Assembly: GCA_964570195.1 (NCBI GenBank)
Contig: CAZMWU010000001.1
Span: 7,433-71,432 of the forward strand
Direction: 5' to 3'
DNA from: an uncultured archaeon
GTDB lineage: Archaea > Aenigmatarchaeota > Aenigmatarchaeia > CG10238-14 > SCSR01
Length of the DNA stretch: 64,000 nt
Notes under the pieces: generated by a model
What the model was told of the DNA's origin: nothing
Database searches by the model: none
What the model saw: only the letters and a program-made list of their open reading frames with translations
Made by a program: the position numbers and the translations under genes
Shown: in pieces, positions 1 to 64,000 of the stretch
How the letters are laid out: each line of letters starts with the position of its first letter
Position numbering within the stretch: the first letter of the stretch is position 1

Positions 1-11
1 AATCCAAATTT

Positions 12-2444
12 ATGAAAATAATCATTAACGATCCGTCACGAGTGCCCGAAATTCGCGATATGTTGCAAAAAGAAAAACTCGTAGATGACGTCTACGAAGC
101 AGATATACTATTCAAATACAGATTCATGGCCGATAAAGGTATTTCTGGATTCAAGCGATTCAGGGTTTCTGGTACGCAAACCAGAACAAAGACAGTAAAA
201 ACCGATATTACCATGGATGTCAATGAGATACAAGAAATGGAGAGTTTAGAAAACAGCAATTTAAAATACGTATCGATAGATATAGAAACTATATCCAATG
301 AAGGAGCACCAGATCCAAAAAAGGACATAATCGGAATAATCAGCATGTCTTTTCACCCAGATTATAATTCAGAAAAATCCCTAATTTTGGTATCAAAACC
401 ATCCATAAAAAACAGTAAAGATGTTAAATTTTTTTCAAATGAGAAGGAAATGTTAAAGGAATTTCTCAAGATATTGGAAAATTACGATCCTGATGTCATT
501 ATAGGTTACAACATAAATAATTTTGACTTACCATACATACTTTCACGATTACGGGAGAATGATTTGTCAACTATGTTAGGACGGTGTAATCAGAAACCGT
601 CAATCTCAAGAAAAATCGGGGCGTACTATAAAAATACAATAACTGGCAGAATAATAGCCGATGCTTACGACCTCATTAAAGAGTCTATAAGAAAAGGGAA
701 TTTACGCTTAAAAAGACTTGGTCTCGGTGATGTTTCACGTGAACTATTAAACGATCAGAAGATTGACATAGCTCATAGCGAGATATTTGGTCATTGGCAT
801 GGTGACGATAGTCAATTAACAAAGCTGATTAGTTATGCAAAGAAAGATTCTGAGCTTGCTTTAAGACTGATATTGGAAAAAGGTTTACTCGACAAATTTT
901 TTGAACTAAGCAAGGTATCTGGGTTACTTTTACAAGATTGTTTAGATGGCGGTGAAGCACAAAGAGTGGAAAATCTCTTACTAAGAGAGTTTAATAAAAA
1001 CGACTACGTGTTACCATGCAAACCGTCTGAAAGTACATATGGAAAACAAGATAACCAAGAGTTAAAAGGTGCTCTTGTGTTAGAACCGAAAATAGGGCTC
1101 CACACAGATACGACAGTTTATCTTGACTTTAAATCAATGTACCCGTCAATCTTTATAGCGTATAACATTTGCCCAACCACACTTGTTAAAGACAAGTCAA
1201 ATGCAGTTGAAACTATTAAAACACCATATGGCACCGAATTTGTTTCTAAGAGTGTAAGAAAAGGGATACTTCCCACTATACTAATGTACCTAATTCAGGA
1301 ACGAGATAAAGTAAGATACGAAGAAAGACGAAGTTCCGATAAAAATGTAAAACGTTTGCTCGAAGCAAAACAACTCGCATTGAAAATCATGACTAACGCA
1401 TTCTATGGATATACAGGATATCTTAGAGCTAGGCTATACGTTATTGACATCGCAAATACTATAACTGGATGTGGTAGGTTTCTAATTAACCAAACTAGAG
1501 ATATCATAGAAACCAAATCCGAGTACGAAGTCGTCTACGGCGACACAGACTCTATAATGGTTAAAGTTAAAACCAAAGATCTCGACACAGCATATGAAAC
1601 CGGTAGAAAGTTAGAATCTCTGGTCAATTCCGAACTTACAGGAATTGTACAAATGAAGATAGAAAAAGTATTCAAAACCCTATTAATTCTTTCGAAAAAA
1701 CGTTATGTTGGATTAAGTTATGAAAAGTCAAATGGCAATTGGAAAGAAGAAATGGTAATGAAGGGCATAGAGACTGTACGGAGGGATTGGTGCGATGCCA
1801 CAACAAAAATATTATTTGAGGTTCTTAATATCTTACTAAAGGAACAGAATCCGAAAAAGGCATTTGGATATGTCAAAGAATATTTAATGAATCTTGAAAA
1901 AAATGAAGTTTCAATCGAGGATTTGATTATAACAAAAAGCATTTCTAAATCTATAGCGGCGTATAAAGGAATTCAACCTCATGTCGAACTTGTTAAGAAA
2001 CTAAGAAAAAGAAATGGTGAGGCACCAGGCGTAGGCGATAGAGTGAGTTTTGTAATAGTTAAAGGAATGCAACTTCTTTCAGAAAGAGCAGAGGATCCCG
2101 ACTATGTTAAAAAAAACAAATTACAAATAGATGATAAATATTATGTTGAAAACCAGATACTACCACCTTTAGAAAGGGTCTTTGAAGTCATCGGTATAAG
2201 TAAAACAGAATTGCTTGGAATAGGCAGACAAACTCTTCTGAAGGAGATTTTTAAAAACGGCAATAAAACAAACGGAACTGTTTTGAAAGAGAGTCTAGAC
2301 TCATTTGATGGATTTCTATGTAAAAAATGCAACAAATTCTATAGAAGAGTTCCTTTAATCAATCAGTGTTTTGAGTGTGGCGGAGAAATATTATTTTCCT
2401 CAGATAAAAAGATGGCTCATATTGTACAATTAAAGGGTCAATAG
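12..2444 (+). CDS. polB: Family-B DNA polymerase. It is possibly 5'-truncated by the window edge; there is no in-frame stop upstream of position 12.
   Basis: Exo motifs DIETIS and YNINNFDLPYI; polymerase motifs KxxxNAFYGYTGY and YGDTDS; C-terminal Cys4 zinc ribbon CKKCN...CFECGG. Confidence 0.9.
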   Translation: MKIIINDPSRVPEIRDMLQKEKLVDDVYEADILFKYRFMADKGISGFKRFRVSGTQTRTKTVKTDITMDVNEIQEMESLENSNLKYVSIDIETISNEGAPDPKKDIIGIISMSFHPDYNSEKSLILVSKPSIKNSKDVKFFSNEKEMLKEFLKILENYDPDVIIGYNINNFDLPYILSRLRENDLSTMLGRCNQKPSISRKIGAYYKNTITGRIIADAYDLIKESIRKGNLRLKRLGLGDVSRELLNDQKIDIAHSEIFGHWHGDDSQLTKLISYAKKDSELALRLILEKGLLDKFFELSKVSGLLLQDCLDGGEAQRVENLLLREFNKNDYVLPCKPSESTYGKQDNQELKGALVLEPKIGLHTDTTVYLDFKSMYPSIFIAYNICPTTLVKDKSNAVETIKTPYGTEFVSKSVRKGILPTILMYLIQERDKVRYEERRSSDKNVKRLLEAKQLALKIMTNAFYGYTGYLRARLYVIDIANTITGCGRFLINQTRDIIETKSEYEVVYGDTDSIMVKVKTKDLDTAYETGRKLESLVNSELTGIVQMKIEKVFKTLLILSKKRYVGLSYEKSNGNWKEEMVMKGIETVRRDWCDATTKILFEVLNILLKEQNPKKAFGYVKEYLMNLEKNEVSIEDLIITKSISKSIAAYKGIQPHVELVKKLRKRNGEAPGVGDRVSFVIVKGMQLLSERAEDPDYVKKNKLQIDDKYYVENQILPPLERVFEVIGISKTELLGIGRQTLLKEIFKNGNKTNGTVLKESLDSFDGFLCKKCNKFYRRVPLINQCFECGGEILFSSDKKMAHIVQLKGQ

Positions 2445-3524
2445 TGATTTTTCCCCTACTATTAATTTAGTAGTTTTTGGAACTCTCTCTTCAAGATTTA
2501 AAATTTTTACTTGGCGACCTATTAAGCTGTCTGATAACCGTTTATTGCAATCTATGTGTACATTATCAAATATAATACAATTTTCTATTTCACCGCTCTT
2601 TATTATCGTTCCATCACCAATTGATGTATAAGGGCCTATATAAACTCCCTTTTCGATTTCGCAGTTCTTACCTATTACTACAGGGCCTCTTATTGTAGCC
2701 CCGCTTCTGACTGTCGTTTTCTCGTCTATGAACACATTCCCTATTATATACGCACCGTCTTCTACTGTACCTAAAATATTTGGTTTTATGTCGTGTAATA
2801 TAAGTCGATTTGCCTCTAATAAATCATCTGGTGTACCAGTGTCTTTCCACCAATCATCAACAAATACATGTTTTACTTCATGCCCATCTTCAATCATCTT
2901 TTGCAAAGCGTCAGTAATTTCCAATTCATTTCTTGCAGATGGAGTTAACTTTTCTATCACGTTGAATATCTTTTCATTTAAAAAATAGATGCCAGTAATG
3001 ACTAAATTACTTTTAGGTTCGCTGGGTTTTTCAATAAGCCTTTTAATTTTATCACCATCGAGCTCTACAACACCATATAACCTAGGGTCTTTTACTTTTG
3101 TAAGATGTATTAAAGCATCGTAATTATGTTCCAAAAAAAGATTCAGAGAATTTTTGATACCACCTTTTAAAAAGTTGTCACCAAGGTACAATACGAACTT
3201 ATCACCAGCAATGAACTGTTTCGATATTTTAACTGCGTGTGCTATTCCCAAAGGTTCAGGTTGTTCTATATATGTTATGTTTATACCATATCTGGAACCG
3301 TCACCAAGCAATTCCTTTATTCCTTCTTTCACAGGTCCCAAGACAATTCCCACATCTTTTATACCAGCTTCAATGATGTCTTCAATAGCGTATAAAATCA
3401 TGGGCTTATTCCCTAAAGGTAATACATGCTTATTTGTAGTATATGTTAAAGGTCGTAATCTTGTTCCGTGACCACCAGCTAATAATAATGCTTTCATTGT
3501 ACCATGCTCTAACATGCTAATCAA
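2430..3524 (-). CDS. Sugar-1-phosphate nucleotidyltransferase (glucose-1-phosphate thymidylyltransferase-like) with a C-terminal left-handed beta-helix domain. The real start is probably the internal ATG giving MKALLLAGG, near 3497.
   Basis: Motif LAGGHGTRLRPLT (GxGTRLxPLT); C-terminal hexapeptide repeats (IGxxxxIxxxxxIG pattern). Confidence 0.85.
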   Translation of the reverse strand: MISMLEHGTMKALLLAGGHGTRLRPLTYTTNKHVLPLGNKPMILYAIEDIIEAGIKDVGIVLGPVKEGIKELLGDGSRYGINITYIEQPEPLGIAHAVKISKQFIAGDKFVLYLGDNFLKGGIKNSLNLFLEHNYDALIHLTKVKDPRLYGVVELDGDKIKRLIEKPSEPKSNLVITGIYFLNEKIFNVIEKLTPSARNELEITDALQKMIEDGHEVKHVFVDDWWKDTGTPDDLLEANRLILHDIKPNILGTVEDGAYIIGNVFIDEKTTVRSGATIRGPVVIGKNCEIEKGVYIGPYTSIGDGTIIKSGEIENCIIFDNVHIDCNKRLSDSLIGRQVKILNLEERVPKTTKLIVGEKSLLTL

Positions 3525-3616
3525 ATGTTAAATATTTAAATTCTTTGCCACACACAGAACAAACAACAATTATTTCACAACATATTACGGATTGTTGGAT
3601 ATCGAAATTCGTTACA

Positions 3617-3631
3617 GTGAAATAATTTCAC
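3617..3631. promoter_or_regulatory. Perfect palindrome GTGAAAT-A-ATTTCAC in the promoter region of the nucleotidyltransferase gene.
   Basis: 7-bp inverted arms with a 1-nt spacer; an extra ATTTCAC half-site at 3572-3578. Confidence 0.3.
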
Positions 3632-3686
3632 ACCCAGTGTTTGTATTCACCATTTTGTAATTAGAAAATAAACTCTGGGTCGAATA

Positions 3687-4130
3687 CTAAACATTTTCAC
3701 CTAGAAATTCTATTATTTTTTCATCTATTCTGCATTCTGGCGAATTGTATCTTTTAAATTTATGAGTTCTGACCGCTTTAATACAATTTTCTAAATTGTC
3801 GATGGATTTACAATTAATTAAGTATCCAAGTCTATGCAATTCATTTGCTAAATCCGGGTTATGTACTATAGACGGATTTTCTAGACATATTAATTTCTTC
3901 TTATGTCCCAATACCTCAAAGATAGTACCTGCACCGTGATGTGATATTACAATATCAGCCTTTTTATAAAACTTATGAAGAGGGGCGTGAAACCTAAACC
4001 ATTTAATATTTCGAGGCCTATATTTACTTTCTCCTATCTGAGCGACAACTGGCTCTTTTAGTCTATGCGATATTTCGTCTATTTTTTTAATTAGCTCATC
4101 AAATTTCCATCCAGCGATTACAAATATCAT
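3687..4130 (-). CDS. Alg13-like glycosyltransferase catalytic subunit (GT28 C-terminal domain).
   Basis: About 150 aa with an HHGAGT motif; 4-bp overlap with the upstream Alg14-like gene. Confidence 0.55.
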   Translation of the reverse strand: MIFVIAGWKFDELIKKIDEISHRLKEPVVAQIGESKYRPRNIKWFRFHAPLHKFYKKADIVISHHGAGTIFEVLGHKKKLICLENPSIVHNPDLANELHRLGYLINCKSIDNLENCIKAVRTHKFKRYNSPECRIDEKIIEFLGENV

Positions 4131-4594
4131 AATAATCTCCCAGCATATACAGCTTTAGGATAAACTTTTTTTAACGGTTCCCATTGGACAAAAAATAAAT
4201 CTGCTATTTTGTATATCAACTTGCCTGATAGTGACGGGTTTCTAACTCTAGACCAACTTTCTATAAAAATAATTTTTTTACCCAGTAGCTTACCCAGATA
4301 ACAAAATGGTATTGGTACATTTGAACCAGGACTAACAATCGCATCTGGATTTTCTCTTAATAATATCATCAATGCCTTAAATAAAATTATAGGATAACTA
4401 CACAGAGTCCTAATATTTTTAGGACCTGTAAATGGCATACTAATGAATTTTACTCTATATCCTTTAAGCAAAGTTTTCGAAACATCTGTATAATGCGTTA
4501 CAAATACCAAATCGAATTTTGACTTTAACTTTTCGGCCAATAATAAACTTTGCGTTAGGTGTCCACCTCGTGTAGTTGCTATCATTATTTTCAT
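4127..4594 (-). CDS. Alg14-like membrane-anchoring subunit of an Alg13/14-type UDP-GlcNAc transferase.
   Basis: About 155 aa with a Rossmann-like N-terminus; ATGA-coupled to the Alg13-like gene. Confidence 0.5.
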   Translation of the reverse strand: MKIMIATTRGGHLTQSLLLAEKLKSKFDLVFVTHYTDVSKTLLKGYRVKFISMPFTGPKNIRTLCSYPIILFKALMILLRENPDAIVSPGSNVPIPFCYLGKLLGKKIIFIESWSRVRNPSLSGKLIYKIADLFFVQWEPLKKVYPKAVYAGRLL

Positions 4595-4662
4595 AAAGCA
4601 TCTGTTTTATCTATAACTTAAAAAGCCTTAAATAGTTCACACCTTTAATATTTTTTGATAGA

Positions 4663-5601
4663 ATGAAAAGAGTCGGTGTAATAGGGGCTGGTAAATGGGG
4701 AATGAACCATATCAGAATATATAAAACACTTCTTCATGAAGTTGAATTCGTTGGTATTTCAGACATTGACCAAGAAAAAAAGTCTATAGCAGATAAGCTC
4801 GAAATAGCATTTTTTCATGACTATAGCGATTTAGTTAAAAATGTTGATGCCGTAAGCATAGTAGCACCTACAAACATACATTACAAACTTGTTAGAGAGT
4901 GCCTGACAAAAAATACACATGTTTTAGTTGAAAAACCATTAGTCTTTACCTCTAAAGAGGCCGAAGAATTAGTGAAATTGGCTAAAGATAAGAGTCTGGT
5001 ATTACATGTAGGATATCTTTTTAGATTTAACCCAGTAGTACCAAAACTGAAAGAATTATTACCCTCAATAGGAGAAATAAGAGCCGTAAATGCCAGATAT
5101 ATACAACCGAATAAACAACGAAACGATTCAGGCGTAGTGTTTAATCTTTCCGTACATTTGGTAGATATTTTAAATTTCATTCTCCCTCAGAAACCAACAA
5201 AAGTTTTATGTAAAAAAACAAATAAACTCGACATTAATTTCGAAGATTCCGCAACTATTATTTTACGGTATGATAAATTTCATGCCGCATTAGAATTAAG
5301 TTGTGAGCATCCTGAAAAACAGCGTGACATGTTCATACTAGGAACTAAAGGGGCGTTATATGCAGATTTCAAAGAGCAAATTTTAATTAAATATACAGCT
5401 CCCCAGATATCTGGCGATGAATGGAAAAGTGAATTCATTTCAATTGAAAAAAAAGAGCCTCTTAGAGAAGAGATCATTAATTTCTTAAAGTCACTAGAAA
5501 ATGAAGAAGCACGTAAGTTAGGGGAAGAAGAAATTTATACAACACGTATATGTGAAAAAGCTCTAGAATCCGCAAACTCGGAACTGGAATTGGAAATATG
5601 A
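4663..5601 (+). CDS. Gfo/Idh/MocA-family NAD-dependent oxidoreductase (WbpB-like UDP-GlcNAc(A) 3-dehydrogenase candidate).
   Basis: N-terminal GVIGAGKWG Rossmann motif and EKP motif; first gene of an ATGA-coupled operon with an acetyltransferase and an aminotransferase. Confidence 0.8.
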   Translation: MKRVGVIGAGKWGMNHIRIYKTLLHEVEFVGISDIDQEKKSIADKLEIAFFHDYSDLVKNVDAVSIVAPTNIHYKLVRECLTKNTHVLVEKPLVFTSKEAEELVKLAKDKSLVLHVGYLFRFNPVVPKLKELLPSIGEIRAVNARYIQPNKQRNDSGVVFNLSVHLVDILNFILPQKPTKVLCKKTNKLDINFEDSATIILRYDKFHAALELSCEHPEKQRDMFILGTKGALYADFKEQILIKYTAPQISGDEWKSEFISIEKKEPLREEIINFLKSLENEEARKLGEEEIYTTRICEKALESANSELELEI

Positions 5602-6239
5602 ACAATTCAAAAATATATGAAAATGTAGAACTTGGTAAAAATGTAGAAATAGAAGATTTTGTTATAATAGGTAAACCACCAACAAGAAGTGTACCGAATC
5701 TCCAAAAAACTAAAATCGGCGATAATTCAATCATACGTTCTTTTACTATAATTTATGCTGGGAATAAGATAGGAGCGAACTTTAAAACAGGTAATGGTGT
5801 AGTAATAAGAGAAAGCAACGAAATAGGGGACAATGTCAGCATTGGTATAGGTAGTGAAATAGCATACAATGTTAAAATAGGAAATGATGTCAAGTTACAC
5901 TCTGATGTGCATGTGTTTGAAAATACCGTTATAGAGGATAATTGTAGAATCAATCCTGGTGTATATTTTTTAAATTCGAAATACCCCTATTCACCAGGTG
6001 AGAAAGAACGTCTGAAAGGATGCATAATTAAAAAAGGTGCTGTTATAGCAGCTAGAGCAATAATAATGCCAGGTGTGACAGTTGGAAGTTATTCTCTAGT
6101 CGGTGCAGGTTCCCTAGTTACAAAAGATATACCACCATTTAAAGTAGTCGTCGGGAGACCAGCAAAAATTATTAAAGATATCCGTGAAATAAAGTTTTCA
6201 GACGGATCTAGAGTATACAGTAATGTTCCGGATGGTTAA
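5598..6239 (+). CDS. Hexapeptide-repeat N-acetyltransferase (WbpD/PglD-like).
   Basis: Tandem [LIV]G hexapeptide repeats throughout the 213 aa; located between the dehydrogenase and the aminotransferase. Confidence 0.75.
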   Translation: MNNSKIYENVELGKNVEIEDFVIIGKPPTRSVPNLQKTKIGDNSIIRSFTIIYAGNKIGANFKTGNGVVIRESNEIGDNVSIGIGSEIAYNVKIGNDVKLHSDVHVFENTVIEDNCRINPGVYFLNSKYPYSPGEKERLKGCIIKKGAVIAARAIIMPGVTVGSYSLVGAGSLVTKDIPPFKVVVGRPAKIIKDIREIKFSDGSRVYSNVPDG

Positions 6240-7356
6240 AATGGAAGTACCGCTTGTTAATTTAAAAGCGCAATATTTGCGATTAAAAGTTGAAATTGAC
6301 CAAGCTATACAAGACGTTATTAACAGTTCTCAATTTTTGAGAGGAGATGCCCTAGAAGAATTCGAAAAGAACTTTGCAAACTTTTGCGGATCTAAATTTG
6401 CAGTTGGATGTAGTTCTGGTACAACTGCATTAGAACTAGCACTCCGTACAACAAAAATAAAACCTTATGATGAGGTAATAACAGTTCCAAATACGTTTAC
6501 AGCTACAGCAGCCTCTATTAGCCATGTAGGAGCTGTACCGAAATTTGTAGATATTGATGGAAAAACATTCAATATAGACGTCAATAAAATAGAAGATGCC
6601 ATTTCTACAAAAACTAAAGCAATTTTACCAGTTCATCTTTATGGTCAACCGTGTGACATGAAACAAATTAAAAGGATTGCAGATAACTACGATTTAATTA
6701 TTATCGAAGATTGCGCTCAAGCAAATGGAGCAGAGTATAATGGTAAACGTCTACCTATATCTGATATAGGGTGTTTCAGTTTTTTTCCAGCCAAAAATTT
6801 GGGTGCATTCGGAGATGCAGGATGCATAGTGACTAACAATGAGGATGTTGCTTCTGTAACTTCAATGCTTTTAGATCACGGACGGGCTAAAAACAAGAAA
6901 TATGAACATGATTTATTGGGATTCAATTACAGAATGGCAAATATACAAGCAGCAGTACTTAATGTGAAATTAAAATTTTTACACAGTTTTAATAAAAAAA
7001 GAAGAGAAAATGCAAAACTGTATAATGATCTTTTGTATAAATTAGACGGAATTGTAATTCCTTTTGAAGCAGAAAATTCAAAACACGTTTATTATGTATA
7101 TACTGTAAAAGTAAAGAAACGTGATGAACTTGCTACCTTTTTAAAGAATAACGGAATAACAACACAAATTTATTATCCAATTCCCTTGCATCTGCAATTA
7201 GCCTATAAAGGTCTAAATTACAAAAGAGGAGATTTTCCAATTTCGGAAAAAGTTTCCGAGGAGATCTTAAGCCTACCAATGTGTCCTGAATTGAAAGAAG
7301 ATCAAATCCGATATGTAGTAGACAAAATAAAAATGTTCTTTTCAGACAATGTGTAG
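6223..7356 (+). CDS. DegT/DnrJ/EryC1/StrS-family PLP-dependent sugar aminotransferase (WbpE-like).
   Basis: Motifs DIGCFSFFPAKNLGAFGDAG (PLP lysine region) and LHLQ; 377 aa. Confidence 0.85.
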   Translation: MFRMVKMEVPLVNLKAQYLRLKVEIDQAIQDVINSSQFLRGDALEEFEKNFANFCGSKFAVGCSSGTTALELALRTTKIKPYDEVITVPNTFTATAASISHVGAVPKFVDIDGKTFNIDVNKIEDAISTKTKAILPVHLYGQPCDMKQIKRIADNYDLIIIEDCAQANGAEYNGKRLPISDIGCFSFFPAKNLGAFGDAGCIVTNNEDVASVTSMLLDHGRAKNKKYEHDLLGFNYRMANIQAAVLNVKLKFLHSFNKKRRENAKLYNDLLYKLDGIVIPFEAENSKHVYYVYTVKVKKRDELATFLKNNGITTQIYYPIPLHLQLAYKGLNYKRGDFPISEKVSEEILSLPMCPELKEDQIRYVVDKIKMFFSDNV

Positions 7357-7364
7357 CAATAGCT

Positions 7365-7376
7365 TTTTATATATAA
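7365..7376 (+). promoter_or_regulatory. Archaeal TATA box (ttttatatataa) about 27-36 bp upstream of the 7402 start.
   Basis: AT-rich TATA-like octamer at the canonical archaeal distance from the start. Confidence 0.45.
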
Positions 7377-7401
7377 TTAACCTCAAGTATTACGTGATGT
7401 T

Positions 7402-8307
7402 TTGGCTATAGTAAGTATAATAGGTTCCGGTTATGTAGGGTCTTCGATAGGAAAATCTCTGTTAAATAAAGGAAATAAAATTATCTTTTATGATATAAAA
7501 GAATCAGTAATTAATAATTTAAAAAACAATGGTTATAACACTACTAACGATATAAAACAAGCAATTGAAGAATCTGATATATCATTTTTATGTGTACCAA
7601 CTCCAACGAAAGATGGAAAAATTGATTTAAGTTTCTTGAAATCCGCTGTAGAAGCAATAGGAACCCAGTTGAAAATTAAATCTAAATACCATTTAATTGT
7701 TGTTAAAAGTACTGTTGTACCAACAACTACAGAAACCTTTGTAAAATCTCTTCTCGAGAAAACATCAGGTAGAACTTGTGGTAAGAACTTTGGGCTATGT
7801 TCAAATCCAGAGTTTCTAACTCAAGTAAATAAAAATACTACCGATCCGGACTTGAAGGCATGGTATGAAGTTAATCAAGACGGAATAAAAACTTTTGAAG
7901 ATAAATTTATTATTGGTGAATATGATAAAAAATCAGGTGATGTCCTAGAGGAGATGTTCAAAAAATTCAGCGTTCCTGTTTTTAGAACAGATTTAAAAAC
8001 AGCTGAAATGGTAAAATACGCACATAATCTCAAGTTAGCCAATAAGATTTCTTATTGGAATGAAATTTTTCTGATATGTAATAAACTAGGTATAGACTCA
8101 AAAAAAGTTGCCGAAATAGTTAGTTCAGATTCAAGAATCGGAAAATACGGTATTGTCCATGGAAAGGCATTCGGAGGTACGTGCTTACCCAAAGACTTGG
8201 AATCATTTATAACTTTTGCAAAAGAAAATAATCTGAACCCAAAGCTTTTACAAGCCGTATTAGAAATAAATAAACAAATGTTTAAAAAATATGGAGTTAG
8301 AGAATAA
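7402..8307 (+). CDS. UDP-glucose/GDP-mannose dehydrogenase-family protein (WbpA-like). It is unusually short at 301 aa and the C-terminal UDP-binding domain appears absent. It uses a TTG start.
   Basis: N-terminal IIGSGYVGSS NAD fold; catalytic GGTCLPKD cysteine motif; TATA ttttatatata 27-36 bp upstream. Confidence 0.6.
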   Translation: MAIVSIIGSGYVGSSIGKSLLNKGNKIIFYDIKESVINNLKNNGYNTTNDIKQAIEESDISFLCVPTPTKDGKIDLSFLKSAVEAIGTQLKIKSKYHLIVVKSTVVPTTTETFVKSLLEKTSGRTCGKNFGLCSNPEFLTQVNKNTTDPDLKAWYEVNQDGIKTFEDKFIIGEYDKKSGDVLEEMFKKFSVPVFRTDLKTAEMVKYAHNLKLANKISYWNEIFLICNKLGIDSKKVAEIVSSDSRIGKYGIVHGKAFGGTCLPKDLESFITFAKENNLNPKLLQAVLEINKQMFKKYGVRE

Positions 8308-8360
8308 AGTGATGATCCTAAATATACTAAAATTTACTAAATTAAACGATTCATAAAGGC

Positions 8361-9773
8361 TTGACTAAAATGAAAAGAAGGGTTCTAATTATAGGATTAG
8401 ATGGTGCCAGTTTAGATATAATAAATAAGGGGATCGAAAATAATATTTTACCGAATTTCAAAACCATGATAGAAAATGGTATATGTGGAAACCTAAGAAG
8501 TACAATGCCTCCCAAATCTGCTGTAGCATGGTCGTCATTCATGACTGGAAAAAATCCTGGAAAACATGGCGTGTTTGATTGGACTAGATTCAATTCAAAT
8601 TATGAAACTGAAATGTTGAATGGTGGTAATATCATGTGTGACACTATATGGAAACTATTAGGACTTGAAGGGAAATTTTCCATATTAGTAAATATACCAT
8701 TTACTTATCCTCCTGAAAAAATAAATGGAATTGTATTTACTGGCATTGAAACACCGGGAAGTAAACCGGCATTTCACCCTGAAAATTTAGAAATTCCAAT
8801 TGAATTGATGTATGATATAAAACTAGAAGAATTCAATGAAGTGAAAAATATAACAACATTATTAAATATGCTGAAACATGACATTAAAACCAAGTTTGAC
8901 TTGTTCCGATACTTGATTCATAAATATGAATGGGATTTATCAATGATTGCCTTCTACGAAACTGATTATATACAACATAAAGTGCAGTATCATAGAGAGA
9001 AGATATTAGAACTATACAAATATATTGATGAATTGATAGGTGAAATCATAGATACATTGACTGATGATGATATTCTTATTGTGTTGTCAGACCACGGTGG
9101 AGGCAATATTAAGAAGGTATTTCATTTAAACACATGGTTGAAACAAAAAGAACTTCTAGTTACAAAAAAACTGAACTCAGGTTTATTTAGAACAGAATTT
9201 ACAAAAGAAAATATATATAATATTCTTTCGAAGTTAAAACTTCTTCCGATAGGTCTATGGATTTATAAGAAATTCAATATCAGAATACCAGTTACAAACG
9301 CAGAAATCGATTTTAATCAAAGTAAGGCATTTAGTCAATCTTCACTAGGAGTAAGTAGAGGAATAATAATAAATGAAAACTCTCATAAGGAAGAAATAAA
9401 AGCTCTTATTAAAGACGGCTTGTTAGAAATCAAAGACCCCGATAATAAACAAAAAATAATAGAGCATGTTTATGATAGGGAAGAAATATATAGTGGATCG
9501 CATGTAAATGATGCCCCAGATTTGATTGTAATTACAAAAAATTCAGAATATTCAATAAGCAATAGAATGTATGGTAATATGTTGCTTTCAAAACCAACCC
9601 ATTCTCAGATGGGAGCACATACAATGGACGGAGTTCTCATTATTTATAATAAAAAAAATAATAAAAAGAAAATACTTGAAAATGCAAATATTCTGGATAT
9701 GGCACCTACCATATTGAGTTTATTTGACGTCCCAGTTCCGACGGATATGGACGGGACAAAACTTGAAATATAG
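8361..9773 (+). CDS. Alkaline-phosphatase-superfamily protein of the type I phosphodiesterase/nucleotide pyrophosphatase-like family.
   Basis: N-terminal VLIIGLDGASLD metal-binding motif; later SDHGG motif. Confidence 0.55.
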   Translation: MTKMKRRVLIIGLDGASLDIINKGIENNILPNFKTMIENGICGNLRSTMPPKSAVAWSSFMTGKNPGKHGVFDWTRFNSNYETEMLNGGNIMCDTIWKLLGLEGKFSILVNIPFTYPPEKINGIVFTGIETPGSKPAFHPENLEIPIELMYDIKLEEFNEVKNITTLLNMLKHDIKTKFDLFRYLIHKYEWDLSMIAFYETDYIQHKVQYHREKILELYKYIDELIGEIIDTLTDDDILIVLSDHGGGNIKKVFHLNTWLKQKELLVTKKLNSGLFRTEFTKENIYNILSKLKLLPIGLWIYKKFNIRIPVTNAEIDFNQSKAFSQSSLGVSRGIIINENSHKEEIKALIKDGLLEIKDPDNKQKIIEHVYDREEIYSGSHVNDAPDLIVITKNSEYSISNRMYGNMLLSKPTHSQMGAHTMDGVLIIYNKKNNKKKILENANILDMAPTILSLFDVPVPTDMDGTKLEI

Positions 9774-9813
9774 AAAAACGACACCATTTCATATATAACC
9801 AAATTCACTGAGT

Positions 9814-9833
9814 CTTTTTTAATTTTATTTTCG
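9814..9833 (+). terminator. T-rich tract (cttttttaattttattttcg) in the convergent intergenic region.
   Basis: Oligo-T stretch downstream of the 9773 stop; archaeal intrinsic termination occurs at T tracts. Confidence 0.3.
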
Positions 9834-9944
9834 TTATACTTTAATAACTTTTCTTCTTACATTTTTTTAAACTTGTGGTAGTTTCATTAAAAAATGAATC
9901 ACACATTCAAACACAGAATCAAAACCCATTCCAACTTCCAGTCT

Positions 9945-11078
9945 CTAAAATATTTTATTATCCAATTCATCTAATTTTGTTATTAACTCTTTCTTTAATT
10001 TCGTGAATATATTTATTTCCTTTCCAAATAAATTATTTTTCTCAGACGGGTCATTAAGGATATTATATAACTCATAAGTATTTTTATCTTTATTAAATAT
10101 AAGTTTCCAATCACCTTCTATAATACAAAAAATGTTATGTTCACTTTTTGATATTTTTTCTTTATTTATCCTTCCAGTTTCACAAAACACTTTTCTATTT
10201 TTATTTTCTGTACCAGATATAAAACTCATAAGGGATATACCATCTAACGGTTCATAGGAATCATCGATTTTTATATTCAATAAATCTAATACAGTGGGCA
10301 ATACATCTACACTTCTTACCATATATTTAATTTCTTCAGAATATGATTTAGGTAAACATATCACACAAAAAGTGTTGATAGTATAATTATATAGATAACA
10401 ACCATACATTTTCTCACCAAATTTCTCCCCATTACTAGTTCCATGGTCCGATAAAAGTATCACAATAGTATTATTTCTAAGATTTAATTCATTAATAGAA
10501 GAAAATACTGTTTTTATATAATTATCAGCCTCTTGTATGTATTGATTATATTCTTTTATGTTATCCTCAAATCTGTCGAAGTATTCCTTACTAAAATCAT
10601 TATATTTTTTCCCTATATGCTTACCAGTATTTCGATGAATATGTGCAGGTTGCAAATGTAGAAAAAACTTCCCCTTTTTTGCGACTTCTTCAATAAGTTT
10701 TATTGAACTTTTATCTATATCATCTTTATTTTCATCATAAACATGTATTTTATCAAAACCTTGATGAGGTATTATTGAATCATTGTAGATTTCTGCTGTC
10801 GTATAATACCCTTCATCATGTAAATACTCTGTAATTGTTTTACAAACATCTTTTTTAAATTTAAACATATTAAAGTAAGAATTTACCCCATTCTTCGATG
10901 GGTATATTCCAGAAAAAATAGCATGCATAGAAGCTATGGTATATGGTGTTGCAGTAATCATATTTGAGAAGAAATAATTATTCTTCGCAATAGAATAAAG
11001 GAAAGGACATAATTTTATTCTATCTCTCCTTAAACCATCAATAGTGATCAAAATAATATTGTAATCTACCGAACTCAT
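9945..11078 (-). CDS. Sulfatase-fold (alkaline phosphatase superfamily) enzyme. It lacks the canonical C/S-x-P-x-R formylglycine motif.
   Basis: Motifs ILITIDGLRRD and LLSDHGTSNGE; the corresponding site reads TATPYTIAS with no CxPxR. Confidence 0.55.
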   Translation of the reverse strand: MSSVDYNIILITIDGLRRDRIKLCPFLYSIAKNNYFFSNMITATPYTIASMHAIFSGIYPSKNGVNSYFNMFKFKKDVCKTITEYLHDEGYYTTAEIYNDSIIPHQGFDKIHVYDENKDDIDKSSIKLIEEVAKKGKFFLHLQPAHIHRNTGKHIGKKYNDFSKEYFDRFEDNIKEYNQYIQEADNYIKTVFSSINELNLRNNTIVILLSDHGTSNGEKFGEKMYGCYLYNYTINTFCVICLPKSYSEEIKYMVRSVDVLPTVLDLLNIKIDDSYEPLDGISLMSFISGTENKNRKVFCETGRINKEKISKSEHNIFCIIEGDWKLIFNKDKNTYELYNILNDPSEKNNLFGKEINIFTKLKKELITKLDELDNKIF

Positions 11079-11079
11079 T

Positions 11080-11733
11080 TTAACCCATTTTTTGTAATAT
11101 TAAAAATATTCTTTCTCTAGCATTAACAGGATAATCTGAAAATATCTTCTTTTCTTTTATTATTTTGAAATTCTTTTTTAGAATCTTATATTTTGAGTTC
11201 CATGTTCCTTCAAGTATATCTGATGCTTGACTTTCAAAGAACAGATACCCATCTTTCACCATCAATGAAGATATTTTTTTAATATAATCCATAAAAGATA
11301 ACTTAGACAAGCCATCTGCAACATCATCAGCCGCAAAAGAAAAAACTACTTCATATGTTTTTCTAGTTTCATATTTTTCAAATCCTATTGGATGAAAATC
11401 AACATTTTTTATTTTTAAATATGTTTTAACTTCATTACCTATAGCTACTAAAAAAGGATTTATTTCTATACCATCAATAGAATTGACATCTGGTGATAAT
11501 TTCAAGTCTATAAAACCACAGTTACATCCAATATCTAAAATGTTGTAATGTTTTTTCATATTCTTTTTTAATTCATATTCTTTAATTCTAGCTTCTGTAT
11601 TTCTTTGACCTTTAATTTTAAGTTCATCAAATGATTGATATAAATCGCCTAATCCGTAGATTAAATAATTCCATCCTTTTTTTTGTTGTTCTAAGTGGAA
11701 TTTTATTTTTTTAAGTAATTCTTCATTGTTCAT
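11080..11733 (-). CDS. Class I SAM-dependent methyltransferase.
   Basis: ILDIGCNCGFIDLK motif I. Confidence 0.5.
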   Translation of the reverse strand: MNNEELLKKIKFHLEQQKKGWNYLIYGLGDLYQSFDELKIKGQRNTEARIKEYELKKNMKKHYNILDIGCNCGFIDLKLSPDVNSIDGIEINPFLVAIGNEVKTYLKIKNVDFHPIGFEKYETRKTYEVVFSFAADDVADGLSKLSFMDYIKKISSLMVKDGYLFFESQASDILEGTWNSKYKILKKNFKIIKEKKIFSDYPVNARERIFLILQKMG

Positions 11734-11865
11734 TTTTCCACCCTCTAGAAGAGACTTTCCTTACATGAAATTTATATACATTTTCTTTAATGAAAATCTT
11801 AATCAAGGTATCCTAAACTTCGAAGCCTTTTCTTAACTTTATCTTCCTCTTCTAATAGGGACTCA

Positions 11866-12075
11866 TCATCCTTTGTATTTTCTACCATTACCACTCACCT
11901 CAAACCATGGTATTTCTCTTATTTCTTTTATTTTAATACCACTTTGATGTCGTATAAGTAAATATTCTCCATAACATTCTTCATGATCGCTTGTACTTAT
12001 AGTTTTCCCTTTCAAAATTGGCAATAGTTCTTTAACATAGTCCAATACTAATACAAGGTTTCTCTCATAAAACAT
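11866..12075 (-). CDS. Small hypothetical protein (69 aa).
   Basis: ORF only; no recognisable motif. Confidence 0.2.
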   Translation of the reverse strand: MFYERNLVLVLDYVKELLPILKGKTISTSDHEECYGEYLLIRHQSGIKIKEIREIPWFEVSGNGRKYKG

Positions 12076-12182
12076 TTCAGATGCACGCTTATAAATAATT
12101 ATACAAAAAGTTTAAACACCTTTCTCAATACTAACGTTAATACATCTAGGAGATAGTTTTTACTTTCTAATTCTAGCAATCA

Positions 12183-12716
12183 TTAATCTAATTTAATAGC
12201 TTCTAGTCTTACACGTCTGTAAGACATTCTTCTATTTAATACTCTAAATAATAAATTACTGAAAAATCTTATCACATCTTTAATAGTGTTCATACTAATG
12301 GGTTCTTTATAATATGTTAAATTGCATTTTTTGAAACCGGCCGATTCTGCAAGATTTCTCAAATGAGGAAGTTCAAATAACATATAATGTTTATCTTCAA
12401 CACCCTTTTTTATAACATCATATTTTAATGCATGCTCTTTCAGAAAAGTCCATGCCCAATAGTGTGCGTTATCTGTGATTGAACTTAAATGGCCTCCATT
12501 TTTCAATACCCTATGCATTTCTTTTAATGCGAATCCAGGATTAGTTAAATGCTCTAACAAATTTTTTGAATAAACAACATCGAAATAATTACTTCTAAAT
12601 GGCAGTTTTTCTGCATCTATATTGCATTTTACAACTTCTTTTCGTGAAGGGTATAAATCAACAAAATGTGTTCCATAAGTATCATCTCCACAGCCAACAT
12701 TAAGAATTCTAGCCAT
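12183..12716 (-). CDS. Class I SAM-dependent methyltransferase (type 11-like).
   Basis: ILNVGCGDDTYG motif I and LKNGGHL motif. Confidence 0.6.
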   Translation of the reverse strand: MARILNVGCGDDTYGTHFVDLYPSRKEVVKCNIDAEKLPFRSNYFDVVYSKNLLEHLTNPGFALKEMHRVLKNGGHLSSITDNAHYWAWTFLKEHALKYDVIKKGVEDKHYMLFELPHLRNLAESAGFKKCNLTYYKEPISMNTIKDVIRFFSNLLFRVLNRRMSYRRVRLEAIKLD

Positions 12717-12805
12717 AACATATTTAACAGACTCTTTTAAATTAATAGATATTTCTTAAACTTGTAGAAACGACAAAATATAAAGCATTTAACTGTTTCA
12801 TATAA

Positions 12806-13957
12806 ATGAAATTCATGAAAATAGTTCATATAACTAAAGGGTATCCACCTAGTGTAGGTGGAATAGAGCAATATACTTATGATATAGCAAACGCTTTAAA
12901 TAATGACAACGATGTTTTTATTTTGGATACTAATTCGAATTTATTCTCTATCGAGAAAGTCAATAAAATTAAAGTAATTAGAACCAAGAAGTTTTTCGAT
13001 TTTTTACATGCGCCTATTAATTTACCATTCTTTCATATACTTAACCAAATACGACCTGACATTATTCACATTCATATACCAAATCCTTTAAATGAGTTTT
13101 ATTTATTAATATACCTTTTACTTAAGGGGAAGAAGACAGTTATAGCGACTTATCATGCAGATATACCCGATTATACTTTTTTACATAAGCTTCTCTCATT
13201 TTTACGATTATTTTACATGATTCCACTTATGAAGTTTTTTGATACTATAATTGCAACTAGTAAAAATTATACTGAAGTCTCTACTCTTTTGAAAAAATTC
13301 AAAGAGAAAACCAAGGTTATACCAATCGGATCAGATACTAATCTAAAAACAGTCTCCACCAATAAATTAAAAATGAAATATAAAATTAAAAATGAAAAAA
13401 TCGTTCTTTTTGTAGGAAGATTCTCTACTTATAAAGGTCTAGAATATCTGGTCTACTCAATTCCAAAAGTAATAAAATCATATCAAAATGTAAAATTTAT
13501 TTTGAGCGGGGATGGTGAAAGATTAGGTGAATTGAAACAACTGGCTGAGAAATTACACATCGAGGATAAAATTATTTTCACAGGTAAAGTAGATTATAAG
13601 ATAAGAAATACCTTTTATAAGATTTGTAATATGTTTGTTTTACCCAGCATTAACTTAGGAGAAGCCTTTGGAATTTCTTTGTTGGAAGCAATGAACTTCG
13701 GTAAACCGTTAATAACCACTAACGTAAAGGGAAGTGGCATGAATTCAATAAATAAACAATTTATTACCGGTTTAGTTGTTGAACCTAGGAATTCAACACA
13801 GTTAGCGTCTTCGATAGTCAAACTTCTGAAGGATGATAAGCTTTGCATAAAACTAGGAAATAATTCTAAAAAAAGATTTTTGAGTTATTTTACCAAAGAT
13901 AAAATGATAACAACAACTTTAAAATTATACAAGTCTATGGTCAAACAGAGTAAATAA
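12806..13957 (+). CDS. GT4-family (GT-B fold) glycosyltransferase.
   Basis: C-terminal EAFGISLLEAM motif (the E-x7-E region). Confidence 0.75.
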   Translation: MKFMKIVHITKGYPPSVGGIEQYTYDIANALNNDNDVFILDTNSNLFSIEKVNKIKVIRTKKFFDFLHAPINLPFFHILNQIRPDIIHIHIPNPLNEFYLLIYLLLKGKKTVIATYHADIPDYTFLHKLLSFLRLFYMIPLMKFFDTIIATSKNYTEVSTLLKKFKEKTKVIPIGSDTNLKTVSTNKLKMKYKIKNEKIVLFVGRFSTYKGLEYLVYSIPKVIKSYQNVKFILSGDGERLGELKQLAEKLHIEDKIIFTGKVDYKIRNTFYKICNMFVLPSINLGEAFGISLLEAMNFGKPLITTNVKGSGMNSINKQFITGLVVEPRNSTQLASSIVKLLKDDKLCIKLGNNSKKRFLSYFTKDKMITTTLKLYKSMVKQSK

Positions 13958-13961
13958 AATT

Positions 13962-15593
13962 CTAATTATTTGTAGTGTTTTGTATTACTTTAAATATTGA
14001 GATTTCTCTTACTTCTTCACCATTTCTGTAAGAAAAAACATGTTGTTCGAATGTTTTTATCGGTTCTAAGTATAGTATTGAGTTATTCAATATATATACA
14101 TACTCAGCCCTGTCGACAATATAAGCAATGTTTTTACTTAGAATATAATTCTCAATGTTATGAACTTTTCTCGCTTCTAGAGCTTCAGGATTCATAACAC
14201 CATCAAGATTTATAATGTCATGATTTGGTGTGTAATATTGATAAACGCCTGTGTTGAATGCACCTATAATTACATCAGACGGAATATTATCAGTTATGAA
14301 GTTTGCAGCTTCCCATTTCAGTTTTTCTTCTGGACCGTTACCTCTATTATAATGTACTACACCACCGTTAACAAAAGCTACCACCATACCACCAATTAAA
14401 ACAAAGGTCAACAGACTTCCAATATTCGCAGGTTTTACTATTTGACCTAATCTAATAATCATTATAGATACAATAATTGTCATCAGAAAACTTGTGTAAA
14501 GTGAATACCAATCTCTTAAAGCAAATTGATAAAACCAGTAAAATGAAAAGTAAGCAATAGTAGATATAATTAAGAAATTCAGCCTATTTAACAGTTTAGG
14601 TAAAAACTTATCTCTTTTCACAAGAAGTAGAACTGCTGGAATTACCAATGCTAAAAATACTATTATTATGCCTTGCATGGTAGTATGTGCACTTCGCAAG
14701 AAAAATCTCGCTACAAATCCCATTGTCTGATAAATCGGTGGTTTAATGAGGTCCAAATAAGGTTTCTCGGTCAATGTATGACCAGCCACAGCATTTAGAT
14801 GCACAGCTTCACCACTTATAGGTATAATTCTGCCTAACTCAATAAAATTCCATAATAACCACGGCAAAGCAACTAGAGAAGCTGTAATAATTATAGCTAT
14901 TAAATCAGGTTGTCTTGCTAAATTAACTAAATTATTTATTTTAAAATTTTTATTAGAGAGTTTTCTTAAAATAATAGCCACAACTACACCAAATCCGACA
15001 AAAACACCGTCCAGTCTGCTTAAAAAAACAAACCCGAGTAGTAATCCAATTAAAATAGCCTGTTTAATAGAAAAGTTAGTTATTTTTTCTTTCGCCAACA
15101 AGTAGTAAGTTAGTAAAGATAAAAAAAATATCTGAAGAGCCACTTCTAATCCTATAAACGATACAAAAAAAACTTGAGGGTTAAAAAGCCAAATAAATGC
15201 TGCTAAGAGACCTGCCTTTTTATTATAGAGTTTACTTACAATTGAATATAAAATTATAGATGTGGATACAGTTAAAAAAGCTATTACAACCAGAGAGATG
15301 TAAATGGGTATGTTAATTCCAAATCCATAAAATATCTTAAAAATCGGTATTAGTATAGCAAGATTATAGAGTGGGTGAAACCCATTTGTTGGTATGTTTT
15401 CATTGAAAACTATACCTTTACCATCTATTATATTTTGTGTTATTGAATAGGCATAATAAGTATCGTCAAGTAGAAATTTGCTTAAAAGAATGTCTATAGG
15501 TTGAAAAACCATTAATAACATAAACGTTAGAGCCAATACAGTAAACGTAATCAATATCCTTTCGTATAAACCAATTCTCAAATGTAATATCAT
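13962..15593 (-). CDS. Polytopic integral membrane protein, possibly a GT-C-fold glycosyltransferase or oligosaccharide polymerase.
   Basis: At least 10 predicted TM helices followed by a C-terminal soluble domain; glycosylation-island context. Confidence 0.35.
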   Translation of the reverse strand: MILHLRIGLYERILITFTVLALTFMLLMVFQPIDILLSKFLLDDTYYAYSITQNIIDGKGIVFNENIPTNGFHPLYNLAILIPIFKIFYGFGINIPIYISLVVIAFLTVSTSIILYSIVSKLYNKKAGLLAAFIWLFNPQVFFVSFIGLEVALQIFFLSLLTYYLLAKEKITNFSIKQAILIGLLLGFVFLSRLDGVFVGFGVVVAIILRKLSNKNFKINNLVNLARQPDLIAIIITASLVALPWLLWNFIELGRIIPISGEAVHLNAVAGHTLTEKPYLDLIKPPIYQTMGFVARFFLRSAHTTMQGIIIVFLALVIPAVLLLVKRDKFLPKLLNRLNFLIISTIAYFSFYWFYQFALRDWYSLYTSFLMTIIVSIMIIRLGQIVKPANIGSLLTFVLIGGMVVAFVNGGVVHYNRGNGPEEKLKWEAANFITDNIPSDVIIGAFNTGVYQYYTPNHDIINLDGVMNPEALEARKVHNIENYILSKNIAYIVDRAEYVYILNNSILYLEPIKTFEQHVFSYRNGEEVREISIFKVIQNTTNN

Positions 15594-15657
15594 CTAGATC
15601 CCATGAGAATAGTATGAAAATAGATATAAATTAGTCTTCTATATTAATCTAACCAAA

Positions 15658-16593
15658 ATGTCAATTTTTAAAACTAGAAACATTTTTATTCTTTTTGTCT
15701 TATCAATTATTGCCTTTTCCATAATGGTGTTTATCGGAGATTATAATGAAATTATCAAACAATTATCTAAAGTCAACATAGTTGTTTTGTTTATCATGAT
15801 TCTATTGACATTCGGTAATCAACTATTAAGATTTTTAAAATGGCAACTATTTTTAAACGTATTAGCTATACGTGTAAACTTCATTCAATCTTTTATGATC
15901 TTTCTTTCTGGATTTTCTATGGGATTAACACCAGGAAAAATAGGTGAAACGGTAAAATCATATTTATTATATAAAAAATATAATACAGATATCAGCAGAT
16001 CGGTTCCAATAATTTTGGTAGAAAGATTAACTGATTTAATTGGATTAATTATTTTATCTTTATTGGGGTTTTATTTCTTATTCTCGTCATTCTATTATAT
16101 CGTATTTATAATGCTTATTTTAATTGGAGCAATTTTATTAACCACTAATAAAAATGTCTTCAATAAATTAGAAAATGTATTATCTAGAATAAATTTAATT
16201 AAAAAATACTTAAGTAGTATCAAAATATTTCATAATAGCCTCAAAACATTATTGTCACCTAAAAGTATGGTACTATCAATTGCTTTATCTATAGTTTCAT
16301 GGAGCTTAGAAGGAGTTGCACTGTATTTCTTAATAAGTAGTTTAGGTATTGATGTTAATATTCTGTCAATAGTTTCTGTATATTCATTTTCCAGTATAGT
16401 TGGAGCCTTGGCAATTATACCTGGAGGCATTGGGGTTACCGAGGGCAGTTTGCTTTCATTATTACTGTTATTAAACATTCCTCTAAGTATAGCAAGTTTA
16501 TCTACTATAATAATACGATTAACAACATTATGGTTTGGCATAACCATAGGTATGAGTAGTTTATTCATTGCCTTTCGAAAGCAGCTTAAATAG
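15658..16593 (+). CDS. Flippase-like (lysyl-phosphatidylglycerol-synthase TM-region-like) membrane protein.
   Basis: 311 aa, about 8 TM helices; the family is commonly adjacent to GT2 dolichol-phosphate glycosyltransferases. Confidence 0.4.
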   Translation: MSIFKTRNIFILFVLSIIAFSIMVFIGDYNEIIKQLSKVNIVVLFIMILLTFGNQLLRFLKWQLFLNVLAIRVNFIQSFMIFLSGFSMGLTPGKIGETVKSYLLYKKYNTDISRSVPIILVERLTDLIGLIILSLLGFYFLFSSFYYIVFIMLILIGAILLTTNKNVFNKLENVLSRINLIKKYLSSIKIFHNSLKTLLSPKSMVLSIALSIVSWSLEGVALYFLISSLGIDVNILSIVSVYSFSSIVGALAIIPGGIGVTEGSLLSLLLLLNIPLSIASLSTIIIRLTTLWFGITIGMSSLFIAFRKQLK

Positions 16594-16599
16594 CATACA

Positions 16600-17295
16600 T
16601 TAATTTAATATATCCTTCTTTGACATCACGAACACATGGAATGCAGTTTTACAATACAGAAAATTTCTTAAGAATGTATTTGAAGAATACCCTTCTTGCC
16701 GTTTTCTCCATAAACCATCAACCTCTTTTATACTACACCCTAACCTTATTGGTTTTAGAATAGTTTCTAATAAGAATGGATGTTTTAATTCTTCCCAATT
16801 TATCTTTTTTATTAAACTGCTTCTAAATATTCTATATCCGTATGTCAAATCTGTTAGATTTATTTTATACATCTTTTGCAACATGATTTGAAAAATCTTA
16901 TTCAGTAACAATTTAAATATCCCATATCCTTTAAAACTATTTTTTCTGCGCCATCTACTTACAGTAACAATATCGTAGTCTTTTATGTATTTTATCATTT
17001 TTGGTAAAATTTTTGGGTCAGTTTCCAAATCACTAGCCATTAATACAGTATATTTTTGTGAACTCTTTTCAAAGCCGTTCCTTATCGCACCACCAAGAAA
17101 TGGTAGAGTCTGTGCAATAATCTTTATTTTGCTATTTACAGCAAGTTCATTAGAAATTATTTTACTTTCCTTAGTCGTTTTTTCTTTATCTATTATTATA
17201 AGTATTTCTTTGATTTCTTTGATTTTAAGTAAATAGTCAACAGTTTTAATTAGAGAATTAGTTTCATTGATAACTGGTAATAATACTGATAGCAT
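16600..17295 (-). CDS. GT2-family glycosyltransferase (dolichyl-phosphate sugar synthase-like).
   Basis: N-terminal SVLLPVINE and MASDLETDP (DxD-like) motifs; 231 aa. Confidence 0.7.
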   Translation of the reverse strand: MLSVLLPVINETNSLIKTVDYLLKIKEIKEILIIIDKEKTTKESKIISNELAVNSKIKIIAQTLPFLGGAIRNGFEKSSQKYTVLMASDLETDPKILPKMIKYIKDYDIVTVSRWRRKNSFKGYGIFKLLLNKIFQIMLQKMYKINLTDLTYGYRIFRSSLIKKINWEELKHPFLLETILKPIRLGCSIKEVDGLWRKRQEGYSSNTFLRNFLYCKTAFHVFVMSKKDILN

Positions 17296-17302
17296 TTCAA
17301 TC

Positions 17303-18355
17303 TCACTTTTTAATTGACTCTAACCATATATTATAACCTTCTTTGACATCTTTGAAGTTATCTGACAACTTATTTATTAGTTCCATAGTGCAATCAAAAT
17401 AGTTATTTCCAGTAAGTTCAATGTTTCGCAGCTCACTTATAAAAGCTGGTGTTCTTTCCATCCCATCAATCTCATCTTTCAAGTCTTTAATGGTGTCATG
17501 CGGATTTCTTTGTTGCACTACAATAGGATAACCGTATGATACGGAATGTCCAAGATGGTCAGCAATTTTTTTTACAATAAAACTTGCCCATATATCATCG
17601 TATCTTTTTTGACTAGGATTGAGGAAAAATGCTGGTATGGCTTCTCTAGCAATGGCAGTATTTTGTGTATTAAATGGACACCATGTACTTTCCGATAAGG
17701 CAAATTTTTTGCCAAACGATTCTTTAAATTTCGTAACATTAAGTTCACCAAAATTTAACCATGAAATTGCATCCGTGTCAGGAGACTTTGTCCACAAACC
17801 AGCATTTACTATTATTTTTGATTGTTTCGTTGATATATTTACATTAGTCGATTTACGTTGGTTAATAGGGTATCCTCTATGAAAAAAATGTCTATTTTTT
17901 TCTTCCTCCAAAGTTTCACAAACATTATACCATCCATGATCAGTAGAGATGTGTTTTAATTCAACTATATTTCCTACTATTGAATGGTGTTTTAAATAAT
18001 CTTCTTCCCCAACTAGATTATCATCGTCGATTGTGATTATTATATCCGAATTTAGATTATAAGCAAATAATACTGCAAAATTTCTTCTTTGAATGCAATT
18101 AAATGGTATATAGTTATAAAGTTCTGTGTTGATTTTTTCTTGCTCAACCAAATCTAAATAAAATGTTTTATAACTATATGTAGATTCTAGGGTTTTACAA
18201 AAATCGATTATTTCAACAGGAGTTTTCTTATCACCTGCTATAACAAAAATTACATCGTTCCAACCAAATTTTTTAAAATTCGATGCATATTCATTTAACA
18301 AATAAGGTATGTTTATAGTAGTAGTTATCACTGCTATTTTCATAATTTTTGCCAA
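17303..18355 (-). CDS. Hypothetical nucleotide-sugar-dependent glycosyltransferase-like protein.
   Basis: N-terminal Rossmann-like IAVITTTINIP and an IIITIDDDN acidic motif; assigned by context only. Confidence 0.3.
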   Translation of the reverse strand: MAKIMKIAVITTTINIPYLLNEYASNFKKFGWNDVIFVIAGDKKTPVEIIDFCKTLESTYSYKTFYLDLVEQEKINTELYNYIPFNCIQRRNFAVLFAYNLNSDIIITIDDDNLVGEEDYLKHHSIVGNIVELKHISTDHGWYNVCETLEEEKNRHFFHRGYPINQRKSTNVNISTKQSKIIVNAGLWTKSPDTDAISWLNFGELNVTKFKESFGKKFALSESTWCPFNTQNTAIAREAIPAFFLNPSQKRYDDIWASFIVKKIADHLGHSVSYGYPIVVQQRNPHDTIKDLKDEIDGMERTPAFISELRNIELTGNNYFDCTMELINKLSDNFKDVKEGYNIWLESIKK

Positions 18356-18446
18356 CGTTCACTATCAAGACCTTATTTATTTAACTTTATAAATTTATTT
18401 TAATACTTTCTTAAGACAGATTTGATAATGTTTTTAATATAGCATT

Positions 18447-19985
18447 GTGAGTAATTTGGTAAATAACAAGCATCCGATAAGAACAAAGCTAATTTCCAAT
18501 ACAATTTTTATCGCTCTTGAATGGATTTTTACAACTGTCTTTTCATTCCTTTACTGGTTTATAATTGGAAAGTCACTATTTCCAGATGATTTAGGTAAAA
18601 TTACCATTTTTATTAATTTAACAGTAATGATTTCGGCGTTTTTACCACTAGGTACAGGATACGCTCTTAATAAACTTATACCAGAATACATCGGACGAAA
18701 TCAATTAGGTAAGATAACATCTGCTATTAGGTTTACGTTAAAATTAATTATGATTACCACTTTAATCACAGCAGCTATTATAATAGCATCATCCAACGTA
18801 ATTTCGAATATTTTAAAAATACCACAATTTTTGGTTTTTCTATTACCTATAAGTTTATTTTTCTATGCTATTTTCAACCACCAGTCAAATATAATGCTAG
18901 GATTTCAAGATACTAAAAAATTAGCTATAACATCTACGATTGGAATTATGTTAAAAGTTTTAATTACTACCGTTTTGATTTTTTTCAACATTAAATTTTT
19001 AGGTCCAATAATAGGTTTTATAGTATCTTCTTTCTTTATGTTTTTAACTCGAATTAATTACCTATTTTATAATAAAAACCCCATCAGAATTAACGGCAAA
19101 AATATTTTAATAACTTTTGGACTATCTGCACTTTCATTGAAAATAGCTTTTCTTTTACTAAATAGTAGTCCAGCATTAATTTTAGCTTTGTTTCATAGTC
19201 CAGAGGTAGTTGGTATATTTGGTGTAGCAATGTTACTATCAAGTCAACTTAGTATAATACCATTAATATTTTCTTCTGCGTTGTTTCCAATAACATCATT
19301 GCTCTCTATAAAGAGAAACAACAAAAAACAACAAACATATCTTATAAATCTAATACTTAGATATTCACTTCTTGTTTCAATACCAATTCTCACTTTTATT
19401 ATACTATTCTCTGGAAAATTGATTGTATTTATTTCTCAAGTTTCGTATTTACCTGGTAAACCATTAATTCCAATTTTGGCTTTTGGTTCTTTGTTACTCG
19501 GCACATCTTTTATATTTATAAGAAGTCTCTATGCCATAGGTAAGCCCGAAATCCAGCAAAATTTGATGATATTCACATCGCTCGTCTATATAATTCTTTC
19601 CTTCCCTTTAACTTATTTATTTTCTGCTTTAGGGATTTCAATCGCTTATTTCATCTCTTCCTTAATTTTATTTGGTGCAGGTTTTATCTATCTACGAAAG
19701 ATTCTAAGATTTAGCATACCTTTTAAAAATACAATAAAACTTATTTTCGCCAACATTATTTCGTTAGGTGTTTTATTCATTTTATCAAAATTTGCACCAA
19801 ACATTACTATTGGATTCCTTTACACGATTCTAACTGGTGTATTTTATTTATTTCTATTATTATTTCTTCGATTTTATACTAAAGATGACATAATTTTGGC
19901 GAGAGGTTTGATTAAATATATCCCTTTCGGGAAAAAAGTAATAACAAATATCATAAATTCACTTTCTAAATTTATTGAGAAATAG
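18447..19985 (+). CDS. Wzx-like oligosaccharide flippase (MOP superfamily). GTG start.
   Basis: 512 aa with about 12-14 TM helices; position between a GT gene and the AglH-like gene. Confidence 0.6.
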   Translation: MSNLVNNKHPIRTKLISNTIFIALEWIFTTVFSFLYWFIIGKSLFPDDLGKITIFINLTVMISAFLPLGTGYALNKLIPEYIGRNQLGKITSAIRFTLKLIMITTLITAAIIIASSNVISNILKIPQFLVFLLPISLFFYAIFNHQSNIMLGFQDTKKLAITSTIGIMLKVLITTVLIFFNIKFLGPIIGFIVSSFFMFLTRINYLFYNKNPIRINGKNILITFGLSALSLKIAFLLLNSSPALILALFHSPEVVGIFGVAMLLSSQLSIIPLIFSSALFPITSLLSIKRNNKKQQTYLINLILRYSLLVSIPILTFIILFSGKLIVFISQVSYLPGKPLIPILAFGSLLLGTSFIFIRSLYAIGKPEIQQNLMIFTSLVYIILSFPLTYLFSALGISIAYFISSLILFGAGFIYLRKILRFSIPFKNTIKLIFANIISLGVLFILSKFAPNITIGFLYTILTGVFYLFLLLFLRFYTKDDIILARGLIKYIPFGKKVITNIINSLSKFIEK

Positions 19986-19988
19986 TTC

Positions 19989-21005
19989 TCATATGAAATG
20001 AAAATAAATAAGATAAAACCCGATGAGTGATACAACTATTTGCATTAAAATCAGAGTTAATGTGATTTGTTTCTCAGTCAACGTCTTTATGTTCATGATT
20101 AAATGTGTTATACTGTAGATTTTTTTACCATATGGTGCATAAAGTTTTCCATCCGATTTTAATAACCCTAAACTACTAGCTTTAAATTTGGATTTCATTT
20201 TTAAGAGAAATTCTACGATGAAAGGCGTAATTAGAATGATACCAAGTTTTTCCATATTACCCGCGATTACTCCACCAGCAACTAACGCCCCAAGAAGATA
20301 AGTTAATGAGTCACCTGGCAAGATTTTTGCTGGATACCAGTTGTATATTATAAACCCAATCAAAGATACAGCAGCAACTAAAAATAGAATAGCTATATTA
20401 CTTTGATTTAAAAAGGCAAAAATGCCAAGTGTCAGCATGTAAACTATTCCCATACCAGATTCCGATCCATTAAATCCCCCCAACATATTGATAGCATTGC
20501 TTGCGCCGATAAACCCAATAGGTATCAACAACAAGGGGTACAATATACCGAAATCAATGATTCCAAAAAATGGCAAATTTACTGTTGAATCACCTACGCT
20601 AATTACCATTAACGGTATGGCTGCAGGTAAAGTGAGCAGTGGTTTAAGCCATTGAGGAAGTCCAACACGAATATCTCTTTTTTTCGATTCGTATCGTATT
20701 ACATTCAAATCATCAAGCAGACCAATTAATGTGACTATCAGAACAGACGACATTATTGCAAATAAATACAAAATAGCGTTTGATATTCCCACCAAAAAAG
20801 TTGTTAAGCCGATGTAAGTTAAAAGACCTCCTAAAATACCAGAAGATACAGCTAACCCCCCAGAAGATGGTAATATTGGTTTATTTTTTTTATGTTGATC
20901 TATACCTACTACACCAGTTCTACGTAAAAATTTAATTAGGAATGGAATAGCAAAGAAGGTTGTAAAAAAGGAAACGATTAAAGAACTTAAAACAATTAAA
21001 TCCAT
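19989..21005 (-). CDS. UDP-HexNAc:dolichyl-phosphate HexNAc-1-phosphate transferase (MraY/WecA/AglH family).
   Basis: Polytopic protein with IGLLDDLNV (DDxxD) and NAINMLGGFNG motifs. Confidence 0.75.
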   Translation of the reverse strand: MDLIVLSSLIVSFFTTFFAIPFLIKFLRRTGVVGIDQHKKNKPILPSSGGLAVSSGILGGLLTYIGLTTFLVGISNAILYLFAIMSSVLIVTLIGLLDDLNVIRYESKKRDIRVGLPQWLKPLLTLPAAIPLMVISVGDSTVNLPFFGIIDFGILYPLLLIPIGFIGASNAINMLGGFNGSESGMGIVYMLTLGIFAFLNQSNIAILFLVAAVSLIGFIIYNWYPAKILPGDSLTYLLGALVAGGVIAGNMEKLGIILITPFIVEFLLKMKSKFKASSLGLLKSDGKLYAPYGKKIYSITHLIMNIKTLTEKQITLTLILMQIVVSLIGFYLIYFHFI

Positions 21006-21025
21006 TTAAACAACCAACCCGTTCA

Positions 21026-22636
21026 TTATTGATTATTGTATATAACTTCATAAATTATATTACCGTCGCATCCGCCCTGTTGGATGCACTGTTCCAATGG
21101 AGGTCCATTCTCATAAACTTTTTTGAATATTTCTGGATTATTTTCTAAAAGTCTCACGAAATCAAATGAATAACTTTCTTGTGACGGTTGTTGACTCAGG
21201 CTGAATTTTTGAATAAAAAGATGTGTTATACCATGCATTTCCGACACGTCTCTTATAGATTCAGGATCATTGTTTAGTCGAATATCTGCCCATGCACTAC
21301 TTACGGTTCTTTGACAACTATACGCAGCTCTAGTACCCCAGAACGTCATTAATACAATATTCTCATCAAGATTTTCTTTCACCCAGTTACAAGACTCGAA
21401 AAATAAAGGAGAAAATGTCTTAACCTGTCCCATTACCGCTAACTTGTTAGTAATATTTTGGTAACCGAAAACCAATATTATCATTACAATAACTAAGCCC
21501 AAATATTTCTGATATTTTTGTAAAAGTGTATATAACTCACCCCAATACCGTGAACTTACAATAGCTATTATTGTTGCCCATGGAAGTAGTTGTCTTGCCG
21601 CATCTTCTGACCTTGACCTTATTTGGTACATTGCAATTAACCCAAGAATTAACATTACTATTAAAATCGGGGTAACCTTATCACGTTTCTTAATAAGTAT
21701 AATCAACCCACCAATAAGTCCTATAAGAATAAGCCATATGTTACCATATGTGAAAATTATAAAGTTCTGAAGTCCAAACCTTAGTAAGTCTAGTTCTGTG
21801 CCACCAGCTAAAGTTCTAGTTTCAAATTTATATTTTTCTTCAAAATTTCTGATTTCGCAACCACTTTCATCAAATAGAGGCAATTGTTGGCATTGGGGTG
21901 TCCCATAATAGTACAAATTTCTCAAAAAAAATGGCGCCGAAACAATTAAAACAATCGTACCATAGATTAGATAATTTTTAAGGCTATCACGAAATCTTTT
22001 TTCTTTGAATGAAGTATATAAAAACATTGCAGCTAAGAATGCAAAGATCATTATACCTGCATGTTTAGTTAATATTGCAAGACCAGCAAACAAAGCTGAT
22101 AGCACAAAATATTTTCTATTTTCCTCCTTTACAGCAATCGAAAAAGTTAAAATAAATAGACTAATATAAAGTACGAATAACATTTCATCGAAAGACAAGA
22201 CAGAATATGTTATGAAAGAAGGGAAAGTAATTAATAAAAGAGTTGCAATTAACCCAACTTCCCGATTAAATAATTTTTTTGCCGTTAAAAATACAGAAAT
22301 TCCAATTAAAGAGGCTATAAATGGTGGAAATAGTTTGAAAATAATTTCATGTGTTCCCAGAACGAAAAGGAACCCTGCCTCTAAAATATTAAACAATGGT
22401 GGTCTGGCGTAGTGTGCTTTGTAAACTTTTGTAACTCCGAATGGAACCCACTGAGGATATTCTACATTTCCAGCTATGTACCTAGCTATTTCAGCGTGAA
22501 AACCCTCATCACCAAAAGTTATATTCGTTTTAAGAGAAACATTAGCCTCCAGAATAAAAAGCAATCCGATTAAAATCAACAATAACAAAAACAAATATTG
22601 CGAGGTTAGTCCAATTTTCGTTTTATCACCCATCAA
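21026..22636 (-). CDS. GT-C-fold glycosyltransferase (GT39/ArnT/PMT-like, dolichyl-phosphate-sugar dependent).
   Basis: 536 aa; N-terminal TM helix followed by a loop containing DEGFHAE (a DE-type motif); about 11 TM helices and a C-terminal soluble domain. Confidence 0.55.
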   Translation of the reverse strand: MMGDKTKIGLTSQYLFLLLLILIGLLFILEANVSLKTNITFGDEGFHAEIARYIAGNVEYPQWVPFGVTKVYKAHYARPPLFNILEAGFLFVLGTHEIIFKLFPPFIASLIGISVFLTAKKLFNREVGLIATLLLITFPSFITYSVLSFDEMLFVLYISLFILTFSIAVKEENRKYFVLSALFAGLAILTKHAGIMIFAFLAAMFLYTSFKEKRFRDSLKNYLIYGTIVLIVSAPFFLRNLYYYGTPQCQQLPLFDESGCEIRNFEEKYKFETRTLAGGTELDLLRFGLQNFIIFTYGNIWLILIGLIGGLIILIKKRDKVTPILIVMLILGLIAMYQIRSRSEDAARQLLPWATIIAIVSSRYWGELYTLLQKYQKYLGLVIVMIILVFGYQNITNKLAVMGQVKTFSPLFFESCNWVKENLDENIVLMTFWGTRAAYSCQRTVSSAWADIRLNNDPESIRDVSEMHGITHLFIQKFSLSQQPSQESYSFDFVRLLENNPEIFKKVYENGPPLEQCIQQGGCDGNIIYEVIYNNQ

Positions 22637-23601
22637 GTTATCCCTAATATTCTTTCTTGATGCTTTATGACTTTTTCTAGACCTTCTTTTAACGAGATTT
22701 TTTGTCTCCAGCCCATATTTGTTAAGCGACTTATGTCGGAATAGCGAGTCATTACACCAAAGGGTTTATCTTGTAAAGTTCTAATTTCTGGGTTATATCC
22801 TTTAATTTCACACATTATTTTAGCAGCCTCAATGAAAGAAGTCGGTTTACTAGAACCTATGTTTACGGCTGAACCGTCAGTAATAGTATCAATGACCAGC
22901 ATCATAGCATCTATAACATCAGATATATACACAAAGTCTCTCTTTTGATTTCCCGGACCCCATATAATTAATGGGTCTTCTTTCTTAACAACTCTTTGAG
23001 CGATTGCTGGTATAGGATAACTCGCATCTTGATCATGACCATATCCTGAAAATGGTCTAATAATAGATACATCTAAATTATAGTGCTTGACAAGTAACTT
23101 GCACAGATACTCACCTGTCAGCTTGCTCCACCCATAAGTCATATCGGGCATCTTTAAGTTATCGAAATCTATATGATTTTCCTTAAGATTCAAATAGTCT
23201 TTTTCACCCTGTAATTTTATTGGATATGCAGCACTTGAACTGGCATAAAGAAACTTCCCGACCTTTTCTTTATTTTCTGCTACCCAATTGAGAAAAATAG
23301 AGTCAATCGCTAGATCTGTCGCAACCTTTATAGGATTACCCTCTATAAGTGATCTGCCTCCAACAATAGAAGCCAAGTGAAACACGTATTTGAAAGATGG
23401 GAAATCTGGATTACCTTTGAAAAGTTTTATAACATCTTCATTTATAAACTGGTAATTGTTCCCAGTAAGCCACTCATCCGGGAATTTTCCTACTGACAGA
23501 TCGTCAACTATGTAGACAAAAAAGCCCCTTTCTATAAGCCTGTTAACTAGGTGTCTACCTACAAAGCCACATCCTCCAGTTACTAGTACATTTTCAGTCA
23601 T
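22633..23601 (-). CDS. NAD-dependent sugar epimerase/dehydratase (extended SDR).
   Basis: VLVTGGCGFVGRHL motif; YGWSK catalytic Yx3K. Confidence 0.8.
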   Translation of the reverse strand: MTENVLVTGGCGFVGRHLVNRLIERGFFVYIVDDLSVGKFPDEWLTGNNYQFINEDVIKLFKGNPDFPSFKYVFHLASIVGGRSLIEGNPIKVATDLAIDSIFLNWVAENKEKVGKFLYASSSAAYPIKLQGEKDYLNLKENHIDFDNLKMPDMTYGWSKLTGEYLCKLLVKHYNLDVSIIRPFSGYGHDQDASYPIPAIAQRVVKKEDPLIIWGPGNQKRDFVYISDVIDAMMLVIDTITDGSAVNIGSSKPTSFIEAAKIMCEIKGYNPEIRTLQDKPFGVMTRYSDISRLTNMGWRQKISLKEGLEKVIKHQERILGIT

Positions 23602-23732
23602 ATAGCACTTGTATGAATACTTTATATTAATATTTAAATTTTCACTTCTTTCTCATATATTCACAAATAGGAGTTAGAGAGGCTCCCGTAACAAAAACAA
23701 CGCTTATGCAACATTAGAAAAGTCAAATTATT

Positions 23733-24986
23733 TTGAAATTTAAATCTGTTACTATTACTATAACTTATACTATGAAATGTCAAGTATGCTCAAGTGAGAA
23801 CTTATACAATGTCTTAGATTTGGGGCATCAACCACCAAGTGACGATTTTTTGACAGAAGAGAGATTAAACGAAGAGGAAGTTTTTTATCCATTAAAAGTA
23901 ATTTATTGCGAAGATTGTAAACTCGTCCAACTTAACTATGAAATTGACCCAAATGTTGTTTTTAGAGAAAACTATGTTTACATGTCGTCTTCAAACAAAA
24001 TTTTTATTCAGCACGCACATTCCCTAGTAGATAGGTTAGTACATGAATTCAAGCTAACTGAAAATGATTTTGTAATAGATATAGGATCCAATGACGGTAC
24101 TTTACTCGAGGCGTATAACCCATATAAAATAAAAATTCTTGGTACAGATCCGTCAAGTGTAGCCAAAGTGGCAATTGGAAAGGGTATTCCTACAATAAAC
24201 GCATTCTTCAATGAGGAACTAGCAGAAACAATTATTAAAGAACATGGTAAAGCAAAGATTATTACTGGTCTAAATGTTTTCGCACATGTAAAGGAATTAA
24301 AATCATTACTTAATGGAGTTAATGTGCTTTTAGAAGATTCAGGAACTTTTATAACAGAATCTCATTACCTTTTGGACATGATTGAGAAACTACAATATGA
24401 TGAAATATACCATGAACACTTGAGGTACTATTCCATAGAATCACTTATTAATTTGTTCAAGCGATTTAACATGGACGTATTTCATGCCGAGCGTACTAAT
24501 AATCAGGGCGGATCAATAATTGTATTCGCTTGCAAAAAAGGTCAAAAAAATATATCAGATTCTGTTTCGTCAATTCTTGAAGTTGAAAAAGATTACAATT
24601 TAAATTCTCATAAAACTTTCGACAACTTTAGAGAAAGAGTCAATGAAATTAAAATGAAACTGCGTAACATGTTGTATGAAATCAAAGCGAATGGTAATAT
24701 CATAGTAGGGATTGGAGCACCTGCAAAAGGCACAACTTTATTGAATTTCTGTAAAATCGATTCAAATATCCTTGACTATTTAGTGGAGACCAACCAATTT
24801 AAAGTTGGTAAATATTCACCAGGTATGCATATCAAAATCCTAGATGAGTCCACCTTAATAAAAGACCAACCTGAATATGCGTTAATGTTACCATGGAATA
24901 TTAAGGACAATATAATACCTAAATTACGCGAGAAAGGTTATATCGGAAAAATAATTATACCAAATCCCGAACCTACTATTGAGTAA
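23733..24986 (+). CDS. Sugar C-methyltransferase family protein. It has an N-terminal Zn ribbon, a class I SAM methyltransferase domain and a C-methyltransferase C-terminal domain.
   Basis: CQVCSSENLY...CEDC zinc-binding N-terminus; VIDIGSNDG motif I; about 415 aa, typical of the TylC3/NovU-type family. Confidence 0.65.
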   Translation: MKFKSVTITITYTMKCQVCSSENLYNVLDLGHQPPSDDFLTEERLNEEEVFYPLKVIYCEDCKLVQLNYEIDPNVVFRENYVYMSSSNKIFIQHAHSLVDRLVHEFKLTENDFVIDIGSNDGTLLEAYNPYKIKILGTDPSSVAKVAIGKGIPTINAFFNEELAETIIKEHGKAKIITGLNVFAHVKELKSLLNGVNVLLEDSGTFITESHYLLDMIEKLQYDEIYHEHLRYYSIESLINLFKRFNMDVFHAERTNNQGGSIIVFACKKGQKNISDSVSSILEVEKDYNLNSHKTFDNFRERVNEIKMKLRNMLYEIKANGNIIVGIGAPAKGTTLLNFCKIDSNILDYLVETNQFKVGKYSPGMHIKILDESTLIKDQPEYALMLPWNIKDNIIPKLREKGYIGKIIIPNPEPTIE

Positions 24987-24990
24987 AACT

Positions 24991-25806
24991 TTATAATGTT
25001 TTTTTATAAGCAATCCAATATAGCTTATCTATATTTTCTATTTCATAATTATACTTTTCAAGTATAGCTTCGCACTTTTTAACATGTTCTTCATCCCACG
25101 CCTCAAAAATTATTTTTGCATTACCCTCCTTTAAAACATTTTCCATCCCTTCCAATACCTGAGGTTCAGCACCCTCCACATCAATTTTAATAAAATCAAA
25201 GTTCTTTATCTTTAGTTCTTCTGCTATATTATCTACAGTATCGGCGTTAACTTTTATGTAGTTGTTTGAGACTTTAACAGAAGATGCTAGAACAGGTTGA
25301 TTTTCATGTGAAAAGAGTTTTAATGGTTCTTTTTTATTCCAGGCTGCGACTTTGATCGGAATAACATTTTCACACTTATTGAGTTTCATATTTTTAATTA
25401 AAATGTCAAAATTTTTGGGATGTGGTTCAATTGAGACTACCATGCCTTCTTTCCTGATTTGATTACTTATCATAACAGTATACTTTCCTACATTTGCACC
25501 TATGTCTAAAAACATTCCTTTATTGATTGATTTGAAGTATTTTCTTAGATTGGATTCAAATCGTTCCGAAATTATATCCAAGTTAACATTATCCTTACAA
25601 AAGAAAAGTCCGTCTGAGTTTTTAACAATAAATCCAGAAAAGAACAAACTAGGATGCACTATTAATTTTTTTGCAATAATGAAACTTACACGATTTATAG
25701 GATATAATAGTAAGAATAAAAAATTATGTAAAAATATCTTTACCTTGTCTTTTAGCATATAGCCATCTTTAAAGCGTGTAATAAAAATATAAAATCGTTT
25801 TAACAT
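24991..25806 (-). CDS. FkbM-family methyltransferase.
   Basis: FLDIGANVGKYT motif. Confidence 0.65.
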   Translation of the reverse strand: MLKRFYIFITRFKDGYMLKDKVKIFLHNFLFLLLYPINRVSFIIAKKLIVHPSLFFSGFIVKNSDGLFFCKDNVNLDIISERFESNLRKYFKSINKGMFLDIGANVGKYTVMISNQIRKEGMVVSIEPHPKNFDILIKNMKLNKCENVIPIKVAAWNKKEPLKLFSHENQPVLASSVKVSNNYIKVNADTVDNIAEELKIKNFDFIKIDVEGAEPQVLEGMENVLKEGNAKIIFEAWDEEHVKKCEAILEKYNYEIENIDKLYWIAYKKTL

Positions 25807-25810
25807 TCTA

Positions 25811-26548
25811 TCACTCAGGTCTATCGATTGAGGTTATTTCACCATTTTTAACTGATACACTACCACCATTCGGTACATTTAATTTCCCTGTCAAAATATC
25901 TCTCACAATATTAGCAATAACTTCAGGTGATTGTTGACTTTCAGCATCATTAAAAAGTTCATCTCTCATCCGTGTGTTCACACCAGCAGGACATATTGAA
26001 ACACAAGATACGTTGGTATTTAATTCCTTTACCTCTTTTCCAATGGCTGCAGTCAAACCCTGTAATGCAAATTTACTTGCAGAATAAATAGGCAGTATAG
26101 GATTGCTTTTTTTACCTGCACCTGAAGACATGTTTATAATTATCCCGCTGTCTTGCTTTTTCATTACAGGCAGAATTTCCCTGACAAAATAAAATATAGA
26201 ATCGACATTGGTTTTGAAAATATTTTCATATTCCTCGTCTGTCACATCTTCAATGTATTTTGTCTTGTTCGTCCAACCGGCACTATTTACTAGTATATCT
26301 ATCCTACCATATGTGGTTATAATATCATCTAAAAATTTCTCTATCTGTTTCTTTTCTTTTACATCAACCACATAATATTCGCATTTACCATTATCGGATA
26401 TAATCGCTTTACAGACACCCTTCAAATTGTCTTCGTTCCGAGCACATATAATAACCTGAGCACCTTCCTTAGCCAATACTTCCGCTATGGATTTGCCAAT
26501 ACCTGTGCTACCTCCTGTTATTATAGCGATTTTTTGCTCTAGTTTCAT
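25811..26548 (-). CDS. Short-chain dehydrogenase/reductase (SDR).
   Basis: TGGSTGIGKS cofactor motif; YSASK catalytic motif. Confidence 0.85.
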   Translation of the reverse strand: MKLEQKIAIITGGSTGIGKSIAEVLAKEGAQVIICARNEDNLKGVCKAIISDNGKCEYYVVDVKEKKQIEKFLDDIITTYGRIDILVNSAGWTNKTKYIEDVTDEEYENIFKTNVDSIFYFVREILPVMKKQDSGIIINMSSGAGKKSNPILPIYSASKFALQGLTAAIGKEVKELNTNVSCVSICPAGVNTRMRDELFNDAESQQSPEVIANIVRDILTGKLNVPNGGSVSVKNGEITSIDRPE

Positions 26549-26608
26549 GTAAATCTACAATTACTATATAAATATAAAATTAATTGTTACAATAATTAGA
26601 GGCATTAC

Positions 26609-26992
26609 ATGTATAAAACAACAAAAATTTCACCAGTCTTTACCGATGAAAGAGGTACTATTAGTGATATACTTGAAACCACAATAAATCATATAGGTCT
26701 GATAACTTCGAAAAAAGGATCTATTAGAGGTAAACATTACCATAAAAAATCTACACAATACATCTTTGTTATTAGCGGAAAATTAGAGTCTTTTACAAAA
26801 GATATGAATGTAGAAAATTCGAAGGTAGAATCACATATACTGGTTCCAGGTGATTTGGAAACAGTATCGCCAATGTTAGCTCACGCCCATAAGGCGCTTG
26901 AAGATTCAGTTTTTCTTAACTTCACTACAGAATCACGAAAAGAGAGTGGTTATGAAGACGATACAATTAGAGTAGAGATGAATTTAGAATGA
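26609..26992 (+). CDS. Small cupin-fold protein (FdtA/WxcM-like sugar 3,4-ketoisomerase or RmlC-like epimerase candidate).
   Basis: 127 aa; GKHYHKK...YIFVISG cupin motif; ATGA-coupled to the downstream epimerase/dehydratase. Confidence 0.4.
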   Translation: MYKTTKISPVFTDERGTISDILETTINHIGLITSKKGSIRGKHYHKKSTQYIFVISGKLESFTKDMNVENSKVESHILVPGDLETVSPMLAHAHKALEDSVFLNFTTESRKESGYEDDTIRVEMNLE

Positions 26993-27924
26993 ACTGGGAA
27001 GGTAAAAAAGTAGTTGTAACCGGCGGCGCTGGGTTTGTAGGTTCTCATCTGGCTGAGAAGTTAGTTAATTTAGGGGCCGATGTGACGATAGCAGATATGA
27101 TAGCTAAATCAACCACTATTAACCTTGAGGAGATTAAGAACAGAATAAAAATAGTCGATATAGATATATCAAAAAAAGATGATTTTAATAAACTTGAAAA
27201 TGATCAAGACTATTTATTTCATTTGGGAGCCGTTAGTCAACCTCGTACATGTCAAGAAAACCCTGAACTAGCCTTTAATGTTAACGTTGTAGGAACCTTA
27301 AACACATTAAACTTCGCCACAAAAAGTAATGTTAAAAAATTCATTTTTTCTTCTTCTGTACTTCTTTATGGAACACCAAAATATCTCCCGATAGACGAGA
27401 ACCATCCTTTGGATTTGTCGAATAATTTTTATAGCTTGACCAAAAAAATAGGAGAAGACCTTTGCGACTATTATAGTACTGTAAAGAACTTACCGGCAAT
27501 TTATTTAAGATTTTCTAATATGTTCGGTCCCAAACAAGCTTCAGACTATATAATACCAACCATAATTATTCAAGCTATCAAGGATAAAAAGATAGAGGTT
27601 TGGAACGATCAATTTGTAAGAGATTTTACATTCATTTCAGATACGATAGACGCACTTATCACATCTGTGGAAAGTGACTTTATAGGAGGTCCTGTCAACA
27701 TAAGTTCTGGTAGCAAGATAAAGATAGCTGAAGTAGCTACTAATATAGCCGGTTATACGAACGCCACAATAAGTTCATTAAATAAAAGCCTATCTTCACC
27801 TCTAATTTTACATTGTGCTAATGATTTGGCGAAAAAGACATTAGGATGGTCTCCAAATGTGTCTTTCGAAGAAGGTTTGAAAGCAACCTTTGATTGGTAT
27901 AAAAATAATTTGCACAGATTTTAA
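26989..27924 (+). CDS. NAD-dependent sugar epimerase/dehydratase (extended SDR).
   Basis: VVVTGGAGFVGSHL motif; YSLTK Yx3K. Confidence 0.8.
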   Translation: MNWEGKKVVVTGGAGFVGSHLAEKLVNLGADVTIADMIAKSTTINLEEIKNRIKIVDIDISKKDDFNKLENDQDYLFHLGAVSQPRTCQENPELAFNVNVVGTLNTLNFATKSNVKKFIFSSSVLLYGTPKYLPIDENHPLDLSNNFYSLTKKIGEDLCDYYSTVKNLPAIYLRFSNMFGPKQASDYIIPTIIIQAIKDKKIEVWNDQFVRDFTFISDTIDALITSVESDFIGGPVNISSGSKIKIAEVATNIAGYTNATISSLNKSLSSPLILHCANDLAKKTLGWSPNVSFEEGLKATFDWYKNNLHRF

Positions 27925-27953
27925 TTAATTTAATCCAACATCAAATAAGCTGT

Positions 27954-29066
27954 TCATAATTTCGAGTCTGGTATTGTGGAATGATTATAGGTTCTGGCAA
28001 CGTCTTCGTACACCCTTAAATGATGTTCTGCCACAGCTTTCCAATTCGCTAATTCTCTAAATTTATTTATTCCAGGAATATACGAATGATAGTTTTTAAA
28101 TATCTCTTTTATACCCTCAGCTATTTGTTCAGGGTTTTTGGTCTCAACTACAACACCACAGTTGAATTCTTCTACCGTTTCACTTATAGGTCCGGTTCTT
28201 GTAACAACTACAGGTATCCTGTATGCGAATGCTTCATTCAATGCTGCAGATTGGTATGGTGCCCATAGATAAGGTAGAACGACAATATCCGCTTTCCTAT
28301 ATAACTCGGACTTTTCCTCTTCGGTTATCCAACCAAACTCAAGTGTAATGTTCTTCAAGTCGTTTTTTCTAATTTCATTCTCAAGCATCCTTACATATGA
28401 TGGATTTATTACTAGTCCTTTTATGAAGAGTTTAAAATCTGGAAGCAACTTCATTGCCTTTATCAAATATTCCAATCCCTTTTCTGGAGCTATTGCACCT
28501 TGAAATAGTATGTTTTTACCCCCTTGTTTTTCAATATCAACAGGGTTCAGTCCATAATAAATCCATTCAGCATCAATCCCACTCTTTAATAAGATCTTTC
28601 TATGAGCCTTGGCGTATACAATTATCTTAGTAGCCCTTTTAATCACCATTTTTTCGAACCATTTAACTATGATGTCTTTAATATTTCTGGATGATGTGTG
28701 CAATTCATTTAACGTCACAACTACAGGGATACCGAGATTTAGTGCATTTATGAGTCTCATGTTCGCAATCAAAGTTTTGAAATATGCAAGAGGTTTGAAT
28801 ATACTTTTTTGATCCAAATGTCTACCACTAGCTATATATTGGACGTGTAAGACATCTATGTTTTCTTTTTTTATTATACCAGCAATATCTTTCATGAAAT
28901 TCTTCGTTAATGCGACTTTGTAATTGCATTCCGAATTTCCTAAACCAATTTTTACTATTTCACATTTTCCTTTCAGATTTTCTGTAATATTTTCTAAAAA
29001 AAGTACAATCCCTCCTTGTTCTGGCGGAAATCTGCCAAAAAAACCCACTTTAATCATATTTTTCAC
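27954..29066 (-). CDS. GT4-family glycosyltransferase.
   Basis: 370 aa GT-B fold with an ExxxxxxxE-type C-terminal region. Confidence 0.65.
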   Translation of the reverse strand: MKNMIKVGFFGRFPPEQGGIVLFLENITENLKGKCEIVKIGLGNSECNYKVALTKNFMKDIAGIIKKENIDVLHVQYIASGRHLDQKSIFKPLAYFKTLIANMRLINALNLGIPVVVTLNELHTSSRNIKDIIVKWFEKMVIKRATKIIVYAKAHRKILLKSGIDAEWIYYGLNPVDIEKQGGKNILFQGAIAPEKGLEYLIKAMKLLPDFKLFIKGLVINPSYVRMLENEIRKNDLKNITLEFGWITEEEKSELYRKADIVVLPYLWAPYQSAALNEAFAYRIPVVVTRTGPISETVEEFNCGVVVETKNPEQIAEGIKEIFKNYHSYIPGINKFRELANWKAVAEHHLRVYEDVARTYNHSTIPDSKL

Positions 29067-29092
29067 ACGCAGGTTTTATATGCACAAAATAG

Positions 29093-29971
29093 TTATTTCT
29101 CCTCATCGAGAAAATGTTTATAATAATCCTTTTTAGTGCTTCTTATAATTTCACAATCTATCAAGGCCTTCTCCAAAACAGCCTTCATACCATTTTCAAT
29201 GAAAAGAGGATCAAAGTCATTTAAATAACAATACGCTACAAACATTTCTCTCGCAAAGAAATTATTAAACCATGCGTGTATAGTCGATGAAATTAATTTG
29301 TTTATAGCAATCTTCTTATCCAACTTTTCCACACCAGTTCCCCATTCTAGGAAATATGTTTTCTCAAGATTGGCAGTCTTTTCTACTTTCAACATTTTTG
29401 ATAAATCAATTCTCAAATTTGGATCGACGTACAGATAAAGTGGCGGCAATTTAGAAATGATGTATTTTGCAAATAGTTTTGCTTTGTTCATCGGAGATAG
29501 TCTTAGATTTTCGACATTTTTTGAATGAAAATAGATACCAGCCTTTTCTGGAAAAGAAAATATACGGCCGTTTTTTGCTAAAATTACTGTATCATCCCCC
29601 AAAACGCCGAAATTTCTTCTAGCCAAACCGAATACTGTCGACGATTTTCCCATTTCAGACCAAGCAGATATCAAAAATCCTTTACCGTTTTTCGTTATGC
29701 CACCAGAATGTATTAATGTGCAACCCTTTTCCAAAAGTTTAATTTCAAGAAGAATGTCTATTATTACAGCTATGCCGAAAAAACTTCGTGTGAATTTTGT
29801 GAAATAAAATTTCGTCTTCTTCTTTTTCAAATCCTTAATCAAAATTTTTTGCACTGATCTGCCGTAAGCTGTGTAGTCAAGAAATAATGTGTCATTTCCC
29901 CCCCGAAATTTCAGACCCAGCTTGTCGTACTTGTCTTCATCAAAATCGATATCGGTTTCTCTTATTTCCAA
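29093..29971 (-). CDS. HPr-kinase C-terminal-domain-like P-loop protein (hypothetical kinase/phosphotransferase). TTG start; the open frame continues about 120 nt upstream without ATG or GTG.
   Basis: LIHSGGITKNGKGFLISAWSEMGKSST matches the HprK-type P-loop region (H-x-S/A...GxSGxGKS). Confidence 0.4.
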   Translation of the reverse strand: MEIRETDIDFDEDKYDKLGLKFRGGNDTLFLDYTAYGRSVQKILIKDLKKKKTKFYFTKFTRSFFGIAVIIDILLEIKLLEKGCTLIHSGGITKNGKGFLISAWSEMGKSSTVFGLARRNFGVLGDDTVILAKNGRIFSFPEKAGIYFHSKNVENLRLSPMNKAKLFAKYIISKLPPLYLYVDPNLRIDLSKMLKVEKTANLEKTYFLEWGTGVEKLDKKIAINKLISSTIHAWFNNFFAREMFVAYCYLNDFDPLFIENGMKAVLEKALIDCEIIRSTKKDYYKHFLDEEK

Positions 29972-30172
29972 ATCTATGCTCTTAGGTTTACCTATGAAAT
30001 ATTCAGGTAAGATGTCGACGTTCGAATCTATGCCGACAATATCGTGAATGTTGTAAATTGGTATTTTATCACCGCTTCTCCAAAGATGAATTTAATTTAT
30101 CGGTTTTTATTGTTATCTTAACATTAAGATGGCTATTTAAAAGTTACCATTGTAATATAACCAAGTGATCCT

Positions 30173-31174
30173 GTGGATAAATTAAGGTTTGCTATAGTCG
30201 GCTGCGGTAAGATGGGAAGCAGGAGAATAAATGTACTTAAAAACCATCCTGAGGCGAAAATAGTTGCTTTAGTAGACACAAATGAAGAAAAGGTTAAAAT
30301 TTTATCTACCGAACTAGGATGCGAATATTATGTGGATTATAAGGAAGCTTTTAAAAGAACTGATATAGACTGTGTTATTGTAGCCACTCCAAATAAGTTT
30401 CATGCTCCAATTACTATTGCTGGCTTGGAAAGCGGTAAACACGTGTGGTGCGAAAAACCTCTTGCTAGAAACCCTGTCGAAGCTAGGTCTATGGTTGACG
30501 CGGCAATAAGAACCAAAAATTTCCTTAAAACAGGGTCCAATATGAGATATTTCCCAAATTTTGTAAAGGCCAAAGAATTGGTTGACGGTCTTGGTATAGG
30601 TAGTTTGCTCTTTTTAAGAGGGTGGATAGGAAATAATGGACAACAACTAGAAGGCTGGTTTAAGGATATAGAACTCACTGGCGGTGGAACATATCTTGAC
30701 AATGGTTGTCATATGTTAGATCTTGTGAGATGGTTTCTTGGGGATGCTGAAAACTGTATAGGGCATGCATGGTCTAAACACTGGTCCAGTATGATAAACT
30801 CTGAAGATAATGCATTTGGTGTATACAAGTTTGCCAACGGGGGTAGCGCATTTGTCCACTCATCGTGGACAGACTGGAATGGATATGCTTATATAGAGAT
30901 TTATGGTACAACAGGGTTTATAATCGTCGATAGCAGAGGTCAAAACAATAAAACAATTTTTGGTGACAATAAAGGCGTTATACACGAATTTGATTTCGGC
31001 AATCTTCCTGTACAATCTTACAAACTAGAAGTCGACGACTATATCAAAGCGATAAAAGAAGGTAGACAACCAGTGGCTACAGGATACGATGGATTGCGTG
31101 CTGTGCAGATGGCTTGTGCGGTTTACGAGTCATCTAAAAATGACGGGAAAAGCGTAAAAATAGATTCTTTATAG
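30173..31174 (+). CDS. Gfo/Idh/MocA-family oxidoreductase.
   Basis: IVGCGKMG Rossmann motif, EKP motif and the C-terminal alpha/beta domain. Confidence 0.8.
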   Translation: MDKLRFAIVGCGKMGSRRINVLKNHPEAKIVALVDTNEEKVKILSTELGCEYYVDYKEAFKRTDIDCVIVATPNKFHAPITIAGLESGKHVWCEKPLARNPVEARSMVDAAIRTKNFLKTGSNMRYFPNFVKAKELVDGLGIGSLLFLRGWIGNNGQQLEGWFKDIELTGGGTYLDNGCHMLDLVRWFLGDAENCIGHAWSKHWSSMINSEDNAFGVYKFANGGSAFVHSSWTDWNGYAYIEIYGTTGFIIVDSRGQNNKTIFGDNKGVIHEFDFGNLPVQSYKLEVDDYIKAIKEGRQPVATGYDGLRAVQMACAVYESSKNDGKSVKIDSL

Positions 31175-31187
31175 TCTATTAATTATT

Positions 31188-31799
31188 GTGAAACAAATGA
31201 AAGAAACCCCTATTTTCGATTGGGATTCTGAATGGATGACTTTTAAAGGACTTAATTTTTTTGGCAGGTTACTTTATAATGATATTGAAAAAACTTTAAA
31301 CTCATTTTTGAAACAAAATAATTTAAATAAAAATATTACTGTTCTTGATTTCGGTTGCGGAAAAGGCACTACACTAAATATTTTCAGAAAACTAGGTTAC
31401 AGGAACTCGATCGGTACAGACACAAGCAAATTTGCTTTAGAGTTGTGTAACAAGCTTTATGGATTCAAACTTGGCAAAGACGTTTTTCTGTCTAATGACA
31501 AGCATGTCAATCAAAAATTTGATCTTGTTATAGCAGATGGGTTAATGGAACTATATAAAAACATAGCAAACATATCCAAAGAAATCAGCAAAAAAACGAG
31601 AAAATATATTGTTCTTATAGAACCTAACAGGTTTTCATTTATGCATAATCTAAAAAGACTATTGGGGAGAAACTCTAAAATGTATTCACATCGTCTAGGT
31701 GAAATAAAATATATCTTCAAAAATATTGGATTTGAGACTATTCGCGTAGGAAATTGTAACTTTAGTGAACATTGGGTAATATTTCTTGAAAGGAAATGA
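31188..31799 (+). CDS. Class I SAM-dependent methyltransferase.
   Basis: VLDFGCGKGTT motif I. Confidence 0.55.
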   Translation: MKQMKETPIFDWDSEWMTFKGLNFFGRLLYNDIEKTLNSFLKQNNLNKNITVLDFGCGKGTTLNIFRKLGYRNSIGTDTSKFALELCNKLYGFKLGKDVFLSNDKHVNQKFDLVIADGLMELYKNIANISKEISKKTRKYIVLIEPNRFSFMHNLKRLLGRNSKMYSHRLGEIKYIFKNIGFETIRVGNCNFSEHWVIFLERK

Positions 31800-32895
31800 T
31801 TTAATGAAAATAGCTCTAGTCAATAATAGTCATCCATTCTCTGGAATGGGTAAATACGCATTTAATCTGTTAAATTCTTACATGCGACAAAAAAAATCTG
31901 TAGAAATGTTTTATCTTGAAACTCCGGATAATAAAATCAAATCCCTAAACGGGGTTAATAAAATCCAAAGAAATTTAGGTTCGATTGAATTGAATAAAAC
32001 CCTTTTACCTTATTTTATCTTCCCCAAAAAAATACCAGAAGGTTACAATGTCTACCACGCTACAAATCAGTTTCTTGCGAGACTGGCGTTATACAAACCT
32101 CGTTGCGTGATAACGCATCATGATATACGACCAATTATATTGTCACATGATCTTAAAATGTGGATGGTCGGCAGAGTTTTAAGATATTTGTTGAAATCGT
32201 ATAAAAAAGCACATAAAATAATAGCAATAGCAGATGTTATAAAGGAGGATTTACTCAAGTTAAAAATCATTCCCGAAGAAAAAATTACTATTGTATATCA
32301 CGGATACGATAAAGGTTTATACAAACCCATGTCAAAAAAATCAGCTAGGAAAAAATTGGGATTGCCACAAGATATCAAGATATTATTGAATGTAGGTGCA
32401 GAAGAACCAATTAAGAATATACCTCTTTTGTTGGAGGCTACACGGATAATTCAAAAAGTTGAAAAAGTCTTGTTGGTAAGAGTTGGTGGAGGTATTACTT
32501 CTGGTGGTTATTGGAAAACGTCAGAATCCCTTAAAACAGGGATTGACATTAAAGAGTTTAAGAATGTATCAGAAAAGGATATGCCACTCATCTATAATGC
32601 GGCTGATGTTTTCATCGCACCATATACATATGATGAAGGTTTCATGTTTCCACCTTTAGAATCCATGGCGTGCGGTGTACCAACTGTGCTATCTAATCTT
32701 AAAACATTTGAACAGGGAAGTATAAGGGCGCCAAACGATCCACAGGGACTTGCTGAAGTAGTTTTAAAAATATTAAACAATTCTTTATTACATAGGAAAC
32801 TATCTAGAAAGGCTCTTAAAATGGCTGAAAGATTTTCAATGGAAACCCACCTTAAAAATACTTATCGGGTTTATGAAGAGGTAAGTAAGAAGTGA
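31786..32895 (+). CDS. GT4-family glycosyltransferase.
   Basis: ESMACGVPTVLSN motif. Confidence 0.7.
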   Translation: MKGNDLMKIALVNNSHPFSGMGKYAFNLLNSYMRQKKSVEMFYLETPDNKIKSLNGVNKIQRNLGSIELNKTLLPYFIFPKKIPEGYNVYHATNQFLARLALYKPRCVITHHDIRPIILSHDLKMWMVGRVLRYLLKSYKKAHKIIAIADVIKEDLLKLKIIPEEKITIVYHGYDKGLYKPMSKKSARKKLGLPQDIKILLNVGAEEPIKNIPLLLEATRIIQKVEKVLLVRVGGGITSGGYWKTSESLKTGIDIKEFKNVSEKDMPLIYNAADVFIAPYTYDEGFMFPPLESMACGVPTVLSNLKTFEQGSIRAPNDPQGLAEVVLKILNNSLLHRKLSRKALKMAERFSMETHLKNTYRVYEEVSKK

Positions 32896-32899
32896 TTTA

Positions 32900-34003
32900 A
32901 TGATATCAATAGGAGAGCCAGCACTTGATAATGAAGAATTGGAGAATGTAACTAATGCAATCAAAACAAATTGGATATCAGGTCGTGGCGAATACATTTC
33001 TGAATTTGAAGAAAAGTTCAGTAGATTCTGTAATGCAAGTTTTGGTGTTGCCACTTGTAATGGAACTGCTGCAATACACCTCGCACTAGCAAGTATTGGT
33101 ATTAAAAGCGGAGACGAAGTTATCACTCCAACATTTACTACTGTAGCATCAACCAATCCAATACTCCAATGTGGAGGGAGACCTATGTTTATAGACTCTG
33201 ACAATTCGACATGGAATATCGACCCGAATAAAATAGAAGAAAAAATAACTAAAGCCACAAAGGCCATAATGGTTGTGCATCTTTATGGACACCCGTGCGA
33301 CATGGATCCTATCATGAAAATAGCAAACGATCATAATCTTTTAGTAATAGAAGATGCGGCCGAAGCTCACGGAGCTGAGTATAAAGGAAAGAAAGTTGGA
33401 ACTATAGGAGATATAGGGTGTTTCTCCTTCTTTTCCAATAAGATAATTACTACCGGTGAAGGTGGTATGATAATCACGAATAATAAAGAATTGGCAGAGA
33501 CAGCCGCAAATTTAAGAGACCTTGCCTATGGAAAAGGTGATAAGAAATTTCACCATGAGAAAATCGGTTTTAATTACAGAATGACAAACTTACAAGCTGC
33601 TATAGGGGTTGCCCAGATGGATAAAATAGAAAAATTCATTGATATAAGGAGAAAAAATGCAAAAATATACGGTTCTTTACTGAAAGACATCGAGGGTATA
33701 ACACTGCCACCGGAAATGCCATGGGCTAAAAATGTCTATTGGATGTATACTATATTAATTGAAAAATTGTTTGGTCTCGACAGAGACAATCTGATTAAAT
33801 TATTGAAAGAAATGGGGATAGATACAAGACCAACTTTTTATCCTGTACATTTACAACCAATATACCAACAATTATTCGGTAGCCAAAAACTGCCTGTGGC
33901 AGAAGAACTGAGTATCAAGGGTATAAATTTGCCCTCTGGCAATACCTTAACAAAAGAACAAATAGAGTTTGTTTGTGAAAGTATAAAACAATTTAAAAAT
34001 TAA
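32900..34003 (+). CDS. DegT/DnrJ/EryC1/StrS-family PLP-dependent sugar aminotransferase.
   Basis: DIGCFSFFSNKIITTGEGG motif; paralog of 6223-7356. Confidence 0.85.
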   Translation: MISIGEPALDNEELENVTNAIKTNWISGRGEYISEFEEKFSRFCNASFGVATCNGTAAIHLALASIGIKSGDEVITPTFTTVASTNPILQCGGRPMFIDSDNSTWNIDPNKIEEKITKATKAIMVVHLYGHPCDMDPIMKIANDHNLLVIEDAAEAHGAEYKGKKVGTIGDIGCFSFFSNKIITTGEGGMIITNNKELAETAANLRDLAYGKGDKKFHHEKIGFNYRMTNLQAAIGVAQMDKIEKFIDIRRKNAKIYGSLLKDIEGITLPPEMPWAKNVYWMYTILIEKLFGLDRDNLIKLLKEMGIDTRPTFYPVHLQPIYQQLFGSQKLPVAEELSIKGINLPSGNTLTKEQIEFVCESIKQFKN

Positions 34004-34007
34004 AATT

Positions 34008-34928
34008 TTAGAACAGTCTTCTTAATGCATATTCTAGTGCAAATCTTGCAGCAAAACTAATTCCTTTATATCCCAGTTCTGTAGGTAATCTGCCGTCGTT
34101 CAAGGCACTTCTTATTTGGTCACCATTAGAAAAAACGATAAATCCAACATGTTCCCATGCGTCTCTTGCTTTTGTCCATTCTCCTCCTTCACGAAACCAT
34201 TCAGAATCTTGTCTAATGCGAGTTTCAAATACGATATCCGTATTACCAAAATTGCTCGCATCTGTTACAATACCAACTAGTTCTTTATTTACAATATCTT
34301 TTGGTTTAACATCTGTTTCTTCATACAGTTCTCTATCCACACCTTTAAACAAACTACGTGTACCTATGCAATAAGATGGAGTCTTTAGTCGCTTAATTAT
34401 ATAATCAAGATTTCTACTTTCCCAATTCGGTATAGCGTCTTCGAAACCAGCAACTAGATGCAAAAACAATGGTAATCCCATCATTTTACCATCTTTTCTG
34501 TATGCGGCTCTTATTGGTAGAGCTAGTTTACTATCACTTGTTATTAATATGTTAGCTGGGCCGACAGGCAGTGAGAAAAAAGCTTTGGGATCACCAAAGT
34601 ATCTTTTACCAAATTCCATTTTTCTACTAACTTCATAACTGTCTTTTGGTATATCATACCAGCTTACAATCCCTAATTGTAACTTTAATTTCCCATCTTC
34701 TCGGATTTGATGGCCTCTATAAGTAACTTTAAGATCACCTGGCGTCATTTGTCCTACAGTCAATAATTCAACAAGTCTATTTGACCAGATATCAAACGAT
34801 AAAACTGGCGACTGTTTTCTAACACACGTAACTTCATCTCTAGAATATGCTCTCAAATCTTCCCATCTGCGTTCAGGGAGCCAGATATATGTTTTTTGCA
34901 ATAATCCTTTTTCTTCCAGTTCGAACAT
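34008..34928 (-). CDS. Hypothetical protein (306 aa). It is Arg/Trp-richer than its neighbours.
   Basis: ORF only; the composition differs from the Lys/Ile/Asn-rich island genes. Confidence 0.3.
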   Translation of the reverse strand: MFELEEKGLLQKTYIWLPERRWEDLRAYSRDEVTCVRKQSPVLSFDIWSNRLVELLTVGQMTPGDLKVTYRGHQIREDGKLKLQLGIVSWYDIPKDSYEVSRKMEFGKRYFGDPKAFFSLPVGPANILITSDSKLALPIRAAYRKDGKMMGLPLFLHLVAGFEDAIPNWESRNLDYIIKRLKTPSYCIGTRSLFKGVDRELYEETDVKPKDIVNKELVGIVTDASNFGNTDIVFETRIRQDSEWFREGGEWTKARDAWEHVGFIVFSNGDQIRSALNDGRLPTELGYKGISFAARFALEYALRRLF

Positions 34929-35044
34929 ATCGATAGTAGCTCTACTAAATTTTATAAATCAATCAGATAGAATATTGTAAAACTCTATAATTTGTTAGTA
35001 TATAAATCTTTCTGCTTTAATAAAAATGTAACCAAACTGATACT

Positions 35045-35773
35045 ATGAATTTTGATGAAATACGAGAGATAGCGAAAGCAGCAATAACTCCAGAATACGG
35101 TGCATATTACATTGCTAGTAACCTCAACTGGCTGAGATACGAAAAACAACTAAATGAACTAGTTAGATTCATACCGAAAAATTCCAAGATTTTGGATATA
35201 GGATGTGGATTAGGGATGACAGTTTCTATGATAAAAGCAAGTGTACCTGATTCAGAAGTTATAGGCATAGACATAACTCAAAAATCTACATGGGAAGCTT
35301 ATGAAAAACAATTTAATGTAAAATATTTTGTTGACGACGCGCTAAACCTACAATTTAATGATGAGGAATTTGACATCGTGGTTTCATTTGGTGTTATAGA
35401 ACATGTAACAGATGATAAAAAGTTTATCAAAGAAAACCTGAGGATTTTGAAAAGTGGAGGAATGGGATTTATTTTAAACATACCTAATAGGTATTCAATG
35501 AACGAATATCTGGCCAAGAGATTAGGTCTTAATTCACATGATATAAGATATAATATGCAACAAATTCAACATATTCTACATTCAGCCAGAATAAAAAATT
35601 TCGTTATAAAGAGAAGATTTCTAATACCAGCCCAAGTAAATAGAATCAACTATTCTTTAGGAGAACTTTTTAATAAGTTCTATATTGAATTAGACTTTCT
35701 TGATAGAGTGTTAAGTAAATTACCAACTGGAGTTTTTTCACAAGTATTTGATGTATTTTACAAGAAGGATTAA
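35045..35773 (+). CDS. Class I SAM-dependent methyltransferase.
   Basis: ILDIGCGLGMT motif I; immediately upstream of and abutting aglB. Confidence 0.65.
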   Translation: MNFDEIREIAKAAITPEYGAYYIASNLNWLRYEKQLNELVRFIPKNSKILDIGCGLGMTVSMIKASVPDSEVIGIDITQKSTWEAYEKQFNVKYFVDDALNLQFNDEEFDIVVSFGVIEHVTDDKKFIKENLRILKSGGMGFILNIPNRYSMNEYLAKRLGLNSHDIRYNMQQIQHILHSARIKNFVIKRRFLIPAQVNRINYSLGELFNKFYIELDFLDRVLSKLPTGVFSQVFDVFYKKD

Positions 35774-37912
35774 ATGTTAGAGAATTACAACAATTTGAAA
35801 AGTGTACTTCCCACGATTATCAAAACTATATTAATATTACTGGGTCTAGCTTCTATAATTTTTCTAGGAGTTTATATAAGAAGTAGTACCCTTAGCTCAC
35901 CAACTGTTTTAGATTATGATCCTTGGTATTTTTATCGATATGCAGAAGATATTGTTGAGAATGGATATAAACTATTTAAATGGGACGGATTGACTTACTA
36001 TCCACCAGGACGCCCTACAGATATTTACTTAGGATGGTCTTATACAATTGCAATTTTTTATAAAATATTACATTCAATTTTTGATAACATAACTCTAATG
36101 CAAGTAGCTAAATTAGCACCATTAATAATGGTAGGTATAACACCTGTATTTGCCTTCTTATTAGGTAGATTACTTTCAAACTCCTTAGGAGGGTTATTAA
36201 CAGCTTTATTTTCTGTGATTGCACCCACTTTCATAGGTGTATCTATGGCAGGTTATTCAGATTCTGATGTTGTTACAGTCTTTTACATGATTTTATCCAC
36301 ATTAACGATAATTGCAACAATAAGATACTCAAAAAATATACTGCTCTCAATACCCCTTTACTTTTTATCCGTCATTAGCGTTTTGTTATTTACTTTTAGT
36401 TGGAGTGCAGGTTGGCTACCTTTAATTTTGTTCATGGCATTTATACCTTCATTCATAACCTTCAGGATTTTTGAAGAAGTGATTCATCAAAGAAAATTAA
36501 AAATCAACATTAAAAGTGCACTGGCAGATACGAAACATGTGATAATTCCTCTTCTTATCATATTTCTGATAACAAACATTGTAGGATATTATCTCGGTTT
36601 TAGAACAATGTTCCACTCTTTACTAGGTGGATTAGCATTCGCTGGAATAGGTGGAGAAAGATTAATAGTCAACATTTCTGTTGCAGAACTCCAGACAGTC
36701 AATGTATTCACCAAAGAAGGGTTCCTGGCCATTGCACAACGTGTTGGTATGCTGTCTACAATAATGGCGCTTATAGGGATACCATTATTAGCGATTTATA
36801 AACTTTTTAGAAAGGAAAAAATCAATTTCGTTGAGATATTTTTATTTTTATGGACACTAGTCTCGTTTTACTTTATAATCAAAGGCATAAGGTTCTCACT
36901 ACTGTTCTCCATTTCTGCTTCACTTTCTACGGGTTATGTAATTGGTAATTTATATAACTACCTTAGGCATGTAAATATTTTGATATTTTCTACAATATTT
37001 GCAGTATTGGGCGTTTTTATTTTCGTAGCAATATCGAATTCAATACAAGTTGGATTTGCATCTGGCGGATTGGTAATAGGTCAAAATTGGTATGATGCAT
37101 TAGATTGGCTTAAACAAAATGCTGATAAAGATTCTTTGGTTGCAACGTGGTGGGATCCAGGTCATATCATTACAGGTTATACAGGATTAAAAGTTCACGC
37201 AGATGGGGCGCATTGTGGTGATGCATGTATACCATACAATCATAACACAAGGATAAGAGATATGGGTAGACTGATGACAACAGACAACGAAACAGAATCT
37301 ATAGAAATAATCCAAAAATATACACATTTGACTGATGAACAATGTGATACAATAAGAAAAACGTTTGGAGATATAGTTCCAAAAGACGCGTGTAAAGACG
37401 TCACAGAAACATATATTTTGGCAACCAGCGATTTGATAGGTAAATATTTCTGGATGAGTTGCTTTGGTAGTTTTGATATGAACTTATGGAAAGAAACTAA
37501 AGGTGACGAATGGAGATGCGATGGAAAAAATTTTGCTCAAGTACCGTTTTCTAATTTCGATCGACAAGGTTTACCGATATATTCGCAAGGTGGTCTTACG
37601 ATTACGCTGCTTCAGAACGGTACCGATTTATTAGCTGTACTCAATGCACCTGGGCAAGGCGTCCGTAATAGAGTAGTAAGTGACATAGTGTTTTATCAAA
37701 ATGGTCAGAGAATGCACTCCAAATCCTACTTTAATAATTCGGTAGATGGTATGGTCTGGATAGACCCAAGCTTTAGACTAATTTTATTCATGGATCCTAC
37801 AATAAGGGATTCTGTATTTACTAAAATGTTCTTTTTTGACGGTGAAGGTCTAGAAAACTTTGAGCTTATGTACCAGAACACAGAAGTCAAAATATATAAA
37901 GCGAAAATTTAG
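35774..37912 (+). CDS. aglB: AglB/STT3 oligosaccharyltransferase.
   Basis: 712 aa; N-terminal multi-TM domain with DxD-type loops; C-terminal soluble domain with WWDPGH, a variant of the WWDYG signature. Confidence 0.8.
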   Translation: MLENYNNLKSVLPTIIKTILILLGLASIIFLGVYIRSSTLSSPTVLDYDPWYFYRYAEDIVENGYKLFKWDGLTYYPPGRPTDIYLGWSYTIAIFYKILHSIFDNITLMQVAKLAPLIMVGITPVFAFLLGRLLSNSLGGLLTALFSVIAPTFIGVSMAGYSDSDVVTVFYMILSTLTIIATIRYSKNILLSIPLYFLSVISVLLFTFSWSAGWLPLILFMAFIPSFITFRIFEEVIHQRKLKINIKSALADTKHVIIPLLIIFLITNIVGYYLGFRTMFHSLLGGLAFAGIGGERLIVNISVAELQTVNVFTKEGFLAIAQRVGMLSTIMALIGIPLLAIYKLFRKEKINFVEIFLFLWTLVSFYFIIKGIRFSLLFSISASLSTGYVIGNLYNYLRHVNILIFSTIFAVLGVFIFVAISNSIQVGFASGGLVIGQNWYDALDWLKQNADKDSLVATWWDPGHIITGYTGLKVHADGAHCGDACIPYNHNTRIRDMGRLMTTDNETESIEIIQKYTHLTDEQCDTIRKTFGDIVPKDACKDVTETYILATSDLIGKYFWMSCFGSFDMNLWKETKGDEWRCDGKNFAQVPFSNFDRQGLPIYSQGGLTITLLQNGTDLLAVLNAPGQGVRNRVVSDIVFYQNGQRMHSKSYFNNSVDGMVWIDPSFRLILFMDPTIRDSVFTKMFFFDGEGLENFELMYQNTEVKIYKAKI

Positions 37913-37918
37913 TGATTT

Positions 37919-38167
37919 ATGATGAAATTACCTTTTTTAAAACTCAAAGGAAAAGACAGACTAGAAACCATGGAAAACTATTCTATATTATTTATTTTCA
38001 TAGGTGCCATGATTCTTTCAGTCGGAATAGGTCTTAATATAATTAGTACACGAGGCCCAAGTGCAATTTTGTCTATGTTCGGTGCTTTAATCAGTTTTAT
38101 TTCAACGATTGTCTTGATTGTTGTTTGGAGTCTGAAAGAATTTAAAAAAGAATCCAGTGAAAAATAA
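37919..38167 (+). CDS. Small membrane protein (82 aa).
   Basis: Two predicted TM helices; ORF only. Confidence 0.25.
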   Translation: MMKLPFLKLKGKDRLETMENYSILFIFIGAMILSVGIGLNIISTRGPSAILSMFGALISFISTIVLIVVWSLKEFKKESSEK

Positions 38168-38169
38168 GG

Positions 38170-38178
38170 TTTTATATT
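38170..38178 (+). promoter_or_regulatory. TATA box (ttttatatt) about 25 bp upstream of the histone start codon. The transcript is likely leaderless.
   Basis: Position relative to the ATG at 38199. Confidence 0.45.
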
Positions 38179-38198
38179 AAGAAACAATAATCTTAGTT

Positions 38199-38405
38199 AT
38201 GATAAATATCTTACCAAGACTCCCTTTTGAGAGAATTCTTAAAAAAGTAGGTGCCAAAAGAGTATCTCAAGATGCTCTAGACGAATTCGCAATGATAATG
38301 GAGGAAAAACTTATGACCATCGCAAAAGAAGCTACGGCATTAGCAAAACATGCCGGCAGAAAAACACTTATAGACGATGATATCAGATTATCTAGAAACA
38401 AATAA
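38199..38405 (+). CDS. Archaeal histone (HMfB family).
   Basis: 68 aa histone fold with the ...AKHAGRKTLIDDDIRL motif; TATA ttttatatt about 25 bp upstream. Confidence 0.85.
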   Translation: MINILPRLPFERILKKVGAKRVSQDALDEFAMIMEEKLMTIAKEATALAKHAGRKTLIDDDIRLSRNK

Positions 38406-38407
38406 CA

Positions 38408-38424
38408 TATATTTTAAATTAAAT
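38408..38424 (+). promoter_or_regulatory. TATA-like element (atattttaaattaaata) upstream of the RPA-like/radA operon.
   Basis: Lies 15-30 bp upstream of the ATG at 38439. Confidence 0.35.
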
Positions 38425-38438
38425 AACATAATCAATGC

Positions 38439-39452
38439 ATGGATTTCGACATTCTTGTCGCAGAATTAGAGAATAAAACTAGCCTTAAAAAAGATGATAT
38501 ATTAAATCTCGTTAATAAGAAATACTTGGAAATGAAGGATTTGATAACGAAGGAAGGTGCTGTATACTTGATAGCTAGAGAGTTTGATGTAAACCTACCA
38601 GAAAATTCAAGTGGGAGAGTTCCCATCCGGAATATCATGCCTGGGATGAGAAACGTGAATATAATTGGCAGGATTTTCAAAATATCTAAAATCAATGAAT
38701 TCATCAAGTCAAACGGAATTGCAGGAAGAGTGGCCAACATTTTTGTCGGTGACAATACAGGATTTGTTAGAGTCCCACTGTGGGACGAGCAAGTTAAATT
38801 GTTGGAAGATAGTACTATCTCCATTGGGGATGCGATACGGGTAAGCAACGGAATTGCTCGAGAGAATGCATTCGGCGATGTGGAGATTGCTTTAGGTAAG
38901 TTCGGCGCAATAAATGCTATAGAAGATTATGTAGAATTACCATCGGCAGAGGATTTACTAAAAATGTCTTTTAACATCTCCCCAGAGAGGGCACTTATAT
39001 CAAATATAGTATCAGGTGGTAATTTCGAAATAAAAGGAGCTGTTGTACAGATTTTCAAAGGGAATTTTATATTCAGTGTGTGTCCGATGTGCGACAACAA
39101 GGTTGAAGGTAATAACTGCATTGAACATGGTGATGTGAATCCTAGCCATAAACTGGTTCTTTCATTCGTTCTCGATGATAGTACTGATGATTTAAGATGT
39201 GTTTTATTTAGAGAAATCGCAGAGAGGGCGTGTAATGTAACACCAGAAGAGTTAACCGAACTCAACCTAGAAGAAAGATACCAACTATTATGTAACAAAC
39301 TTCTTGGCAGAGAACTGATATTATCAGGAAAGGTTAAAAAAAACAAATTATATGACAGATTGGAAATGATGGTAGGCGACTTTAAATCTATAAATCCTTT
39401 AGAAGAGAGTAAGAAATTAGTCGACGAATTGGAATTAATGGTTGGTGCTTAG
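38439..39452 (+). CDS. RPA-like single-stranded-DNA-binding protein with OB folds and a zinc ribbon.
   Basis: CPMCDNK...CIEHG zinc-ribbon motif between OB-like segments; located immediately upstream of radA. Confidence 0.5.
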   Translation: MDFDILVAELENKTSLKKDDILNLVNKKYLEMKDLITKEGAVYLIAREFDVNLPENSSGRVPIRNIMPGMRNVNIIGRIFKISKINEFIKSNGIAGRVANIFVGDNTGFVRVPLWDEQVKLLEDSTISIGDAIRVSNGIARENAFGDVEIALGKFGAINAIEDYVELPSAEDLLKMSFNISPERALISNIVSGGNFEIKGAVVQIFKGNFIFSVCPMCDNKVEGNNCIEHGDVNPSHKLVLSFVLDDSTDDLRCVLFREIAERACNVTPEELTELNLEERYQLLCNKLLGRELILSGKVKKNKLYDRLEMMVGDFKSINPLEESKKLVDELELMVGA

Positions 39453-40403
39453 TTGGCAAAAAAAACTGAAATAAACCTAGGAGATATACCTGGTATAGGC
39501 GAGAAAACCATCGAGAAACTAAAGGGTATAGGATATGCCGATCCTATGGTCATTGCTGTTTCGTCGCCTACAGAATTGGCTAATATTGCAGAAATAGGAG
39601 AACCCACTGCGGCGAAAATAATAAGCGCAATAAGAGAAAAACTTGACATCGGTTATGAAACTGCCGACAAAATTCTTGAAAAGAGAACAAGTGTAGCAAA
39701 AATAACAACCGGAAGCAGTAATTTGGATAACCTCTTAGGAGGTGGCGTAGAAACGCAAGCCATCACAGAAGCTTATGGTCAGTACGGCTCCGGTAAAAGC
39801 CAATTAGCTTTCCAATTAGCTGTGTCGGTTCAGTTGCCGAAAGACAAAGGTGGATTAGATGGATCATGCCTTTTTATAGATACAGAAAACACATTCAGAC
39901 CGGAGAGAATTGTTCAAATTGCCAGAGCGATGAAACTAGAGCCAGAAAAGGTTTTAAGAAACATCTATGTCGCTAGGGCATTCAACACAGAGCATCAGAT
40001 ATTGCTGGTGGAAAAAGCACCAGAGATGATAGAGGAGAAAAAGATTAAATTGGTAATCGTGGATTCTCTAACTTCACATTTCAGATCAGATTTCGTCGGC
40101 AGAGGCGAACTGGCAGGAAGACAACAAAAATTAAACCGCCATCTGCACCAACTTCTCCGTCTGGCAGACGCTTATAATCTCGCGATTTATATCACAAACC
40201 AAGTTATGTCAGATCCTGCAATGCTTTTTGGAGACCCGACTCGTCCTGTCGGCGGGAATATTCTGGGGCACATGTCTACATACCGTCTTTACTTACGAAG
40301 AGGAAAGGAAGGGACAAGAATTTGTAAAGTTATTGATGCTCCAAATCTACAAGAAGGTGAAGCTGTTTTTAGGATTACTGAAAATGGACTAGCAAATACC
40401 TAA
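39453..40403 (+). CDS. radA: RadA recombinase.
   Basis: N-terminal HhH (IPGIGEKT); Walker [10 protein letters not shown]; Walker B LVIVDSL. Confidence 0.9.
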
Positions 40404-40942
40404 TTTATAAAGTTTACTATCGAACCGAAAAATTGGACGAATATCATGGAATTTATTATACTATTTCCTATCACATAGGGCAACTCTTTACCAAACCTTT
40501 CATTCTCGCCAATAAATGTGAAAACCAGACTTAGTAAATTTATCCCAACAATGAAAGACACCCCTAAAGGTCCAATTATTCCGGCTCCCAAAACACCCGA
40601 GAGCACACCTAATAAAATATATTCAGGTATCACCCATGCTAAATAAGCTCCGATGTAATAGCGTCCTACTATAAAATGGGGCAATAGAATAGCAGATGCG
40701 TATATACCGCCAACCACAGGGCCGTATACCACTCCTACGAGCATGGTCGATAATGTGACCAATTCTATCCCGATGTATTTCAACGGTTGCAAAAATCCGA
40801 GTAGTACAGCCACTAGAATAGTTGTCAGAATTATGATCAAAAAGAAGAAAACTTTCTCTAGGAATATAAGCAGTATAGCCAGTAACAAAGCTACAGATCC
40901 AATTGCATAAATTCTCCAATTCATTCTCGGTAGATTTATCAT
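40400..40942 (-). CDS. Hypothetical polytopic membrane protein.
   Basis: 180 aa with about 5 TM helices. Confidence 0.3.
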
Positions 40943-40973
40943 TATTTAAATATTCGAGAACAGCTTTTAATTC

Positions 40974-41609
40974 ATGCAGGTTTTGTACCAAGGTGCAGAA
41001 AGTCGCATATATCTTGACATGTTTGATGGACAAGAGGTAATAATTAAAGAAAGAGTGGTCAAAGGTTATAGAATAAAACAATTAGACGAAGAATTGAGGA
41101 AATTGCGTACCAGAAAAGAAGTCAAATTACTGACAGAAATTAGGAAACTTGGGATACCCACGCCCAAAATTTTCAGCGTCGATGAAAATAACCACAAGAT
41201 AATAATGGAAAATATCACAGGAAATAGGCTAAAGGAATATCTTAATTCAGCTACAGTCGATGCCGTAAAACAGGTTTGTCTCCAACTTGGGAAGCAAATA
41301 GGAAAATTGCATTCAAATAATATAGTGCATGGAGATTTGACGACTTCTAACATGATTCTGAAGGACAATCAGATATATTTTATCGACCTTAGTCTCGGAG
41401 AGTTTACACGGCGAATAGAGGACAAAGCTGTGGATATGAGACTGTTAAAAGAGGCATTAAAGTCAACACATTTCAAGATTTTTGATGAAGCGTGGGGCAA
41501 TATTCTGGTTGGATATAAGGAAGTGTACAAAGATGTTGGTGCAGTGATCACCCAACTAAAAGAAATTGAGAAAAGAGCAAGATATGCAAATAGAGAAAAT
41601 CCTTTATAA
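40974..41609 (+). CDS. KEOPS-complex Bud32/PRPK small kinase.
   Basis: IVHGDLTTSNMIL catalytic loop; IYFIDLSLGE (DFG-like); 211 aa. Confidence 0.8.
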   Translation: MQVLYQGAESRIYLDMFDGQEVIIKERVVKGYRIKQLDEELRKLRTRKEVKLLTEIRKLGIPTPKIFSVDENNHKIIMENITGNRLKEYLNSATVDAVKQVCLQLGKQIGKLHSNNIVHGDLTTSNMILKDNQIYFIDLSLGEFTRRIEDKAVDMRLLKEALKSTHFKIFDEAWGNILVGYKEVYKDVGAVITQLKEIEKRARYANRENPL

Positions 41610-41640
41610 ATCTAAAGAAATATAAGTTTTTCTAAAACAA

Positions 41641-42117
41641 TTGAATAGTGAAATCATGGCAAGAGTGTACTCGGGTAAAAAAGGGAAATCAGCTAGTCAC
41701 AGGCCTCCGTTTAAGTCTGTGCCAAATTGGGTAAAGCACAACAAGGAAGACGTTGAGAAGCTTGTGGTCGATTTGGCCAAGCAAAAATACACGTCAGCAA
41801 TGATAGGTACAATTTTAAGGGATTCTCATGGAATCCCTGATGCGACAGTGATCACTAATAAATCAGTAAGTAAGATAATGCGTGAAAATAAATCATATCC
41901 GGAATTTCCCGAAGATTTGATGTTTTTGTTGAGGAAAGCTGTAGAATTACGGAAGCATATGGCGACCAACAGGAAAGACAAGCATTCTCAGCGAGGTTTG
42001 GAGAATCTAGAGTCAAAAATAAGGCGGTTATCTAAATATTATGTAAGGACAGGAAAACTGCCTAAGACATGGAACTACAACCCAGAACAAGCCCGGTTGA
42101 TTGTAGAGAGATGGTGA
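41641..42117 (+). CDS. rps15: Ribosomal protein S15P/S13e (uS15). The real start is probably the internal ATG giving [12 protein letters not shown].
   Basis: N-terminal MARxxxGKKGKSxSxRP and the C-terminal S15 helical domain. Confidence 0.8.
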
Positions 42118-42122
42118 AGTAA

Positions 42123-42683
42123 ATGGTAGTCAAACTAAAAGGCAAGCAATGGTTCATGATTTTATCCCCAAAATATTTTGGTGAAAGAGAGATAGCCAAG
42201 ACAATATCAAGTACAGCAGAATCTTTGATAGGCAAGACAGTCAACCTCAGTGCTGTCGAATTGACAAATGACATCAACAAATATTATCTAAAATTAAAAT
42301 TCAAAATAAATTCAGTCAACGGTGATAAAGCATTTACTCAATTTTATGGCTCAGAATGTTTGCAGGATTATATATCTAGGATGGTTCTTCATAGGGTCAG
42401 GAGAATAGATTCGATACAGGACCTCGCAACTACCGACGGGATGAAGATACGCGTCAAAGGATTGACAATAGTTTCAAAAAAAGTTAAAAGTAGCATAGCA
42501 ATCAAGATAAGGGAGTTTGTATTGGAATTGATAAAGAAACAGGTAGAAGACTCCACTCTTGAGGAATTTCTGCAGAAAATGTTATCGAACGAACTTAAAA
42601 ATAAAATTCTCAGAGAAGGAAGAAGTATATACCCTATAAGAAATTTTGAAGTCAGAAAGATAGACGTTATCCAAGGCCATTAA
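42123..42683 (+). CDS. rps3ae: Ribosomal protein S3Ae (eS1).
   Basis: KGKQWFMILSPKYFGE N-terminal signature. Confidence 0.75.
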   Translation: MVVKLKGKQWFMILSPKYFGEREIAKTISSTAESLIGKTVNLSAVELTNDINKYYLKLKFKINSVNGDKAFTQFYGSECLQDYISRMVLHRVRRIDSIQDLATTDGMKIRVKGLTIVSKKVKSSIAIKIREFVLELIKKQVEDSTLEEFLQKMLSNELKNKILREGRSIYPIRNFEVRKIDVIQGH

Positions 42684-43839
42684 TCCAAGGTATACCAAAC
42701 AGATTGAACAGAAGAAGGCCAATCAATAAAATACTTGTCAGATTTATAATCAAAGTTCCTTTGTCTTTGAATATTTTTGTGAATATCTCGCCAAAAAACA
42801 ATCCGCCATCCAATGGTTTCACAGGCAAAAGATTCACAATGCCTACACCTGCGCTTATCATGAATAGCCAATTTAGGAATGACATCACAACAAAAAATGT
42901 TTTTAGGAAAGCTGACGGTACAATACCATTCAATCCAAATATATTATATTCGTAAGAATTCCGTATACTAACCCCAGCATATGACCTGTTTTGTATTTCG
43001 GGGTGTTCTTCCAGCACCAGTTTGTAGCTTCCTTTACCGGTTGTAATCAGAATCTCATCACCAGCTTTTGTGTTGTTCAGTGCTTTCACAAAATCTAATG
43101 TACTTTTAATTTCCACATCGTTAATTTTTTGTATGGTTCCTTCAAGATTCACCTTGTCTGCTGGTGAATCTTCACTTACAGAATCTATTACCACCCCCGA
43201 CGTGTCTGTGGCAGTACCGAATGCAAACACTCCAGAAATGAAGATTCCAATGGCTATAAGAGCAACAACAAAATTAGCGAAACTACCCGCAGCAAATATT
43301 CTTAATTTTTTCAAAATAGACAATCTTTTTATCCTATTGTTGTCAGGGTCGACGAATGCGCCTATCGGCAATAGCAACAGCATTAGTATGCCGTAATTCT
43401 TTACAGGAACCTTTTCCAACCTAATGAAAACAGCATGCATAGTTTCATGCGTAACGGCTATGATGAATATCGCAATCAGCCAATACCAAAATGGCACAGA
43501 AAATACAGGTCCCGGTATCTGATACCCACCCGCAGTTGGTAAAACCAAACCAAATGTTTGTTGTAATTTTACTGTTAAAACAATCAAAAGAATTGTCCCA
43601 GCGATACCAGTCAATACTCCTAATCCTACACCAATATTCCCCATTCTTGTTATGAATTTAGGATATCGCTTAACCAGCTTGTCAATCAGTTCCAAACCTT
43701 TCGTCCATCTTCTGACGATTATTCCATAGTGAAAATTAATGTTCTTCCTGTCTTTCAGTAACAGACTACCAATGACAGCGACAAATATCAGTAGAGACAA
43801 TATTTCAAAATTTACCATAACATCATTATTCTGTTTCAA
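42667..43839 (-). CDS. Site-2 protease (M50 family) with a PDZ domain.
   Basis: HETMHAV (HExxH) in a TM helix; PDZ-like middle region; NLLPVKPLDGG (the LDG motif). Confidence 0.8.
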   Translation of the reverse strand: MKQNNDVMVNFEILSLLIFVAVIGSLLLKDRKNINFHYGIIVRRWTKGLELIDKLVKRYPKFITRMGNIGVGLGVLTGIAGTILLIVLTVKLQQTFGLVLPTAGGYQIPGPVFSVPFWYWLIAIFIIAVTHETMHAVFIRLEKVPVKNYGILMLLLLPIGAFVDPDNNRIKRLSILKKLRIFAAGSFANFVVALIAIGIFISGVFAFGTATDTSGVVIDSVSEDSPADKVNLEGTIQKINDVEIKSTLDFVKALNNTKAGDEILITTGKGSYKLVLEEHPEIQNRSYAGVSIRNSYEYNIFGLNGIVPSAFLKTFFVVMSFLNWLFMISAGVGIVNLLPVKPLDGGLFFGEIFTKIFKDKGTLIINLTSILLIGLLLFNLFGIPWINGLG

Positions 43840-43857
43840 TGCTTTTTAACTTTCTAA

Positions 43858-43943
43858 TGCAGGGGGTGAGATTCGAACTCACGAAGGTACTAAACCATCG
43901 ACCCCTGAAGCCGACGCAATTGACCAGACTATGCGACCCCTGC
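43858..43943 (-). tRNA. tRNA-Leu(CAG), class II with a long variable arm. No CCA is encoded.
   Basis: Minus-strand read GCAGGGG-T-CGCA...TGCG-T-CGGCT-TTCAGGG-GTCGA-long variable arm-GTGAG-TTCGAAT-CTCAC-CCCCTGC-A. The 7-bp acceptor stem and the T arm are perfect. Anticodon CAG. Confidence 0.8.
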
Positions 43944-43957
43944 AAATCAATACGGAT

Positions 43958-43972
43958 TTCTATATAATTTAA
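43958..43972 (-). promoter_or_regulatory. TATA-like element upstream of tRNA-Leu on the minus strand.
   Basis: Minus-strand ttatatag-like element about 20-27 bp 5' of the mature tRNA end at 43943. Confidence 0.35.
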
Positions 43973-43986
43973 AATTTATTTAGAAA

Positions 43987-44283
43987 TTAAGAAACAGCTA
44001 CACCGACTTTTTCTCGAGTCTCATCCAATAATGATTCTTCATTTGCTACACAAAGTAGTGAACCTATAGGATATTTCCACAGAATAGGCGGTGGAGTTTT
44101 TGTAGTATGATTTTGTGGATCCAAGAACAAATAGGGTTGCAATGTTCTATCCCCAGTGTAAGTCCCCACACCATAAAAACTACCTCTTTTTGTTCGACCG
44201 TCATTTAAAGTAATAAGAATTTGAGCACCAAGTGGAATTCTATCAATGATTAGAGCTACTTTACGTGTATGTTGATACCCCAT
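43987..44283 (-). CDS. Hypothetical small protein (98 aa).
   Basis: ORF only. Confidence 0.3.
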   Translation of the reverse strand: MGYQHTRKVALIIDRIPLGAQILITLNDGRTKRGSFYGVGTYTGDRTLQPYLFLDPQNHTTKTPPPILWKYPIGSLLCVANEESLLDETREKVGVAVS

Positions 44284-44313
44284 AAAATTTCTATTATTGT
44301 TTTATTCTTACAA

Positions 44314-45153
44314 CTATTTAAAATTTACATCCATAACAATCTTCCACATCTTATTTCCATAAGGTAAAACTTTCCTCTTCTCTACGGCTTTCACACTTTT
44401 GTTAGATTTTTTACCAATAGACATAACTAATTTCTCTGCTTCAGAGAATAAGGATTTTTCATTCCCTATGGTGTAAAAATGAATAACACCTTTTTTATTA
44501 GCCATTTTAAATGCATTGTCCAAGTATTTTTCTGCTCCGATTGCCATAGGCATGACTATTCTATCAAACTTTACATCAAAATTCAAATTTTTGACATCAC
44601 CGTTTATCAAAACAATCTTATGTGCTAGTTTATTTATTCGAACATTCTCTTGCGCATAGCGATGAGCACCTGGATTTATTTCGATGCAATATACCTTGTT
44701 AACTTCGGGTCGTTTTTTAGCAATACATATGGCATATGGTGCAACACCACTAAACATGACTAGAACATTCTCGCCGGATTTTACCTGTGATGCGATTCTC
44801 TGCCTTTCGGTAGCTTCTCTTGGCGAGAAGAAAACTTTTTGAGGATCCAATTTCAACAAATAACCATGTTCTTTATGCACAACTTCTGTATCTTTCTCAC
44901 CCGCTATTAACTCCAACTCTTCTAACCTGTACGTTCCTTTCCTTCCGGATACTTTGTTCAAAACAGACTTAACATTTTTATTTAGTTTCATTAGAGCTTC
45001 AGCAATGAGTTTCTTTTTGTTTTTCAACTCTTCAGGTATATCAATTACAGCAACAGCTTTCTCTTCAGATCCTATAACATCATAGCTTCTTGGAACCAAC
45101 TCCAACTCTTCATCGGTTAATTCACCTTGCAGCAAATCCGCAATCGGTCTCAT
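44314..45153 (-). CDS. Trm5/Taw2 (Met-10+) family tRNA methyltransferase.
   Basis: VLVMFSGVAPYAI motif (DxFAGVGPF type); class I SAM fold; 279 aa. Confidence 0.7.
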   Translation of the reverse strand: MRPIADLLQGELTDEELELVPRSYDVIGSEEKAVAVIDIPEELKNKKKLIAEALMKLNKNVKSVLNKVSGRKGTYRLEELELIAGEKDTEVVHKEHGYLLKLDPQKVFFSPREATERQRIASQVKSGENVLVMFSGVAPYAICIAKKRPEVNKVYCIEINPGAHRYAQENVRINKLAHKIVLINGDVKNLNFDVKFDRIVMPMAIGAEKYLDNAFKMANKKGVIHFYTIGNEKSLFSEAEKLVMSIGKKSNKSVKAVEKRKVLPYGNKMWKIVMDVNFK

Positions 45154-45518
45154 GGAATAATAATGTCAATTAACTTTAAAATCAGTTGGCCAATGAAATT
45201 GGAAGTCCAATTGAAGGAATCTATTGCAAGTTTTGCGCCTAGTTTCAAAAATCGGAAGTCAAAATGGTCACTAGGAAAGAAAGTCTTTGTTCCGAAATAA
45301 TAGAGCAGACTAATGATAAATAAAGTTGCGAAAAATCTGCCGACAAGTCCACCAACAAATTTCAGGGTGGGGTTTTCTGAATAGATGTATAAAATCAATC
45401 CTGGAAGGGCCAGTATAAGATACAGTGGCAACTCAGCACCAAATATATAAAATGTTATTATAACGCCAACCACACCAAACAAAAACCACACTAAATACTG
45501 GATAGCTACTTCCCGCAT
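45150..45518 (-). CDS. Small membrane protein (122 aa).
   Basis: 3-4 TM helices; ATGA-coupled to the Trm5-like gene. Confidence 0.3.
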   Translation of the reverse strand: MREVAIQYLVWFLFGVVGVIITFYIFGAELPLYLILALPGLILYIYSENPTLKFVGGLVGRFFATLFIISLLYYFGTKTFFPSDHFDFRFLKLGAKLAIDSFNWTSNFIGQLILKLIDIIIP

Positions 45519-45588
45519 AGTTTATCATTTTCTATTATAAGAATAAGAAATCTTGGTTCTTTTGTGAAATATATAATAAAGGACAATA

Positions 45589-45927
45589 ATGCTTATATAT
45601 TGTCACTCTAAGGTAGTAAATATGAGTGCTATAACAGCTTATGCAAATCGAAGAAACGTATTTGATACAGGAAGTCTTGATCCTTATTTACAGCAAGCGC
45701 AACCTAGAAAGCCGATAATTCCTGAATGGGCGACTAATCAAGTAGATAAGTATGCAACTCGTACTGCAACTGCAACCTCTTTAGCTACCGCAGGATATGC
45801 TCTGGGAAGCGGTTTAACATTAGGAGCTGCTGCAACTGGTCTTATTGGTTTGGGTATATTCGGTTTTCTATTCGGTGGGTTAGCTAGAGCTGGTTATAAC
45901 CTACTTAGACACTACAAGATTTTTTAA
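45589..45927 (+). CDS. Hypothetical Gly/Ala/Thr-rich protein with a C-terminal hydrophobic segment. The likely start is the ATG at 45622 (MSAIT), with a TATA at about 45593-45600.
   Basis: Composition atypical for this genome; ...GLIGLGIFGFLFGGLARAG C-terminal TM segment. Confidence 0.3.
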   Translation: MLIYCHSKVVNMSAITAYANRRNVFDTGSLDPYLQQAQPRKPIIPEWATNQVDKYATRTATATSLATAGYALGSGLTLGAAATGLIGLGIFGFLFGGLARAGYNLLRHYKIF

Positions 45928-45957
45928 ATTTCATAAATGCTTTCATGAGATGATAAA

Positions 45958-46464
45958 ATGGTAATGCAACAAATCCAGAATTTAGAACCGTGGGCTAGAA
46001 GAACTTTGGGAACAGGCTTAGGCACAGGCCTAGCGAAAACAATTATGTCCTCTCAAGATGGATTTAGACATGCTGTAAGAGAAGGAGGTGAACTTGCTAT
46101 TTTAGGCGGGTTTACAGGGTACTTATTTCCTTACATAGTAAACGGTGTGAGAACTGTTTATAATAACACTTATGAAGCTTTTAGAACCCCCCAAACACTT
46201 GGAACTGTATCGCGCTCGGTTACGAGAAATTGGAATTTACTTAGGACAACAACATCTGGGTATTTAGTCGAAACAATTTATTCATTAGTGAACACACCAC
46301 AAATAGGAGAAATAAATGATTTTAGAAATCATTTGGTAACCCATGGATGGAGAGGTGCTGTCATAGGCTTAGGTATTTCTTCACTCCCGCTAGTTGCTTA
46401 TGGCGTTAGACGACAAATCGTAGAGCGTGCTTACAATTTCGGTCGTACACGTGGTTGGTGGTAA
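45958..46464 (+). CDS. Hypothetical Gly/Arg/Thr-rich protein (168 aa).
   Basis: ORF only; composition atypical. Confidence 0.3.
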   Translation: MVMQQIQNLEPWARRTLGTGLGTGLAKTIMSSQDGFRHAVREGGELAILGGFTGYLFPYIVNGVRTVYNNTYEAFRTPQTLGTVSRSVTRNWNLLRTTTSGYLVETIYSLVNTPQIGEINDFRNHLVTHGWRGAVIGLGISSLPLVAYGVRRQIVERAYNFGRTRGWW

Positions 46465-46493
46465 GTTTTATTTTTATACTCTAAATTCTGTTT

Positions 46494-47246
46494 ATGAGTT
46501 TAACGTTGATTGGTTTAGGTCTATTCGATGAAAAGGATTTATCATTAAGAGCTATAGAAGAATCTAAAAAATCTGATAGAGTCTACATCGAGCTCTACAC
46601 AAGCAAATGGTATGGTGATTTGAATAATTTAGAAAAGTTAATTGGCAAAAAAATAATTGAATTAAGAAGAAAAGATTTGGAAGAAAATTCTGGAAAAATC
46701 ACAAAAGAATCTAAAAATGGCAAAGTTATAATTTTTGTCCAAGGTGATCCCCTAGTTCAGACTACACATGCATCTCTACTCTTAGAAGCGAGAAAACTTG
46801 GAATAGAAACAAAAATTATACATAATTCTTCTATCTTGTCTGCAATCGGAGAAACTGGTTTGCATGCTCAGAAATTCGGTCCTTATGTTACAATACCGTT
46901 CCCAGAAAAAACTAAAGGCAAACTACCAGAATCTGTCTTCGAAGTTATTAGAGAAAATAAAAAAAGAGGATTGCACACATTATGTCTTTTGGATGTGATA
47001 GCCGAAGAAAACAAATATATGCTAGTCAACGAAGGTTTGGACATTCTATTACAAGGAGAAGTAACTGATAAAGACGAGCAAGTTATCATTTTTGCTAAAT
47101 CAGGTAGTGGAGACCCTAAAATAGTTTTCGATAAAGCCAGCAATTTAGTTACGAGTGATATATCGGATATACCGGCTGTAATAATAATTCCAGGAAAGCT
47201 TCATTTCACAGAAAAAGAATATTTAGAATTGATTAAAAATGGTTAG
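46494..47246 (+). CDS. dph5: Diphthine synthase.
   Basis: N-terminal LIGLGLFDEKDLSLRAIE...VYIELYTS tetrapyrrole-methylase-fold signature. Confidence 0.85.
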   Translation: MSLTLIGLGLFDEKDLSLRAIEESKKSDRVYIELYTSKWYGDLNNLEKLIGKKIIELRRKDLEENSGKITKESKNGKVIIFVQGDPLVQTTHASLLLEARKLGIETKIIHNSSILSAIGETGLHAQKFGPYVTIPFPEKTKGKLPESVFEVIRENKKRGLHTLCLLDVIAEENKYMLVNEGLDILLQGEVTDKDEQVIIFAKSGSGDPKIVFDKASNLVTSDISDIPAVIIIPGKLHFTEKEYLELIKNG

Positions 47247-47817
47247 ATTAACAGCATTCTCATTGGTTTGGTTATTGTTCTTTTTCATACCTCTGTTTTT
47301 AAGCATCTATGATAACAGAATGTTTTTCCTACCAATAGTATTTCTTATGTCTGAAGTATGGAGGGTATGGACTCATTTCATTGGTGGTGAATGGGTACCA
47401 ACACCGCAAAGGATTGTTGACAAAATGTTGAAAATAGCTAAAGTCAATAAGAACGATACTGTTTATGATTTGGGTTCGGGTGATGGTAAAATCGTTTTAG
47501 CTGCAGCGAAGGTCGGTTCAAAAAGCATAGGCGTGGAAATAGATCCTATAAGAGTTTTGATCAGCAGAATTAAAATAAAATTATCTAGGTTAGACAAACT
47601 GACAGAGGTTGTTCGAAAAAATATATTCGAGACTAATATAAAAGATGCCGATGTTATTACATTGTTTTTGTTACCCAAAACTATGGAAAAACTAGAGAAC
47701 AAGTTAAGAAAAGAACTAAGAAAAGGAGCGAGAGTAGTTTCTTACAGATTTGTTTTTAAGAATTGGAAACCTGTGAAGATAGATGGAGAAAATAAGATTT
47801 ACCTGTACAAAGTTTAA
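47239..47817 (+). CDS. Small SAM-dependent methyltransferase with an N-terminal TM anchor.
   Basis: VYDLGSGDGKIVLAAAKVG motif I; N-terminal hydrophobic helices. Confidence 0.55.
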   Translation: MVRLTAFSLVWLLFFFIPLFLSIYDNRMFFLPIVFLMSEVWRVWTHFIGGEWVPTPQRIVDKMLKIAKVNKNDTVYDLGSGDGKIVLAAAKVGSKSIGVEIDPIRVLISRIKIKLSRLDKLTEVVRKNIFETNIKDADVITLFLLPKTMEKLENKLRKELRKGARVVSYRFVFKNWKPVKIDGENKIYLYKV

Positions 47818-48416
47818 GCTCTAGCGGTAGCTAAAGCTGATCTGTAGTTCTGTGCTCCTCTTAAAAATGAGTCAATCATACCAGCTAAATTCCTGACGAT
47901 GTATGAAGGATTAATTAGAGATTTTTCTCCATGGTCGCTAGCCATTTGCTTTGCACCAGCTCTATAAAGTCCATATCCGTCTTTAGTCTTTCCCTGAATT
48001 CTTTCAGTGTAAAATGATGCTACACCCTCTACTACCGGCTTTAACAATACCAAACCTAGTATCCCATATCTTTCTAAACCTCTTGAATATGCTTTTATGC
48101 TACCAGTCTGGTTTTGCACATCATGAACTACCTCATGCACACCAGCTTCTTCTCCGAATTCAGGATCACTTTCTAAAGTACTAGCATTTAGAGTGAGTAC
48201 TTGATCGTCAGGGGAATACATACCGCCTATATGAGGATCCAACCTTTCAATAGAATACTTTCTGACGCTAGGTCTCCTGCCAAAATAACTTCTCACTTTT
48301 CTGATTCCGCTGGCCAAATAATTGAGACCCCTGCTAACAATATTTGGGTTGATACCTCTGTAATCTATTGGTGCATCCAATTCTTCTTCCATGCTTCTTA
48401 TACCTTCGTCGCTCAT
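47814..48416 (-). CDS. Hypothetical protein with an HExxH motif (possible zincin-like metallopeptidase).
   Basis: HEVVHDV motif; Arg/Gly-rich composition. Confidence 0.3.
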   Translation of the reverse strand: MSDEGIRSMEEELDAPIDYRGINPNIVSRGLNYLASGIRKVRSYFGRRPSVRKYSIERLDPHIGGMYSPDDQVLTLNASTLESDPEFGEEAGVHEVVHDVQNQTGSIKAYSRGLERYGILGLVLLKPVVEGVASFYTERIQGKTKDGYGLYRAGAKQMASDHGEKSLINPSYIVRNLAGMIDSFLRGAQNYRSALATARA

Positions 48417-48491
48417 ATTTACTATCTCTTATTCAGCTCATTTAAAGATATGTGTATACACTGAGAAGTAGTGACAGTGAGAAGCTATTTA

Positions 48492-49109
48492 TTACGGTTT
48501 TCTACCAAACAAGAAAACTATCAAAGCAAGCCCCGTCACCAGAAAAATTATCGACAATGTAGTTATGTCCAAACCACCAATCGAGCTAAATAGTTGAGTA
48601 GGTGCTATCTTTAATCCTGGAAATATCGCAGTCCCACCACTTGATATGAAGACACCAACAACTATCAATGCAACGAAAGCCAGAAGCAACCACAATACGT
48701 TGCCCTTAAAAATGTCGTTCCACATATCTGGAAGAATTCCCCCTATCATAGATACAAGAACTATCAAGACAATAAAAGTCAGAATTACTGCTACAGCTCC
48801 TCCAAAAAACTGGGCTAAAAATTGACTGAACGTTATGCCGGCAGGAGTGTAAACCATGATAAATCCAGCAGCCGTCAAAGCTACCACAACAGCAATTCCC
48901 CTTTGTTCACCAAATAATTTTGTTCTAGTCAACAGTCCAAAGAAAACAGCGAAAACTATAATAAAAGGAAGATAAAATTCAAAAACACCAATCTCCTTAA
49001 GTGTGCTTACCACATCTTGAAACCCTTGAGATAATGCAACTGAAGAAAATATCAAAACACTAAAAACAAAACCCAAACCAACTTTAGAAATATCGGCTCT
49101 CATTTTCAA
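48492..49109 (-). CDS. Paralogous polytopic membrane protein, family member 1 of 4.
   Basis: Shared N-terminal motif with its neighbours: EIG[VF]FEFYLPFIIVF...LLTRTKLFGE. Confidence 0.5.
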   Translation of the reverse strand: MKMRADISKVGLGFVFSVLIFSSVALSQGFQDVVSTLKEIGVFEFYLPFIIVFAVFFGLLTRTKLFGEQRGIAVVVALTAAGFIMVYTPAGITFSQFLAQFFGGAVAVILTFIVLIVLVSMIGGILPDMWNDIFKGNVLWLLLAFVALIVVGVFISSGGTAIFPGLKIAPTQLFSSIGGLDITTLSIIFLVTGLALIVFLFGRKP

Positions 49110-49144
49110 CTAACTCATATTTATTTTCCAAAGATTTAAACATG

Positions 49145-49684
49145 TCACTTGGCCGCTCGGACTATCACAGCTATAATTCCCACCAACGCTATCAACGCCA
49201 CCACAGACAATACCAGGTCTGATGAAAAGCTTATTCCTATTCCTTTCGGAAACAAAACTGTAGCAAGCCCACTAGAAACCAAAATCACACCCCCCACAAT
49301 CAGTGCGACAACAATAACTCCCCCCCAGAAAACCGGTGCTTTCATCCTATCACCCAAATTTTTGGCCAAATCTGGCGGGAAGAACATCCCAGCTAAAACC
49401 AATGCTATCAATACAATCAAAGATACGCTGAATCCTTGGACGAAGAATGCCGATAGCTTCGTCTCTATGTCAATCCCTAGAATTATCGGCGCAGCCCATA
49501 CGAACAAGCTGATGACAAAAGCAACAATAGCATTAACAGCGACATTCTTTTCAGGTTCCCCAAACAATTGCGCTCTTCTCAAGCCGCCATAGATTATCGC
49601 TGCCGTCAGAATGAACGGCAATAAGAAATTGAAAAATCCCAGTCCCTGCAGTTTCAATATTGCTATTTCAAAAACTGTAGGCAT
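49145..49684 (-). CDS. Paralogous polytopic membrane protein, family member 2 of 4.
   Basis: LGFFNFLLPFILTAAIIYGGLRRAQLFGE motif. Confidence 0.5.
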   Translation of the reverse strand: MPTVFEIAILKLQGLGFFNFLLPFILTAAIIYGGLRRAQLFGEPEKNVAVNAIVAFVISLFVWAAPIILGIDIETKLSAFFVQGFSVSLIVLIALVLAGMFFPPDLAKNLGDRMKAPVFWGGVIVVALIVGGVILVSSGLATVLFPKGIGISFSSDLVLSVVALIALVGIIAVIVRAAK

Positions 49685-50235
49685 TACTTGACCTCCTTAC
49701 CCATAGACATCGAGACAATCAATAATATGATAAGTATTACAAAAATAGCAACTGTTACTGTCATCAGTTCGGCAGGTACTTTAATTGCTTTGAGCAGACT
49801 TTTGAAAGGATTTCCGATAATTGAGAATAGTCCGGCAGACACAGCAAAAGCTATAGTAGCCCATACAATCCATGCAGCCGGTCCGCCGCCTTTAAAAACA
49901 TCAGGCAATTTTTCAATTATGTTCGGGTAGAAGAAACTAGCTATAAGGAATGCTACCAAAACAACCACTAAAACTATGGCGCCCTGCGTTAAAAATGCTG
50001 TCAGTGCAGGTACTATGCTTGTTCCCAAGATTACCGGTACACCGAAAACAAACATCCCGGCAACAACAGAAATGATCCCATGAATTACAACCGATTCACC
50101 AAGGACCTTTGTTTTCCTCAACACTGCATAAAGTACTGTCGTGAACAATATGAAAGGCAGTAAGAAATTATAGAATCCTATCTCAACTAGCCTCTCAACG
50201 GCAACCTGAAAGATGTTAACCATTCTATCTTTCAA
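49684..50235 (-). CDS. Paralogous polytopic membrane protein, family member 3 of 4.
   Basis: IGFYNFLLPFILFTTVLYAVLRKTKVLGE motif. Confidence 0.5.
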   Translation of the reverse strand: MKDRMVNIFQVAVERLVEIGFYNFLLPFILFTTVLYAVLRKTKVLGESVVIHGIISVVAGMFVFGVPVILGTSIVPALTAFLTQGAIVLVVVLVAFLIASFFYPNIIEKLPDVFKGGGPAAWIVWATIAFAVSAGLFSIIGNPFKSLLKAIKVPAELMTVTVAIFVILIILLIVSMSMGKEVK

Positions 50236-50268
50236 TAATTTGTTTTAGTAAAAATTTAAACATGGTAG

Positions 50269-50778
50269 TTACCTTTTGTACTTAACCCTCAAATAATCTT
50301 CGAGTTGTTTAATTTCATCATCTTTCTGTTTAAGCTGTTTAAGCAAGTCCATTTTTTTTCCTGTGCTTACAAAGACACCGCCAGAATAGTATTTCTTTAG
50401 CAACTTTGCTCTTTCTTCTGTTAAAGATTTTAATTTCTGTTCGTTACCCTGCAAACTTTTAGCTATGTTTGCACCTTTTCCGATTAATGCCCAAAAGAAC
50501 AGGACTGTAATTCCGCCCAAGGAGATAACAGTCCCAGCAACTCCTATCTGAAACAAATAAGATGCAAGGAACTGAAAAATACCACCAGGGTTTATAGCAT
50601 AAATCATTACCGTAAGTCCAAGTGAAACCAGAACGTAAACAAAAGGATTGTCACCTAAAACTTTCGTTTTTTTGATTGCAAACAGGAGCACAGTAAAAAT
50701 TATCAGAAAAGGAATCACGAAAGTTATCAACATGTTCGTTAAATTCGGTGAAAGAAGATTCTCTATGGGAAAAGCCAT
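50269..50778 (-). CDS. Paralogous membrane protein, family member 4 of 4, with a C-terminal coiled-coil tail.
   Basis: ITFVIPFLIIFTVLLFAIKKTKVLGD motif; K/E/L-rich C-terminal heptads. Confidence 0.45.
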   Translation of the reverse strand: MAFPIENLLSPNLTNMLITFVIPFLIIFTVLLFAIKKTKVLGDNPFVYVLVSLGLTVMIYAINPGGIFQFLASYLFQIGVAGTVISLGGITVLFFWALIGKGANIAKSLQGNEQKLKSLTEERAKLLKKYYSGGVFVSTGKKMDLLKQLKQKDDEIKQLEDYLRVKYKR

Positions 50779-50809
50779 ATTATCTAACTATAATTTGCTT
50801 TAGTAAAAC

Positions 50810-51553
50810 TTAAGCGTCTCTCTTCAGTCTCTGCACCAAGTCAGTCAATGCTCTGACAGATTCTATCAATGCCGGTAACGTCTCCTTGAAAGCTTTCTCC
50901 AGGCCGCCAATTCTCGTATCGATATCACCAACACCTTCTTTGAAAATCTCTATCTTGCTTAAAATCTGCGTCTGTTCAGCATTCCTCAAATTCATTATTT
51001 CGCTTATCCTGTCGCCAACTTCCTCAATTCTTCTTTCAATCTCCTGGGCCTTGACAGAGAATTCTGTCATCTTCTGGTTTATCTCACCCATTCTCGCCTG
51101 CACAACATAGTCGACATATTCCTCAGTAGGATAATTCTGTTGGCTACCCTGGTAATATTCTTGAGGCAATGAGGTTTCTGGTAGCTGTGGTGTTTGTTGC
51201 TGTTGCTTTGGTATGATTTCCTCCAATGTAGGCAAAGCAGACTCGCTTCTAGGAGGTTCTGTCGGCATTCCTTCTGTCGGGCTGGTTGCAGCGAACTTCA
51301 AAGCTTGCGTCAATCCATTATCAATCTCTTCAGGCGAGTAGCCTTCTTTCCTCAGAACATCAATTACTTCCACTTCAGAAAAACCTCTCCCAGTCAGATC
51401 CCTCACCCTTTCAACGGGTATAGAGCCTTTTCCTTTAGCCAAAGGATTCTTCAAAAAGGGTAAAGCCATTATTCCACTATAATTAATTCCCTTTTTAATT
51501 AATATAATCCCAAGCTTTGTATACAAACATGAAGACAAGACTGGTAATCGCAA
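50810..51553 (-). CDS. Hypothetical protein with a small N-terminal helical domain, a Pro/Gln-rich linker and a C-terminal coiled coil. The likely start is the internal ATG giving MALPFLK.
   Basis: Low-complexity QQQTPQLPE linker followed by heptad-like E/R/I repeats. Confidence 0.35.
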   Translation of the reverse strand: MRLPVLSSCLYTKLGIILIKKGINYSGIMALPFLKNPLAKGKGSIPVERVRDLTGRGFSEVEVIDVLRKEGYSPEEIDNGLTQALKFAATSPTEGMPTEPPRSESALPTLEEIIPKQQQQTPQLPETSLPQEYYQGSQQNYPTEEYVDYVVQARMGEINQKMTEFSVKAQEIERRIEEVGDRISEIMNLRNAEQTQILSKIEIFKEGVGDIDTRIGGLEKAFKETLPALIESVRALTDLVQRLKRDA

Positions 51554-51939
51554 TAATTTTGTTTTTTGCTATTGTAGCGTCTTATTACTTGTCGCCGAGG
51601 CTAAGCGGCAATTCAAGTGCAGTTGATGAAAATAGAATTGTGGAAGTGGAAATGGCCATAACACACGGTGGCTATATGCCTAATAATATAACAGTAAACC
51701 TAGGAGATAAGGTCAGAATTTTAGCAATAACAACCGACCCTTCACATAGCCATGGAATAACTATCAATGAATTAAAAATTAATAAAGTAGTTTCGAAAAC
51801 ATCACCCTCTGACCCTGAAATAATAGAATTCATTGCAGGTAAATCGGGAATATTTGAAATCTATTGCAAAAGCTGTTCTGACGGTCCAATTGGTTCCCAT
51901 CCATGGTTGAAAGGTACATTGGAAATTTTATCTGATTAA
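51517..51939 (+). CDS. Small membrane-anchored or secreted cupredoxin-like beta-sandwich protein.
   Basis: N-terminal TM helix or signal; NITVNLGDKVRI...H.H...C..C....H pattern typical of the cupredoxin fold; the metal site is non-canonical. Confidence 0.35.
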   Translation: MYTNMKTRLVIAIILFFAIVASYYLSPRLSGNSSAVDENRIVEVEMAITHGGYMPNNITVNLGDKVRILAITTDPSHSHGITINELKINKVVSKTSPSDPEIIEFIAGKSGIFEIYCKSCSDGPIGSHPWLKGTLEILSD

Positions 51940-52364
51940 GTCTTTTTGTTCTTTGGGGTTCTGTAATCAAACATCTTTTCTACTTCGTCTCTTGTTACAA
52001 ACTTGGCAGTAATAGGATTTATCAAGTCTATGAAAGTCTCTATTTGTTTCAATTCCCTTTTCGTCGCAGTCTTGGACAATTCTTTGCTCAATCTTAAAAT
52101 CTCGCCTTCTATGCTCAAGAGCTTCTCCGACACAGACACAATTTTATTGTTTATTTTTTCGAGCGACAGCTTCAGGTCATTTAATTGGGTTAGCGTATTT
52201 TCTTGCAGGGACTCCAATGAACTTTCCAATCTGTCAATTCTCTGCTCTATAATTCTGATTCTTCTTGTATCTTCGTTTATTCTTTTGACGAGCTCTGTTG
52301 TTACTTTTGTAACATCTTCTTCATGCCTCTCGAAAGGCAATGTTGGTAGGGATGGTAAGGCCAT
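51936..52364 (-). CDS. Hypothetical coiled-coil protein (142 aa).
   Basis: Continuous heptad-like pattern; divergent from the pilus ATPase gene. Confidence 0.35.
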   Translation of the reverse strand: MALPSLPTLPFERHEEDVTKVTTELVKRINEDTRRIRIIEQRIDRLESSLESLQENTLTQLNDLKLSLEKINNKIVSVSEKLLSIEGEILRLSKELSKTATKRELKQIETFIDLINPITAKFVTRDEVEKMFDYRTPKNKKT

Positions 52365-52409
52365 TATAAAAGATTTGTTTAACTACGCAAATAAATTAAA
52401 TAGGGTGAA

Positions 52410-54650
52410 TTGTTGGCTGTTGAATACGAAGTTGTCGATGGGGCTCTGAGGATAAATTGCATCAACTGGGCGATTGCCCCAAGCATAGAAGATTCCGATG
52501 CGACTATGGCAATTGTGATTGACACGCTGTTGCGAGCAAGGGATGCTGACAGGGTTGTTCTGATAGAAACTCGCGAGAACGAGTATGATGCAGAACAGAC
52601 AAAAATGCTACGCGAGATAGCAGATGCTTACAATCGGATTCTGAATATCGACAAGACAATAAGTCTGCAAAACTTTGGTCCATCACAATGCGAAAAACTT
52701 TTTCCGAAAAGATTAGCAGATTTGCAATTTTTGGTTTTAGAAATCCTGCGAAAGGATCCTATCGGCGCTTATTTGCGGACAGTTAAGATGGTAAACGCAA
52801 ACAAAGTCTTGGAAGGGACTGCTCCGTTAGAACAAAAAATTTGTTTCACACATTATTTGGACAATGCATTAATTCCAATCAAAAATATTCTTGAGGGATG
52901 CACGCTGATTCAGAAGGCTTTGCCTATTTTGCAAAATTACCAGATTGGTAGCAGGGACGTATATCGCGAAATATTTTCACCAACTGTCAGGCCCAACTTC
53001 ATGTTGACAAGATTTATGCTGGCAATTCCAAAGGGGGCGAGGATGGTTGGCAAATATTCTCTTGTTGGTGCTGAAGTCGAGATATACAAACTGCCAACAA
53101 AAGTGCGACATCTGTATCATATAACCCCGAAAGAATTTATTCTAAGTGACGAAAAATACACAATATTGGATTCTGCTAGGAGATATTTGGCTGCGCACAG
53201 ACCAACAGAAGCCGAAGCAGTCGAACCAGAAAAATCAAGGGAACTTTTTAAAAATTTGGGAAGAGATTTGGTAAGAGACGTATCAAGAAGCATGAATGTG
53301 AATTTGACCGCAGCTGAAATAGAGGAACTGGCAATAATATTGTCGAGATATACTGCAGGTTATGGTATTTTAGAGCTTTTACTATCCGACGAAAAAATTC
53401 AGGATATTTTTGTCAACGCTCCCATCGGTACAACTCCTATTTACATAAATCATTCAGATTTCGAAGAATGTGAAACAAATTTAATGCCTACGAGTGAAGA
53501 CGCAGAATCATGGGCAACAAGATTTAGATTGTATTCAGGCAGACCACTTGACGAATCTAACCCAGTTTTGGACACAGAGTTATTGGTTCCTGGTGGAAGG
53601 GCGAGAGTTGCAGCCATAACAAAAAGCCTGTCACCAGAAGGCCTTGCATTTGCATTCAGAAGACATAGAGAAAAACCATGGACTTTCCCCCTGTTCATTA
53701 AAAATAGAATGTTTGATTCTCTTTATGCAGGGTTGATGAGTTTCATTATAGATGGTGGCAGAGCTCTACTTGTTGCGGGTGGAAGAGGATCCGGAAAAAC
53801 TTCTGTTCTGAATGCCCTAATGCTAGAAATAATGCCCAAATTCAGAATCATCACAACCGAGGATACACTTGAAATTGCTGTTCCGGAAATGCGAAAGCTT
53901 GGCTTCAACATTGAAAGGATGAAATCACGTTCTGTAATTACGAAAGTAGAAACAGAGTTGCCGGCAGACGAAGCGTTAAGAACCGCATTGAGATTGGGCG
54001 ATTCCGTTTTGATTATAGGCGAGGTACGTTCTGTAGAGTCACTTGCTTTATTTGAAGCCATGAGAATTGGTGCGATGGCTAATGTAGTTGCAGGTACGAT
54101 ACATGGTGAATCTGCATACGGTGTTTATGACAGGGTTGTTCACGACCTTGGTGTCCCACCGACGAGCTTCAAAGCTTTGGATTTAATCACAATTTGTAAT
54201 CAATTAAAATCTCCAGATGGTTTGCACAAATTCAGGCGTGTAACGGAATTGACCGAAGTCAGGAAACAATGGAAAAATGATCCTTTGGATGAAGGAGGTT
54301 TTGTCAATTTAATGGAGTATTCTGCAAAGGAAGACAAGCTCAAGCCTACTGACACTTTGATTGACGGCGAGTCGCAGGTGTTGAATGAAATCGCTAGAAG
54401 AGTTAGGGAGTGGCGTGGCCAATGGGACGCCGTCTGGGACAACATTCTGTTAAGAACGAAGATAAAGGAGACAATGGTTAATTTTGCAGCCAACTTGGGC
54501 AAGGACAATATTCTTGAGGCAGAACATGTTGTTGAATCAAATGCCATGTTCCATCTTATTTCAGAGCAGGTTCGCCAAGAGGTTGGTGCACTGGATTCGA
54601 AGATGATATACGACAAATGGTTGGAGTGGTTTAAGAAAAGAATTGGTTAA
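52410..54650 (+). CDS. Type IV pilus/archaellum-type secretion ATPase (PilB/GspE/FlaI/TadA/VirB11 superfamily) with a long N-terminal extension. TTG start.
   Basis: Walker A VAGGRGSGKTSVLNAL; TTEDTLEIA; Walker B-like LIIGEVRSVE; His-box GTIHGES. Confidence 0.8.
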   Translation: MLAVEYEVVDGALRINCINWAIAPSIEDSDATMAIVIDTLLRARDADRVVLIETRENEYDAEQTKMLREIADAYNRILNIDKTISLQNFGPSQCEKLFPKRLADLQFLVLEILRKDPIGAYLRTVKMVNANKVLEGTAPLEQKICFTHYLDNALIPIKNILEGCTLIQKALPILQNYQIGSRDVYREIFSPTVRPNFMLTRFMLAIPKGARMVGKYSLVGAEVEIYKLPTKVRHLYHITPKEFILSDEKYTILDSARRYLAAHRPTEAEAVEPEKSRELFKNLGRDLVRDVSRSMNVNLTAAEIEELAIILSRYTAGYGILELLLSDEKIQDIFVNAPIGTTPIYINHSDFEECETNLMPTSEDAESWATRFRLYSGRPLDESNPVLDTELLVPGGRARVAAITKSLSPEGLAFAFRRHREKPWTFPLFIKNRMFDSLYAGLMSFIIDGGRALLVAGGRGSGKTSVLNALMLEIMPKFRIITTEDTLEIAVPEMRKLGFNIERMKSRSVITKVETELPADEALRTALRLGDSVLIIGEVRSVESLALFEAMRIGAMANVVAGTIHGESAYGVYDRVVHDLGVPPTSFKALDLITICNQLKSPDGLHKFRRVTELTEVRKQWKNDPLDEGGFVNLMEYSAKEDKLKPTDTLIDGESQVLNEIARRVREWRGQWDAVWDNILLRTKIKETMVNFAANLGKDNILEAEHVVESNAMFHLISEQVRQEVGALDSKMIYDKWLEWFKKRIG

Positions 54651-54668
54651 GGAAATCAAATAATAATT

Positions 54669-55034
54669 ATGATGAAAGGCGTAGCTATACCATATGTGAT
54701 AGCATTAATTCTTGGTGTGGTTGTGATTGGAATCCTAGGCTACTGGTTTGTTTCATATGGTGGCAGTGCGATTGGAACTGGTACACAGGCTGAATGTGAT
54801 GCATCGGATTTTAATTATTGTAAAGGATTTGTAAAAACATGGGACACAAAATGTGGAGAGCCAAATTGTGGTGAAATTAGCCCAGCAAAATGTGGCAACA
54901 CTATAAAAGAAGAAGAGGAACAGTGTGATCCACCTGGTTCTACTGAAATTAAAGATATCAAAGGTGTAGGTAAATGTACCTATAATTGTGGTGACAATTG
55001 TAAAGTTGTTAGTATATCTTGCAAGCCACCATAG
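54669..55034 (+). CDS. Pilin-like protein with a class-III signal peptide and a Cys-rich C-terminal domain (paralog 1).
   Basis: MMKG|VAIPYVIALILGVVVIG fits the [KR][GA]|hydrophobic consensus; 12 Cys in the C-terminal 75 aa. Confidence 0.55.
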   Translation: MMKGVAIPYVIALILGVVVIGILGYWFVSYGGSAIGTGTQAECDASDFNYCKGFVKTWDTKCGEPNCGEISPAKCGNTIKEEEEQCDPPGSTEIKDIKGVGKCTYNCGDNCKVVSISCKPP

Positions 55035-55065
55035 CGATTATCTTTATAAAAGCTAAATATAAATT

Positions 55066-55344
55066 ATGAAAGCAGTTGCCATACCTTATGTCATCGCACT
55101 TATTCTAGGAATAATGGTTGTTGGCATTCTTGCATACTGGCTTATTAATCAAGCTGGTAAAACAACAGCCCAAGGAGCTAGTGCAGAATGCCAAGGAAAG
55201 ATATTTTCATACTGCTTAGCATGGGATGCCCAAGGGAAGAAGTGTAGCGATGGCCAACCATCTTCTTTTGATTGGGGAAATAAATGTACTAAACCCAGTG
55301 ATTTCAAGATAGATAATTGTAAGTCCCTAGGCATTTGTACTTGA
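55066..55344 (+). CDS. Pilin-like protein with a class-III signal peptide and a Cys-rich domain (paralog 2).
   Basis: MKA|VAIPYVIALILGIMVVG N-terminus; 6 Cys. Confidence 0.55.
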   Translation: MKAVAIPYVIALILGIMVVGILAYWLINQAGKTTAQGASAECQGKIFSYCLAWDAQGKKCSDGQPSSFDWGNKCTKPSDFKIDNCKSLGICT

Positions 55345-55395
55345 GCATTTGAAGATATTTCATAAATCTTTAGTTATAGAAATCAAATAATAATT

Positions 55396-55707
55396 ATGAG
55401 AAAAGCAGTTGCCATACCTTATGTCATAGCCCTGATTATCGGAGTCGTGGTAGTCGCAGTTCTAGCTTACTGGTTTATTTCTTCTGCAGGTAAAGGTAGC
55501 AGCATCGGGACAGAGGCAGAGTGCACAGCAAGAAAGGTCGAATACTGTACCACACAAGTTACTGACGTTTGGAATAAATTTAAACAAGTCTGCGGCAATG
55601 ACGAATGGTCAAAAGCCGGATCATGCTACAATTTTTGCTCAAGCATAGTTCCGAGTTGGAAATCTACAAATAGTCAAGGTGGATCCTGTGCCCAATCCAC
55701 TCCTTAA
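55396..55707 (+). CDS. Pilin-like protein with a class-III signal peptide and a Cys-rich domain (paralog 3).
   Basis: MRKA|VAIPYVIALIIGVVVVA N-terminus; 7 Cys. The 20 nt up to and including the start codon, gaaatcaaataataattatg, are identical to those of paralog 1. Confidence 0.55.
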   Translation: MRKAVAIPYVIALIIGVVVVAVLAYWFISSAGKGSSIGTEAECTARKVEYCTTQVTDVWNKFKQVCGNDEWSKAGSCYNFCSSIVPSWKSTNSQGGSCAQSTP

Positions 55708-55773
55708 GAATCCTCGGAATGAATTAAAGAAATAAGTATAATCTTAATCTCTCCGCACGCTAAATTCTAACTA

Positions 55774-57738
55774 ATGCCAATAATTTCCCGCGAGTATGAG
55801 AAATTCCTTAGAGAGGAACAGTTAGCCAAGAAACTCACTTTCTACGAAAGATCATGCCGGTTATCAGAAAAAATTCTACCACTGTCACCACCATTTAAAG
55901 GTCTCAAAGAAAAATATAAAGAATCAATTGAATTCTCACACCTCAAGATAACACCAAAAGGTGCATTTTCCCTCTCGCTTATAACAACATTGTTAATTTT
56001 CATCGTTTCTCTAATAGCATTAGTAATATTGAATTCGTTCACTTCCTCTTCACTTATCCTCTCATCTATCCTGTCTTTAATAACATTTTACTTTTTTGTT
56101 GTCTATCCCAATCACCACGCAACTGTATTCAGAATCAATGCATCATCAGAAATGGTACTTGCAACAATCTACATGAGCATCTCAATGCATATATCACCTA
56201 ATTTGGAAAATGCGATTAAATTTGCTTCAAATAATTTGAAGGGGTCACTGTCAGTAGATTTGCGTGAATTATTGTGGGATGTGTACACTAGGAAATATGA
56301 TAAAATTGAGGATGCTTTAGATTCCTTTATTGTAAAATGGAAAAAAGACAATAAAGAGTTCGCAGAGTCGTTGTATCTTATTAAAAATTCCGGTGCAGAA
56401 TCTCAAGAAAAACGAGAAAGATTTTTGGATGAAGCAGTCTCTGTTATGTTAGATGGCACTAAAGAAAGAATGCGATTATACTCGCGCCAGCTAAAAGAAC
56501 CGGTCACAATTTTAAACGCCCTAGGGATTCTCTTGCCTATAATAGGCTTGGTTTTCTTTCCAATAATCAGTCTATTCTTGCCGGAATTAATCCAGCCTAT
56601 TTTTCTTGTAGTGGGTTATGATTTCTTTCTTCCTCTAATAGTCTTCCTTTTCATGAATAGTTATCTGGAAAAAAGACCCTACAGTTTACATCAGCCAGAT
56701 TTGAGTAAACATCCCGATTTTTCTACTGTCAAATTTTATGAAAAACCATATACTATACCACTGTTAGTTTCCTTGCCGTTGATTGCAATAGGCTTGGTTA
56801 ATATAATAGGAAAAAAGGACCTTTTTAGTTTCGGTCTACTTGTATACTCGATGTTAATCACATTAGGTTTGTTTATCGGGATTGCTACTTATTCTGCACT
56901 GTCTGTCAAAAGGAAGCTGAAAATAAGAAAAGAAATTGCAAGCATAGAAAGCGAATTCGCTGAGACATTATTTCAGTTGGGTAGCATGATACTGCGAGGA
57001 ACACCATTAGAAACAGCTTTAAGAAGAGTTAAAGAAGACATTAAGAATCTGAAAATTGCGCAATTCTTCGATAAAATATTATACAATATAGAAACATTTG
57101 GTTTGACATTCGAAAATGCTGTCTTCGACAAGACATACGGCGCAATAAATTATTATCCGTCTAATATAGTCGAATCTGCGATGCATGTAATAGTCGAGAC
57201 TTCAAAAAAAGGAATGCAAAGCGCATCCAAATCAATGATAATCATCTCCAAATACCTGAAAGATATGCATGAGGTAGAAGAAGATTTAAAAAATATGTTG
57301 GAAGAAGTGACATCAACAATGAATATACAGAGTATTCTCCTTGCTCCTTTGAGTGCAGGCGTTGTAGTCACTATTGCTGTTATAATGACGAGGCTTTTAG
57401 TTAATCTGGGGGAGACTTTAACTTCCGTTTATTCAGAGGTAGGTTCGGCTCTAGGCCCTGCTGGTGATATAGGTACAGGAGTCATATCGTCAATAGTCAA
57501 TTTAAGTGCGATCATACCAATTCACGGTTTTCAATTAATTGTTGGCGTATATATTGTTGAGATTGTGACCATTATCGCGATTACACTGAGCACAATTACA
57601 AACGGTGACGAGGGTTTAATGAAAAGGTTGACGATATCAAAACATCTCACTTACAGTTGTATCGTGTATTTCATAACTTTGTTATCCACATACTTTTTAT
57701 TCACCTCGGTTATTTCAATAGAGAAGTTAATAATCTGA
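55774..57738 (+). CDS. FlaJ/TadC/PilC-like polytopic platform protein of a type IV pilus-like system.
   Basis: 654 aa; two blocks of TM helices separated by cytoplasmic helical domains; located between the ATPase and the pilin-like genes. Confidence 0.55.
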   Translation: MPIISREYEKFLREEQLAKKLTFYERSCRLSEKILPLSPPFKGLKEKYKESIEFSHLKITPKGAFSLSLITTLLIFIVSLIALVILNSFTSSSLILSSILSLITFYFFVVYPNHHATVFRINASSEMVLATIYMSISMHISPNLENAIKFASNNLKGSLSVDLRELLWDVYTRKYDKIEDALDSFIVKWKKDNKEFAESLYLIKNSGAESQEKRERFLDEAVSVMLDGTKERMRLYSRQLKEPVTILNALGILLPIIGLVFFPIISLFLPELIQPIFLVVGYDFFLPLIVFLFMNSYLEKRPYSLHQPDLSKHPDFSTVKFYEKPYTIPLLVSLPLIAIGLVNIIGKKDLFSFGLLVYSMLITLGLFIGIATYSALSVKRKLKIRKEIASIESEFAETLFQLGSMILRGTPLETALRRVKEDIKNLKIAQFFDKILYNIETFGLTFENAVFDKTYGAINYYPSNIVESAMHVIVETSKKGMQSASKSMIIISKYLKDMHEVEEDLKNMLEEVTSTMNIQSILLAPLSAGVVVTIAVIMTRLLVNLGETLTSVYSEVGSALGPAGDIGTGVISSIVNLSAIIPIHGFQLIVGVYIVEIVTIIAITLSTITNGDEGLMKRLTISKHLTYSCIVYFITLLSTYFLFTSVISIEKLII

Positions 57739-57754
57739 AAATCAAAATTAGATT

Positions 57755-57868
57755 ATGAGGAAAGCTGTTATTTCTGTTTCTTTATGGTTTATTGTCACGC
57801 TGATCATGGTTTTAATTATTATAATGGCGGCTTTTACCATAGTGCAGAAAGGAATGTTGGTTAAATGA
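57755..57868 (+). CDS. Unannotated 37-aa micro-ORF encoding a pilin-like single-TM peptide (MRKAVISVSLWFIVTLIMVLIIIMAAFTIVQKGMLVK). It is below the length cutoff of the ORF track.
   Basis: The N-terminus MRKA|V matches the neighbouring class-III signal paralogs; ATGA overlap with the next gene. Confidence 0.3.
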   Translation: MRKAVISVSLWFIVTLIMVLIIIMAAFTIVQKGMLVK

Positions 57869-58224
57869 GAAAAGCAATCGGAATGGCATTGCAAATTTTA
57901 ATCGGGGTTATATTCATGATACTTGGTCTGATTGTTGTCTGGTCTTTTACTGAAAAGGTATCCGGATTTTCCCTTGGACTTCTTCTAGGCACAACAGCTA
58001 AAAATGCTTACTGTGGAATAGCAGGTAGTCCTGTCAAAGGAGGTATTTCGGGAGGTGCACTCGGTTTGGCTGTAGGCGGAGGTATATGTGCGGCAGGGGT
58101 GGTAGGTGCTTTCTTTACAGGGGGAATATCTCTCTCTGCTTGTGTCTTAGGTGCTAAAATAGGAGCTGGGATTGCTGTTGGGGCTGGGATAGCGGGTGCC
58201 GCATACTCGGCAACTGCATGCTAG
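57865..58224 (+). CDS. Small Gly-zipper membrane protein with a class-III-like N-terminus.
   Basis: MRKA|IGMALQILIGVIFMILG followed by GxxxG/AxxxG repeats (GGISGGALGLAVGGGICAAGVVGAFF). Confidence 0.4.
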   Translation: MRKAIGMALQILIGVIFMILGLIVVWSFTEKVSGFSLGLLLGTTAKNAYCGIAGSPVKGGISGGALGLAVGGGICAAGVVGAFFTGGISLSACVLGAKIGAGIAVGAGIAGAAYSATAC

Positions 58225-58264
58225 TAATCAAGTTATTTATCGTCTTTTAACCTAATTACAATCA

Positions 58265-59248
58265 ATGTCCAAAGCCATGGCTATTGAAGGTGTGGGAAAG
58301 ATTTTCATTATGATAGCTGTTCTTGTTGTCGGTATTGCCTTTCTGGTGAAAGCTCTAGGGATTGACCCTTTCGGATGGCTAGAAAAGAAGTTTGAGGGCA
58401 TCGATGTGCCAGAAACAGGCAAGGCCTTGCATGTTAGAATGGATGTGGATGCAAAACTTAAAGATGTATTTTCGTTCCATTTATTATCCGATAACGAAAT
58501 GCGGAAACACCATACAGATGAAGAGGGTAGTAGCTCTTATTATAGCCTATATTTTCAAATCGAATCAGATAAAGTAAAAAATCCGCTTGTCCTTGGAAAT
58601 TGTGTATTGTTAGTAACCGAGGAAGAAAAATCATCTTTTGGTATTGCTGGTGGAGCCGACAAATCTTATGTCTACTACATCAAATCCGGCACAATGATTC
58701 AAGATGATGACAAGCCCTGCCAATTTTTGGGACAATGCCTCTCTGACAAAAACTGGGATTATAAAAAATTAGTCGACAAGGGATATGGCTGTATTTCTGA
58801 TCAGGTGAGAGACGAAAATCCCAGTTGCGATAAATGTAAAAAAGCTGCAGCTCCATCTTACGATTGTATAGGTCCCTTTAGTGTTGTTAACTGTGCCGGT
58901 CAGGTTCTTCCAGGTCCCTTTGGTGATTGGCAAAAGAGTCCACCATGTGACAGCGATCACACGGTGATAAAAAATTTCGAATTCTCTGACGATATATTAA
59001 TATCCGATAGATGTGCAGAAGATGATCCAAGTGAATGCAATTTGCTAAATTATAGAGAAGTCGAAGGAAAAAGCATATTTGAAAGTAAAAGATTTATTGG
59101 CAGCAAAGTTAAATATGGCATCATCTGTGGCAATGACGGGTACTGGCATACCTGTAAACAAAACATCGAAGGAGAAGTTCCAACCCCAGATGGCACATAT
59201 ACATGTGACAGCAAGTTAGGTGGTGCAGTTTTCTATTGGAAAAAATAA
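58265..59248 (+). CDS. Secreted or membrane-anchored Cys-rich protein (327 aa) with a class-III-like N-terminus.
   Basis: MSKA|MAIEGVGKIFIMIAVLVVGIAF; about 20 Cys, including CDKCKK and CxxxC-type pairs. Confidence 0.45.
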   Translation: MSKAMAIEGVGKIFIMIAVLVVGIAFLVKALGIDPFGWLEKKFEGIDVPETGKALHVRMDVDAKLKDVFSFHLLSDNEMRKHHTDEEGSSSYYSLYFQIESDKVKNPLVLGNCVLLVTEEEKSSFGIAGGADKSYVYYIKSGTMIQDDDKPCQFLGQCLSDKNWDYKKLVDKGYGCISDQVRDENPSCDKCKKAAAPSYDCIGPFSVVNCAGQVLPGPFGDWQKSPPCDSDHTVIKNFEFSDDILISDRCAEDDPSECNLLNYREVEGKSIFESKRFIGSKVKYGIICGNDGYWHTCKQNIEGEVPTPDGTYTCDSKLGGAVFYWKK

Positions 59249-59260
59249 TCTGTGAAATAA

Positions 59261-61054
59261 ATGAGAATGCCTAGGATACCCCTGCATTTGGCATTGGCTT
59301 TAGCGCTTGGCACAGGAATAGTAGGTTATTCACTACCTAATCATTCAAGAGTTTACCAATTCTTAAGAGATACACCATCAACAGCCCGAGAATATGGTAG
59401 AGAACTGTGGGAAGCACTACCTTTCACAGAAAAAGAAGCATATCCTATAACCTCACCAGTTAGCTATACATCAACTAAGGAAGAAAAATTTACATCAATC
59501 GCACGCAGGTATTCTGGGTCATCTCCTCTGGCTATGACAAAAGATAAGAATTCAGGAGTGTTATTGCCAGGGCAAACAATAACAATAAACCCAATCACAA
59601 CTGTGATTCACGTACCTCCTGAAATATGGACGATGGCATACGGCGACCCCAGAAATGTTCCGTATATTAGAAAGATAGTGAAACGAGGCGACGAACCTGA
59701 TAAAATTTCTGTAAAAATAGAAGATGTGATTACAGGAGATTTGGGGTTGGGGCGTCCTGAAGATGTAGCCGTTGTTAGCATAATTGGACAGTTAGGTGAG
59801 AGTAGAAGCCCCTTATTATTAATCGGACGAAATGGGAAGGTGGTTTCCGTACCTTTTAGCAGGGGAGAGTATGGCAGTGGATATGTTGGGGCAATAATAA
59901 ATACAACGGATGTAACTGGCGACAATAGTCCAGAAATTATTGTTCAAGAAAGGGACATGGATTCTAATCCATGGATTCACCCAAGATTATTGCATATTTT
60001 TCGACGAAATGAAAAAGGAGATTTTCAAAACCACCCCACTTATGCAGCAGGCATTACATTAATAGAGGATGCAGACGGAAACAACATCCCTGATATATTT
60101 TCTGCTTGGTGGATACCTGCACCAGAGTTTGGTGTTAAAATCAACAGAGGACTTACATACGACCCCAAAACACTAAACATTTTAAGAACTGAATGGGTTC
60201 CAAACCCACATCCAGGAGGTTTTCTGAGCCTGACGCGAGATGAGTATAACGCACCTGAAAACATAAAAGTAGCACTGGCTACAGATTTTTTAATCAATAA
60301 CCCCAACTATCCTGAAATTTCCCGCGAGATTGAGCAGGGGCTGATAACAACATCTTCTCAATTATCTGAGATACTCAAATCATCACAACGTTCTCTTATA
60401 GATAGGATAGGATCTAATGCTTATACGCAAGCTGCAACTTTTGCAGGTAGACTAGAAATTAACAAAGGAGAAATTCTAACTTCATTGCTTTCTCCAAATC
60501 CCGAGCAAGCTATTGAGGTCGCAGAGCAGGTTCTAAGGACGTCAGACCGCCATATTATCGATTTGGCTCTTAGGGAAGCGGGGGAGGATCTTTATGTAGT
60601 CGACCTAGAAACAGATTTGGCACGACCTCTTTGGGAATATCTATCAGATGTTAGTGCGGAACGGGGTGAATTGAATGTCAGGGTTGGCGTGGAACCCCTT
60701 GCAGCATATCTTTTAACAGCATACTTGAACAATGTTGTGCCATGGGCAATCGATCAGCCGGCAGCCCTCCTTCTAACACGGGATATAGCATTGATGCCAG
60801 GAAACAGTTATGTAACAGTCAGATTAAGGCCTGACGAGAGAGGCGATTTAAAGTTATCCGGAGGATTTGAAACCGGTGAAAACGTAAGGAGATTAAATAA
60901 TGCAGTGAACTCTTATGTAATGGATAAACAACCTGAACTCGATAGATTTGAAGAGAAAATTAGGTCGGGTACTGGCATAAGGAGCATGCTGCAGACATGG
61001 GGAGAAATAGGGTTGGATACAATCGAACAACTAAGAAGACGGTTAAAAGAATAA
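59261..61054 (+). CDS. Large secreted hypothetical protein (597 aa).
   Basis: N-terminal signal-like MRMPRIPLHLALALALGTGIVG; Arg/Gly/Pro-richer composition than its neighbours. Confidence 0.4.
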   Translation: MRMPRIPLHLALALALGTGIVGYSLPNHSRVYQFLRDTPSTAREYGRELWEALPFTEKEAYPITSPVSYTSTKEEKFTSIARRYSGSSPLAMTKDKNSGVLLPGQTITINPITTVIHVPPEIWTMAYGDPRNVPYIRKIVKRGDEPDKISVKIEDVITGDLGLGRPEDVAVVSIIGQLGESRSPLLLIGRNGKVVSVPFSRGEYGSGYVGAIINTTDVTGDNSPEIIVQERDMDSNPWIHPRLLHIFRRNEKGDFQNHPTYAAGITLIEDADGNNIPDIFSAWWIPAPEFGVKINRGLTYDPKTLNILRTEWVPNPHPGGFLSLTRDEYNAPENIKVALATDFLINNPNYPEISREIEQGLITTSSQLSEILKSSQRSLIDRIGSNAYTQAATFAGRLEINKGEILTSLLSPNPEQAIEVAEQVLRTSDRHIIDLALREAGEDLYVVDLETDLARPLWEYLSDVSAERGELNVRVGVEPLAAYLLTAYLNNVVPWAIDQPAALLLTRDIALMPGNSYVTVRLRPDERGDLKLSGGFETGENVRRLNNAVNSYVMDKQPELDRFEEKIRSGTGIRSMLQTWGEIGLDTIEQLRRRLKE

Positions 61055-61102
61055 TCAACAAATTAGATATTTAAATACTCGCCAAAACAAATATAAAGTT
61101 AA

Positions 61103-61426
61103 GTGAAATTAATGAAAGCTGTCGCGGTTCCTTATATCATAGCTATTCTTCTTGGTGTTGGTGTCATCGGGTTAGTAGGTTATTGGTTATTTGTTTCCGG
61201 AGGTCAGTTCGGCGGCGGAGCCGCATCTCAACAATGCAGGACAGATTTTCTACAAACCTGCCAGAGCTGGGCGGCTGGTGGATATTTAGCAGATAACCCT
61301 GCTGATAATGGTGTTTTTAAGCACGCAGATGATAATGTTTGCATGAAGCAAGTGACAGGTAAAACCGACATGGACGATGCCACTAAAGCCATATACAGGT
61401 CTTCCTGTACAGTGGCTGGTGCTTAA
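61103..61426 (+). CDS. Pilin-like protein with a class-III signal peptide and a Cys-containing domain (paralog 4).
   Basis: MKLMKA|VAVPYIIAILLGVGVIG N-terminus. Confidence 0.5.
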   Translation: MKLMKAVAVPYIIAILLGVGVIGLVGYWLFVSGGQFGGGAASQQCRTDFLQTCQSWAAGGYLADNPADNGVFKHADDNVCMKQVTGKTDMDDATKAIYRSSCTVAGA

Positions 61427-61451
61427 TTTCTATATTTTCTAAATCTATTAT

Positions 61452-61742
61452 ATGTCCAAAGCCGTTGCAACGCAAGCTGTTTTCCTGGTGGGCGTCATCG
61501 CCATTCTATTTTTCTTCATAACCGCTATTTTCTTCGGCTGGATTAAAGGAACTAAAATAGTTACCACTCAAGCTACATGTGTAGTGAAGCAAAGGAGCTA
61601 TTGCAGTGAATGGTCTGTAGCAGGAAAGGAGCCTGACTGGTGGGGAGAAAGGGAGCCTAAGAATTGTGAGAGCGCGGACTTTCAAATAACCAAACCTAGT
61701 TGTAACGACTGTAAGAAGATATACTCTGCTATGAGATGCTAA
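61452..61742 (+). CDS. Pilin-like protein with a class-III signal peptide and a Cys-rich domain (paralog 5).
   Basis: MSKA|VATQAVFLVGVIAILFFF N-terminus; 7 Cys. Confidence 0.5.
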   Translation: MSKAVATQAVFLVGVIAILFFFITAIFFGWIKGTKIVTTQATCVVKQRSYCSEWSVAGKEPDWWGEREPKNCESADFQITKPSCNDCKKIYSAMRC

Positions 61743-61769
61743 TAATTTATCAGAAAACAAAATAATCTT

Positions 61770-62141
61770 ATGTTGAAAGGCTCCGCCGCCACAAACGCCC
61801 TTACCATTGTAGGTGTGGGACTTGTGAGCGTAATAATGTTTGCCCAAGTCCCTGACATGGTAAAAGATATAAGATTGGTTTTGTCGAAAGATTCTGTCAT
61901 AGCAAAATCGGCAGAGATAGCAGATTTGTTAACTCGCACAGCATCAGTGCCAGGGGACATCAAAATTACCCATAAACTATCCGATGAAGTTTCTTACACC
62001 ATTTCGATTAAAAACGGTTATGTAAATATCAGCACTGAAAACGATTGGGCGGTGTCAAAGACATTTTCGAATGTGGAATTCGAGTCAGAAAATGTAAAGT
62101 CACTCCTGATAACAAAAACTAGTATCATAAAGGTTGAATGA
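61770..62141 (+). CDS. Pilin-like protein (class-III-like N-terminus, no Cys-rich domain).
   Basis: MLKG|SAATNALTIVGVGLVSVIMF N-terminus. Confidence 0.4.
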   Translation: MLKGSAATNALTIVGVGLVSVIMFAQVPDMVKDIRLVLSKDSVIAKSAEIADLLTRTASVPGDIKITHKLSDEVSYTISIKNGYVNISTENDWAVSKTFSNVEFESENVKSLLITKTSIIKVE

Positions 62142-62769
62142 TATGAAAAAAGGGCAACAATCGGCAGAGATATTATTCTCAGTTACCATTGCTGTGCTTC
62201 TTGCAGGAATCCTTTTACCAGCGATTCCTCTTGGTCAAGCAACTAAAATAGCTCCAGAAGTGCAAGCCAAGGAATTTGAAAACAAGGCGATTATTTTAGC
62301 AAATTCCTTTTTGGACAATCCGGATTTAATTTATTCTGATTCTTACGGTTCTTATCATGGGATGTTCGATACAACAAATTTCGAAAATATTTTTTATGAA
62401 AGCGATTCTGATTCAGCCTTGTACACATGCAAGCCAAATCTAAGCAATTGCAAACTACCGACTTATCCAGAGACTTTCGCATTGGTGATAGTTGTTGATA
62501 TAGAAAACGATAATGGGTGGTTCACCGGTACACACAGGTTGACTGGTTCAGAGTCACAAGTTACCAATATAATTTCATGTTTCCAAAATAGAGTAACCAT
62601 AAATTATCCCGACTTGTTCAAGGCTGGCTCTTATACAGCCGAAGTTTTAGAATTAGACAATTGTAATTTACACAGATATTCGCATCTTAATTTAGTTTTT
62701 CCTGTCTCACTCAGATATTCAGACGGCAGGATTAACAAGGGCGTACTAAAAGTTCTGGTGGTCGAATGA
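62134..62769 (+). CDS. Pilin-like protein with a bacterial-type-IV-pilin-like N-terminus.
   Basis: MNDMKKG|QQSAEILFSVTIAVLLAGIL, with Gly at -1 and Glu at +5. Confidence 0.45.
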   Translation: MNDMKKGQQSAEILFSVTIAVLLAGILLPAIPLGQATKIAPEVQAKEFENKAIILANSFLDNPDLIYSDSYGSYHGMFDTTNFENIFYESDSDSALYTCKPNLSNCKLPTYPETFALVIVVDIENDNGWFTGTHRLTGSESQVTNIISCFQNRVTINYPDLFKAGSYTAEVLELDNCNLHRYSHLNLVFPVSLRYSDGRINKGVLKVLVVE

Positions 62770-63200
62770 AATCGCAATCCATACTTGACATACCTTTGAT
62801 GGGAACAATAGCAATAATAATTATTCCATTGTCTATAATACTTCCCCCCACCATAATTAAAATGACACTCGACAAAGAAATTGTATATACCTTCGAATAT
62901 GAAAAGACACAGTATACTTTACTTGCATTGCTGTCGTCTACCTATAATGGCAATCATTTATACGAAATAATCGCGAACAATATCGACAACCCCGAGAATT
63001 TAGAATTTTTAAAAGATGATATTAACAAACTTGTAGAATCCAAGTGTTATACCATCCAAGTCGGCGACGGAAACGAGTTCGCTCCTATAGTCGAGAGCGG
63101 CAGTTGCAACAAAAAATACACTTTCACTACAATAATTACACTTCCCTATAGCCCTGATTCTAAATCACGTGTAAAATTGTTGAGGATTGATGTAGGATGA
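62766..63200 (+). CDS. Small protein with an N-terminal TM helix (possible minor pilin).
   Basis: MKSQSILDIPLMGTIAIIIIPLSIIL N-terminus; ATGA-coupled in the pilin operon. Confidence 0.3.
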   Translation: MKSQSILDIPLMGTIAIIIIPLSIILPPTIIKMTLDKEIVYTFEYEKTQYTLLALLSSTYNGNHLYEIIANNIDNPENLEFLKDDINKLVESKCYTIQVGDGNEFAPIVESGSCNKKYTFTTIITLPYSPDSKSRVKLLRIDVG

Positions 63201-64000
63201 AATCGGTAGTTAACGCAGCAGTAACTGCGGTAGTAGGAGTGTTGGTTGTTATTGGAGTTACGTCACTTGCTCTTGTAAACCAATCCCATGCCTTAACAAA
63301 GGGTGTTAACGAGAGAAACATAGTCGAATCGATAAACCAAATGGAACTGATTAAAAAGGCCATCCATCAATCCGCAATAGACTCTATTTACCAGGAAGCA
63401 TACACACTTGCAAAATATGGCGGATACGGGGATTACAACGGTGAATGCGACTCAAAGCTGATAGAGGGTTACCAGATGGAATTGCCATACTGGAAAGCCT
63501 TTGGAAATAATTGTTTTCCGACACCTTCAGTAAAATTTGAATCCGAGCTGAAAGACACAATATTTGAAAAGTTCGGACAATATCTAGGTTCCATTAAAGA
63601 CAAGTTTAGTTCAGAGTTGACTATACCGAAATATCTAGGCGGGGGCAATGAGAACTGCCCTGCAAGTTACACTTATTCAAAAGAGGAAAAAACATGCATA
63701 TGCGATTTTAGCGAAGAAGAGGAAGAACTTTGTTATCTTGGCATACAATATTACACATCTGTCAAAATTTTTGACGATTTGACAATTGTCCATCTACCTG
63801 CTACCGACAAAATGAAATTCGCAAATGAGAAGTTAGAACTCACGGACGATATAACTCTGTTGAAAACAGTCAAAATACTTTTAGGGAAATTAATTGACAT
63901 CGGTGAAGAAAATTTTGTCAATAAGGATCCTGTTTCTTCTTCAATTGAAAATGCAAACCAGAAAATGAATAGTGTCGCCTATCCTGGAGCAACAAAAGAT
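63198..64000 (+). CDS. Pilin-like Cys-containing protein, 3'-truncated by the window end. It is not in the ORF track.
   Basis: ATG at 63198 and an open frame to position 64000 with no stop; N-terminus MKSVVNAAVTAVVGVLVVIGVTSLALV. Confidence 0.4.

Follow-up and report, generated by a model that had tools for sequence, protein, structure and literature searches.

The locus considered here raises the question of whether a long, AT-rich run of sugar-related genes in a tiny archaeon is an island inserted between conserved genes, or a resident locus whose contents are exchanged at a fixed site. We addressed this question in a stretch of 64,000 nucleotides (the window) from an Aenigmatarchaeota (DPANN) MAG.

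Gene content and identity of the locus

Between the PolB gene (12-2444) and the histone/RPA/RadA genes (38199-40403), we found 34 ORFs of 100 aa or longer that do not overlap one another; coding density is about 95%, and 32 of the ORFs could be assigned to glycan-related families of Pfam or NCBIfam. Their functions (2430-37912) range from the synthesis of nucleotide sugars through glycosyl transfer and flipping to the attachment of N-glycans, with AglB/STT3 at the right end (Table 1). The dense glycan cluster ending in aglB, which the initial annotation had placed between polB and histone/radA, was therefore recovered, with 34 genes instead of "more than 35". The glycosyltransferases comprise an AglH-like GT4, a split Alg13/Alg14, three GT1/GT4-type, one GT2, one GT75-like and two PMT_2-type GT-C enzymes; the AglH-like, Wzx-like and AglB proteins named in that annotation are all present. 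Because of the 32 family assignments, the AglB motifs (DYD and WWDPG) and the PDB matches, we identify this 35-kb stretch as the chromosomal N-glycosylation (cell-surface sugar) locus of this archaeon. Variable surface-glycan loci are already well known, and no new type of system is involved.

An abundance of methyltransferases had also been pointed out, and the count needs correction from seven to six: stand-alone class I enzymes number four (11080, 12183, 31188 and 35045), not five, and the one FkbM-type enzyme (24991) and one C-methyltransferase (23733) stand as described. This richness is common to at least one relative, since four class I methyltransferases are encoded in the island of JACOWB.

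Table 1. Features of the locus and its flanks, with family evidence and percent identity to named relatives
Feature	Position	Strand	Evidence
Family B DNA polymerase, conserved left flank	12..2444	+	Pfam DNA_pol_B E = 4e-116
Long-form glucose-1-phosphate thymidylyltransferase (RmlA-long)	2430..3524	-	NCBIfam TIGR01208 442 bits (cutoff 320)
Alg13-like subunit (GT28 C-terminal domain), split glycosyltransferase	3687..4130	-	Pfam Glyco_tran_28_C E = 1e-14; 60% JACOWB, JACPAE, there directly after polB
Alg14-like membrane-anchoring subunit	4127..4594	-	Pfam Alg14 E = 1e-19; 64% JACOWB, JACPAE
GFO/IDH/MocA oxidoreductase (WbpB-like)	4663..5601	+	NCBIfam NF040723 E = 2.5e-69, under curated cutoff; resembles archaeal UDP-GlcNAc 3-dehydrogenase; 67% JACOWB
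Hexapeptide-repeat sugar N-acetyltransferase (WbpD-like)	5598..6239	+	Pfam Hexapep E = 6e-28; 78% JACOWB
DegT/DnrJ/EryC1 sugar aminotransferase (WbpE-like)	6223..7356	+	Pfam E = 1e-122; 68-70% JACOWB, JACPAE
Short (301 aa) nucleotide-sugar dehydrogenase	7402..8307	+	NCBIfam TIGR03026 227 bits (cutoff 190)
Alkaline-phosphatase-superfamily enzyme (type I phosphodiesterase family)	8361..9773	+	Pfam Phosphodiest E = 3e-41
Sulfatase-fold enzyme without formylglycine motif	9945..11078	-	Pfam Sulfatase E = 2e-26; GC 26%
Class I methyltransferase, lowest-GC gene (24.8%)	11080..11733	-	Pfam Methyltransf_31 E = 4e-6
Gene remnant, 69-aa ORF	11866..12075	-	tblastx 67% over 43 aa and 48% over 23 aa, JACOWB
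Class I methyltransferase	12183..12716	-	Pfam Methyltransf_11 E = 3e-14; 47% JACOWB, there on other side of GT1 gene
GT1/GT4-type glycosyltransferase	12806..13957	+	Pfam Glycos_transf_1 E = 6e-42; 64% JACOWB
GT-C glycosyltransferase (PMT_2/GT39-like, ~11 membrane helices)	13962..15593	-	Pfam PMT_2 E = 2e-7
Flippase-like membrane protein (MprF flippase-domain family)	15658..16593	+	Pfam LPG_synthase_TM E = 4e-45; NCBIfam TIGR00374 133 bits (cutoff 43)
GT2, polyprenyl-phosphate glycosyltransferase-like	16600..17295	-	Pfam Glycos_transf_2 E = 3e-17; NCBIfam AglJ, PgfS, ArnC, Dol-P-hexose transferase, all under cutoff
GT75/RGP-like protein	17303..18355	-	Pfam RGP E = 4e-17; PDB 7YUA/7XPR, deposited as "transglycosylase", E = 6e-43
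Wzx-type oligosaccharide flippase (~16 hydrophobic segments)	18447..19985	+	Pfam Polysacc_synt/MatE, weak; homologues named oligosaccharide flippase; 61% JACOWB, 54% JACPJT
AglH-like polyprenyl-phosphate HexNAc-1-phosphate transferase	19989..21005	-	Pfam Glycos_transf_4 (PF00953) E = 1e-29; 65-69% JACOWB, JACPAE, JACPJT
Second GT-C enzyme (PMT_2, STT3-N similarity)	21026..22636	-	Pfam PMT_2 E = 9e-16, STT3 E = 7e-12; weak sub-cutoff match to Agl23 family; no WWDxG domain
NAD-dependent sugar epimerase/reductase	22633..23601	-	Pfam Epimerase E = 3e-34; <=29% in relatives
Sugar C-methyltransferase	23733..24986	+	Pfam Methyltransf_13 + Methyltransf_14 E = 1e-45; 73% JACPAE
FkbM-family methyltransferase	24991..25806	-	Pfam Methyltransf_21 E = 4e-22; TIGR01444 over cutoff; 56% JACPAE
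Short-chain dehydrogenase/reductase	25811..26548	-	Pfam adh_short E = 3e-56; 55% JACPAE
Cupin (FdtA/WxcM-like sugar isomerase or epimerase fold)	26609..26992	+	Pfam Cupin_1, FdtA weak; 62% JACPAE
NDP-sugar 4,6-dehydratase/epimerase	26989..27924	+	Pfam Epimerase E = 6e-44; LegB-like and dTDP-glucose dehydratase matches under cutoff; 66% JACPAE
GT1/GT4-type glycosyltransferase	27954..29066	-	Pfam Glycos_transf_1 E = 9e-29; 48-51% JACPAE, Ga0213870
Conserved protein, P-loop (GKSST)	29093..29971	-	NCBIfam HprK-related E = 2e-6, weak; 61-68% in three relatives
Second GFO/IDH/MocA oxidoreductase	30173..31174	+	Pfam E = 4e-30; <=25% in relatives
Class I methyltransferase	31188..31799	+	Pfam Methyltransf_23 E = 2e-9; <=28% in relatives
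GT1/GT4-type glycosyltransferase (GT1c)	31786..32895	+	Pfam E = 2e-21; 52-57% CAYJQI, JACPJU, JAIYGB, Ga0213870
Second DegT-family sugar aminotransferase (DegT2)	32900..34003	+	Pfam E = 6e-130; 51-53% CAYJQI, JACPJU, JAIYGB
Window-specific protein without family	34008..34928	-	no Pfam match, no PDB match
Class I methyltransferase directly upstream of aglB (MT11b)	35045..35773	+	Pfam Methyltransf_11 E = 2e-19; 56-59% and same position in CAYJQI, JACPJU, JAIYGB
AglB/STT3 oligosaccharyltransferase	35774..37912	+	Pfam STT3 E = 3e-25; PDB STT3 and AglB matches
Small membrane protein, 82 aa	37919..38167	+	77-84 aa gene, same place, 7/7 relatives examined (L013, L015, L017, L018, L019, L033, L034)
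Histone, RPA-like, RadA genes, conserved right flank	38199..40403	+	Pfam Rep_fac-A_C, Rad51; histone ORF

Comparison of the locus among relatives

Eleven genome loci of Aenigmatarchaeota carry a PolB that shares 58-76% identity with that of the window, and the organism was assigned to this group from these PolB relatives. The collections searched contained no relative at 90% identity or above, so that the comparison is made among family-level relatives and not strains of one species. Sugar-pathway genes follow polB in nine of the 11 loci, and the other two end too early. In the five relatives with polB and aglB on a single contig, to which the interval sizes are restricted, the distance from polB end to aglB end is 30.8, 30.3, 31.2, 51.8 and 60.1 kb, against 35.5 kb in the window. 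Of each of these five intervals 20-30 kb was read, and glycan genes make up almost all of it; only the JACOWB and JACPJT islands were read end to end, JACPAE was covered to within about 8 kb, and CAYJQI and JACPJU were covered except for 30-40 kb of their intervals. Absence from relatives accordingly means absence from the stretches read.

Neither gene content nor gene order is conserved, in accordance with what had been expected for orthologous intervals: the content is a mosaic, and island arms recur in different combinations. JACOWB and JACPAE both carry the left arm, at 60-78% identity; two of the six genes in this arm reach just 35-36% in JACPAE. The C-methyl-sugar cassette recurs in JACPAE (48-73%), and GT1c, DegT2 and MT11b recur in CAYJQI, JACPJU and JAIYGB (51-59%). 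RmlA-long is just 50% identical to the JACOWB and JACPJT copies, which are placed elsewhere in their islands. In JACOWB, JACPAE and JACPJT the AglH-like gene always adjoins the second GT-C gene, a conserved partner 45-68% identical in four relatives. The short dehydrogenase, for which Pfam matches only the N-terminal and central domains and the C-terminal domain is missing, is 301 aa long in JACOWB also. AglB is the right end of the exchangeable unit. Histone, RPA and radA lie near aglB in the same order in six relatives; JACPJT has a SAM synthetase and a DNA methylase between aglB and histone.

An inserted island was considered and rejected, because those five relatives have a polB-to-aglB interval of 30-60 kb at this same site; the locus is therefore of the replacement type. 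Neither an integrase nor a tRNA target nor flanking repeats were detected at the locus. We regard it as likely a replacement-type flexible genomic island, in which gene cassettes at a fixed site are swapped within the family by recombination, with occasional cassettes of distant origin. Precedents for replacement-type flexible glycan loci have been described (PMC5867893; PMC4033161). The surface-glycan diversity generated by cassette exchange is probably important in evading viruses or in making contact with a host.

Discordance between gene trees

Bootstrapped neighbour-joining trees of 6-8 taxa were constructed with orthologues taken from tblastn segments. The concatenate of six flank proteins joins the window with JAIYGB in 200/200 bootstraps, whereas AglB gives this pair in 0/200 and groups JAIYGB, JACPJU and CAYJQI in 200/200. 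Likewise, PolB groups JACPAE, JACPJU and CAYJVM in 200/200, a grouping that the short dehydrogenase recovers in 1/200; its tree joins the window with JACPAE and JACOWB in 163/200. Both aglB and the left-arm short dehydrogenase have a history unlike that of the flanks, and because their trees conflict with those of the flanks, the horizontal exchange proposed at the outset is directly supported.

Base composition and codon usage

GC content is non-uniform, at 31.7% in the island and 37.7% in the rest of the window. The description "ultra-AT-rich" applies only to about 8.3-20 kb (28.3%), the island arms having 32.5-33.6% GC and polB 34.6%. GC3 averages 0.25 over the 34 genes of the island, against 0.34 over 32 genes of the flanks (Mann-Whitney p = 3e-7 for 23 shared and 4e-5 for 11 window-specific island genes), and the island is 1.3-1.6-fold enriched in AAT, ATA, AAA, TTA and TTT codons, as the reported AAT/ATA runs had suggested. 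The extra dip at 8-20 kb, a segment rich in membrane proteins, is largely an effect of amino-acid composition (GC1/GC2).

Because GC3 is equally low in genes that relatives also carry and in window-specific genes (0.253 and 0.239, p = 0.35), AT-richness alone is no marker of foreign genes. Low GC3 may come in part from expression level or amino-acid composition instead of exchange, a reading favoured by its equal strength in shared and unique genes and by its absence from low-GC relatives and from JACOWB. Hosts span 0.20-0.66 in flank GC3, whereas the GC3 of their islands keeps to 0.22-0.52 (AglB up to 0.57), and this fits a shared gene pool.

Proposed pathway and evolution

The following pathway is based on protein-family membership only, often under equivalog cutoffs. 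Glycan synthesis would begin on a dolichol-type carrier with the AglH-like enzyme; the second sugar would come from the split Alg13/Alg14 pair, and the three GT1-type enzymes would extend the glycan with sugars from three neighbouring sub-pathways: a WbpA/B/D/E-like route predicted to give a 2,3-diacetamido sugar or the corresponding uronic acid; a route through RmlA, dehydratase, cupin, reductase, C-methyltransferase and FkbM to a putative methylated deoxyhexose; and a candidate third route with the second oxidoreductase, aminotransferase and methyltransferase set. Wzx would flip the lipid-linked glycan, and AglB would attach it to surface proteins at Asn residues. The GT2, flippase-like and GT-C trio (16600, 15658 and 13962) may add outer-face sugars from dolichol-phosphate-sugar donors, and so may the second GT-C enzyme beside AglH. 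In evolution, whole arms or cassettes, aglB included, would pass between members of the family through recombination, with conserved genes in the flanks or inside the locus as anchors, and cassettes would occasionally be acquired from further away.

Window-specific genes and cassette junctions

Seven genes in two blocks, 8361-11733 (including the phosphodiesterase-family gene, which comes first, and the methyltransferase at 11080) and 13962-18355 (13962, 15658, 16600 and 17303), had no counterpart in any relative stretch read. The pair of methyltransferase and sulfatase-fold genes (11080 and 9945) is found at 69-70% identity on an unrelated contig of 25% GC (L022), where the methyltransferase (70%) adjoins the sulfatase-fold gene (69%). 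Homologues of the phosphodiesterase-family gene (29% identical) are paired with the sulfatase-fold family in seven metagenome contigs. The sulfatase active-site motif [CS]xPxR was not found in the 9945..11078 protein, and DGxRxD, PYT and SDHG are invariant; the enzyme probably transfers or hydrolyses phosphoryl or phosphonyl groups.

For the GT-C protein of the second block, the best matches among 1.84 billion representatives are 41-51% identical (full-length ones 41-44%), in a library clustered at 50% identity in which closer relatives could be hidden. Four of the ten best matches are named and belong to four phyla (Haloplanus, Methanobacterium, Paceibacteria and Promethearchaeota).

Between the blocks, the remnant at 11866 lies in an otherwise non-coding gap of 449 bp and matches the C-terminus of a 239-aa JACOWB gene that precedes a PAPS_reduct gene; it is a rearrangement scar at a cassette junction.

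Some minor observations can be added. Homologues 48-53% identical to the sulfatase-fold protein adjoin PEP mutase genes, and this "sulfatase" without the active-site motif is located elsewhere in phosphonate-glycan clusters. The P-loop protein (29093) probably starts about 28 codons further upstream, where the homology region has no canonical start codon. The protein at 34008-34928, likewise without a homologue in the relative stretches read, contains an apparently Nudix-like RELYEET stretch, recognized by eye.

Gene content and predicted pathway

The locus between the family B DNA polymerase gene (polB) and the histone/radA block carries 34 ORFs that do not overlap and are 100 aa or longer, at a coding density of about 95%, and 32 of them belong to nucleotide-sugar, glycosyltransferase, flippase, methyltransferase or related families according to Pfam and NCBIfam. 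The initial annotation, which had recognized here a glycan gene cluster ending in aglB, agrees well with this result, and its count of more than 35 genes has to be lowered to 34. To the right of aglB come genes encoding a membrane protein of 82 aa, a histone, the RPA-like protein and RadA; the genes of a RIO kinase and of the ribosomal proteins S15 and S3Ae are next. The AglB assignment is based on the Pfam STT3 match (E = 3e-25), on the motifs DYDPW and WWDPGH, which correspond to the catalytic DxD and WWDxG motifs of STT3/AglB proteins, and on PDB alignments with STT3 of eukaryotes and AglB of Archaeoglobus that include the WWD region. Clustered with aglB are a Glycos_transf_4 gene (AglH-like), a split Alg13/Alg14 pair, three GT1 genes, one GT2 gene and a Wzx gene, as is characteristic of an aglB-based N-glycosylation cluster. 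The methyltransferases number six; the FkbM type and the C-methyltransferase had been annotated correctly, and the class I enzymes are four rather than five. Their number would imply heavily methylated sugars.

From the gene families, the following pathway can be proposed. The AglH-like enzyme would initiate the glycan on a dolichol carrier, and the Alg13/Alg14 pair would add the second sugar; archaeal split pairs of this kind are of a chitobiose type or an EpsE/F type (bioRxiv 10.1101/2021.01.19.427365). The three GT1-type enzymes may lengthen the glycan with products of three sugar-tailoring sub-pathways, Wzx would flip it, and AglB would move it onto Asn. Further sugars might be added at the outer face through a trio of adjacent genes, namely GT2 of the polyprenyl-phosphate type, a flippase-like gene and a GT-C gene, together with a second GT-C, in analogy with the three-component systems dependent on dolichol-phosphate sugars, AglD/AglR/AglS of Haloferax (PMC5867893) and Agl22/Agl23 of Haloarcula hispanica (PMC11182771). 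In contrast to AglR, which is Wzx-like, the flippase-like protein of the window belongs to the MprF flippase-domain family; the matches of the GT2 to AglJ, ArnC and Dol-P-hexose transferase were below cutoffs, as was the weak match of the second GT-C to Agl23. The trio was found in none of the stretches read from relatives.

The WbpA/B/D/E route leads to UDP-2,3-diacetamido-2,3-dideoxy (uronic) sugars. The side-by-side arrangement of an oxidoreductase, a hexapeptide acetyltransferase, a DegT aminotransferase and an NDP-sugar dehydrogenase near the left end of the locus resembles this route, and the best NCBIfam match of the first of these is the archaeal UDP-GlcNAc 3-dehydrogenase family; the window differs in scores that lie below the equivalog cutoffs and in its dehydrogenase, which is of 301 aa and has no C-terminal domain. 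Sugars of the diacetamido type occur in Methanococcus N-glycans (PMC11407970). The JACOWB copy of the dehydrogenase (relatives are named here by contig prefix) is also 301 aa long, and homologues in four other relatives are 58–70% identical across 282–284 residues; the gene thus appears, from these alignments, to encode a conserved short form of nucleotide-sugar dehydrogenase.

We also considered that the locus mainly builds another glycoconjugate, such as an O-linked glycan, a glycolipid or lipoglycan, or an exopolysaccharide, and that aglB is an incidental neighbour. The two GT-C enzymes are of the PMT_2 type, whose families include protein O-mannosyltransferases and the lipid-modifying ArnT, the 34 genes exceed the needs of one short N-glycan, and JACOWB has more glycan genes past radA. 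Against this, aglB forms the constant right end in seven of seven relatives and co-varies with the adjoining arm type, the AglH-like initiator, Alg13/14 and Wzx constitute the canonical lipid-linked oligosaccharide route, and Pfam detected no Wzy-type polymerase or chain-length regulator among the ORFs of the locus; we regard such an alternative as unlikely and take N-glycan assembly as the probable main function.

Three further observations concern individual genes. Homology of the P-loop protein of unknown function runs 28 in-frame codons upstream of the called start, a segment having no ATG, GTG or TTG, and its orthologues have 324–332 aa against 292 aa as called in the window, which may reflect either a non-canonical start or a truncated N-terminus. 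The GT75/RGP-like protein matches PDB entries 7YUA/7XPR (E = 6e-43), deposited as 'transglycosylase', and matches plant UDP-arabinopyranose mutase only marginally. PDB sequence searches with both PMT_2-type enzymes and with ORF 34008 gave no match, and Rfam gave no RNA element across the whole window.

Coordinates of the features discussed, in window positions or in those of the contig named
Sequence	Position	Feature	Remark
window	12-2444	polB	left flank
window	2430-37912	glycan locus	31.7% GC
window	3687 / 4127	Alg13 / Alg14	start positions
window	4663-8307	oxidoreductase to NDP-sugar dehydrogenase	four genes
window	7402-8307	short dehydrogenase	301 aa
window	8361-11733	window-specific block	
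window	9945-11078	sulfatase-fold ORF	
window	11734-12182	largest non-coding gap of the locus	449 bp
window	11866-12075	gene remnant	69 aa, minus strand
window	12806-13957	GT1a	
window	13962-18355	window-specific block	
window	13962-15593	first GT-C	PMT_2 type
window	15658	flippase-like gene	start position
window	16600	GT2	start position
window	17303-18355	GT75/RGP-like	
window	18447-19985	Wzx	
window	19989-21005	AglH-like	Glycos_transf_4
window	21026-22636	second GT-C	PMT_2 type
window	23733-29971	C-methyltransferase to P-loop protein	cassette shared with JACPAE
window	29093-29971	P-loop protein of unknown function	
window	29972-30055	upstream extension of P-loop homology	28 codons
window	31786-32895	GT1c	
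window	32900-34003	DegT2	
window	34008	ORF 34008	start position
window	35774-37912	aglB	last gene of the locus
window	38199-40403	histone, RPA-like, radA	right flank
window	43857-43944	sole tRNA	6 kb outside the locus
window	47814-61054	run of genes with no Pfam match	
window	52410-54650	T2SSE-type secretion ATPase	
window	2.4-8.3 kb	composition segment	32.5% GC
window	8.3-20 kb	composition segment	28.3% GC
window	20-37.9 kb	composition segment	33.6% GC
window	37.9-64 kb	composition segment	38.0% GC
JACOWB (L013)	14633-20120	second sugar cluster	beyond radA
JACPAE (L015)	18789-21389	DndB-like and Vsr genes	further downstream
JACPJT (L019)	12367-14691	SAM synthetase, DNA methylase	between aglB and histone
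Ga0213870 (L033)	12381-22133	RHS/YD-repeat toxin cluster	immediately after aglB
L022 (metagenome)	3484-3486, 4607-4609	in-frame stops	one per gene
L023 (metagenome)	4851-11912	sulfatase-fold homologue and neighbours	

A fixed site with mosaic content

A PolB search of the species-representative genome collection gave 11 loci, all from Aenigmatarchaeota or archaeal MAGs, with 58–76% identity, and sugar-pathway genes lie downstream of polB in nine of them. In five relatives polB and aglB are on one contig, one at each side, and the interval from the polB end to the aglB end is 30.8 kb in JACOWB, 30.3 kb in JACPAE, 31.2 kb in JACPJT, 51.8 kb in JACPJU and 60.1 kb in CAYJQI, against 35.5 kb in the window; two further relatives contribute the aglB side only. 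Among the seven relatives in which the aglB side was read, a gene of 77–84 aa directly follows aglB in all, and histone, RPA and radA are next or near in six. On the contigs of JACPJU (786 kb) and CAYJQI (791 kb) the locus occupies about 6.6–7.6% of the length; we infer that these two contigs stand in for nearly whole genomes.

At this same position, the same function is served by different gene sets. The initial annotation had called for comparing the polB–histone intervals of related genomes, and such a comparison, with the islands of JACOWB and JACPJT rebuilt end to end, gave mosaic content and an order that is not kept. The left arm (Alg13, Alg14, oxidoreductase, acetyltransferase, aminotransferase and short dehydrogenase) is 60–78% identical in JACOWB; in JACPAE four of the six genes are 60–70% identical and two only 35–36%. 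GT1a (64%) and Wzx (61%) are common to the window and JACOWB, and the pair of AglH and second GT-C is common to the window, JACOWB, JACPAE and JACPJT. With JACPAE the window shares, at 48–73%, the cassette that begins with the C-methyltransferase gene and ends with that of the P-loop protein, and GT1c, DegT2 and the aglB-adjacent methyltransferase are shared with CAYJQI, JACPJU and JAIYGB at 51–59%. The right arm of the window thus joins two arm types found apart in relatives and is therefore a hybrid. Two blocks, namely that of two alkaline-phosphatase-superfamily enzymes and a methyltransferase and that of GT-C, flippase-like, GT2 and GT75-like genes, as well as ORF 34008, had no homologue that could be detected in the stretches read from relatives. 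The largest non-coding gap of the locus lies between these two blocks and holds a remnant matching the C-terminus of an intact 239-aa gene of the JACOWB island, where it precedes a PAPS-reductase-family gene; the remnant is a rearrangement scar at a cassette junction.

No protein at least 90% identical to any of six island proteins was found among about 15 billion sequences. An AglB with 100% identity to that of the window is encoded on an NCBI contig of 72,015 bp, and a RadA identical to that of the window is present in a groundwater sequencing run (1.15-kb Logan contig). In the RadA cluster at 90% identity, two proteins (P0187 and P0192) are 786 aa in length instead of 316, which suggests an intein or other insertion in the RadA of some relatives.

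Discordant histories and absence of mobility genes

Phylogenetic trees were constructed by neighbour-joining with 200 bootstrap replicates, the right flank being represented by six concatenated proteins (1600 columns). The right-flank tree joined the window with JAIYGB in 200 of 200 replicates, whereas the AglB tree did so in none and instead joined JAIYGB with JACPJU and CAYJQI in all 200. Likewise, the PolB tree grouped JACPAE, JACPJU and CAYJVM in 200/200, a grouping found in 1/200 for the short dehydrogenase, for which the window was grouped with JACPAE and JACOWB in 163/200. JAIYGB, the closest relative by flanks, has just 51–59% identity in the arm, and JACPAE, the most distant, shares the cassette of six to seven genes at 48–73%. 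On the basis of these tree conflicts and identities, the island genes, aglB included, differ in history from the flanks, and together with the mosaic content this bears out the view in the initial annotation of a horizontally exchanged surface-glycan island, the variability shown being that between family-level relatives. The window-specific genes may have a wider source. The best matches of the first GT-C among 1.84 billion representatives are 41–51% identical, and of the ten best, the four with a name belong to Haloplanus, Methanobacterium, Paceibacteria and Promethearchaeota. The methyltransferase and sulfatase-fold pair is 69–70% identical on L022, a metagenome contig of 25% GC.

An integrated mobile element or virus-derived island would also give GC below that of the flanks and some genes unique to this genome. 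None of the 34 ORFs matched a Pfam family of integrases, transposases or phage proteins, the sole tRNA of the window lies outside the locus and offers no target, and flanking direct or inverted repeats did not exceed chance; the hallmarks of an integrative mobile island, namely an integrase or recombinase, an att target and direct repeats, are thus missing. A viral origin of the window-specific genes was rejected on the finding that two of them have no relatives in the viral contig collection. With a 30–60 kb interval at the same site in five relatives and sugar genes so regularly following polB, this explanation is effectively refuted.

Base composition

The GC profile is 0.35–0.42 in the right half of the window, 0.31–0.36 at about 20–38 kb and 0.265–0.305 at about 8–20 kb. 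The locus has 31.7% GC against 37.7% in the remaining window, a contrast inflated by the region 47814-61054, which has the highest GC (0.38–0.42) of the window; this run of genes around a T2SSE-type secretion ATPase is probably the pilus-like region of the first reading. Gene-wise GC3 is 0.341 in the flank (n = 32), 0.253 in island genes with counterparts in relatives (n = 23; p = 3e-7 against the flank) and 0.239 in those with none (n = 11; p = 4e-5), and both synonymous and amino-acid usage are modestly AT-shifted, FINKY residues being enriched throughout the island. Because GC, GC3 and codon and amino-acid usage are all shifted, the greater AT-richness reported for this locus is real and statistically solid; the term 'ultra-AT-rich' is appropriate for the central third (8.3–20 kb) and not for the rest. 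GC3 does not differ between shared and unique island genes (p = 0.35), so that low GC3 is a property of the whole locus and not of single genes, and a gene-by-gene rule of 'low GC equals foreign' was rejected for this reason. The extra drop at 8–20 kb arises mostly at codon positions 1 and 2, in membrane-rich proteins rich in Ile, Lys, Asn and Phe. Across relatives, GC3 of orthologous island genes is about 0.22–0.52 (AglB to 0.57) while that of flanks spans 0.20–0.66, and the GC dip, pronounced in JACPAE and JACPJT, is slight or missing in JACOWB as well as in CAYJQI and JAIYGB, two genomes of low GC. This pattern fits a shared AT-leaning cassette pool, with which an expression-linked bias is also compatible.

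These compositional results would also fit vertical inheritance with differential loss and fast divergence, the AT-richness then coming from low expression, membrane proteins and AT pressure in a small genome: the equal GC3 of shared and unique genes, the coincidence of the deepest dip with multi-pass membrane proteins and GC1/GC2 shifts, the FINKY enrichment, the weak or missing dip in three relatives and the lack of mobility genes all agree with it. It is nevertheless quite improbable in view of the strong bootstrap support for conflicting island and flank trees, the low identity of the JAIYGB arm beside the well-shared cassette of the distant JACPAE, the spread of two arm types against the flank phylogeny, and the best matches of a window-specific gene in other phyla, and we continue to prefer lateral exchange.

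An assembly chimera in the metagenome might likewise be suspected at 8.3–20 kb, where a core of 28% GC holds seven genes with no family counterpart and the dinucleotide-signature distance peaks at 8–12 kb and 18–22 kb. In this core, however, the family-typical GT1a and Wzx are interleaved with the unique blocks, each block is flanked on both sides by syntenic family genes, a family-gene remnant lies at the junction, and the low GC3 runs on into the conserved arms. We consider a chimera very improbable.

The sulfatase-fold ORF and the phosphonate context of its homologues

The sulfatase-fold ORF matches the sulfatase family (PF00884 and PDB sulfatases) at the level of fold, chiefly in its C-terminal half, but the C/S-x-P-x-R formylglycine motif is absent from it and from seven homologues, in all of which, the window protein included, PYT (Thr47), DGxRxD and SDHG are invariant; its identity as a formylglycine-dependent sulfatase was accordingly rejected. 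Homologues of 48–53% identity, preceded by a gene of the phosphodiesterase family, to which ORF 8361-9773 of the window also belongs, are found on four metagenome contigs (L023, L024, L027 and L030), where they adjoin a PEP mutase–cytidylyltransferase fusion; phosphonopyruvate decarboxylase is also present on L023, L027 and L030, and the short L024 has PEP mutase alone. Such a neighbourhood is a signature of phosphonate-decorated glycans (PMC8942020). A tblastn search of the 64-kb window gave no PEP mutase, and the locus is therefore not a phosphonoglycan cluster in this sense.

On L022, both the methyltransferase gene and its sulfatase-fold partner are interrupted by a single in-frame stop. 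An alternative genetic code was rejected, as two different codons stand opposite two different residues, TAA opposite Glu and TAG opposite Trp; judging from the alignment, the stops look like point mutations or sequencing errors, and the genes may be pseudogenes.

Relation to known loci and significance

Like the agl cluster of Haloferax volcanii, the locus has aglB edging glycosyltransferases, sugar-modifying enzymes, a flippase and methyltransferases, and in both lineages composition varies among relatives and the AglB phylogeny conflicts with housekeeping markers, indicating lateral transfer; variable composition and laterally transferred aglB have been described for the Haloferax clusters (Shalev et al., 2018, PMC5867893; reviewed in PMC11407970). 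The differences are that the host is a DPANN archaeon, that the cluster is larger (34 genes; 30–60 kb across relatives), and that an AglH-type initiator and a split Alg13/Alg14 pair take the place of AglJ. For no enzyme of the window has orthology to a characterised Agl protein been demonstrated, the NCBIfam Agl matches being all below cutoff.

Bacterial O-antigen and capsule loci lie between conserved flanking genes, as in E. coli galF-gnd and pneumococcal dexB-aliA. The present locus is similarly a low-GC sugar locus built of cassettes between conserved genes, with Wzx lipid-linked assembly and, it appears, recombination at the flanks; it differs in having neither Wzy nor a chain-length regulator and in ending with an oligosaccharyltransferase acting on proteins instead of an O-antigen ligase. 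A further comparison is with replacement flexible genomic islands of aquatic prokaryotes, which encode exposed glycans, are exchanged by homologous recombination and have no mobility genes (López-Pérez et al., 2014, PMC4033161), and to which the cell-wall island of Haloquadratum walsbyi belongs (PMC4535781). The same site, the same exposed-glycan theme, different genes, no mobility genes and exchange apparently through conserved flanks are common to these and our locus; those islands were defined between conspecific strains and by metagenomic under-recruitment, whereas the window was compared with family-level relatives only. So far as the two definitions could be applied here, the locus is both an aglB-anchored cluster and a replacement island. 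Since both concepts already exist, it widens their range by one phylum and leaves them as they stand; our literature search found no description of such a locus for Aenigmatarchaeota.

Because DPANN archaea have very small genomes and spend their lives attached to other cells, the genes that they retain are informative. That 30–60 kb at a fixed site, aglB included, is rebuilt by exchange suggests strong diversifying selection on glycans in this lineage, the likely pressures being viruses or host recognition. The flanking polB and radA can serve as anchors for recovering and comparing the locus from metagenomes. A bolder reading in two parts is unproven, and we would give the two together little chance of being correct: the swappable locus, aglB included, might be the main determinant of host or virus specificity, a single locus taking about 4–8% of the genome in episymbiont-sized Aenigmatarchaeota (largest contigs about 0.79 Mb); and the cassettes might come from an AT-rich pool crossing phyla, the one with the sulfatase-fold ORF perhaps enabling a genome that has no PEP mutase to attach to its N-glycan a phosphonate or phosphoester group obtained from the host or environment.

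Neighbouring cargo and a contig end

The contig of the closest PolB (76%; L001, JAHLMT010000001.1) stops about 4 kb downstream of polB, a position that would fit, though weakly, an assembly break inside a strain-variable locus. The aglB-to-radA neighbourhood of relatives also takes in other cargo: SAM synthetase and DNA methylase genes in JACPJT, an RHS/YD-repeat toxin cluster in Ga0213870, a second sugar cluster with a C-methyltransferase in JACOWB, and DndB-like and Vsr genes further downstream in JACPAE.

Follow-up and report, generated by a model that had tools for sequence, protein, structure and literature searches.

A putative gene cassette for a C-methyl-branched nucleotide sugar in the protein-glycosylation island of an Aenigmarchaeota-like archaeon

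Related systems

Described deoxysugar C-3 methyltransferases include the actinomycete enzymes MtmC (mithramycin, D-mycarose), TcaB9 (tetronitrose) and KijD1 (kijanose), as well as those of the TylC3/EryBIII type. The cupin of CapF/WbjC, an enzyme of S. aureus capsule synthesis in which an SDR (short-chain dehydrogenase/reductase) reductase is fused to a Zn-cupin, is a C-3 epimerase that acts on a UDP-4-keto sugar. The FdtA/QdtA/FdtD 3,4-ketoisomerases and RmlC-type 3,5-epimerases are cupins that are not known to depend on a metal. The heptose pathways of Campylobacter follow a C4-dehydrogenase, cupin epimerase and C4-reductase logic.

A pathway for the virenose (6-deoxy-3-C-methyl-gulose) of Coxiella burnetii LPS, which involves the TylCIII-like protein CBU_0691, has been predicted in silico, with the 4-ketoreductase uncertain (PMC3539893). 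Mth375 (PDB 6PMH/6PNL), a WbmF-type extended SDR encoded in an archaeal glycan gene cluster of Methanothermobacter, possesses a Ser-Tyr-Lys triad without a dehydratase motif, and its authors assigned it neither a substrate nor a reaction (PMC12820599). Searches of the accessible literature turned up no archaeal C-methyl sugar, whereas genes of the sugar C-methyltransferase family are common in DPANN metagenomes and occur widely across DPANN, CPR and other bacteria. The statement in an earlier, sequence-only reading of the present locus that branched sugars are unusual in archaeal glycans thus applies to characterised glycans and not to genes.

The glycosylation island

The window, meaning the whole 64-kb stretch of DNA that was analysed, belongs to a DPANN (Aenigmarchaeota-like) archaeon and contains a protein-glycosylation island which is bounded by PolB at the left and RPA/RadA at the right and looks complete. 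Its relevant features are:

2430..3524, minus strand: long-form glucose-1-phosphate thymidylyltransferase (RmlA-long); TIGR01208, 442.5 bits (cutoff 320); 19 kb from the cassette
22633..23601, minus strand: extended SDR ORF1, GalE/UXS-like without the acid/base pair; Epimerase, 119 bits
23772..24986 (from 23733 with a TTG start), plus strand: NDP-sugar C-methyltransferase (C-MT), the core enzyme; Zn-ribbon, class I SAM domain and Methyltransf_14 C-terminal domain
24991..25806, minus strand: FkbM-family SAM methyltransferase; PF05050, 79.7 bits; TIGR01444, 107.4 bits (cutoff 37.7)
25811..26548, minus strand: classical SDR; adh_short, 190 bits; 4 nt upstream of FkbM
26609..26992, plus strand: 127-aa metal-site cupin; weak Pfam matches
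26989..27924, plus strand: extended SDR ORF6a; Epimerase, 150.6 bits
27954..29066, minus strand: GT1-family glycosyltransferase; Glycos_transf_1, 100.6 bits; conserved with the cassette
29093..29971, minus strand: HprK-like P-loop protein; conserved with GT1 and the cassette
35774..37912, plus strand: AglB/STT3 oligosaccharyltransferase; STT3, 90.3 bits; closes the island

The sequence-only reading had placed six clustered sugar genes and a distant thymidylyltransferase-like gene at these coordinates and in these domain families, and all are indeed present. C-MT, FkbM, the classical SDR, the small cupin and ORF6a are referred to here as the cassette, which lies inside the island. All of its ORFs are intact with their catalytic residues kept. 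Elsewhere the window contains a GT2 gene, two PMT_2 genes and two DegT genes, one of the latter in a WbpB/D/E-like set (4.6-7.4 kb) and the other in a window-specific insertion (30.1-35.8 kb). Since both DegT genes lie outside the cassette, the suggestion that the sugar is possibly aminated has no cassette-specific support.

The C-methyltransferase

C-MT matches PF08421 (Methyltransf_13 Zn domain), PF13489 (Methyltransf_23) and PF08484 (Methyltransf_14) with 79.6, 57.3 and 155.6 bits, respectively. Translation most likely begins at the ATG at 23772 rather than the TTG at 23733, because homologous proteins are 403-406 aa long and begin MKCQ. Full-length matches in the PDB are MtmC (4rv9; E 7e-80, 35% identity), KijD1 (E 1e-64, 32%) and TcaB9 (E 1.5e-62, 32%), with which C-MT shares its three-domain architecture, as it does with the TylC3/EryBIII type; all 10 distinct PDB sequences matched at E <= 0.001 are sugar 3-C-methyltransferases. 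C-MT retains the four zinc-site cysteines as well as the catalytic Tyr, Glu and His and the counterparts of TcaB9 Tyr76, His181, Tyr222, Glu224 and His225, and residues C3, C6, C46, C49, H172, Y213, E215 and H216 are invariant across 31 homologs. Phylogenetic placement, a check proposed with the sequence-only reading, was carried out as a neighbor-joining tree, in which the characterised sugar C-methyltransferases nest inside the C-MT family and the clade of the window protein is separate from the UXS-associated clades. The PDB matches, the conserved zinc and catalytic residues and the tree bear out the identification of a Zn-ribbon sugar C-methyltransferase, and judged by its sequence C-MT is a bona fide member of that family. 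By analogy, its predicted reaction is the SAM-dependent methylation of an NDP-sugar at the carbon adjoining the 4-keto group.

C-MT is nevertheless only 32-35% identical to MtmC, TcaB9 and KijD1, and it is encoded in the N-glycosylation island of an archaeon rather than in an antibiotic cluster. In place of the actinomycete EvaA-E or TylX3-C1-K-C2 partners, it is accompanied by a metal-site mini-cupin, an ORF6-type extended SDR, a classical SDR and FkbM, with no dehydratase nearby. The locus resembles the Coxiella pathway in that a sugar C-methyltransferase would serve a cell-surface glycan instead of an antibiotic, both pathways being predicted in silico. Coxiella differs in being bacterial and in having GMD/RmlB candidates in its genome, and neither a cupin fusion nor an ORF6-type extended SDR is described there (PMC3539893).

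The cupin and the other cassette enzymes

The cupin clears the Pfam cutoff for PF14667 (30.5 versus 28.7 bits), a model that also matches its relatives, and falls below the gathering thresholds for FdtA (20.1 versus 23) and RmlC (19.2 versus 27). An AF2 model (pLDDT 95.5) has as its top Foldseek matches an RmlC homolog (1wlt), the FdtD/FdtA/QdtA 3,4-ketoisomerases, StrM and the CapF cupin (TM 0.65-0.78, query-length normalised); the ketoisomerases and RmlC-type epimerases are the best structural matches, with about 0.70-0.78 in both directions for the ketoisomerases. The modelled fold is thus that of NDP-4-keto-sugar epimerases and ketoisomerases. Three invariant histidines, H43, H45 and H92, fall at the positions of the Mn ligands in oxalate decarboxylase. 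The H-x-H is placed as His49/His51 of FdtA, and its first His aligns with the catalytic His of RmlC in the S. tokodaii homolog; unlike FdtA/QdtA/FdtD and RmlC, the window cupin has a third invariant His, which gives a classic metal-binding triad. Y115-E116-x-D118, D13, R15 and R40 are also invariant. Among the closest homologs of C-MT are proteins fused to a cupin: the C-terminal domains of P0021 and P0015 are 41-43% identical to the window cupin, and fusions also occur in loci L014 and L052. Both the fold and the fusions agree with the earlier description of a small FdtA/RmlC-like cupin, and the model suggests an epimerase or ketoisomerase that acts beside the keto group of an NDP-sugar.

The start of ORF6a overlaps the cupin stop codon by 4 nt. 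As in CapF, a metal-site cupin and an SDR would act one after the other on a nucleotide sugar with a 4-keto group, and the window cupin matches the C-terminal domain of Cap5F (profile E 1e-7) as well as CapF structures. Unlike in CapF, however, the two are encoded separately and in reverse order; similarity to CapF is low (about 20% identity), and ORF6a is a full-length GalE/WbmF-like extended SDR rather than the CapF SDR domain. It carries the motifs SSSVLLYG and YSLTK, which make up an S-Y-K triad, and lacks the dehydratase acid/base residues. Its closest solved relative, Mth375 (6PMH; E 1e-39), likewise has the triad without the dehydratase motif; that structure's authors gave no substrate, and therefore no function is transferred to ORF6a. 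Strand beta-2 ends in an Asp, which signals NAD and not NADP and would suit a redox-neutral epimerase no less than a reductase. ORF6a may be a 4-ketoreductase (or an epimerase) partnered with the cupin.

The classical SDR has an Arg after beta-2 (IICARN), which we take to be the usual NADP(H) signature, and it is a putative NADPH-dependent ketoreductase. FkbM, for which a PDB search returned no informative relative, presumably O-methylates the sugar or the glycan.

Conservation of the cassette

The five cassette genes, together with GT1 and the HprK-like gene, recur in two other Aenigmarchaeota-type genomes. In L001/L005 the five-gene set is in the same order (55-74% identity), while in L090 the order is rearranged (52-74%). 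Identities to L001 and L090, respectively, are 56% and 55% for FkbM, 55% and 52% for the classical SDR, 66% (L001_313) and 59% (L090_310) for ORF6a, whose homologs are both adjacent to a cupin, 48% and 71% for GT1, which adjoins the cassette in both, 68% and 62% for the HprK-like protein, and 65% and 70% for AglB, which lies downstream of the cassette in both; over this whole set the range is 48-74%. GT1 is a candidate transferase for the branched sugar, and AglB is the likely final user of the resulting glycan. The HprK-like protein has weak matches only, to HprK_C and HprK-related kinase B.

Because the same set recurs in L001/L005 and L090, the grouping of five of the six clustered genes is beyond chance. 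The cassette does occupy three transcription units, which counts against a common pathway, but its genes stay together in L001 and L090. Since the cassette recurs in relatives and homologs of C-MT are fused to a cupin, comparison of these sequences suggests that the five core genes do work as one unit, producing a C-methyl-branched nucleotide sugar which feeds the AglB N-glycosylation island.

ORF1 (motifs SSSAAYP and YGWSK) probably belongs outside this pathway. The end of ORF1 and the beginning of PMT_2 share 4 nt and it is co-transcribed with PMT_2 and GT4, an ortholog is absent from the syntenic cassettes of L001 and L090, and its homologs in L087, L088 and L089 (50-71% identity) sit beside RGP, GT2 and GT-C genes in loci without C-MT; it is excluded from the cassette for these reasons. 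RmlA-long, on the other hand, is a candidate sugar-activating enzyme for the cassette, with orthologs (49-51%) 1 to 4 kb from C-MT in L001, L003, L091 and L092. The seven-gene set of the sequence-only reading thus retains five of its clustered genes and RmlA-long, and loses ORF1 to another pathway.

The keto-forming step

The 64-kb window contains no 4,6-dehydratase, 2,3-dehydratase or RmlC homolog. ORF1 and ORF6a both match Pfam Epimerase and GDP_Man_Dehyd, but they reach only 94 and 122 bits against NCBIfam dehydratase models with a cutoff of 365. At the active-site position they read SSSAAYP and SSSVLLYG, compared with T-D-E, x-S-E or x-D-K in dehydratases and decarboxylases, and the absence of an acid/base pair after the catalytic Ser/Thr rules out either as a 4,6-dehydratase. 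Because neither extended SDR is such an enzyme and no other dehydratase-type gene is present, what had been described as a kit for an NDP-4-keto-6-deoxy sugar is incomplete. L001 encodes RmlB (STDEVYG), GFO and RmlA about 4-9 kb upstream of the cassette, along with an RmlC-like gene and a member of the 2,3-dehydratase family, which with the cassette would account for a whole mycarose-type pathway. In L006, whose C-MT is 60% identical, the neighbors of C-MT are an NTP-transferase gene, an extended SDR of the dehydratase type (SSDKAYG) and an adh_short gene.

Proposed pathway and alternatives

On balance we favor, with moderate confidence, a pathway in which the Aenigmarchaeota-type cassette and GT1 make a C-methyl-branched, probably O-methylated nucleotide sugar that passes through a lipid-linked glycan and AglB to surface proteins. 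RmlA-long, by its family membership, would activate the sugar-1-phosphate, and an enzyme encoded outside the window would supply the NDP-4-keto sugar; the likeliest candidate is a canonical 4,6-dehydratase from another part of the genome, on the model of L001. C-MT, as its family and catalytic residues indicate, would deprotonate the carbon adjoining the keto group and then transfer a methyl from SAM, with C-3 the likeliest position by analogy with MtmC, TcaB9 and KijD1. Given its fold and the fusions, the cupin could epimerise or isomerise the product by the same enolate/enediolate chemistry. The keto group might then be reduced, by a CapF-like logic, by the translationally coupled ORF6a and/or the NADP-type classical SDR, after which FkbM would add the O-methyl and GT1 transfer the sugar. 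The cassette therefore probably implies a methyl-branched sugar on the surface glycans of this archaeon. Counting against the full pathway are the lack of a 4,6-dehydratase, 2,3-dehydratase or RmlC in a seemingly complete island, the lack of a recognisable dehydratase within 10 kb of the C-MT operon in L003, L091 and L092, the three transcription units, the NAD-type Asp of ORF6a, the failure of literature searches to turn up an archaeal C-methyl sugar, and the usual partner of the wider C-MT family, which is a UXS-like extended SDR rather than a 4,6-dehydratase.

Alternatively, 6-deoxygenation might not occur: an ORF6-family extended SDR (or ORF1) would oxidise C-4 of an NDP-hexose and release the 4-keto sugar for C-methylation, cupin epimerisation and re-reduction, yielding a C-methyl-branched non-deoxy hexose. 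This is unlikely, though L003, L091 and L092 have an RmlA-long-ORF6b-C-MT operon with no recognisable dehydratase within 10 kb, and the second extended SDR of these genomes lacks the catalytic Tyr. The extended SDRs of the window island all lack the acid/base pair, the NAD-type Asp is present in both ORF1 and ORF6, and the Campylobacter heptose pathways offer a precedent, with related PDB entries among the matches found here. Yet of the two paralogs the window encodes just ORF6a, the one coupled to the cupin, and lacks ORF6b, the sister genome L001 has RmlB with the same cassette, and the D-K type dehydratase adjoins C-MT in L006. Moreover, the ORF6 family has no characterised member, Mth375 being the nearest structure.

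Somewhat less probable still is that the genes are mere neighbors in a hypervariable glycosylation island, with C-MT an orphan or inactive remnant and the others tailoring different sugars. The locus comprises four transcription units of alternating orientation, the keto-forming step is missing, and the island has insertions relative to L001 (ORF1 and 30.1-35.8 kb) and a low-GC segment; against this stand the persistence of the five genes together in three genomes despite rearrangement, the C-MT-cupin fusions, and the intact ORFs with conserved catalytic residues.

There is little to recommend a 4-keto-pentose substrate derived from UDP-glucuronate in an Arn-like route (UDP-Glc dehydrogenase, oxidative decarboxylase, tailoring, GT2 transfer to polyprenyl phosphate and a PMT_2/ArnT-like GT-C) to a C-methyl pentose. 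An x-S-E extended SDR does lie within 3 kb of C-MT in 62 of 80 related loci, one scoring 201 bits to human UXS1 versus about 90 to RmlB, and the type is fused to C-MT in L039 and L042; a Chitinophaga module has the order UDPGDH-GFO-GT2-MT-SDRe-C-MT (SDRe, extended SDR), and the window has a UDPGDH-like gene besides its GT2 and PMT_2 genes. The window contains no x-S-E extended SDR, however, the UDPGDH-like gene is part of the WbpB/D/E-like set and its product has no UDP-binding C-terminal domain, and the C-MT clade stands apart from the UXS-associated clades, its nearest relatives carrying RmlA/RmlB-type genes. A self-sufficient seven-gene kit, with ORF1 or ORF6a as the NDP-hexose 4,6-dehydratase, is very improbable despite their sub-threshold matches to dTDP-glucose 4,6-dehydratase models, given those scores, the missing acid/base pair, and an ORF1 that does not recur alongside the cassette and has other gene partners elsewhere.

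Gene content of the glycosylation island

The cluster is part of a glycosylation island of 36 kb, the edges of which are marked by a family-B DNA polymerase gene (12-2444) and by RPA and RadA genes (38.4-40.4 kb). The island also contains Alg13/Alg14-like genes, a WbpB/D/E-like set, sulfatase-family genes, a flippase, AglB and several glycosyltransferase genes of the GT1, GT2, GT4 and PMT_2 families. A sequence-only reading had described six clustered genes for a branched sugar, and an ORF check with Pfam and NCBIfam searches confirmed all six in both position and family.

Genes of the branched-sugar cluster and the separate nucleotidyltransferase, with strand and basis of assignment (scores in bits, against cutoffs)
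2430-3524, minus: long-form glucose-1-phosphate thymidylyltransferase (RmlA-long); TIGR01208, 442.5 vs 320.25
22633-23601, minus: ORF1, extended SDR; Pfam/NCBIfam family match
23733/23772-24986, plus: three-domain sugar C-methyltransferase (C-MT); Methyltransf_13 zinc domain, class I SAM domain, Methyltransf_14 at 155.6
24991-25806, minus: FkbM methyltransferase; TIGR01444, 107.4 vs 37.7; PF05050, 79.7 vs 22.7
25811-26548, minus: classical SDR; family match
26609-26992, plus: cupin, 127 aa; weak family matches only
26989-27924, plus: ORF6, second extended SDR; family match

The nucleotidyltransferase, previously read as thymidylyltransferase-like, passes the curated equivalog threshold (442.5 against 320.25 bits) and covers model positions 1-353 of 353 in TIGR01208. 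Since it is also above the cutoff of an archaeal GlmU-like subfamily (298.6 vs 292.1), its nucleotide and sugar specificity is uncertain. On the left margin of the island, a split Alg13-like/Alg14-like pair (3687-4594) adjoins this gene; an Alg13/Alg14-type enzyme has reportedly been discussed as an archaeal chitobiose-core synthase.

A conserved five-gene cassette

The genes for the C-MT, FkbM, the classical SDR, the cupin and ORF6, together with the GT1 and HprK-like genes beside them, are a real, conserved functional unit for a predicted C-methyl-branched nucleotide sugar. The pathway is of a known kind and its host is unusual. In the window, the cupin and ORF6 genes overlap by 4 nt and the gap between the SDR and FkbM genes is 4 nt. 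The C-MT, the cupin and ORF6 all have their nearest homologs in Aenigmarchaeota MAGs, which marks the host as a DPANN archaeon of this type. One such genome, the sister MAG GCA_016181005.1 (locus L001, identical to L005), has the order flippase, GT4, PMT_2, C-MT, FkbM, SDR, cupin, extended SDR, GT1, HprK-like, GT1, AglB, histone, RPA and RadA, each gene with its counterpart in the window at 36-74% identity. Locus L090 of another genome, in which the C-MT is 74% identical to that of the window, holds C-MT, FkbM, SDR, cupin, extended SDR, GT1, HprK-like and AglB genes in a rearranged order and orientation; that the genes stayed together through this reshuffling argues that the set is under selection. 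Several of the nearest C-MT homologs are fusions of 538-565 aa with a C-terminal cupin domain that is 41-43% identical to the free-standing cupin of the window, and further C-MT-cupin fusions occur in loci L014 and L052.

The six-gene cluster of the sequence-only reading keeps the C-MT, FkbM, SDR, cupin and ORF6 together and loses ORF1. The ORF1 stop overlaps the start of a PMT_2 gene by 4 nt, which gives an ORF1-PMT_2-GT4 unit, no ORF1 ortholog was found in L001 or L090, and ORF1 homologs of 50-71% identity occur in loci that lack any C-MT. For these reasons ORF1 probably serves another nucleotide-sugar branch than the cassette. Homologs of ORF1 adjoin an RGP-family (UDP-arabinopyranose-mutase-like) gene and a GT2 in loci L087 and L088, PMT_2 or AftD-like GT-C genes lie near the homolog in L087 and L089, and the window has a GT2 and RGP pair at 16600-18355. 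A reasonable guess is that ORF1 could be a UDP-pentose 4-epimerase that supplies a route of the arabinofuranose type. The recurring loci with an ORF1-type extended SDR, RGP and GT2 give a hint that DPANN and CPR organisms make a lipid-linked furanose/pentose donor.

The C-methyltransferase

The identification of the C-MT as a genuine sugar C-methyltransferase is borne out by its PDB relatives, its zinc cysteines and its active-site residues. PDB matches at E <= 0.001 comprise 10 distinct sequences, all 10 of which are sugar 3-C-methyltransferases, namely MtmC (7e-80), KijD1 (1e-64) and TcaB9 (1.5e-62), which align end to end (residues 2-403 of 404 in the alignment with MtmC). In Pfam the protein matches the zinc domain PF08421 (79.6 bits vs 31.3), PF13489 (57.3 bits) and PF08484 (155.6 bits vs 23.5). 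Its homologs are 403-406 aa long with the N-terminus MKCQ, and the true start is therefore most likely the ATG at 23772. All 31 homologs share C3, C6, C46 and C49, which line up with the cysteine pairs of TcaB9 and MtmC, and H172, Y213, E215 and H216 likewise do not vary in this family alignment. The IYHEHL segment aligns with IYDEHF of TcaB9, and the C-MT keeps the residues aligned with TcaB9 Tyr76, Asn177, His181 and Tyr222-x-Glu224-His225. The TcaB9 mutant 4e2y differs from the wild type at exactly the glutamate that is kept in the C-MT.

A neighbor-joining tree of 96 sequences, midpoint-rooted, without support values and informative about family coherence rather than exact branching order, nests MtmC, KijD1 and TcaB9 within the environmental C-MT family and places the window C-MT in a tight archaeal clade with homologs from loci L005, L090, L003, L091, L092 and L006. 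Taken together, the PDB relatives, the kept residues and the tree placement group the protein with sugar C-methyltransferases and not with non-sugar methyltransferases.

Source of the keto sugar

The window C-MT is predicted from its sequence to methylate an NDP-4-keto sugar with SAM, at either C-3 or C-5. Enzymes of this family need a keto group adjacent to the carbon being methylated. The seven genes had been read together as the kit for an NDP-4-keto-6-deoxy sugar, which proved too generous for the window since it has no dehydratase motif, 2,3-dehydratase or RmlC. A six-frame motif scan of the window gave no dehydratase-type motif, tblastn with the RmlB of L001 (STDEVYG) returned only ORF1 and ORF6 at 24-27% identity, and no 2,3-dehydratase, RmlC homolog or GFO-family reductase of the L001 type was found there. 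Both ORF1 (GGCGFVG, YGWSK) and ORF6 (GGAGFVG, YSLTK) possess a GxxGxxG NAD site and a Ser-Tyr-Lys triad. In 4,6-dehydratases and the UXS/ArnA decarboxylases, the catalytic Ser/Thr and the positions after it read T-D-E, x-S-E or x-D-K; the aligned positions are T-D-E in the L001 RmlB, S-V-L in ORF6 and S-A-A in ORF1. A 4,6-dehydratase role for ORF1 or ORF6 was rejected because the acid/base pair is missing and the NCBIfam dehydratase models score the two proteins at 94 and 122 bits, where 365 is required.

The steps missing from the window are present at L001, where they would complete a dTDP-mycarose-type pathway. An RmlC-like gene, RmlB, a GT2, a GFO gene, a short (253-aa) 2,3-dehydratase-family gene and RmlA occupy 288-5772 of L001, and the set of RmlC-like, RmlB, GFO, 2,3-dehydratase and RmlA genes lies 4-9 kb upstream of the L001 cassette. 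Joined with the C-MT, epimerase and reductase, this set matches the full logic expected of a pathway to a mycarose-type 2,6-dideoxy-3-C-methyl sugar. At L006 (C-MT 60%), the C-MT is paired with a nucleotidyltransferase and a dehydratase-type extended SDR bearing SSDKAYG. The simplest reading is that the dehydratase of the window's organism is encoded elsewhere in its genome.

Alternatively, ORF6-type enzymes could supply the 4-keto sugar via plain C-4 oxidation. The ORF6 family consists of two paralogous subclades, ORF6a (the window copy), which is coupled to the cupin in the window, L001 and L090 alike, and ORF6b, which lies directly upstream of the C-MT in L090 and forms an RmlA-ORF6b-C-MT operon in L003, L091 and L092. 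No dehydratase was found within 10 kb of that operon in these last three loci, and it is this that makes C-4 oxidation a possibility. The other extended SDR of the three loci (L003 11914-12879, L091 11718-12659, L092 12347-13315; 86-87% conserved) has KALAK in place of YxxxK and thus lacks the catalytic Tyr, which adds to this possibility. Mth375 (6PMH), the closest solved relative of ORF6, was set aside as a source of function because its authors could assign no substrate, and homology therefore does not settle the role of ORF6. Beyond a dehydratase encoded elsewhere, we consider it rather improbable that all of the following hold jointly: that there is no 4,6-dehydratase, that the ORF6a and ORF6b extended SDRs supply and then re-reduce a 4-keto hexose, that a metal-dependent mini-cupin partners the C-MT, and that the product is the first branched-chain sugar of an archaeal N-glycan, with a biosynthesis undescribed for any organism.

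The cupin and later steps

An AlphaFold model of the cupin built from 30 homologs has a pLDDT of 95.5, and Foldseek matches it at a probability of 1.00, with query-normalised TM scores of 0.65-0.78, to 1wlt, 4zu4, 2pa7, 4o9e, 7pwh, 1pm7 and 2zkl. The best structural matches are enzymes acting on NDP-4-keto sugars, namely an RmlC homolog, FdtA/FdtD/QdtA, StrM, RmlC and the cupin domain of CapF; the 3,4-ketoisomerases FdtA/FdtD/QdtA give TM scores of ~0.70-0.78 in both directions. In Pfam the protein scores 30.5 vs 28.7 with PF14667, 20.1 vs 23 with FdtA (PF05523) and 19.2 vs 27 with dTDP_sugar_isom (PF00908), and PF14667 is likewise hit by its relatives and by the cupin domain in the C-MT-cupin fusions. 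The family keeps H43-Y-H45, H92, Y115-E116-x-D118, D13, R15 and R40 without exception. The counterpart of H43 in S. tokodaii RmlC is the His of RGLHYQ, and H43, H45 and H92 fall on the Mn-ligand positions of oxalate decarboxylase, so these residues are compatible with more than one of three mechanisms (RmlC His/Tyr, FdtA His-x-His and the CapF metal ligands). The protein is not taken for a simple ortholog of RmlC or FdtA, given its sub-threshold scores and a three-His metal site that argues for another sub-type. We read it as a putative metal-assisted epimerase or ketoisomerase that would share enolate/enediolate chemistry with the C-MT.

Keto reduction would fall to ORF6a and/or the classical SDR, since ORF6a follows the cupin much as an SDR and a cupin are joined in CapF, the nearest characterised system for this cupin-plus-SDR pairing. 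An Arg after beta-2 is the NADP(H) signature of SDRs and an Asp the NAD signature; the classical SDR has Arg in this place, and ORF1 and ORF6 have Asp. O-methylation may be carried out by FkbM, for which a PDB search returned only an unrelated tRNA-methyltransferase-like match.

The wider C-methyltransferase family

Two peptide patterns alone find the C-MT family in at least 597 species-representative genomes of bacteria and archaea, and a C-MT protein search yields at least 7,986 protein clusters at E <= 1e-10. In 80 sampled C-MT loci the dominant neighbor is an extended SDR of the x-S-E class (66/80; within 3 kb of the C-MT in 62/80), and T-D-[EK] dehydratases occur in only 11. GFO oxidoreductases are present in at least 32 of these loci and DegT aminotransferases in at least 25. 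The SDR motif classes of this census are robust, and the counts of all other families, including cupins, short nucleotidyltransferases and 2,3-dehydratases, are lower bounds because single-sequence seeds were used. One x-S-E enzyme resembles human UDP-glucuronate decarboxylase (201 bits) more than RmlB (~90 bits), and in L039 and L042 an x-S-E enzyme is fused to the C-MT, with a mini-cupin gene just upstream. No x-S-E enzyme was found in the window, and in the tree the window C-MT clade is separate from the x-S-E-associated clades.

A module of mini-cupin, C-MT and UXS-like extended SDR (SSSE[IV]YG and YDESK) was observed in Woesearchaeota, Nanoarchaeia and CPR bacteria, sometimes with a C-MT-SDR or C-MT-cupin fusion.

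Loci with the mini-cupin/C-MT/UXS-like module
L039 2999-5287
L042 9962-12268
L014 5872-7554
L052 9974-11881
L055
L036
L071
L079

In locus L040 of a Chitinophaga pinensis MAG (4656-11206), genes for NUDIX, UDP-Glc dehydrogenase, GFO, GT2, a methyltransferase, an extended SDR (SSSEVYQ) and the C-MT follow one another. In bacteria, the C-MT family is commonly found in this gene order, an Arn-like arrangement whose logic suggests a C-methyl pentose route. To our knowledge, such a route is uncharacterised, and the mini-cupin/C-MT/UXS-like module may be a C-methyl pentose pathway of this kind. The usual pairing of the C-MT with a UXS-like SDR and a mini-cupin indicates an unstudied branched-sugar route in CPR and DPANN.

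Relation to known systems

The nearest characterised systems for the C-MT are actinomycete deoxysugar C-3 methyltransferases. We know of C-methyl-branched sugars chemically documented only in bacterial antibiotics, LPS and S-layers. In the literature searched, there was no C-methyl sugar in an archaeal glycan and no sugar C-MT in archaea, an absence that applies to that search only, and nothing relevant on DPANN nucleotide-sugar pathways. A surface-glycan use of such chemistry is represented by the predicted virenose pathway of Coxiella LPS (PMC3539893). If the proposed pathway is correct, DPANN surface glycans would include C-methyl-branched sugars, which would widen archaeal glycan chemistry and attach it to a concrete gene set (C-MT, cupin, extended SDR, SDR and FkbM). 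On its own, the window is an incremental annotation and offers no new principle.

Other sugar genes of the island

The sugar had also been proposed to be possibly aminated, a suggestion for which the cassette gives no specific link. One DegT aminotransferase of the island is accounted for apart from the C-MT cassette, as it belongs to a set at 4663-8307 that resembles WbpB/WbpD/WbpE/WbpA and would yield a 2,3-diacetamido uronic acid, where genes for a GFO oxidoreductase, a hexapeptide acetyltransferase, the DegT aminotransferase and a UDP-sugar 6-dehydrogenase-like protein stand in a row. The last, a UDP-glucose/GDP-mannose dehydrogenase-like protein of 301 aa (7402-8307), lacks the C-terminal UDP-binding domain; the same 301-aa form is encoded at L087 3082-3987 and so is no local truncation.

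The HprK-like protein (292 aa; window 29093-29971, L001 15274-16248, L090 6373-7353) has a weak HprK-kinase-like P-loop match, is conserved at 62-68% identity and adjoins the cassette GT1 in all three genomes. Downstream, 30173-35773 holds a GFO gene, a methyltransferase, a GT1, a DegT, a 306-aa ORF without a Pfam match and a second methyltransferase. It is absent as a block from the syntenic L001 and L090, its sole ortholog being a GT1 of L090 (59%), and it has the appearance of a strain-specific insertion whose product is probably a 3-amino sugar. GC content across the window is ~26-42%, and the stretch 10001-20000, at 26-29% vs 32-42% elsewhere, coincides with the island's most variable part.

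Follow-up and report, generated by a model that had tools for sequence, protein, structure and literature searches.

Within a 64-kb stretch of DNA (hereafter the window) from a tiny, uncultured archaeon known from a metagenome-assembled genome, an N-glycosylation gene cluster contains a minus-strand gene for a P-loop protein whose conserved N-terminus lies upstream of the annotated start and lacks a canonical start codon. Taken as a whole, we think it rather probable that this gene encodes an intact kinase-like protein of about 321–323 aa, that it starts at an AUH codon and that its product transfers phosphate to an intermediate of N-glycan assembly. Comparisons with orthologues, fold prediction and the gene neighbourhood support different parts of this reading, and several alternatives for the start and for the function are weighed below.

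Annotated start and conserved N-terminus

The public coding sequence (29093–29971, minus strand) begins with TTG and specifies a 292-aa product that is 100% identical to the NCBI protein P0001 (292 aa), so public annotation uses TTG 29971. Upstream of this codon, as the original prediction had stated and our reading of the open frames confirmed, 40 further in-frame codons (30091 to 29972, minus strand) are open and contain no ATG or GTG; TTG is also absent from all 40. Among the 55 window open reading frames of at least 150 aa, the start-less open stretch before the first canonical start has a median length of 4 codons, and only one other frame exceeds 17, its stretch reaching into the coding sequence of the gene upstream. 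A stretch of this length is therefore unlikely to be due to chance. The features of this region are:

29093–30064, minus strand: proposed full coding sequence of a PEPCK/HprK-fold P-loop protein, based on end-to-end orthologue alignment and an AlphaFold2 model
29972–30091, minus strand: 40-codon stretch without a start codon, encoding the conserved N-terminus PIYNIHDIVGIDSNVDILPEYFIGKPKSID
30092–30094, minus strand: in-frame TAA that closes the frame upstream
30068–30073, minus strand: GGTGAT, a Shine-Dalgarno-like motif containing an out-of-frame GTG (30072–30070)
30062–30064, minus strand: ATA, candidate near-cognate start, 3 nt 3′ of GGTGAT
30056–30058, minus strand: ATT, candidate near-cognate start, directly 5′ of TAC (the Tyr of YNIH)

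The orthologue set comprised 26 proteins from Aenigmarchaeota metagenome-assembled genomes, which align end to end with the window protein at 36–68% identity and about 95% coverage (E 1e-143 to 1e-53). Complete members are 314–339 aa long and open with M(x0-4)[YFH]YN[IL]H, a motif that corresponds to window residues 2–7 and aligns to PIYNIHD at 30061–30041. Y4, H7, P20 and F23 are nearly invariant in the alignment, and a YY[ND][IV]H motif is still present in homologues at only 26% identity (L022–L029). Residues 3–31 (29 residues) share 59–76% identity with the closest clade, compared with 60–67% for the rest of the protein, and residues 1–30 form strands in the AlphaFold2 model with pLDDT of 93–94. 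The window protein belongs to this family, denoted YYNIH, by virtue of its N-terminal YYNIH and C-terminal AYCYLND motifs together with full-length homology; some family members carry a precomputed Pfam match, PF27840.

On the basis of this alignment, we judge that the real N-terminus, (M)(PI)YNIHDIVGIDSN..., sits 29–31 codons 5′ of the annotated TTG and that the public 292-aa annotation is too short, with about 30 conserved N-terminal residues cut off. The comparison with orthologues that the original prediction had proposed thus placed a conserved start upstream and upheld its doubt about the TTG; no orthologue starts at an ATG equivalent to the TTG and no unrelated P-loop family aligned better, the two outcomes that it had named as counting against it. 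Its second doubt, about intactness, holds for the start codon only: as far as the sequence can be read, the gene is intact (323 codons plus a stop if ATA 30064 is the start, 321 if ATT 30058 is) apart from the missing canonical start.

It seems very improbable that TTG 29971 is the true start and that the protein has 292 residues and lacks the first 31 or so, even though gene callers chose this codon and no canonical start precedes it in the open frame. It is not preceded by a Shine-Dalgarno-like motif (aggtaaacctaagagcatagat), and it encodes L32, a conserved internal hydrophobic position ('D-L/I-x-I') in all orthologues at which a β strand begins. The 29 codons upstream are conserved as protein and differ from those of L001 and L003 by many synonymous changes, and a TTG-started product would lose two strands along with the nearly invariant Y4, H7, P20 and F23. 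With such a start, moreover, the 'intergenic' gap would measure 201 nt and would include 120 nt of open reading frame. The N-terminal peptide of the TTG-started form would be MEIRETDIDFDEDK.

Candidate near-cognate start codons

Because a canonical start is absent at the conserved N-terminus, initiation would most likely occur at a near-cognate AUH codon behind GGTGAT, an unusually complete Shine-Dalgarno motif, with ATA 30064 and ATT 30058 as the candidates. The motif is followed by 3 nt and the ATA, and by 9 nt and the ATT. Each candidate has a point against it: 9 nt is a long spacing for ATT 30058, and ATA 30064 does not coincide with the position at which the closest relatives start. At the position of ATT 30058, the closest orthologues have TTG or ATG and L009 has ATT. 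GTGAT followed by 3 nt and a start codon is found at four other genes of the window (TTG 7394, GTG 30165, ATG 32892 and, on the minus strand, ATG 25814), and relatives carry GGTGA, GTGAT or GAGGT 4–7 nt 5′ of their start codons. Under near-cognate initiation the N-terminal peptide would read (M)PIYNIHDIVGIDSNVDILPEYFIGK or (M)YNIHD..., and the codon would probably support less efficient initiation than AUG does. In vitro, archaeal aIF1 selects against AUU (PMC4705826). GGTGAT is not a specific marker by itself: the window contains it 37 times, mostly within coding sequences as Gly-Asp.

A second case is provided by L009, L010 and L017 (protein P0020), which have taaGGTGATagaaaATT TAC TAT AAC at the orthologous position. 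In the L009 leader, GGTGAT is followed by 5 nt and ATT, and in-frame TGA and TAG lie immediately upstream, so no canonical start is possible in these loci. Sister lineages of P0020 have ATG or GTG at that same codon, behind GAGGT, GGTGA or GTGAT. The window protein and P0020 fall in separate clades of a neighbour-joining tree, and the two cases are thus independent; since just 2 of about 16 lineages lack a canonical start, however, near-cognate initiation does not characterise the family as a whole. Two independent lineages that lack a canonical start and keep both a perfect Shine-Dalgarno motif and the conserved N-terminus offer a naturally occurring test of near-cognate initiation in archaea. 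The arrangement resembles the AUU start of bacterial infC in having an AUH codon at the start position, a strong Shine-Dalgarno motif and no canonical alternative. In contrast to infC, however, the AUH codon is not family-wide, the host is archaeal, and nothing points to autoregulation of the window gene.

Since ATT and ATA are not accepted as starts by gene callers, both P0001 (292 aa) and P0020 (269 aa) appear N-terminally truncated in public annotation, and expressing or modelling these entries would yield a protein without part of the β domain. P0018 was rejected as a further truncated case, as an in-frame ATG at the orthologous position makes its start a gene-caller choice only. P0043, P0044, P0058 and other short representatives were rejected as mis-starts, because their N-terminus truly is of another kind and begins with an ordinary Met.

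The absence of a canonical start could also arise if the real start were the GTG at 30072–30070 and a single-base deletion downstream, as a recent mutation or an assembly error, had broken the frame, a reading that we regard as possible though unlikely. The A4 run at 30067–30064 and the T3 run at 30057–30055 are candidate deletion sites, and one added base would give MIKIPIYNIHD... or MIKYQFYNIHD..., which resemble the N-termini of orthologues (MTDPIYYDIH in L016, MVFYNLH in P0012). GGAG (30078–30081, minus strand), 5 nt 5′ of the GTG, offers a good initiation context, and the genome is represented by a single assembly on record; as a true mutation, the deletion would leave a fresh pseudogene or a gene reliant on leaky initiation. 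However, the GTG sits within GGTGAT, which is itself the Shine-Dalgarno motif before canonical starts in relatives, and L009 has the same out-of-frame GTG within GGTGAT, without an upstream Shine-Dalgarno motif and with the opposite shift needed. The GTG can clearly be discounted as the start in L009, where a single substitution has turned ATG into ATT. All 323 codons downstream in the window gene are fully intact, and a generally indel-prone assembly is disfavoured by the lengths of STT3 (712 aa versus 704–708 in orthologues), RadA (316 versus 314–320) and RPA (337 versus 334–338). We therefore retain near-cognate initiation as the preferred reading. Programmed frameshifting was dropped as unsupported: neither the whole window nor the leader matched any RNA family or riboswitch in Rfam, and folding of 30020–30115 gave no unusual structure (z = -0.01) and no frameshift-stimulating element.

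Fold and catalytic motifs

The original prediction had matched a segment of this protein to the nucleotide-binding core of HPr kinase/phosphorylase (HprK/P). We find that a remote relationship to HprK and PEPCK with conserved motifs stands, whereas membership of the HprK family proper does not, the scores being below threshold and the Hpr_kinase_N domain absent. The motifs concerned are:

29636–29716, minus strand: nucleotide-binding core L117–T143, LIHSGGITKNGKGFLISAWSEMGKSST, with the invariant H119 and Walker A W135-S-E-M-G-K-S-S-T143
29591–29596, minus strand: D157-D158 of the LGDD motif, nearly invariant and aligned to 'VADD' of HprK/P

In a PDB profile search, which returned HprK/P chains only, the core segment aligned to 'LHG...GDSGIGKSET' of HprK/P; a single-sequence PDB search gave no match. 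The His, Walker A and DD set aligns to LHG, GIGKSE and ADD of 1ko7, and within the family H119, G139, K140, S142 and T143 are invariant, with D157 and D158 at least 90% conserved. HMM matches were restricted to HprK-type families, and the window protein reached none of the curated thresholds in Pfam or NCBIfam: Pfam Hpr_kinase_C (PF07475) scored 17.6 bits against a cut-off of 33.3 (E 0.003), TIGR00679 scored 21.4 bits against 240, and HprK-related kinases A and B (TIGR04352 and TIGR04355) scored 26.7 and 15.1 bits against a trusted cut-off of 200. The match to HprK_rel_B in NCBIfam has E 2.8e-6, and the similarity of the core segment to HprK as a whole is weak but specific. None of 27 family members was significant above the HprK threshold. 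Scanned separately against NCBIfam, neither the first 114 nor the last 150 residues gave a match, and residues 1–114 matched no family in Pfam either, so that an Hpr_kinase_N (MurE/F-like) domain is absent.

The AlphaFold2 model (pLDDT 88.5, pTM 0.86) has an all-β N-terminal domain. Foldseek searches with this model retrieved ATP-PEPCK and HprK/P with a probability of 1.0, and all 46 PDB chains at E <= 1e-3 belong to one of these two groups except 8iuf_E2 (rank 43); the best ATP-PEPCK match has E 2e-6 over about 300 aligned columns, and HprK/P has E 4e-5. The nucleotide-binding domain is thus similar in three dimensions to the PEPCK and HprK superfamily, and the data support a distant relationship of the window protein to the HprK/PEPCK P-loop group.

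ATP-PEPCK (PckA; 6asm, 1j3b, 1aq2) is the best structural match over both domains and has a similar layout of P-loop and kinase-2 'GDD' motif. The alignments span about 270–400 columns (E 2e-6), with query TM-scores of 0.41–0.53 and target-normalised scores of 0.25–0.35. In contrast to ATP-PEPCK (about 530 aa), however, the window protein has 323 aa and is roughly 200 residues shorter, shares only 11–14% identity at an rmsd of 7–9 Å, and lacks a Pfam match to PEPCK_ATP (PF01293). HprK/P (PF07475, TIGR00679; 1ko7, 1kkm, 2qmh) has the same PEPCK-like mononucleotide-binding fold and the same order of motifs, namely the His, Walker A GxxGxGKS[ET] and, after about 12 residues, hydrophobic-x-DD. D157-D158 would be the equivalent of its catalytic, metal-binding DD, and in the lasso-peptide kinase PsmK a D158A/D159A double mutation abolishes activity (PMC6993621). 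Instead of Hpr_kinase_N, the window family has its own N-terminal β domain (YYNIH) and a helical C-terminal region (AYCYLND).

The reading as a genuine HPr kinase/phosphorylase that controls a phosphotransferase system, to which the aligned P-loop, His and DD motifs might point, is effectively refuted by the failed family thresholds (17.6 versus 33.3 bits for Pfam and 21.4 versus 240 for TIGR00679). Only about 45 residues align, Hpr_kinase_N is missing, and this archaeal protein is encoded in a context of glycan biosynthesis, in an N-glycosylation cluster; no phosphotransferase-system components were found among the scanned open reading frames of the window.

The window protein consists of two parts, an N-terminal β-rich domain and a PEPCK/HprK-type P-loop domain. 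Because the catalytic set of HprK is retained (His119, G139-K140-S141/S142-T143 and Asp157-Asp158), the protein is most likely a kinase that uses a nucleotide as phosphate donor for some acceptor.

Gene neighbourhood

The neighbours of the gene include glycosyltransferases, epimerases, methyltransferases, an aminotransferase and STT3, in agreement with the earlier placement of the gene in a glycan cluster, which is an AglB/STT3 N-glycosylation cluster. The main neighbours are:

27954–29057, minus strand: GT4-family glycosyltransferase (Pfam Glycos_transf_1, E 5.8e-29)
30173–31174, plus strand: Gfo/Idh/MocA oxidoreductase, divergently transcribed
35774–37912, plus strand: AglB/STT3 oligosaccharyltransferase, conserved neighbour of the gene family
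21026–22636, minus strand: PMT_2 (GT-C) gene, downstream on the same strand
19989–21005, minus strand: Glycos_transf_4 (GPT/AglH-like) gene, downstream on the same strand

The GT4 gene lies 36 nt downstream of the kinase-like gene on the same strand, and the two are probably co-transcribed; the same arrangement is found in L001 and L003. The 108-nt intergenic region shared with the oxidoreductase gene contains a TATA-like box, TTTAAATA (30134–30141), as a candidate promoter element. The constancy of neighbours was counted over Aenigmarchaeota loci that extend far enough to show the partners, and the pattern-limited genome and metagenome locus scans returned 5 and 16 loci. STT3 adjoins the family gene in L001, L003, L005, L006, L007 and L009, and the PMT_2 and GPT pair recurs in L003, L005, L006 and L007. 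STT3 beside the gene with GT4 or PMT_2 and GPT downstream is the arrangement of the window, L001, L003 and L005–L007; in L009, STT3 and GT4 are present, but the downstream gene is a Phosphodiest gene. The minimal loci L006 and L007 have only STT3 on one side of the kinase-like gene and PMT_2 and GPT on the other. Glycosyltransferases and sugar-modifying enzymes are consistent neighbours of homologues from 26% to 68% identity. An HprK-like domain had been called unexpected in an archaeal glycan cluster; on the contrary, in Aenigmarchaeota the family is constantly found next to AglB, and its distant homologues likewise lie in glycan clusters.

Predicted function

We consider a phosphotransferase in N-glycan assembly to be the probable function. 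Given the GT4 gene probably co-transcribed with it and the AglB/STT3, PMT_2 and GPT genes always beside it in Aenigmarchaeota, the acceptor is most likely an intermediate of N-glycan assembly, for example a sugar of the lipid-linked glycan or a precursor (sugar or lipid); gene context likewise suggests a sugar or lipid-linked-glycan substrate. Cytoplasmic kinases encoded in glycan-assembly clusters, such as WaaP, KdkA and LpxK, phosphorylate lipid-linked glycan intermediates. Their folds are protein-kinase-like or of the LpxK-type P-loop kind and are unrelated to that of the window protein, with which no homology was detected, so that the analogy is one of function only. To our knowledge, no phosphotransfer step in archaeal N-glycosylation has been assigned to an HprK/PEPCK-type enzyme, and the literature searched yielded no account of an HprK-like protein in archaeal N-glycosylation and none of PF27840. 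An HprK/PEPCK-type protein with intact catalytic motifs and AglB, GT-C and GPT genes as fixed neighbours in Aenigmarchaeota is thus a candidate for a missing or lineage-specific step. The idea that it is the 'missing archaeal dolichol kinase' was weakened.

A different acceptor would be expected if, as with HprK/P and the lasso-peptide kinases, the protein phosphorylated Ser residues of proteins or peptides; its target would then be a small peptide, a glycoprotein or an enzyme of the pathway. We regard this as doubtful. The best NCBIfam matches are to the peptide-maturation-associated HprK_rel_A, HprK_rel_B and ScmC. These families (TIGR04352, TIGR04355 and TIGR04249) and PadeK/PsmK resemble the window protein in size (280–350 aa) and in having the P-loop about 100–140 residues from the N-terminus. 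The distant homologue L022 adjoins an NTP_transf_5 nucleotidyltransferase, and L032, alone among the relatives, has an adjacent radical SAM/SPASM gene; we take PsmN to be in the same nucleotidyltransferase family as the L022 neighbour. PsmN is an uncharacterised nucleotidyltransferase required for hexose addition to phosphorylated pseudomycoidin, and all characterised HprK-type kinases phosphorylate Ser of proteins or peptides, not glycans (PMC6993621). However, the matches to HprK-related A/B and ScmC reach only 15–27 bits against 200 and cover the P-loop segment alone, with the N- and C-terminal regions showing no sequence match to the HprK_rel families. Near the window gene there are no genes for a precursor peptide, a lasso cyclase or a RiPP maturase, and the RiPP or radical-SAM maturase context of those kinases is absent from the window. 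The minimal loci, with nothing but STT3, PMT_2 and GPT beside the kinase-like gene, and the glycosyltransferase and sugar-modifying neighbours throughout the homologues also argue for a glycan-related acceptor.

A bolder proposal, and to us a decidedly doubtful one, is that the YYNIH family as a whole constitutes an unrecognised, soluble P-loop kinase of archaeal N-glycosylation, acting on the lipid-linked glycan or recharging scavenged polyprenol or dolichol in lipid-auxotrophic DPANN archaea, and that in some lineages it is deliberately throttled by AUU or AUA starts behind a strong Shine-Dalgarno motif. If true, archaea would be employing near-cognate start codons recurrently and under selection.

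The N terminus lies upstream of the annotated start

The annotated reading frame of the HprK-like gene runs on the minus strand from TTG 29971 to TAA 29095–29093 and encodes 292 amino acids. Its product is identical to P0001 (NCBI, 292 amino acids), the sole public protein for this sequence, so the original prediction was right to give TTG as the annotated start. It had also reported that the frame stays open for 40 codons further upstream, to 30091, with no ATG or GTG; this holds, and TTG is absent too from these 40 sense codons, which follow TAA 30094–30092, extend down to 29972 and translate as IHLWRSGDKIPIYNIHDIVGIDSNVDILPEYFIGKPKSID. The stretch is an outlier among the 55 window ORFs of at least 150 amino acids, in which a median of 4 codons precedes the first canonical start; start-less stretches of more than 17 codons occur in only one other ORF, and there the upstream part runs into the gene before it.

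Searching 5.8 billion proteins with the extended 332-amino acid translation, we recovered 27 relatives, all from metagenome-assembled genomes or metagenomes of Aenigmarchaeota (DPANN archaea); the full-length ones (314–339 amino acids) cover roughly 95% of the query. In the alignment, every complete orthologue begins with M(x0-4)[YFH]YN[IL]H, which aligns to P-I-Y-N-I-H-D of the window protein, about 30 codons upstream of TTG. Numbered from ATA 30064, residues Y4, H7, P20 and F23 are at least 90% conserved across the family, and YY[ND][IV]H is kept at the N terminus even in homologues of only 26% identity (loci L022–L029). The codon annotated as the start, TTG, specifies L32, an internal position at which a hydrophobic residue is conserved. 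Identity to the nearest clade is 59–76% over residues 3–31, compared with 60–67% over residues 32–323, and many synonymous DNA differences separate the gene from those of its close relatives at loci L001 and L003. In an AlphaFold2 model built from the alignment (pLDDT 88.5, pTM 0.86), residues 1–30 form two strands and a turn (pLDDT 93–94). The conserved N terminus and confident model upstream of TTG therefore indicate that this region is coding and that the 292-amino acid annotation is truncated. We regard the extended N terminus as very highly probable, and the public entry as the subject of a solid annotation correction; the earlier doubt over TTG as the true start was well placed, and the suggested orthologue comparison located the YNIH motif upstream of it.

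Loss of the canonical start codon

The distinct loci represent about 16 lineages, and we compared all of their 5′ ends in an alignment. All but two of the lineages have ATG, TTG or GTG 1–12 codons before YNIH.

Start regions of the HprK-like gene and its relatives
L001, close relative: ...gggatcgaaa TTG TAC TAT AAT
L003, close relative: ...gaggatgaaa ATG TAT TAC AAT
L014, close relative: ...aagaaa TTG TAT TAT TAC AAC
Window gene, first exception, no canonical start: GGAGaagcGGTGATaaa ATA cca ATT TAC AAC ATT CAC
P0020 lineage (L009, L010, L017), second exception: taaGGTGATagaaa ATT TAC TAT AAC ATT CAT
L032, sister of P0020: GAGGT, 6 nt, ATG TAC TAC AAC
L034, sister of P0020: GGTGA, 7 nt, ATG TAT TAT AAC
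L033, sister of P0020: GTGAT, 4 nt, GTG CAT TAC AAC

In the P0020 lineage, in-frame TGA and TAG codons directly upstream of ATT make a canonical start impossible. The gene caller took a TTG 49 codons downstream of this ATT, so that the orthologue P0020 (269 amino acids; L009 3843–4003, also L010 and L017) is an N-terminally truncated call; in L009 the conserved N terminus begins at ATT 3854 behind GGTGAT. The sisters of P0020 carry a canonical start at the matching codon, behind a Shine–Dalgarno motif, so that one ATG-to-ATT change sets L009 apart from them. A neighbour-joining tree places the window protein beside the clade of relatives P0002–P0007 and P0020 within the P0011/P0014/P0017 clade, which indicates two independent losses of the canonical start. 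A literature search found no description of repeated ATT substitution at this family's start codon.

Translation of the window gene would begin at a near-cognate AUA or AUU behind a strong Shine–Dalgarno motif (GGTGAT, 30073–30068), giving 321–323 amino acids. Four other window genes also have GTGAT 3 nt ahead of the start codon (7394 TTG, 30165 GTG, 32892 ATG and, on the minus strand, 25814 ATG), and on this spacing rule ATA 30064 (GGTGAT-aaa-ATA) is best placed; orthology points instead to ATT 30058. No Rfam family matches the leader, whose predicted RNA structure is not unusual (z = −0.01). Bacterial infC is a classic example of an AUU start. In a Sulfolobus system, archaeal aIF1 disfavours AUU (PMC4705826). 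Initiation at the window gene would be expected to be inefficient.

Alternatively, the true start could be GTG 30072–30070, which lies out of frame within GGTGAT, with GGAG 5 nt upstream, and would have been displaced by a 1-nt deletion or assembly error. Adding one base, with the A4 run 30067–30064 and the T3 run 30057–30055 as candidate sites, would give MIKIPIYNIHD or MIKYQFYNIHD, both plausible N termini (compare MTDPIYYDIH in L016), and the window sequence is known from one assembly only. However, L009 contains the same embedded GTG without the upstream Shine–Dalgarno motif and would require the opposite shift, and relatives demonstrably use GGTGA(T) as a Shine–Dalgarno motif. The lengths of neighbouring window genes match those of their orthologues, and the assembly is therefore not generally indel-prone. 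We consider an indel unlikely and, on balance, favour near-cognate initiation, which would make the gene a useful natural case of such initiation in archaea.

Two other calls in the family seem displaced: P0018 (L007 2696–2722) is 8 codons short, in-frame ATG 2696 giving MFYNLHNL, and P0015 (L006 6001–6045) is probably about 13 codons too long, with an internal ATG 3 codons before YNLH.

A PEPCK/HprK-type fold outside curated families

The original prediction matched a segment of the protein to the nucleotide-binding core of the C-terminal domain of HPr kinase/phosphorylase (HprK/P). This stands as to kind, since all matches are to HprK-type families and a profile search against the PDB returned HprK/P chains only (1ko7, 2qmh, 1jb1 and 3tqf), but every family match is sub-threshold: Pfam Hpr_kinase_C (17.6 bits, cut-off 33.3; matching 11 of the 27 members) and NCBIfam HprK_rel_B (26.7, cut-off 200), hpr-ser (21.4, cut-off 240), HprK_rel_A (15.1, cut-off 200) and ScmC (14.8, cut-off 125). 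The aligned stretch, T-l-v-H-s-g-g...l-i-s-a-W-S-e-m-G-K-S-S-T...v-l-G-D-D-t-v, corresponds to TSLHG...LITGDSGIGKSET...LVADDNV in HprK/P. Members of the family keep the His, Walker A GKS[ST] and DD pair of HprK/P with little or no variation. The lasso-peptide kinase PsmK requires its DD pair (PMC6993621).

Comparison of the model with the PDB using Foldseek gave 46 matches at E ≤ 1e-3, all ATP-dependent PEPCK or HprK/P except 8iuf_E2 at rank 43. ATP-dependent PEPCK (E from 2e-6, about 270–400 columns) covers both domains, whereas HprK/P (E from 4e-5) covers the P-loop domain. The predicted structure thus places the protein in the PEPCK/HprK fold superfamily. When 1.84 billion cluster representatives were searched exhaustively with the profile, 3,801 relatives scored E ≤ 1e-3, 71 of them E ≤ 1e-30; those rescanned matched HprK_rel_A/B-type models only, below threshold. 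The N- and C-terminal thirds of the protein had no family match when scanned, and some family members carry a precomputed PF27840 match. Neither the fold nor the chemistry is new in kind; the protein lies outside every curated family, in an uncharacterised one of its own. Our literature search found no description of this family, its two-domain layout or its fixed place beside AglB. Distant members include a tandem double HprK-like protein (P0126, 729 amino acids) and a fusion to a B12-binding-like N-terminal fragment (P0176, 416 amino acids).

Conserved glycan context

The window contains a large N-glycosylation/glycan cluster.

Genes of the glycan cluster
35774–37912, plus strand, STT3/AglB
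35045–35773, plus strand, methyltransferase
34008–34928, minus strand, 306-amino acid ORF, no Pfam match at E ≤ 1e-3
32900–34003, plus strand, DegT aminotransferase
31786–32895, plus strand, GT4
31188–31799, plus strand, methyltransferase
30173–31174, plus strand, Gfo/Idh/MocA oxidoreductase
29093–30064, minus strand, HprK-like gene
27954–29057, minus strand, GT4
22633–27924, mixed strands, epimerases, cupin, short-chain dehydrogenase, FkbM- and C-methyltransferases
21026–22636, minus strand, PMT_2 (GT-C)
19989–21005, minus strand, Glycos_transf_4 (GPT/AglH-like)
Further upstream, mixed strands, more GTs and a flippase-like protein
8361–9773, further upstream, Phosphodiest/alkaline-phosphatase-family gene (PF01663, 470 amino acids)

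The PMT_2 ORF (21026–22765, minus strand) stays open without a start codon for 43 codons upstream of its TTG; this stretch overlaps the 3′ end of an epimerase gene (22633–23601), probably by chance. An Rfam scan of the whole 64-kb window found no family at the gathering threshold, tRNA and rRNA included.

The original prediction held an HprK-like domain to be unexpected in an archaeal glycan cluster; orthologous loci instead retain a core in which STT3 and the HprK-like gene are transcribed divergently, in some with one GT4 between. GT4 directly follows the HprK-like gene in L001 (14-nt overlap) and L003, as do PMT_2 and then GPT in L005, L006 and L007, and across homologues of 26% to 68% identity no neighbour is as constant as GT4 enzymes. 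A Phosphodiest (PF01663) gene adjoins it in L009, L020, L034 and L026, hinting at a functional link. Radical SAM genes of B12 type (L009, L020) or SPASM type (L032) lie nearby, and L022 has NTP_transf_5, an FkbM methyltransferase and a Gfo/Idh/MocA enzyme as neighbours. Beside the orthologue P0014, L032 4037–6820 encodes a Fom1-like PEP-mutase–nucleotidyltransferase fusion, an aminotransferase and the radical SAM/SPASM gene, which suggests phosphonate (AEP-type) glycan decoration in some Aenigmarchaeota.

Proposed function

We propose that the window protein is a cytoplasmic nucleotide-dependent phosphotransferase, an activity that we consider probable, with an N-terminal β domain that, by analogy with PEPCK, probably helps acceptor binding. 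The gene would be co-expressed with GT4 from a putative promoter, the TTTAAATA box at 30141–30134, about 70 nt upstream of ATA. The acceptor would be an intermediate of N-glycan assembly, although we give a glycan-pathway acceptor only even chances against a protein or peptide: every characterised HprK-type kinase phosphorylates Ser in a protein or peptide, which makes such a role the strongest competing function. The protein could also be a dolichol or polyprenol kinase, but a Sec59-type enzyme is already present in archaea (PMC5898192). For an as yet unassigned step in the N-glycosylation of DPANN archaea, the protein offers a concrete candidate.

Elsewhere in the cluster, a sulfatase-family gene (377 amino acids) lies beside the Phosphodiest gene within 8361–11078. 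The preceding UDP-glucose/GDP-mannose dehydrogenase-like ORF (7402–8307, plus strand) has only 301 amino acids, with the Pfam N-terminal and central domains and no C-terminal domain before the next gene at 8361, and may be truncated or degraded. Directly abutting the cluster is a gene order strongly conserved in Aenigmarchaeota (window 35774–40403; L001, L003, L005, L006 and L008): RadA, an RPA-like OB-fold protein, a histone, a 74–82-amino acid ORF and AglB/STT3.
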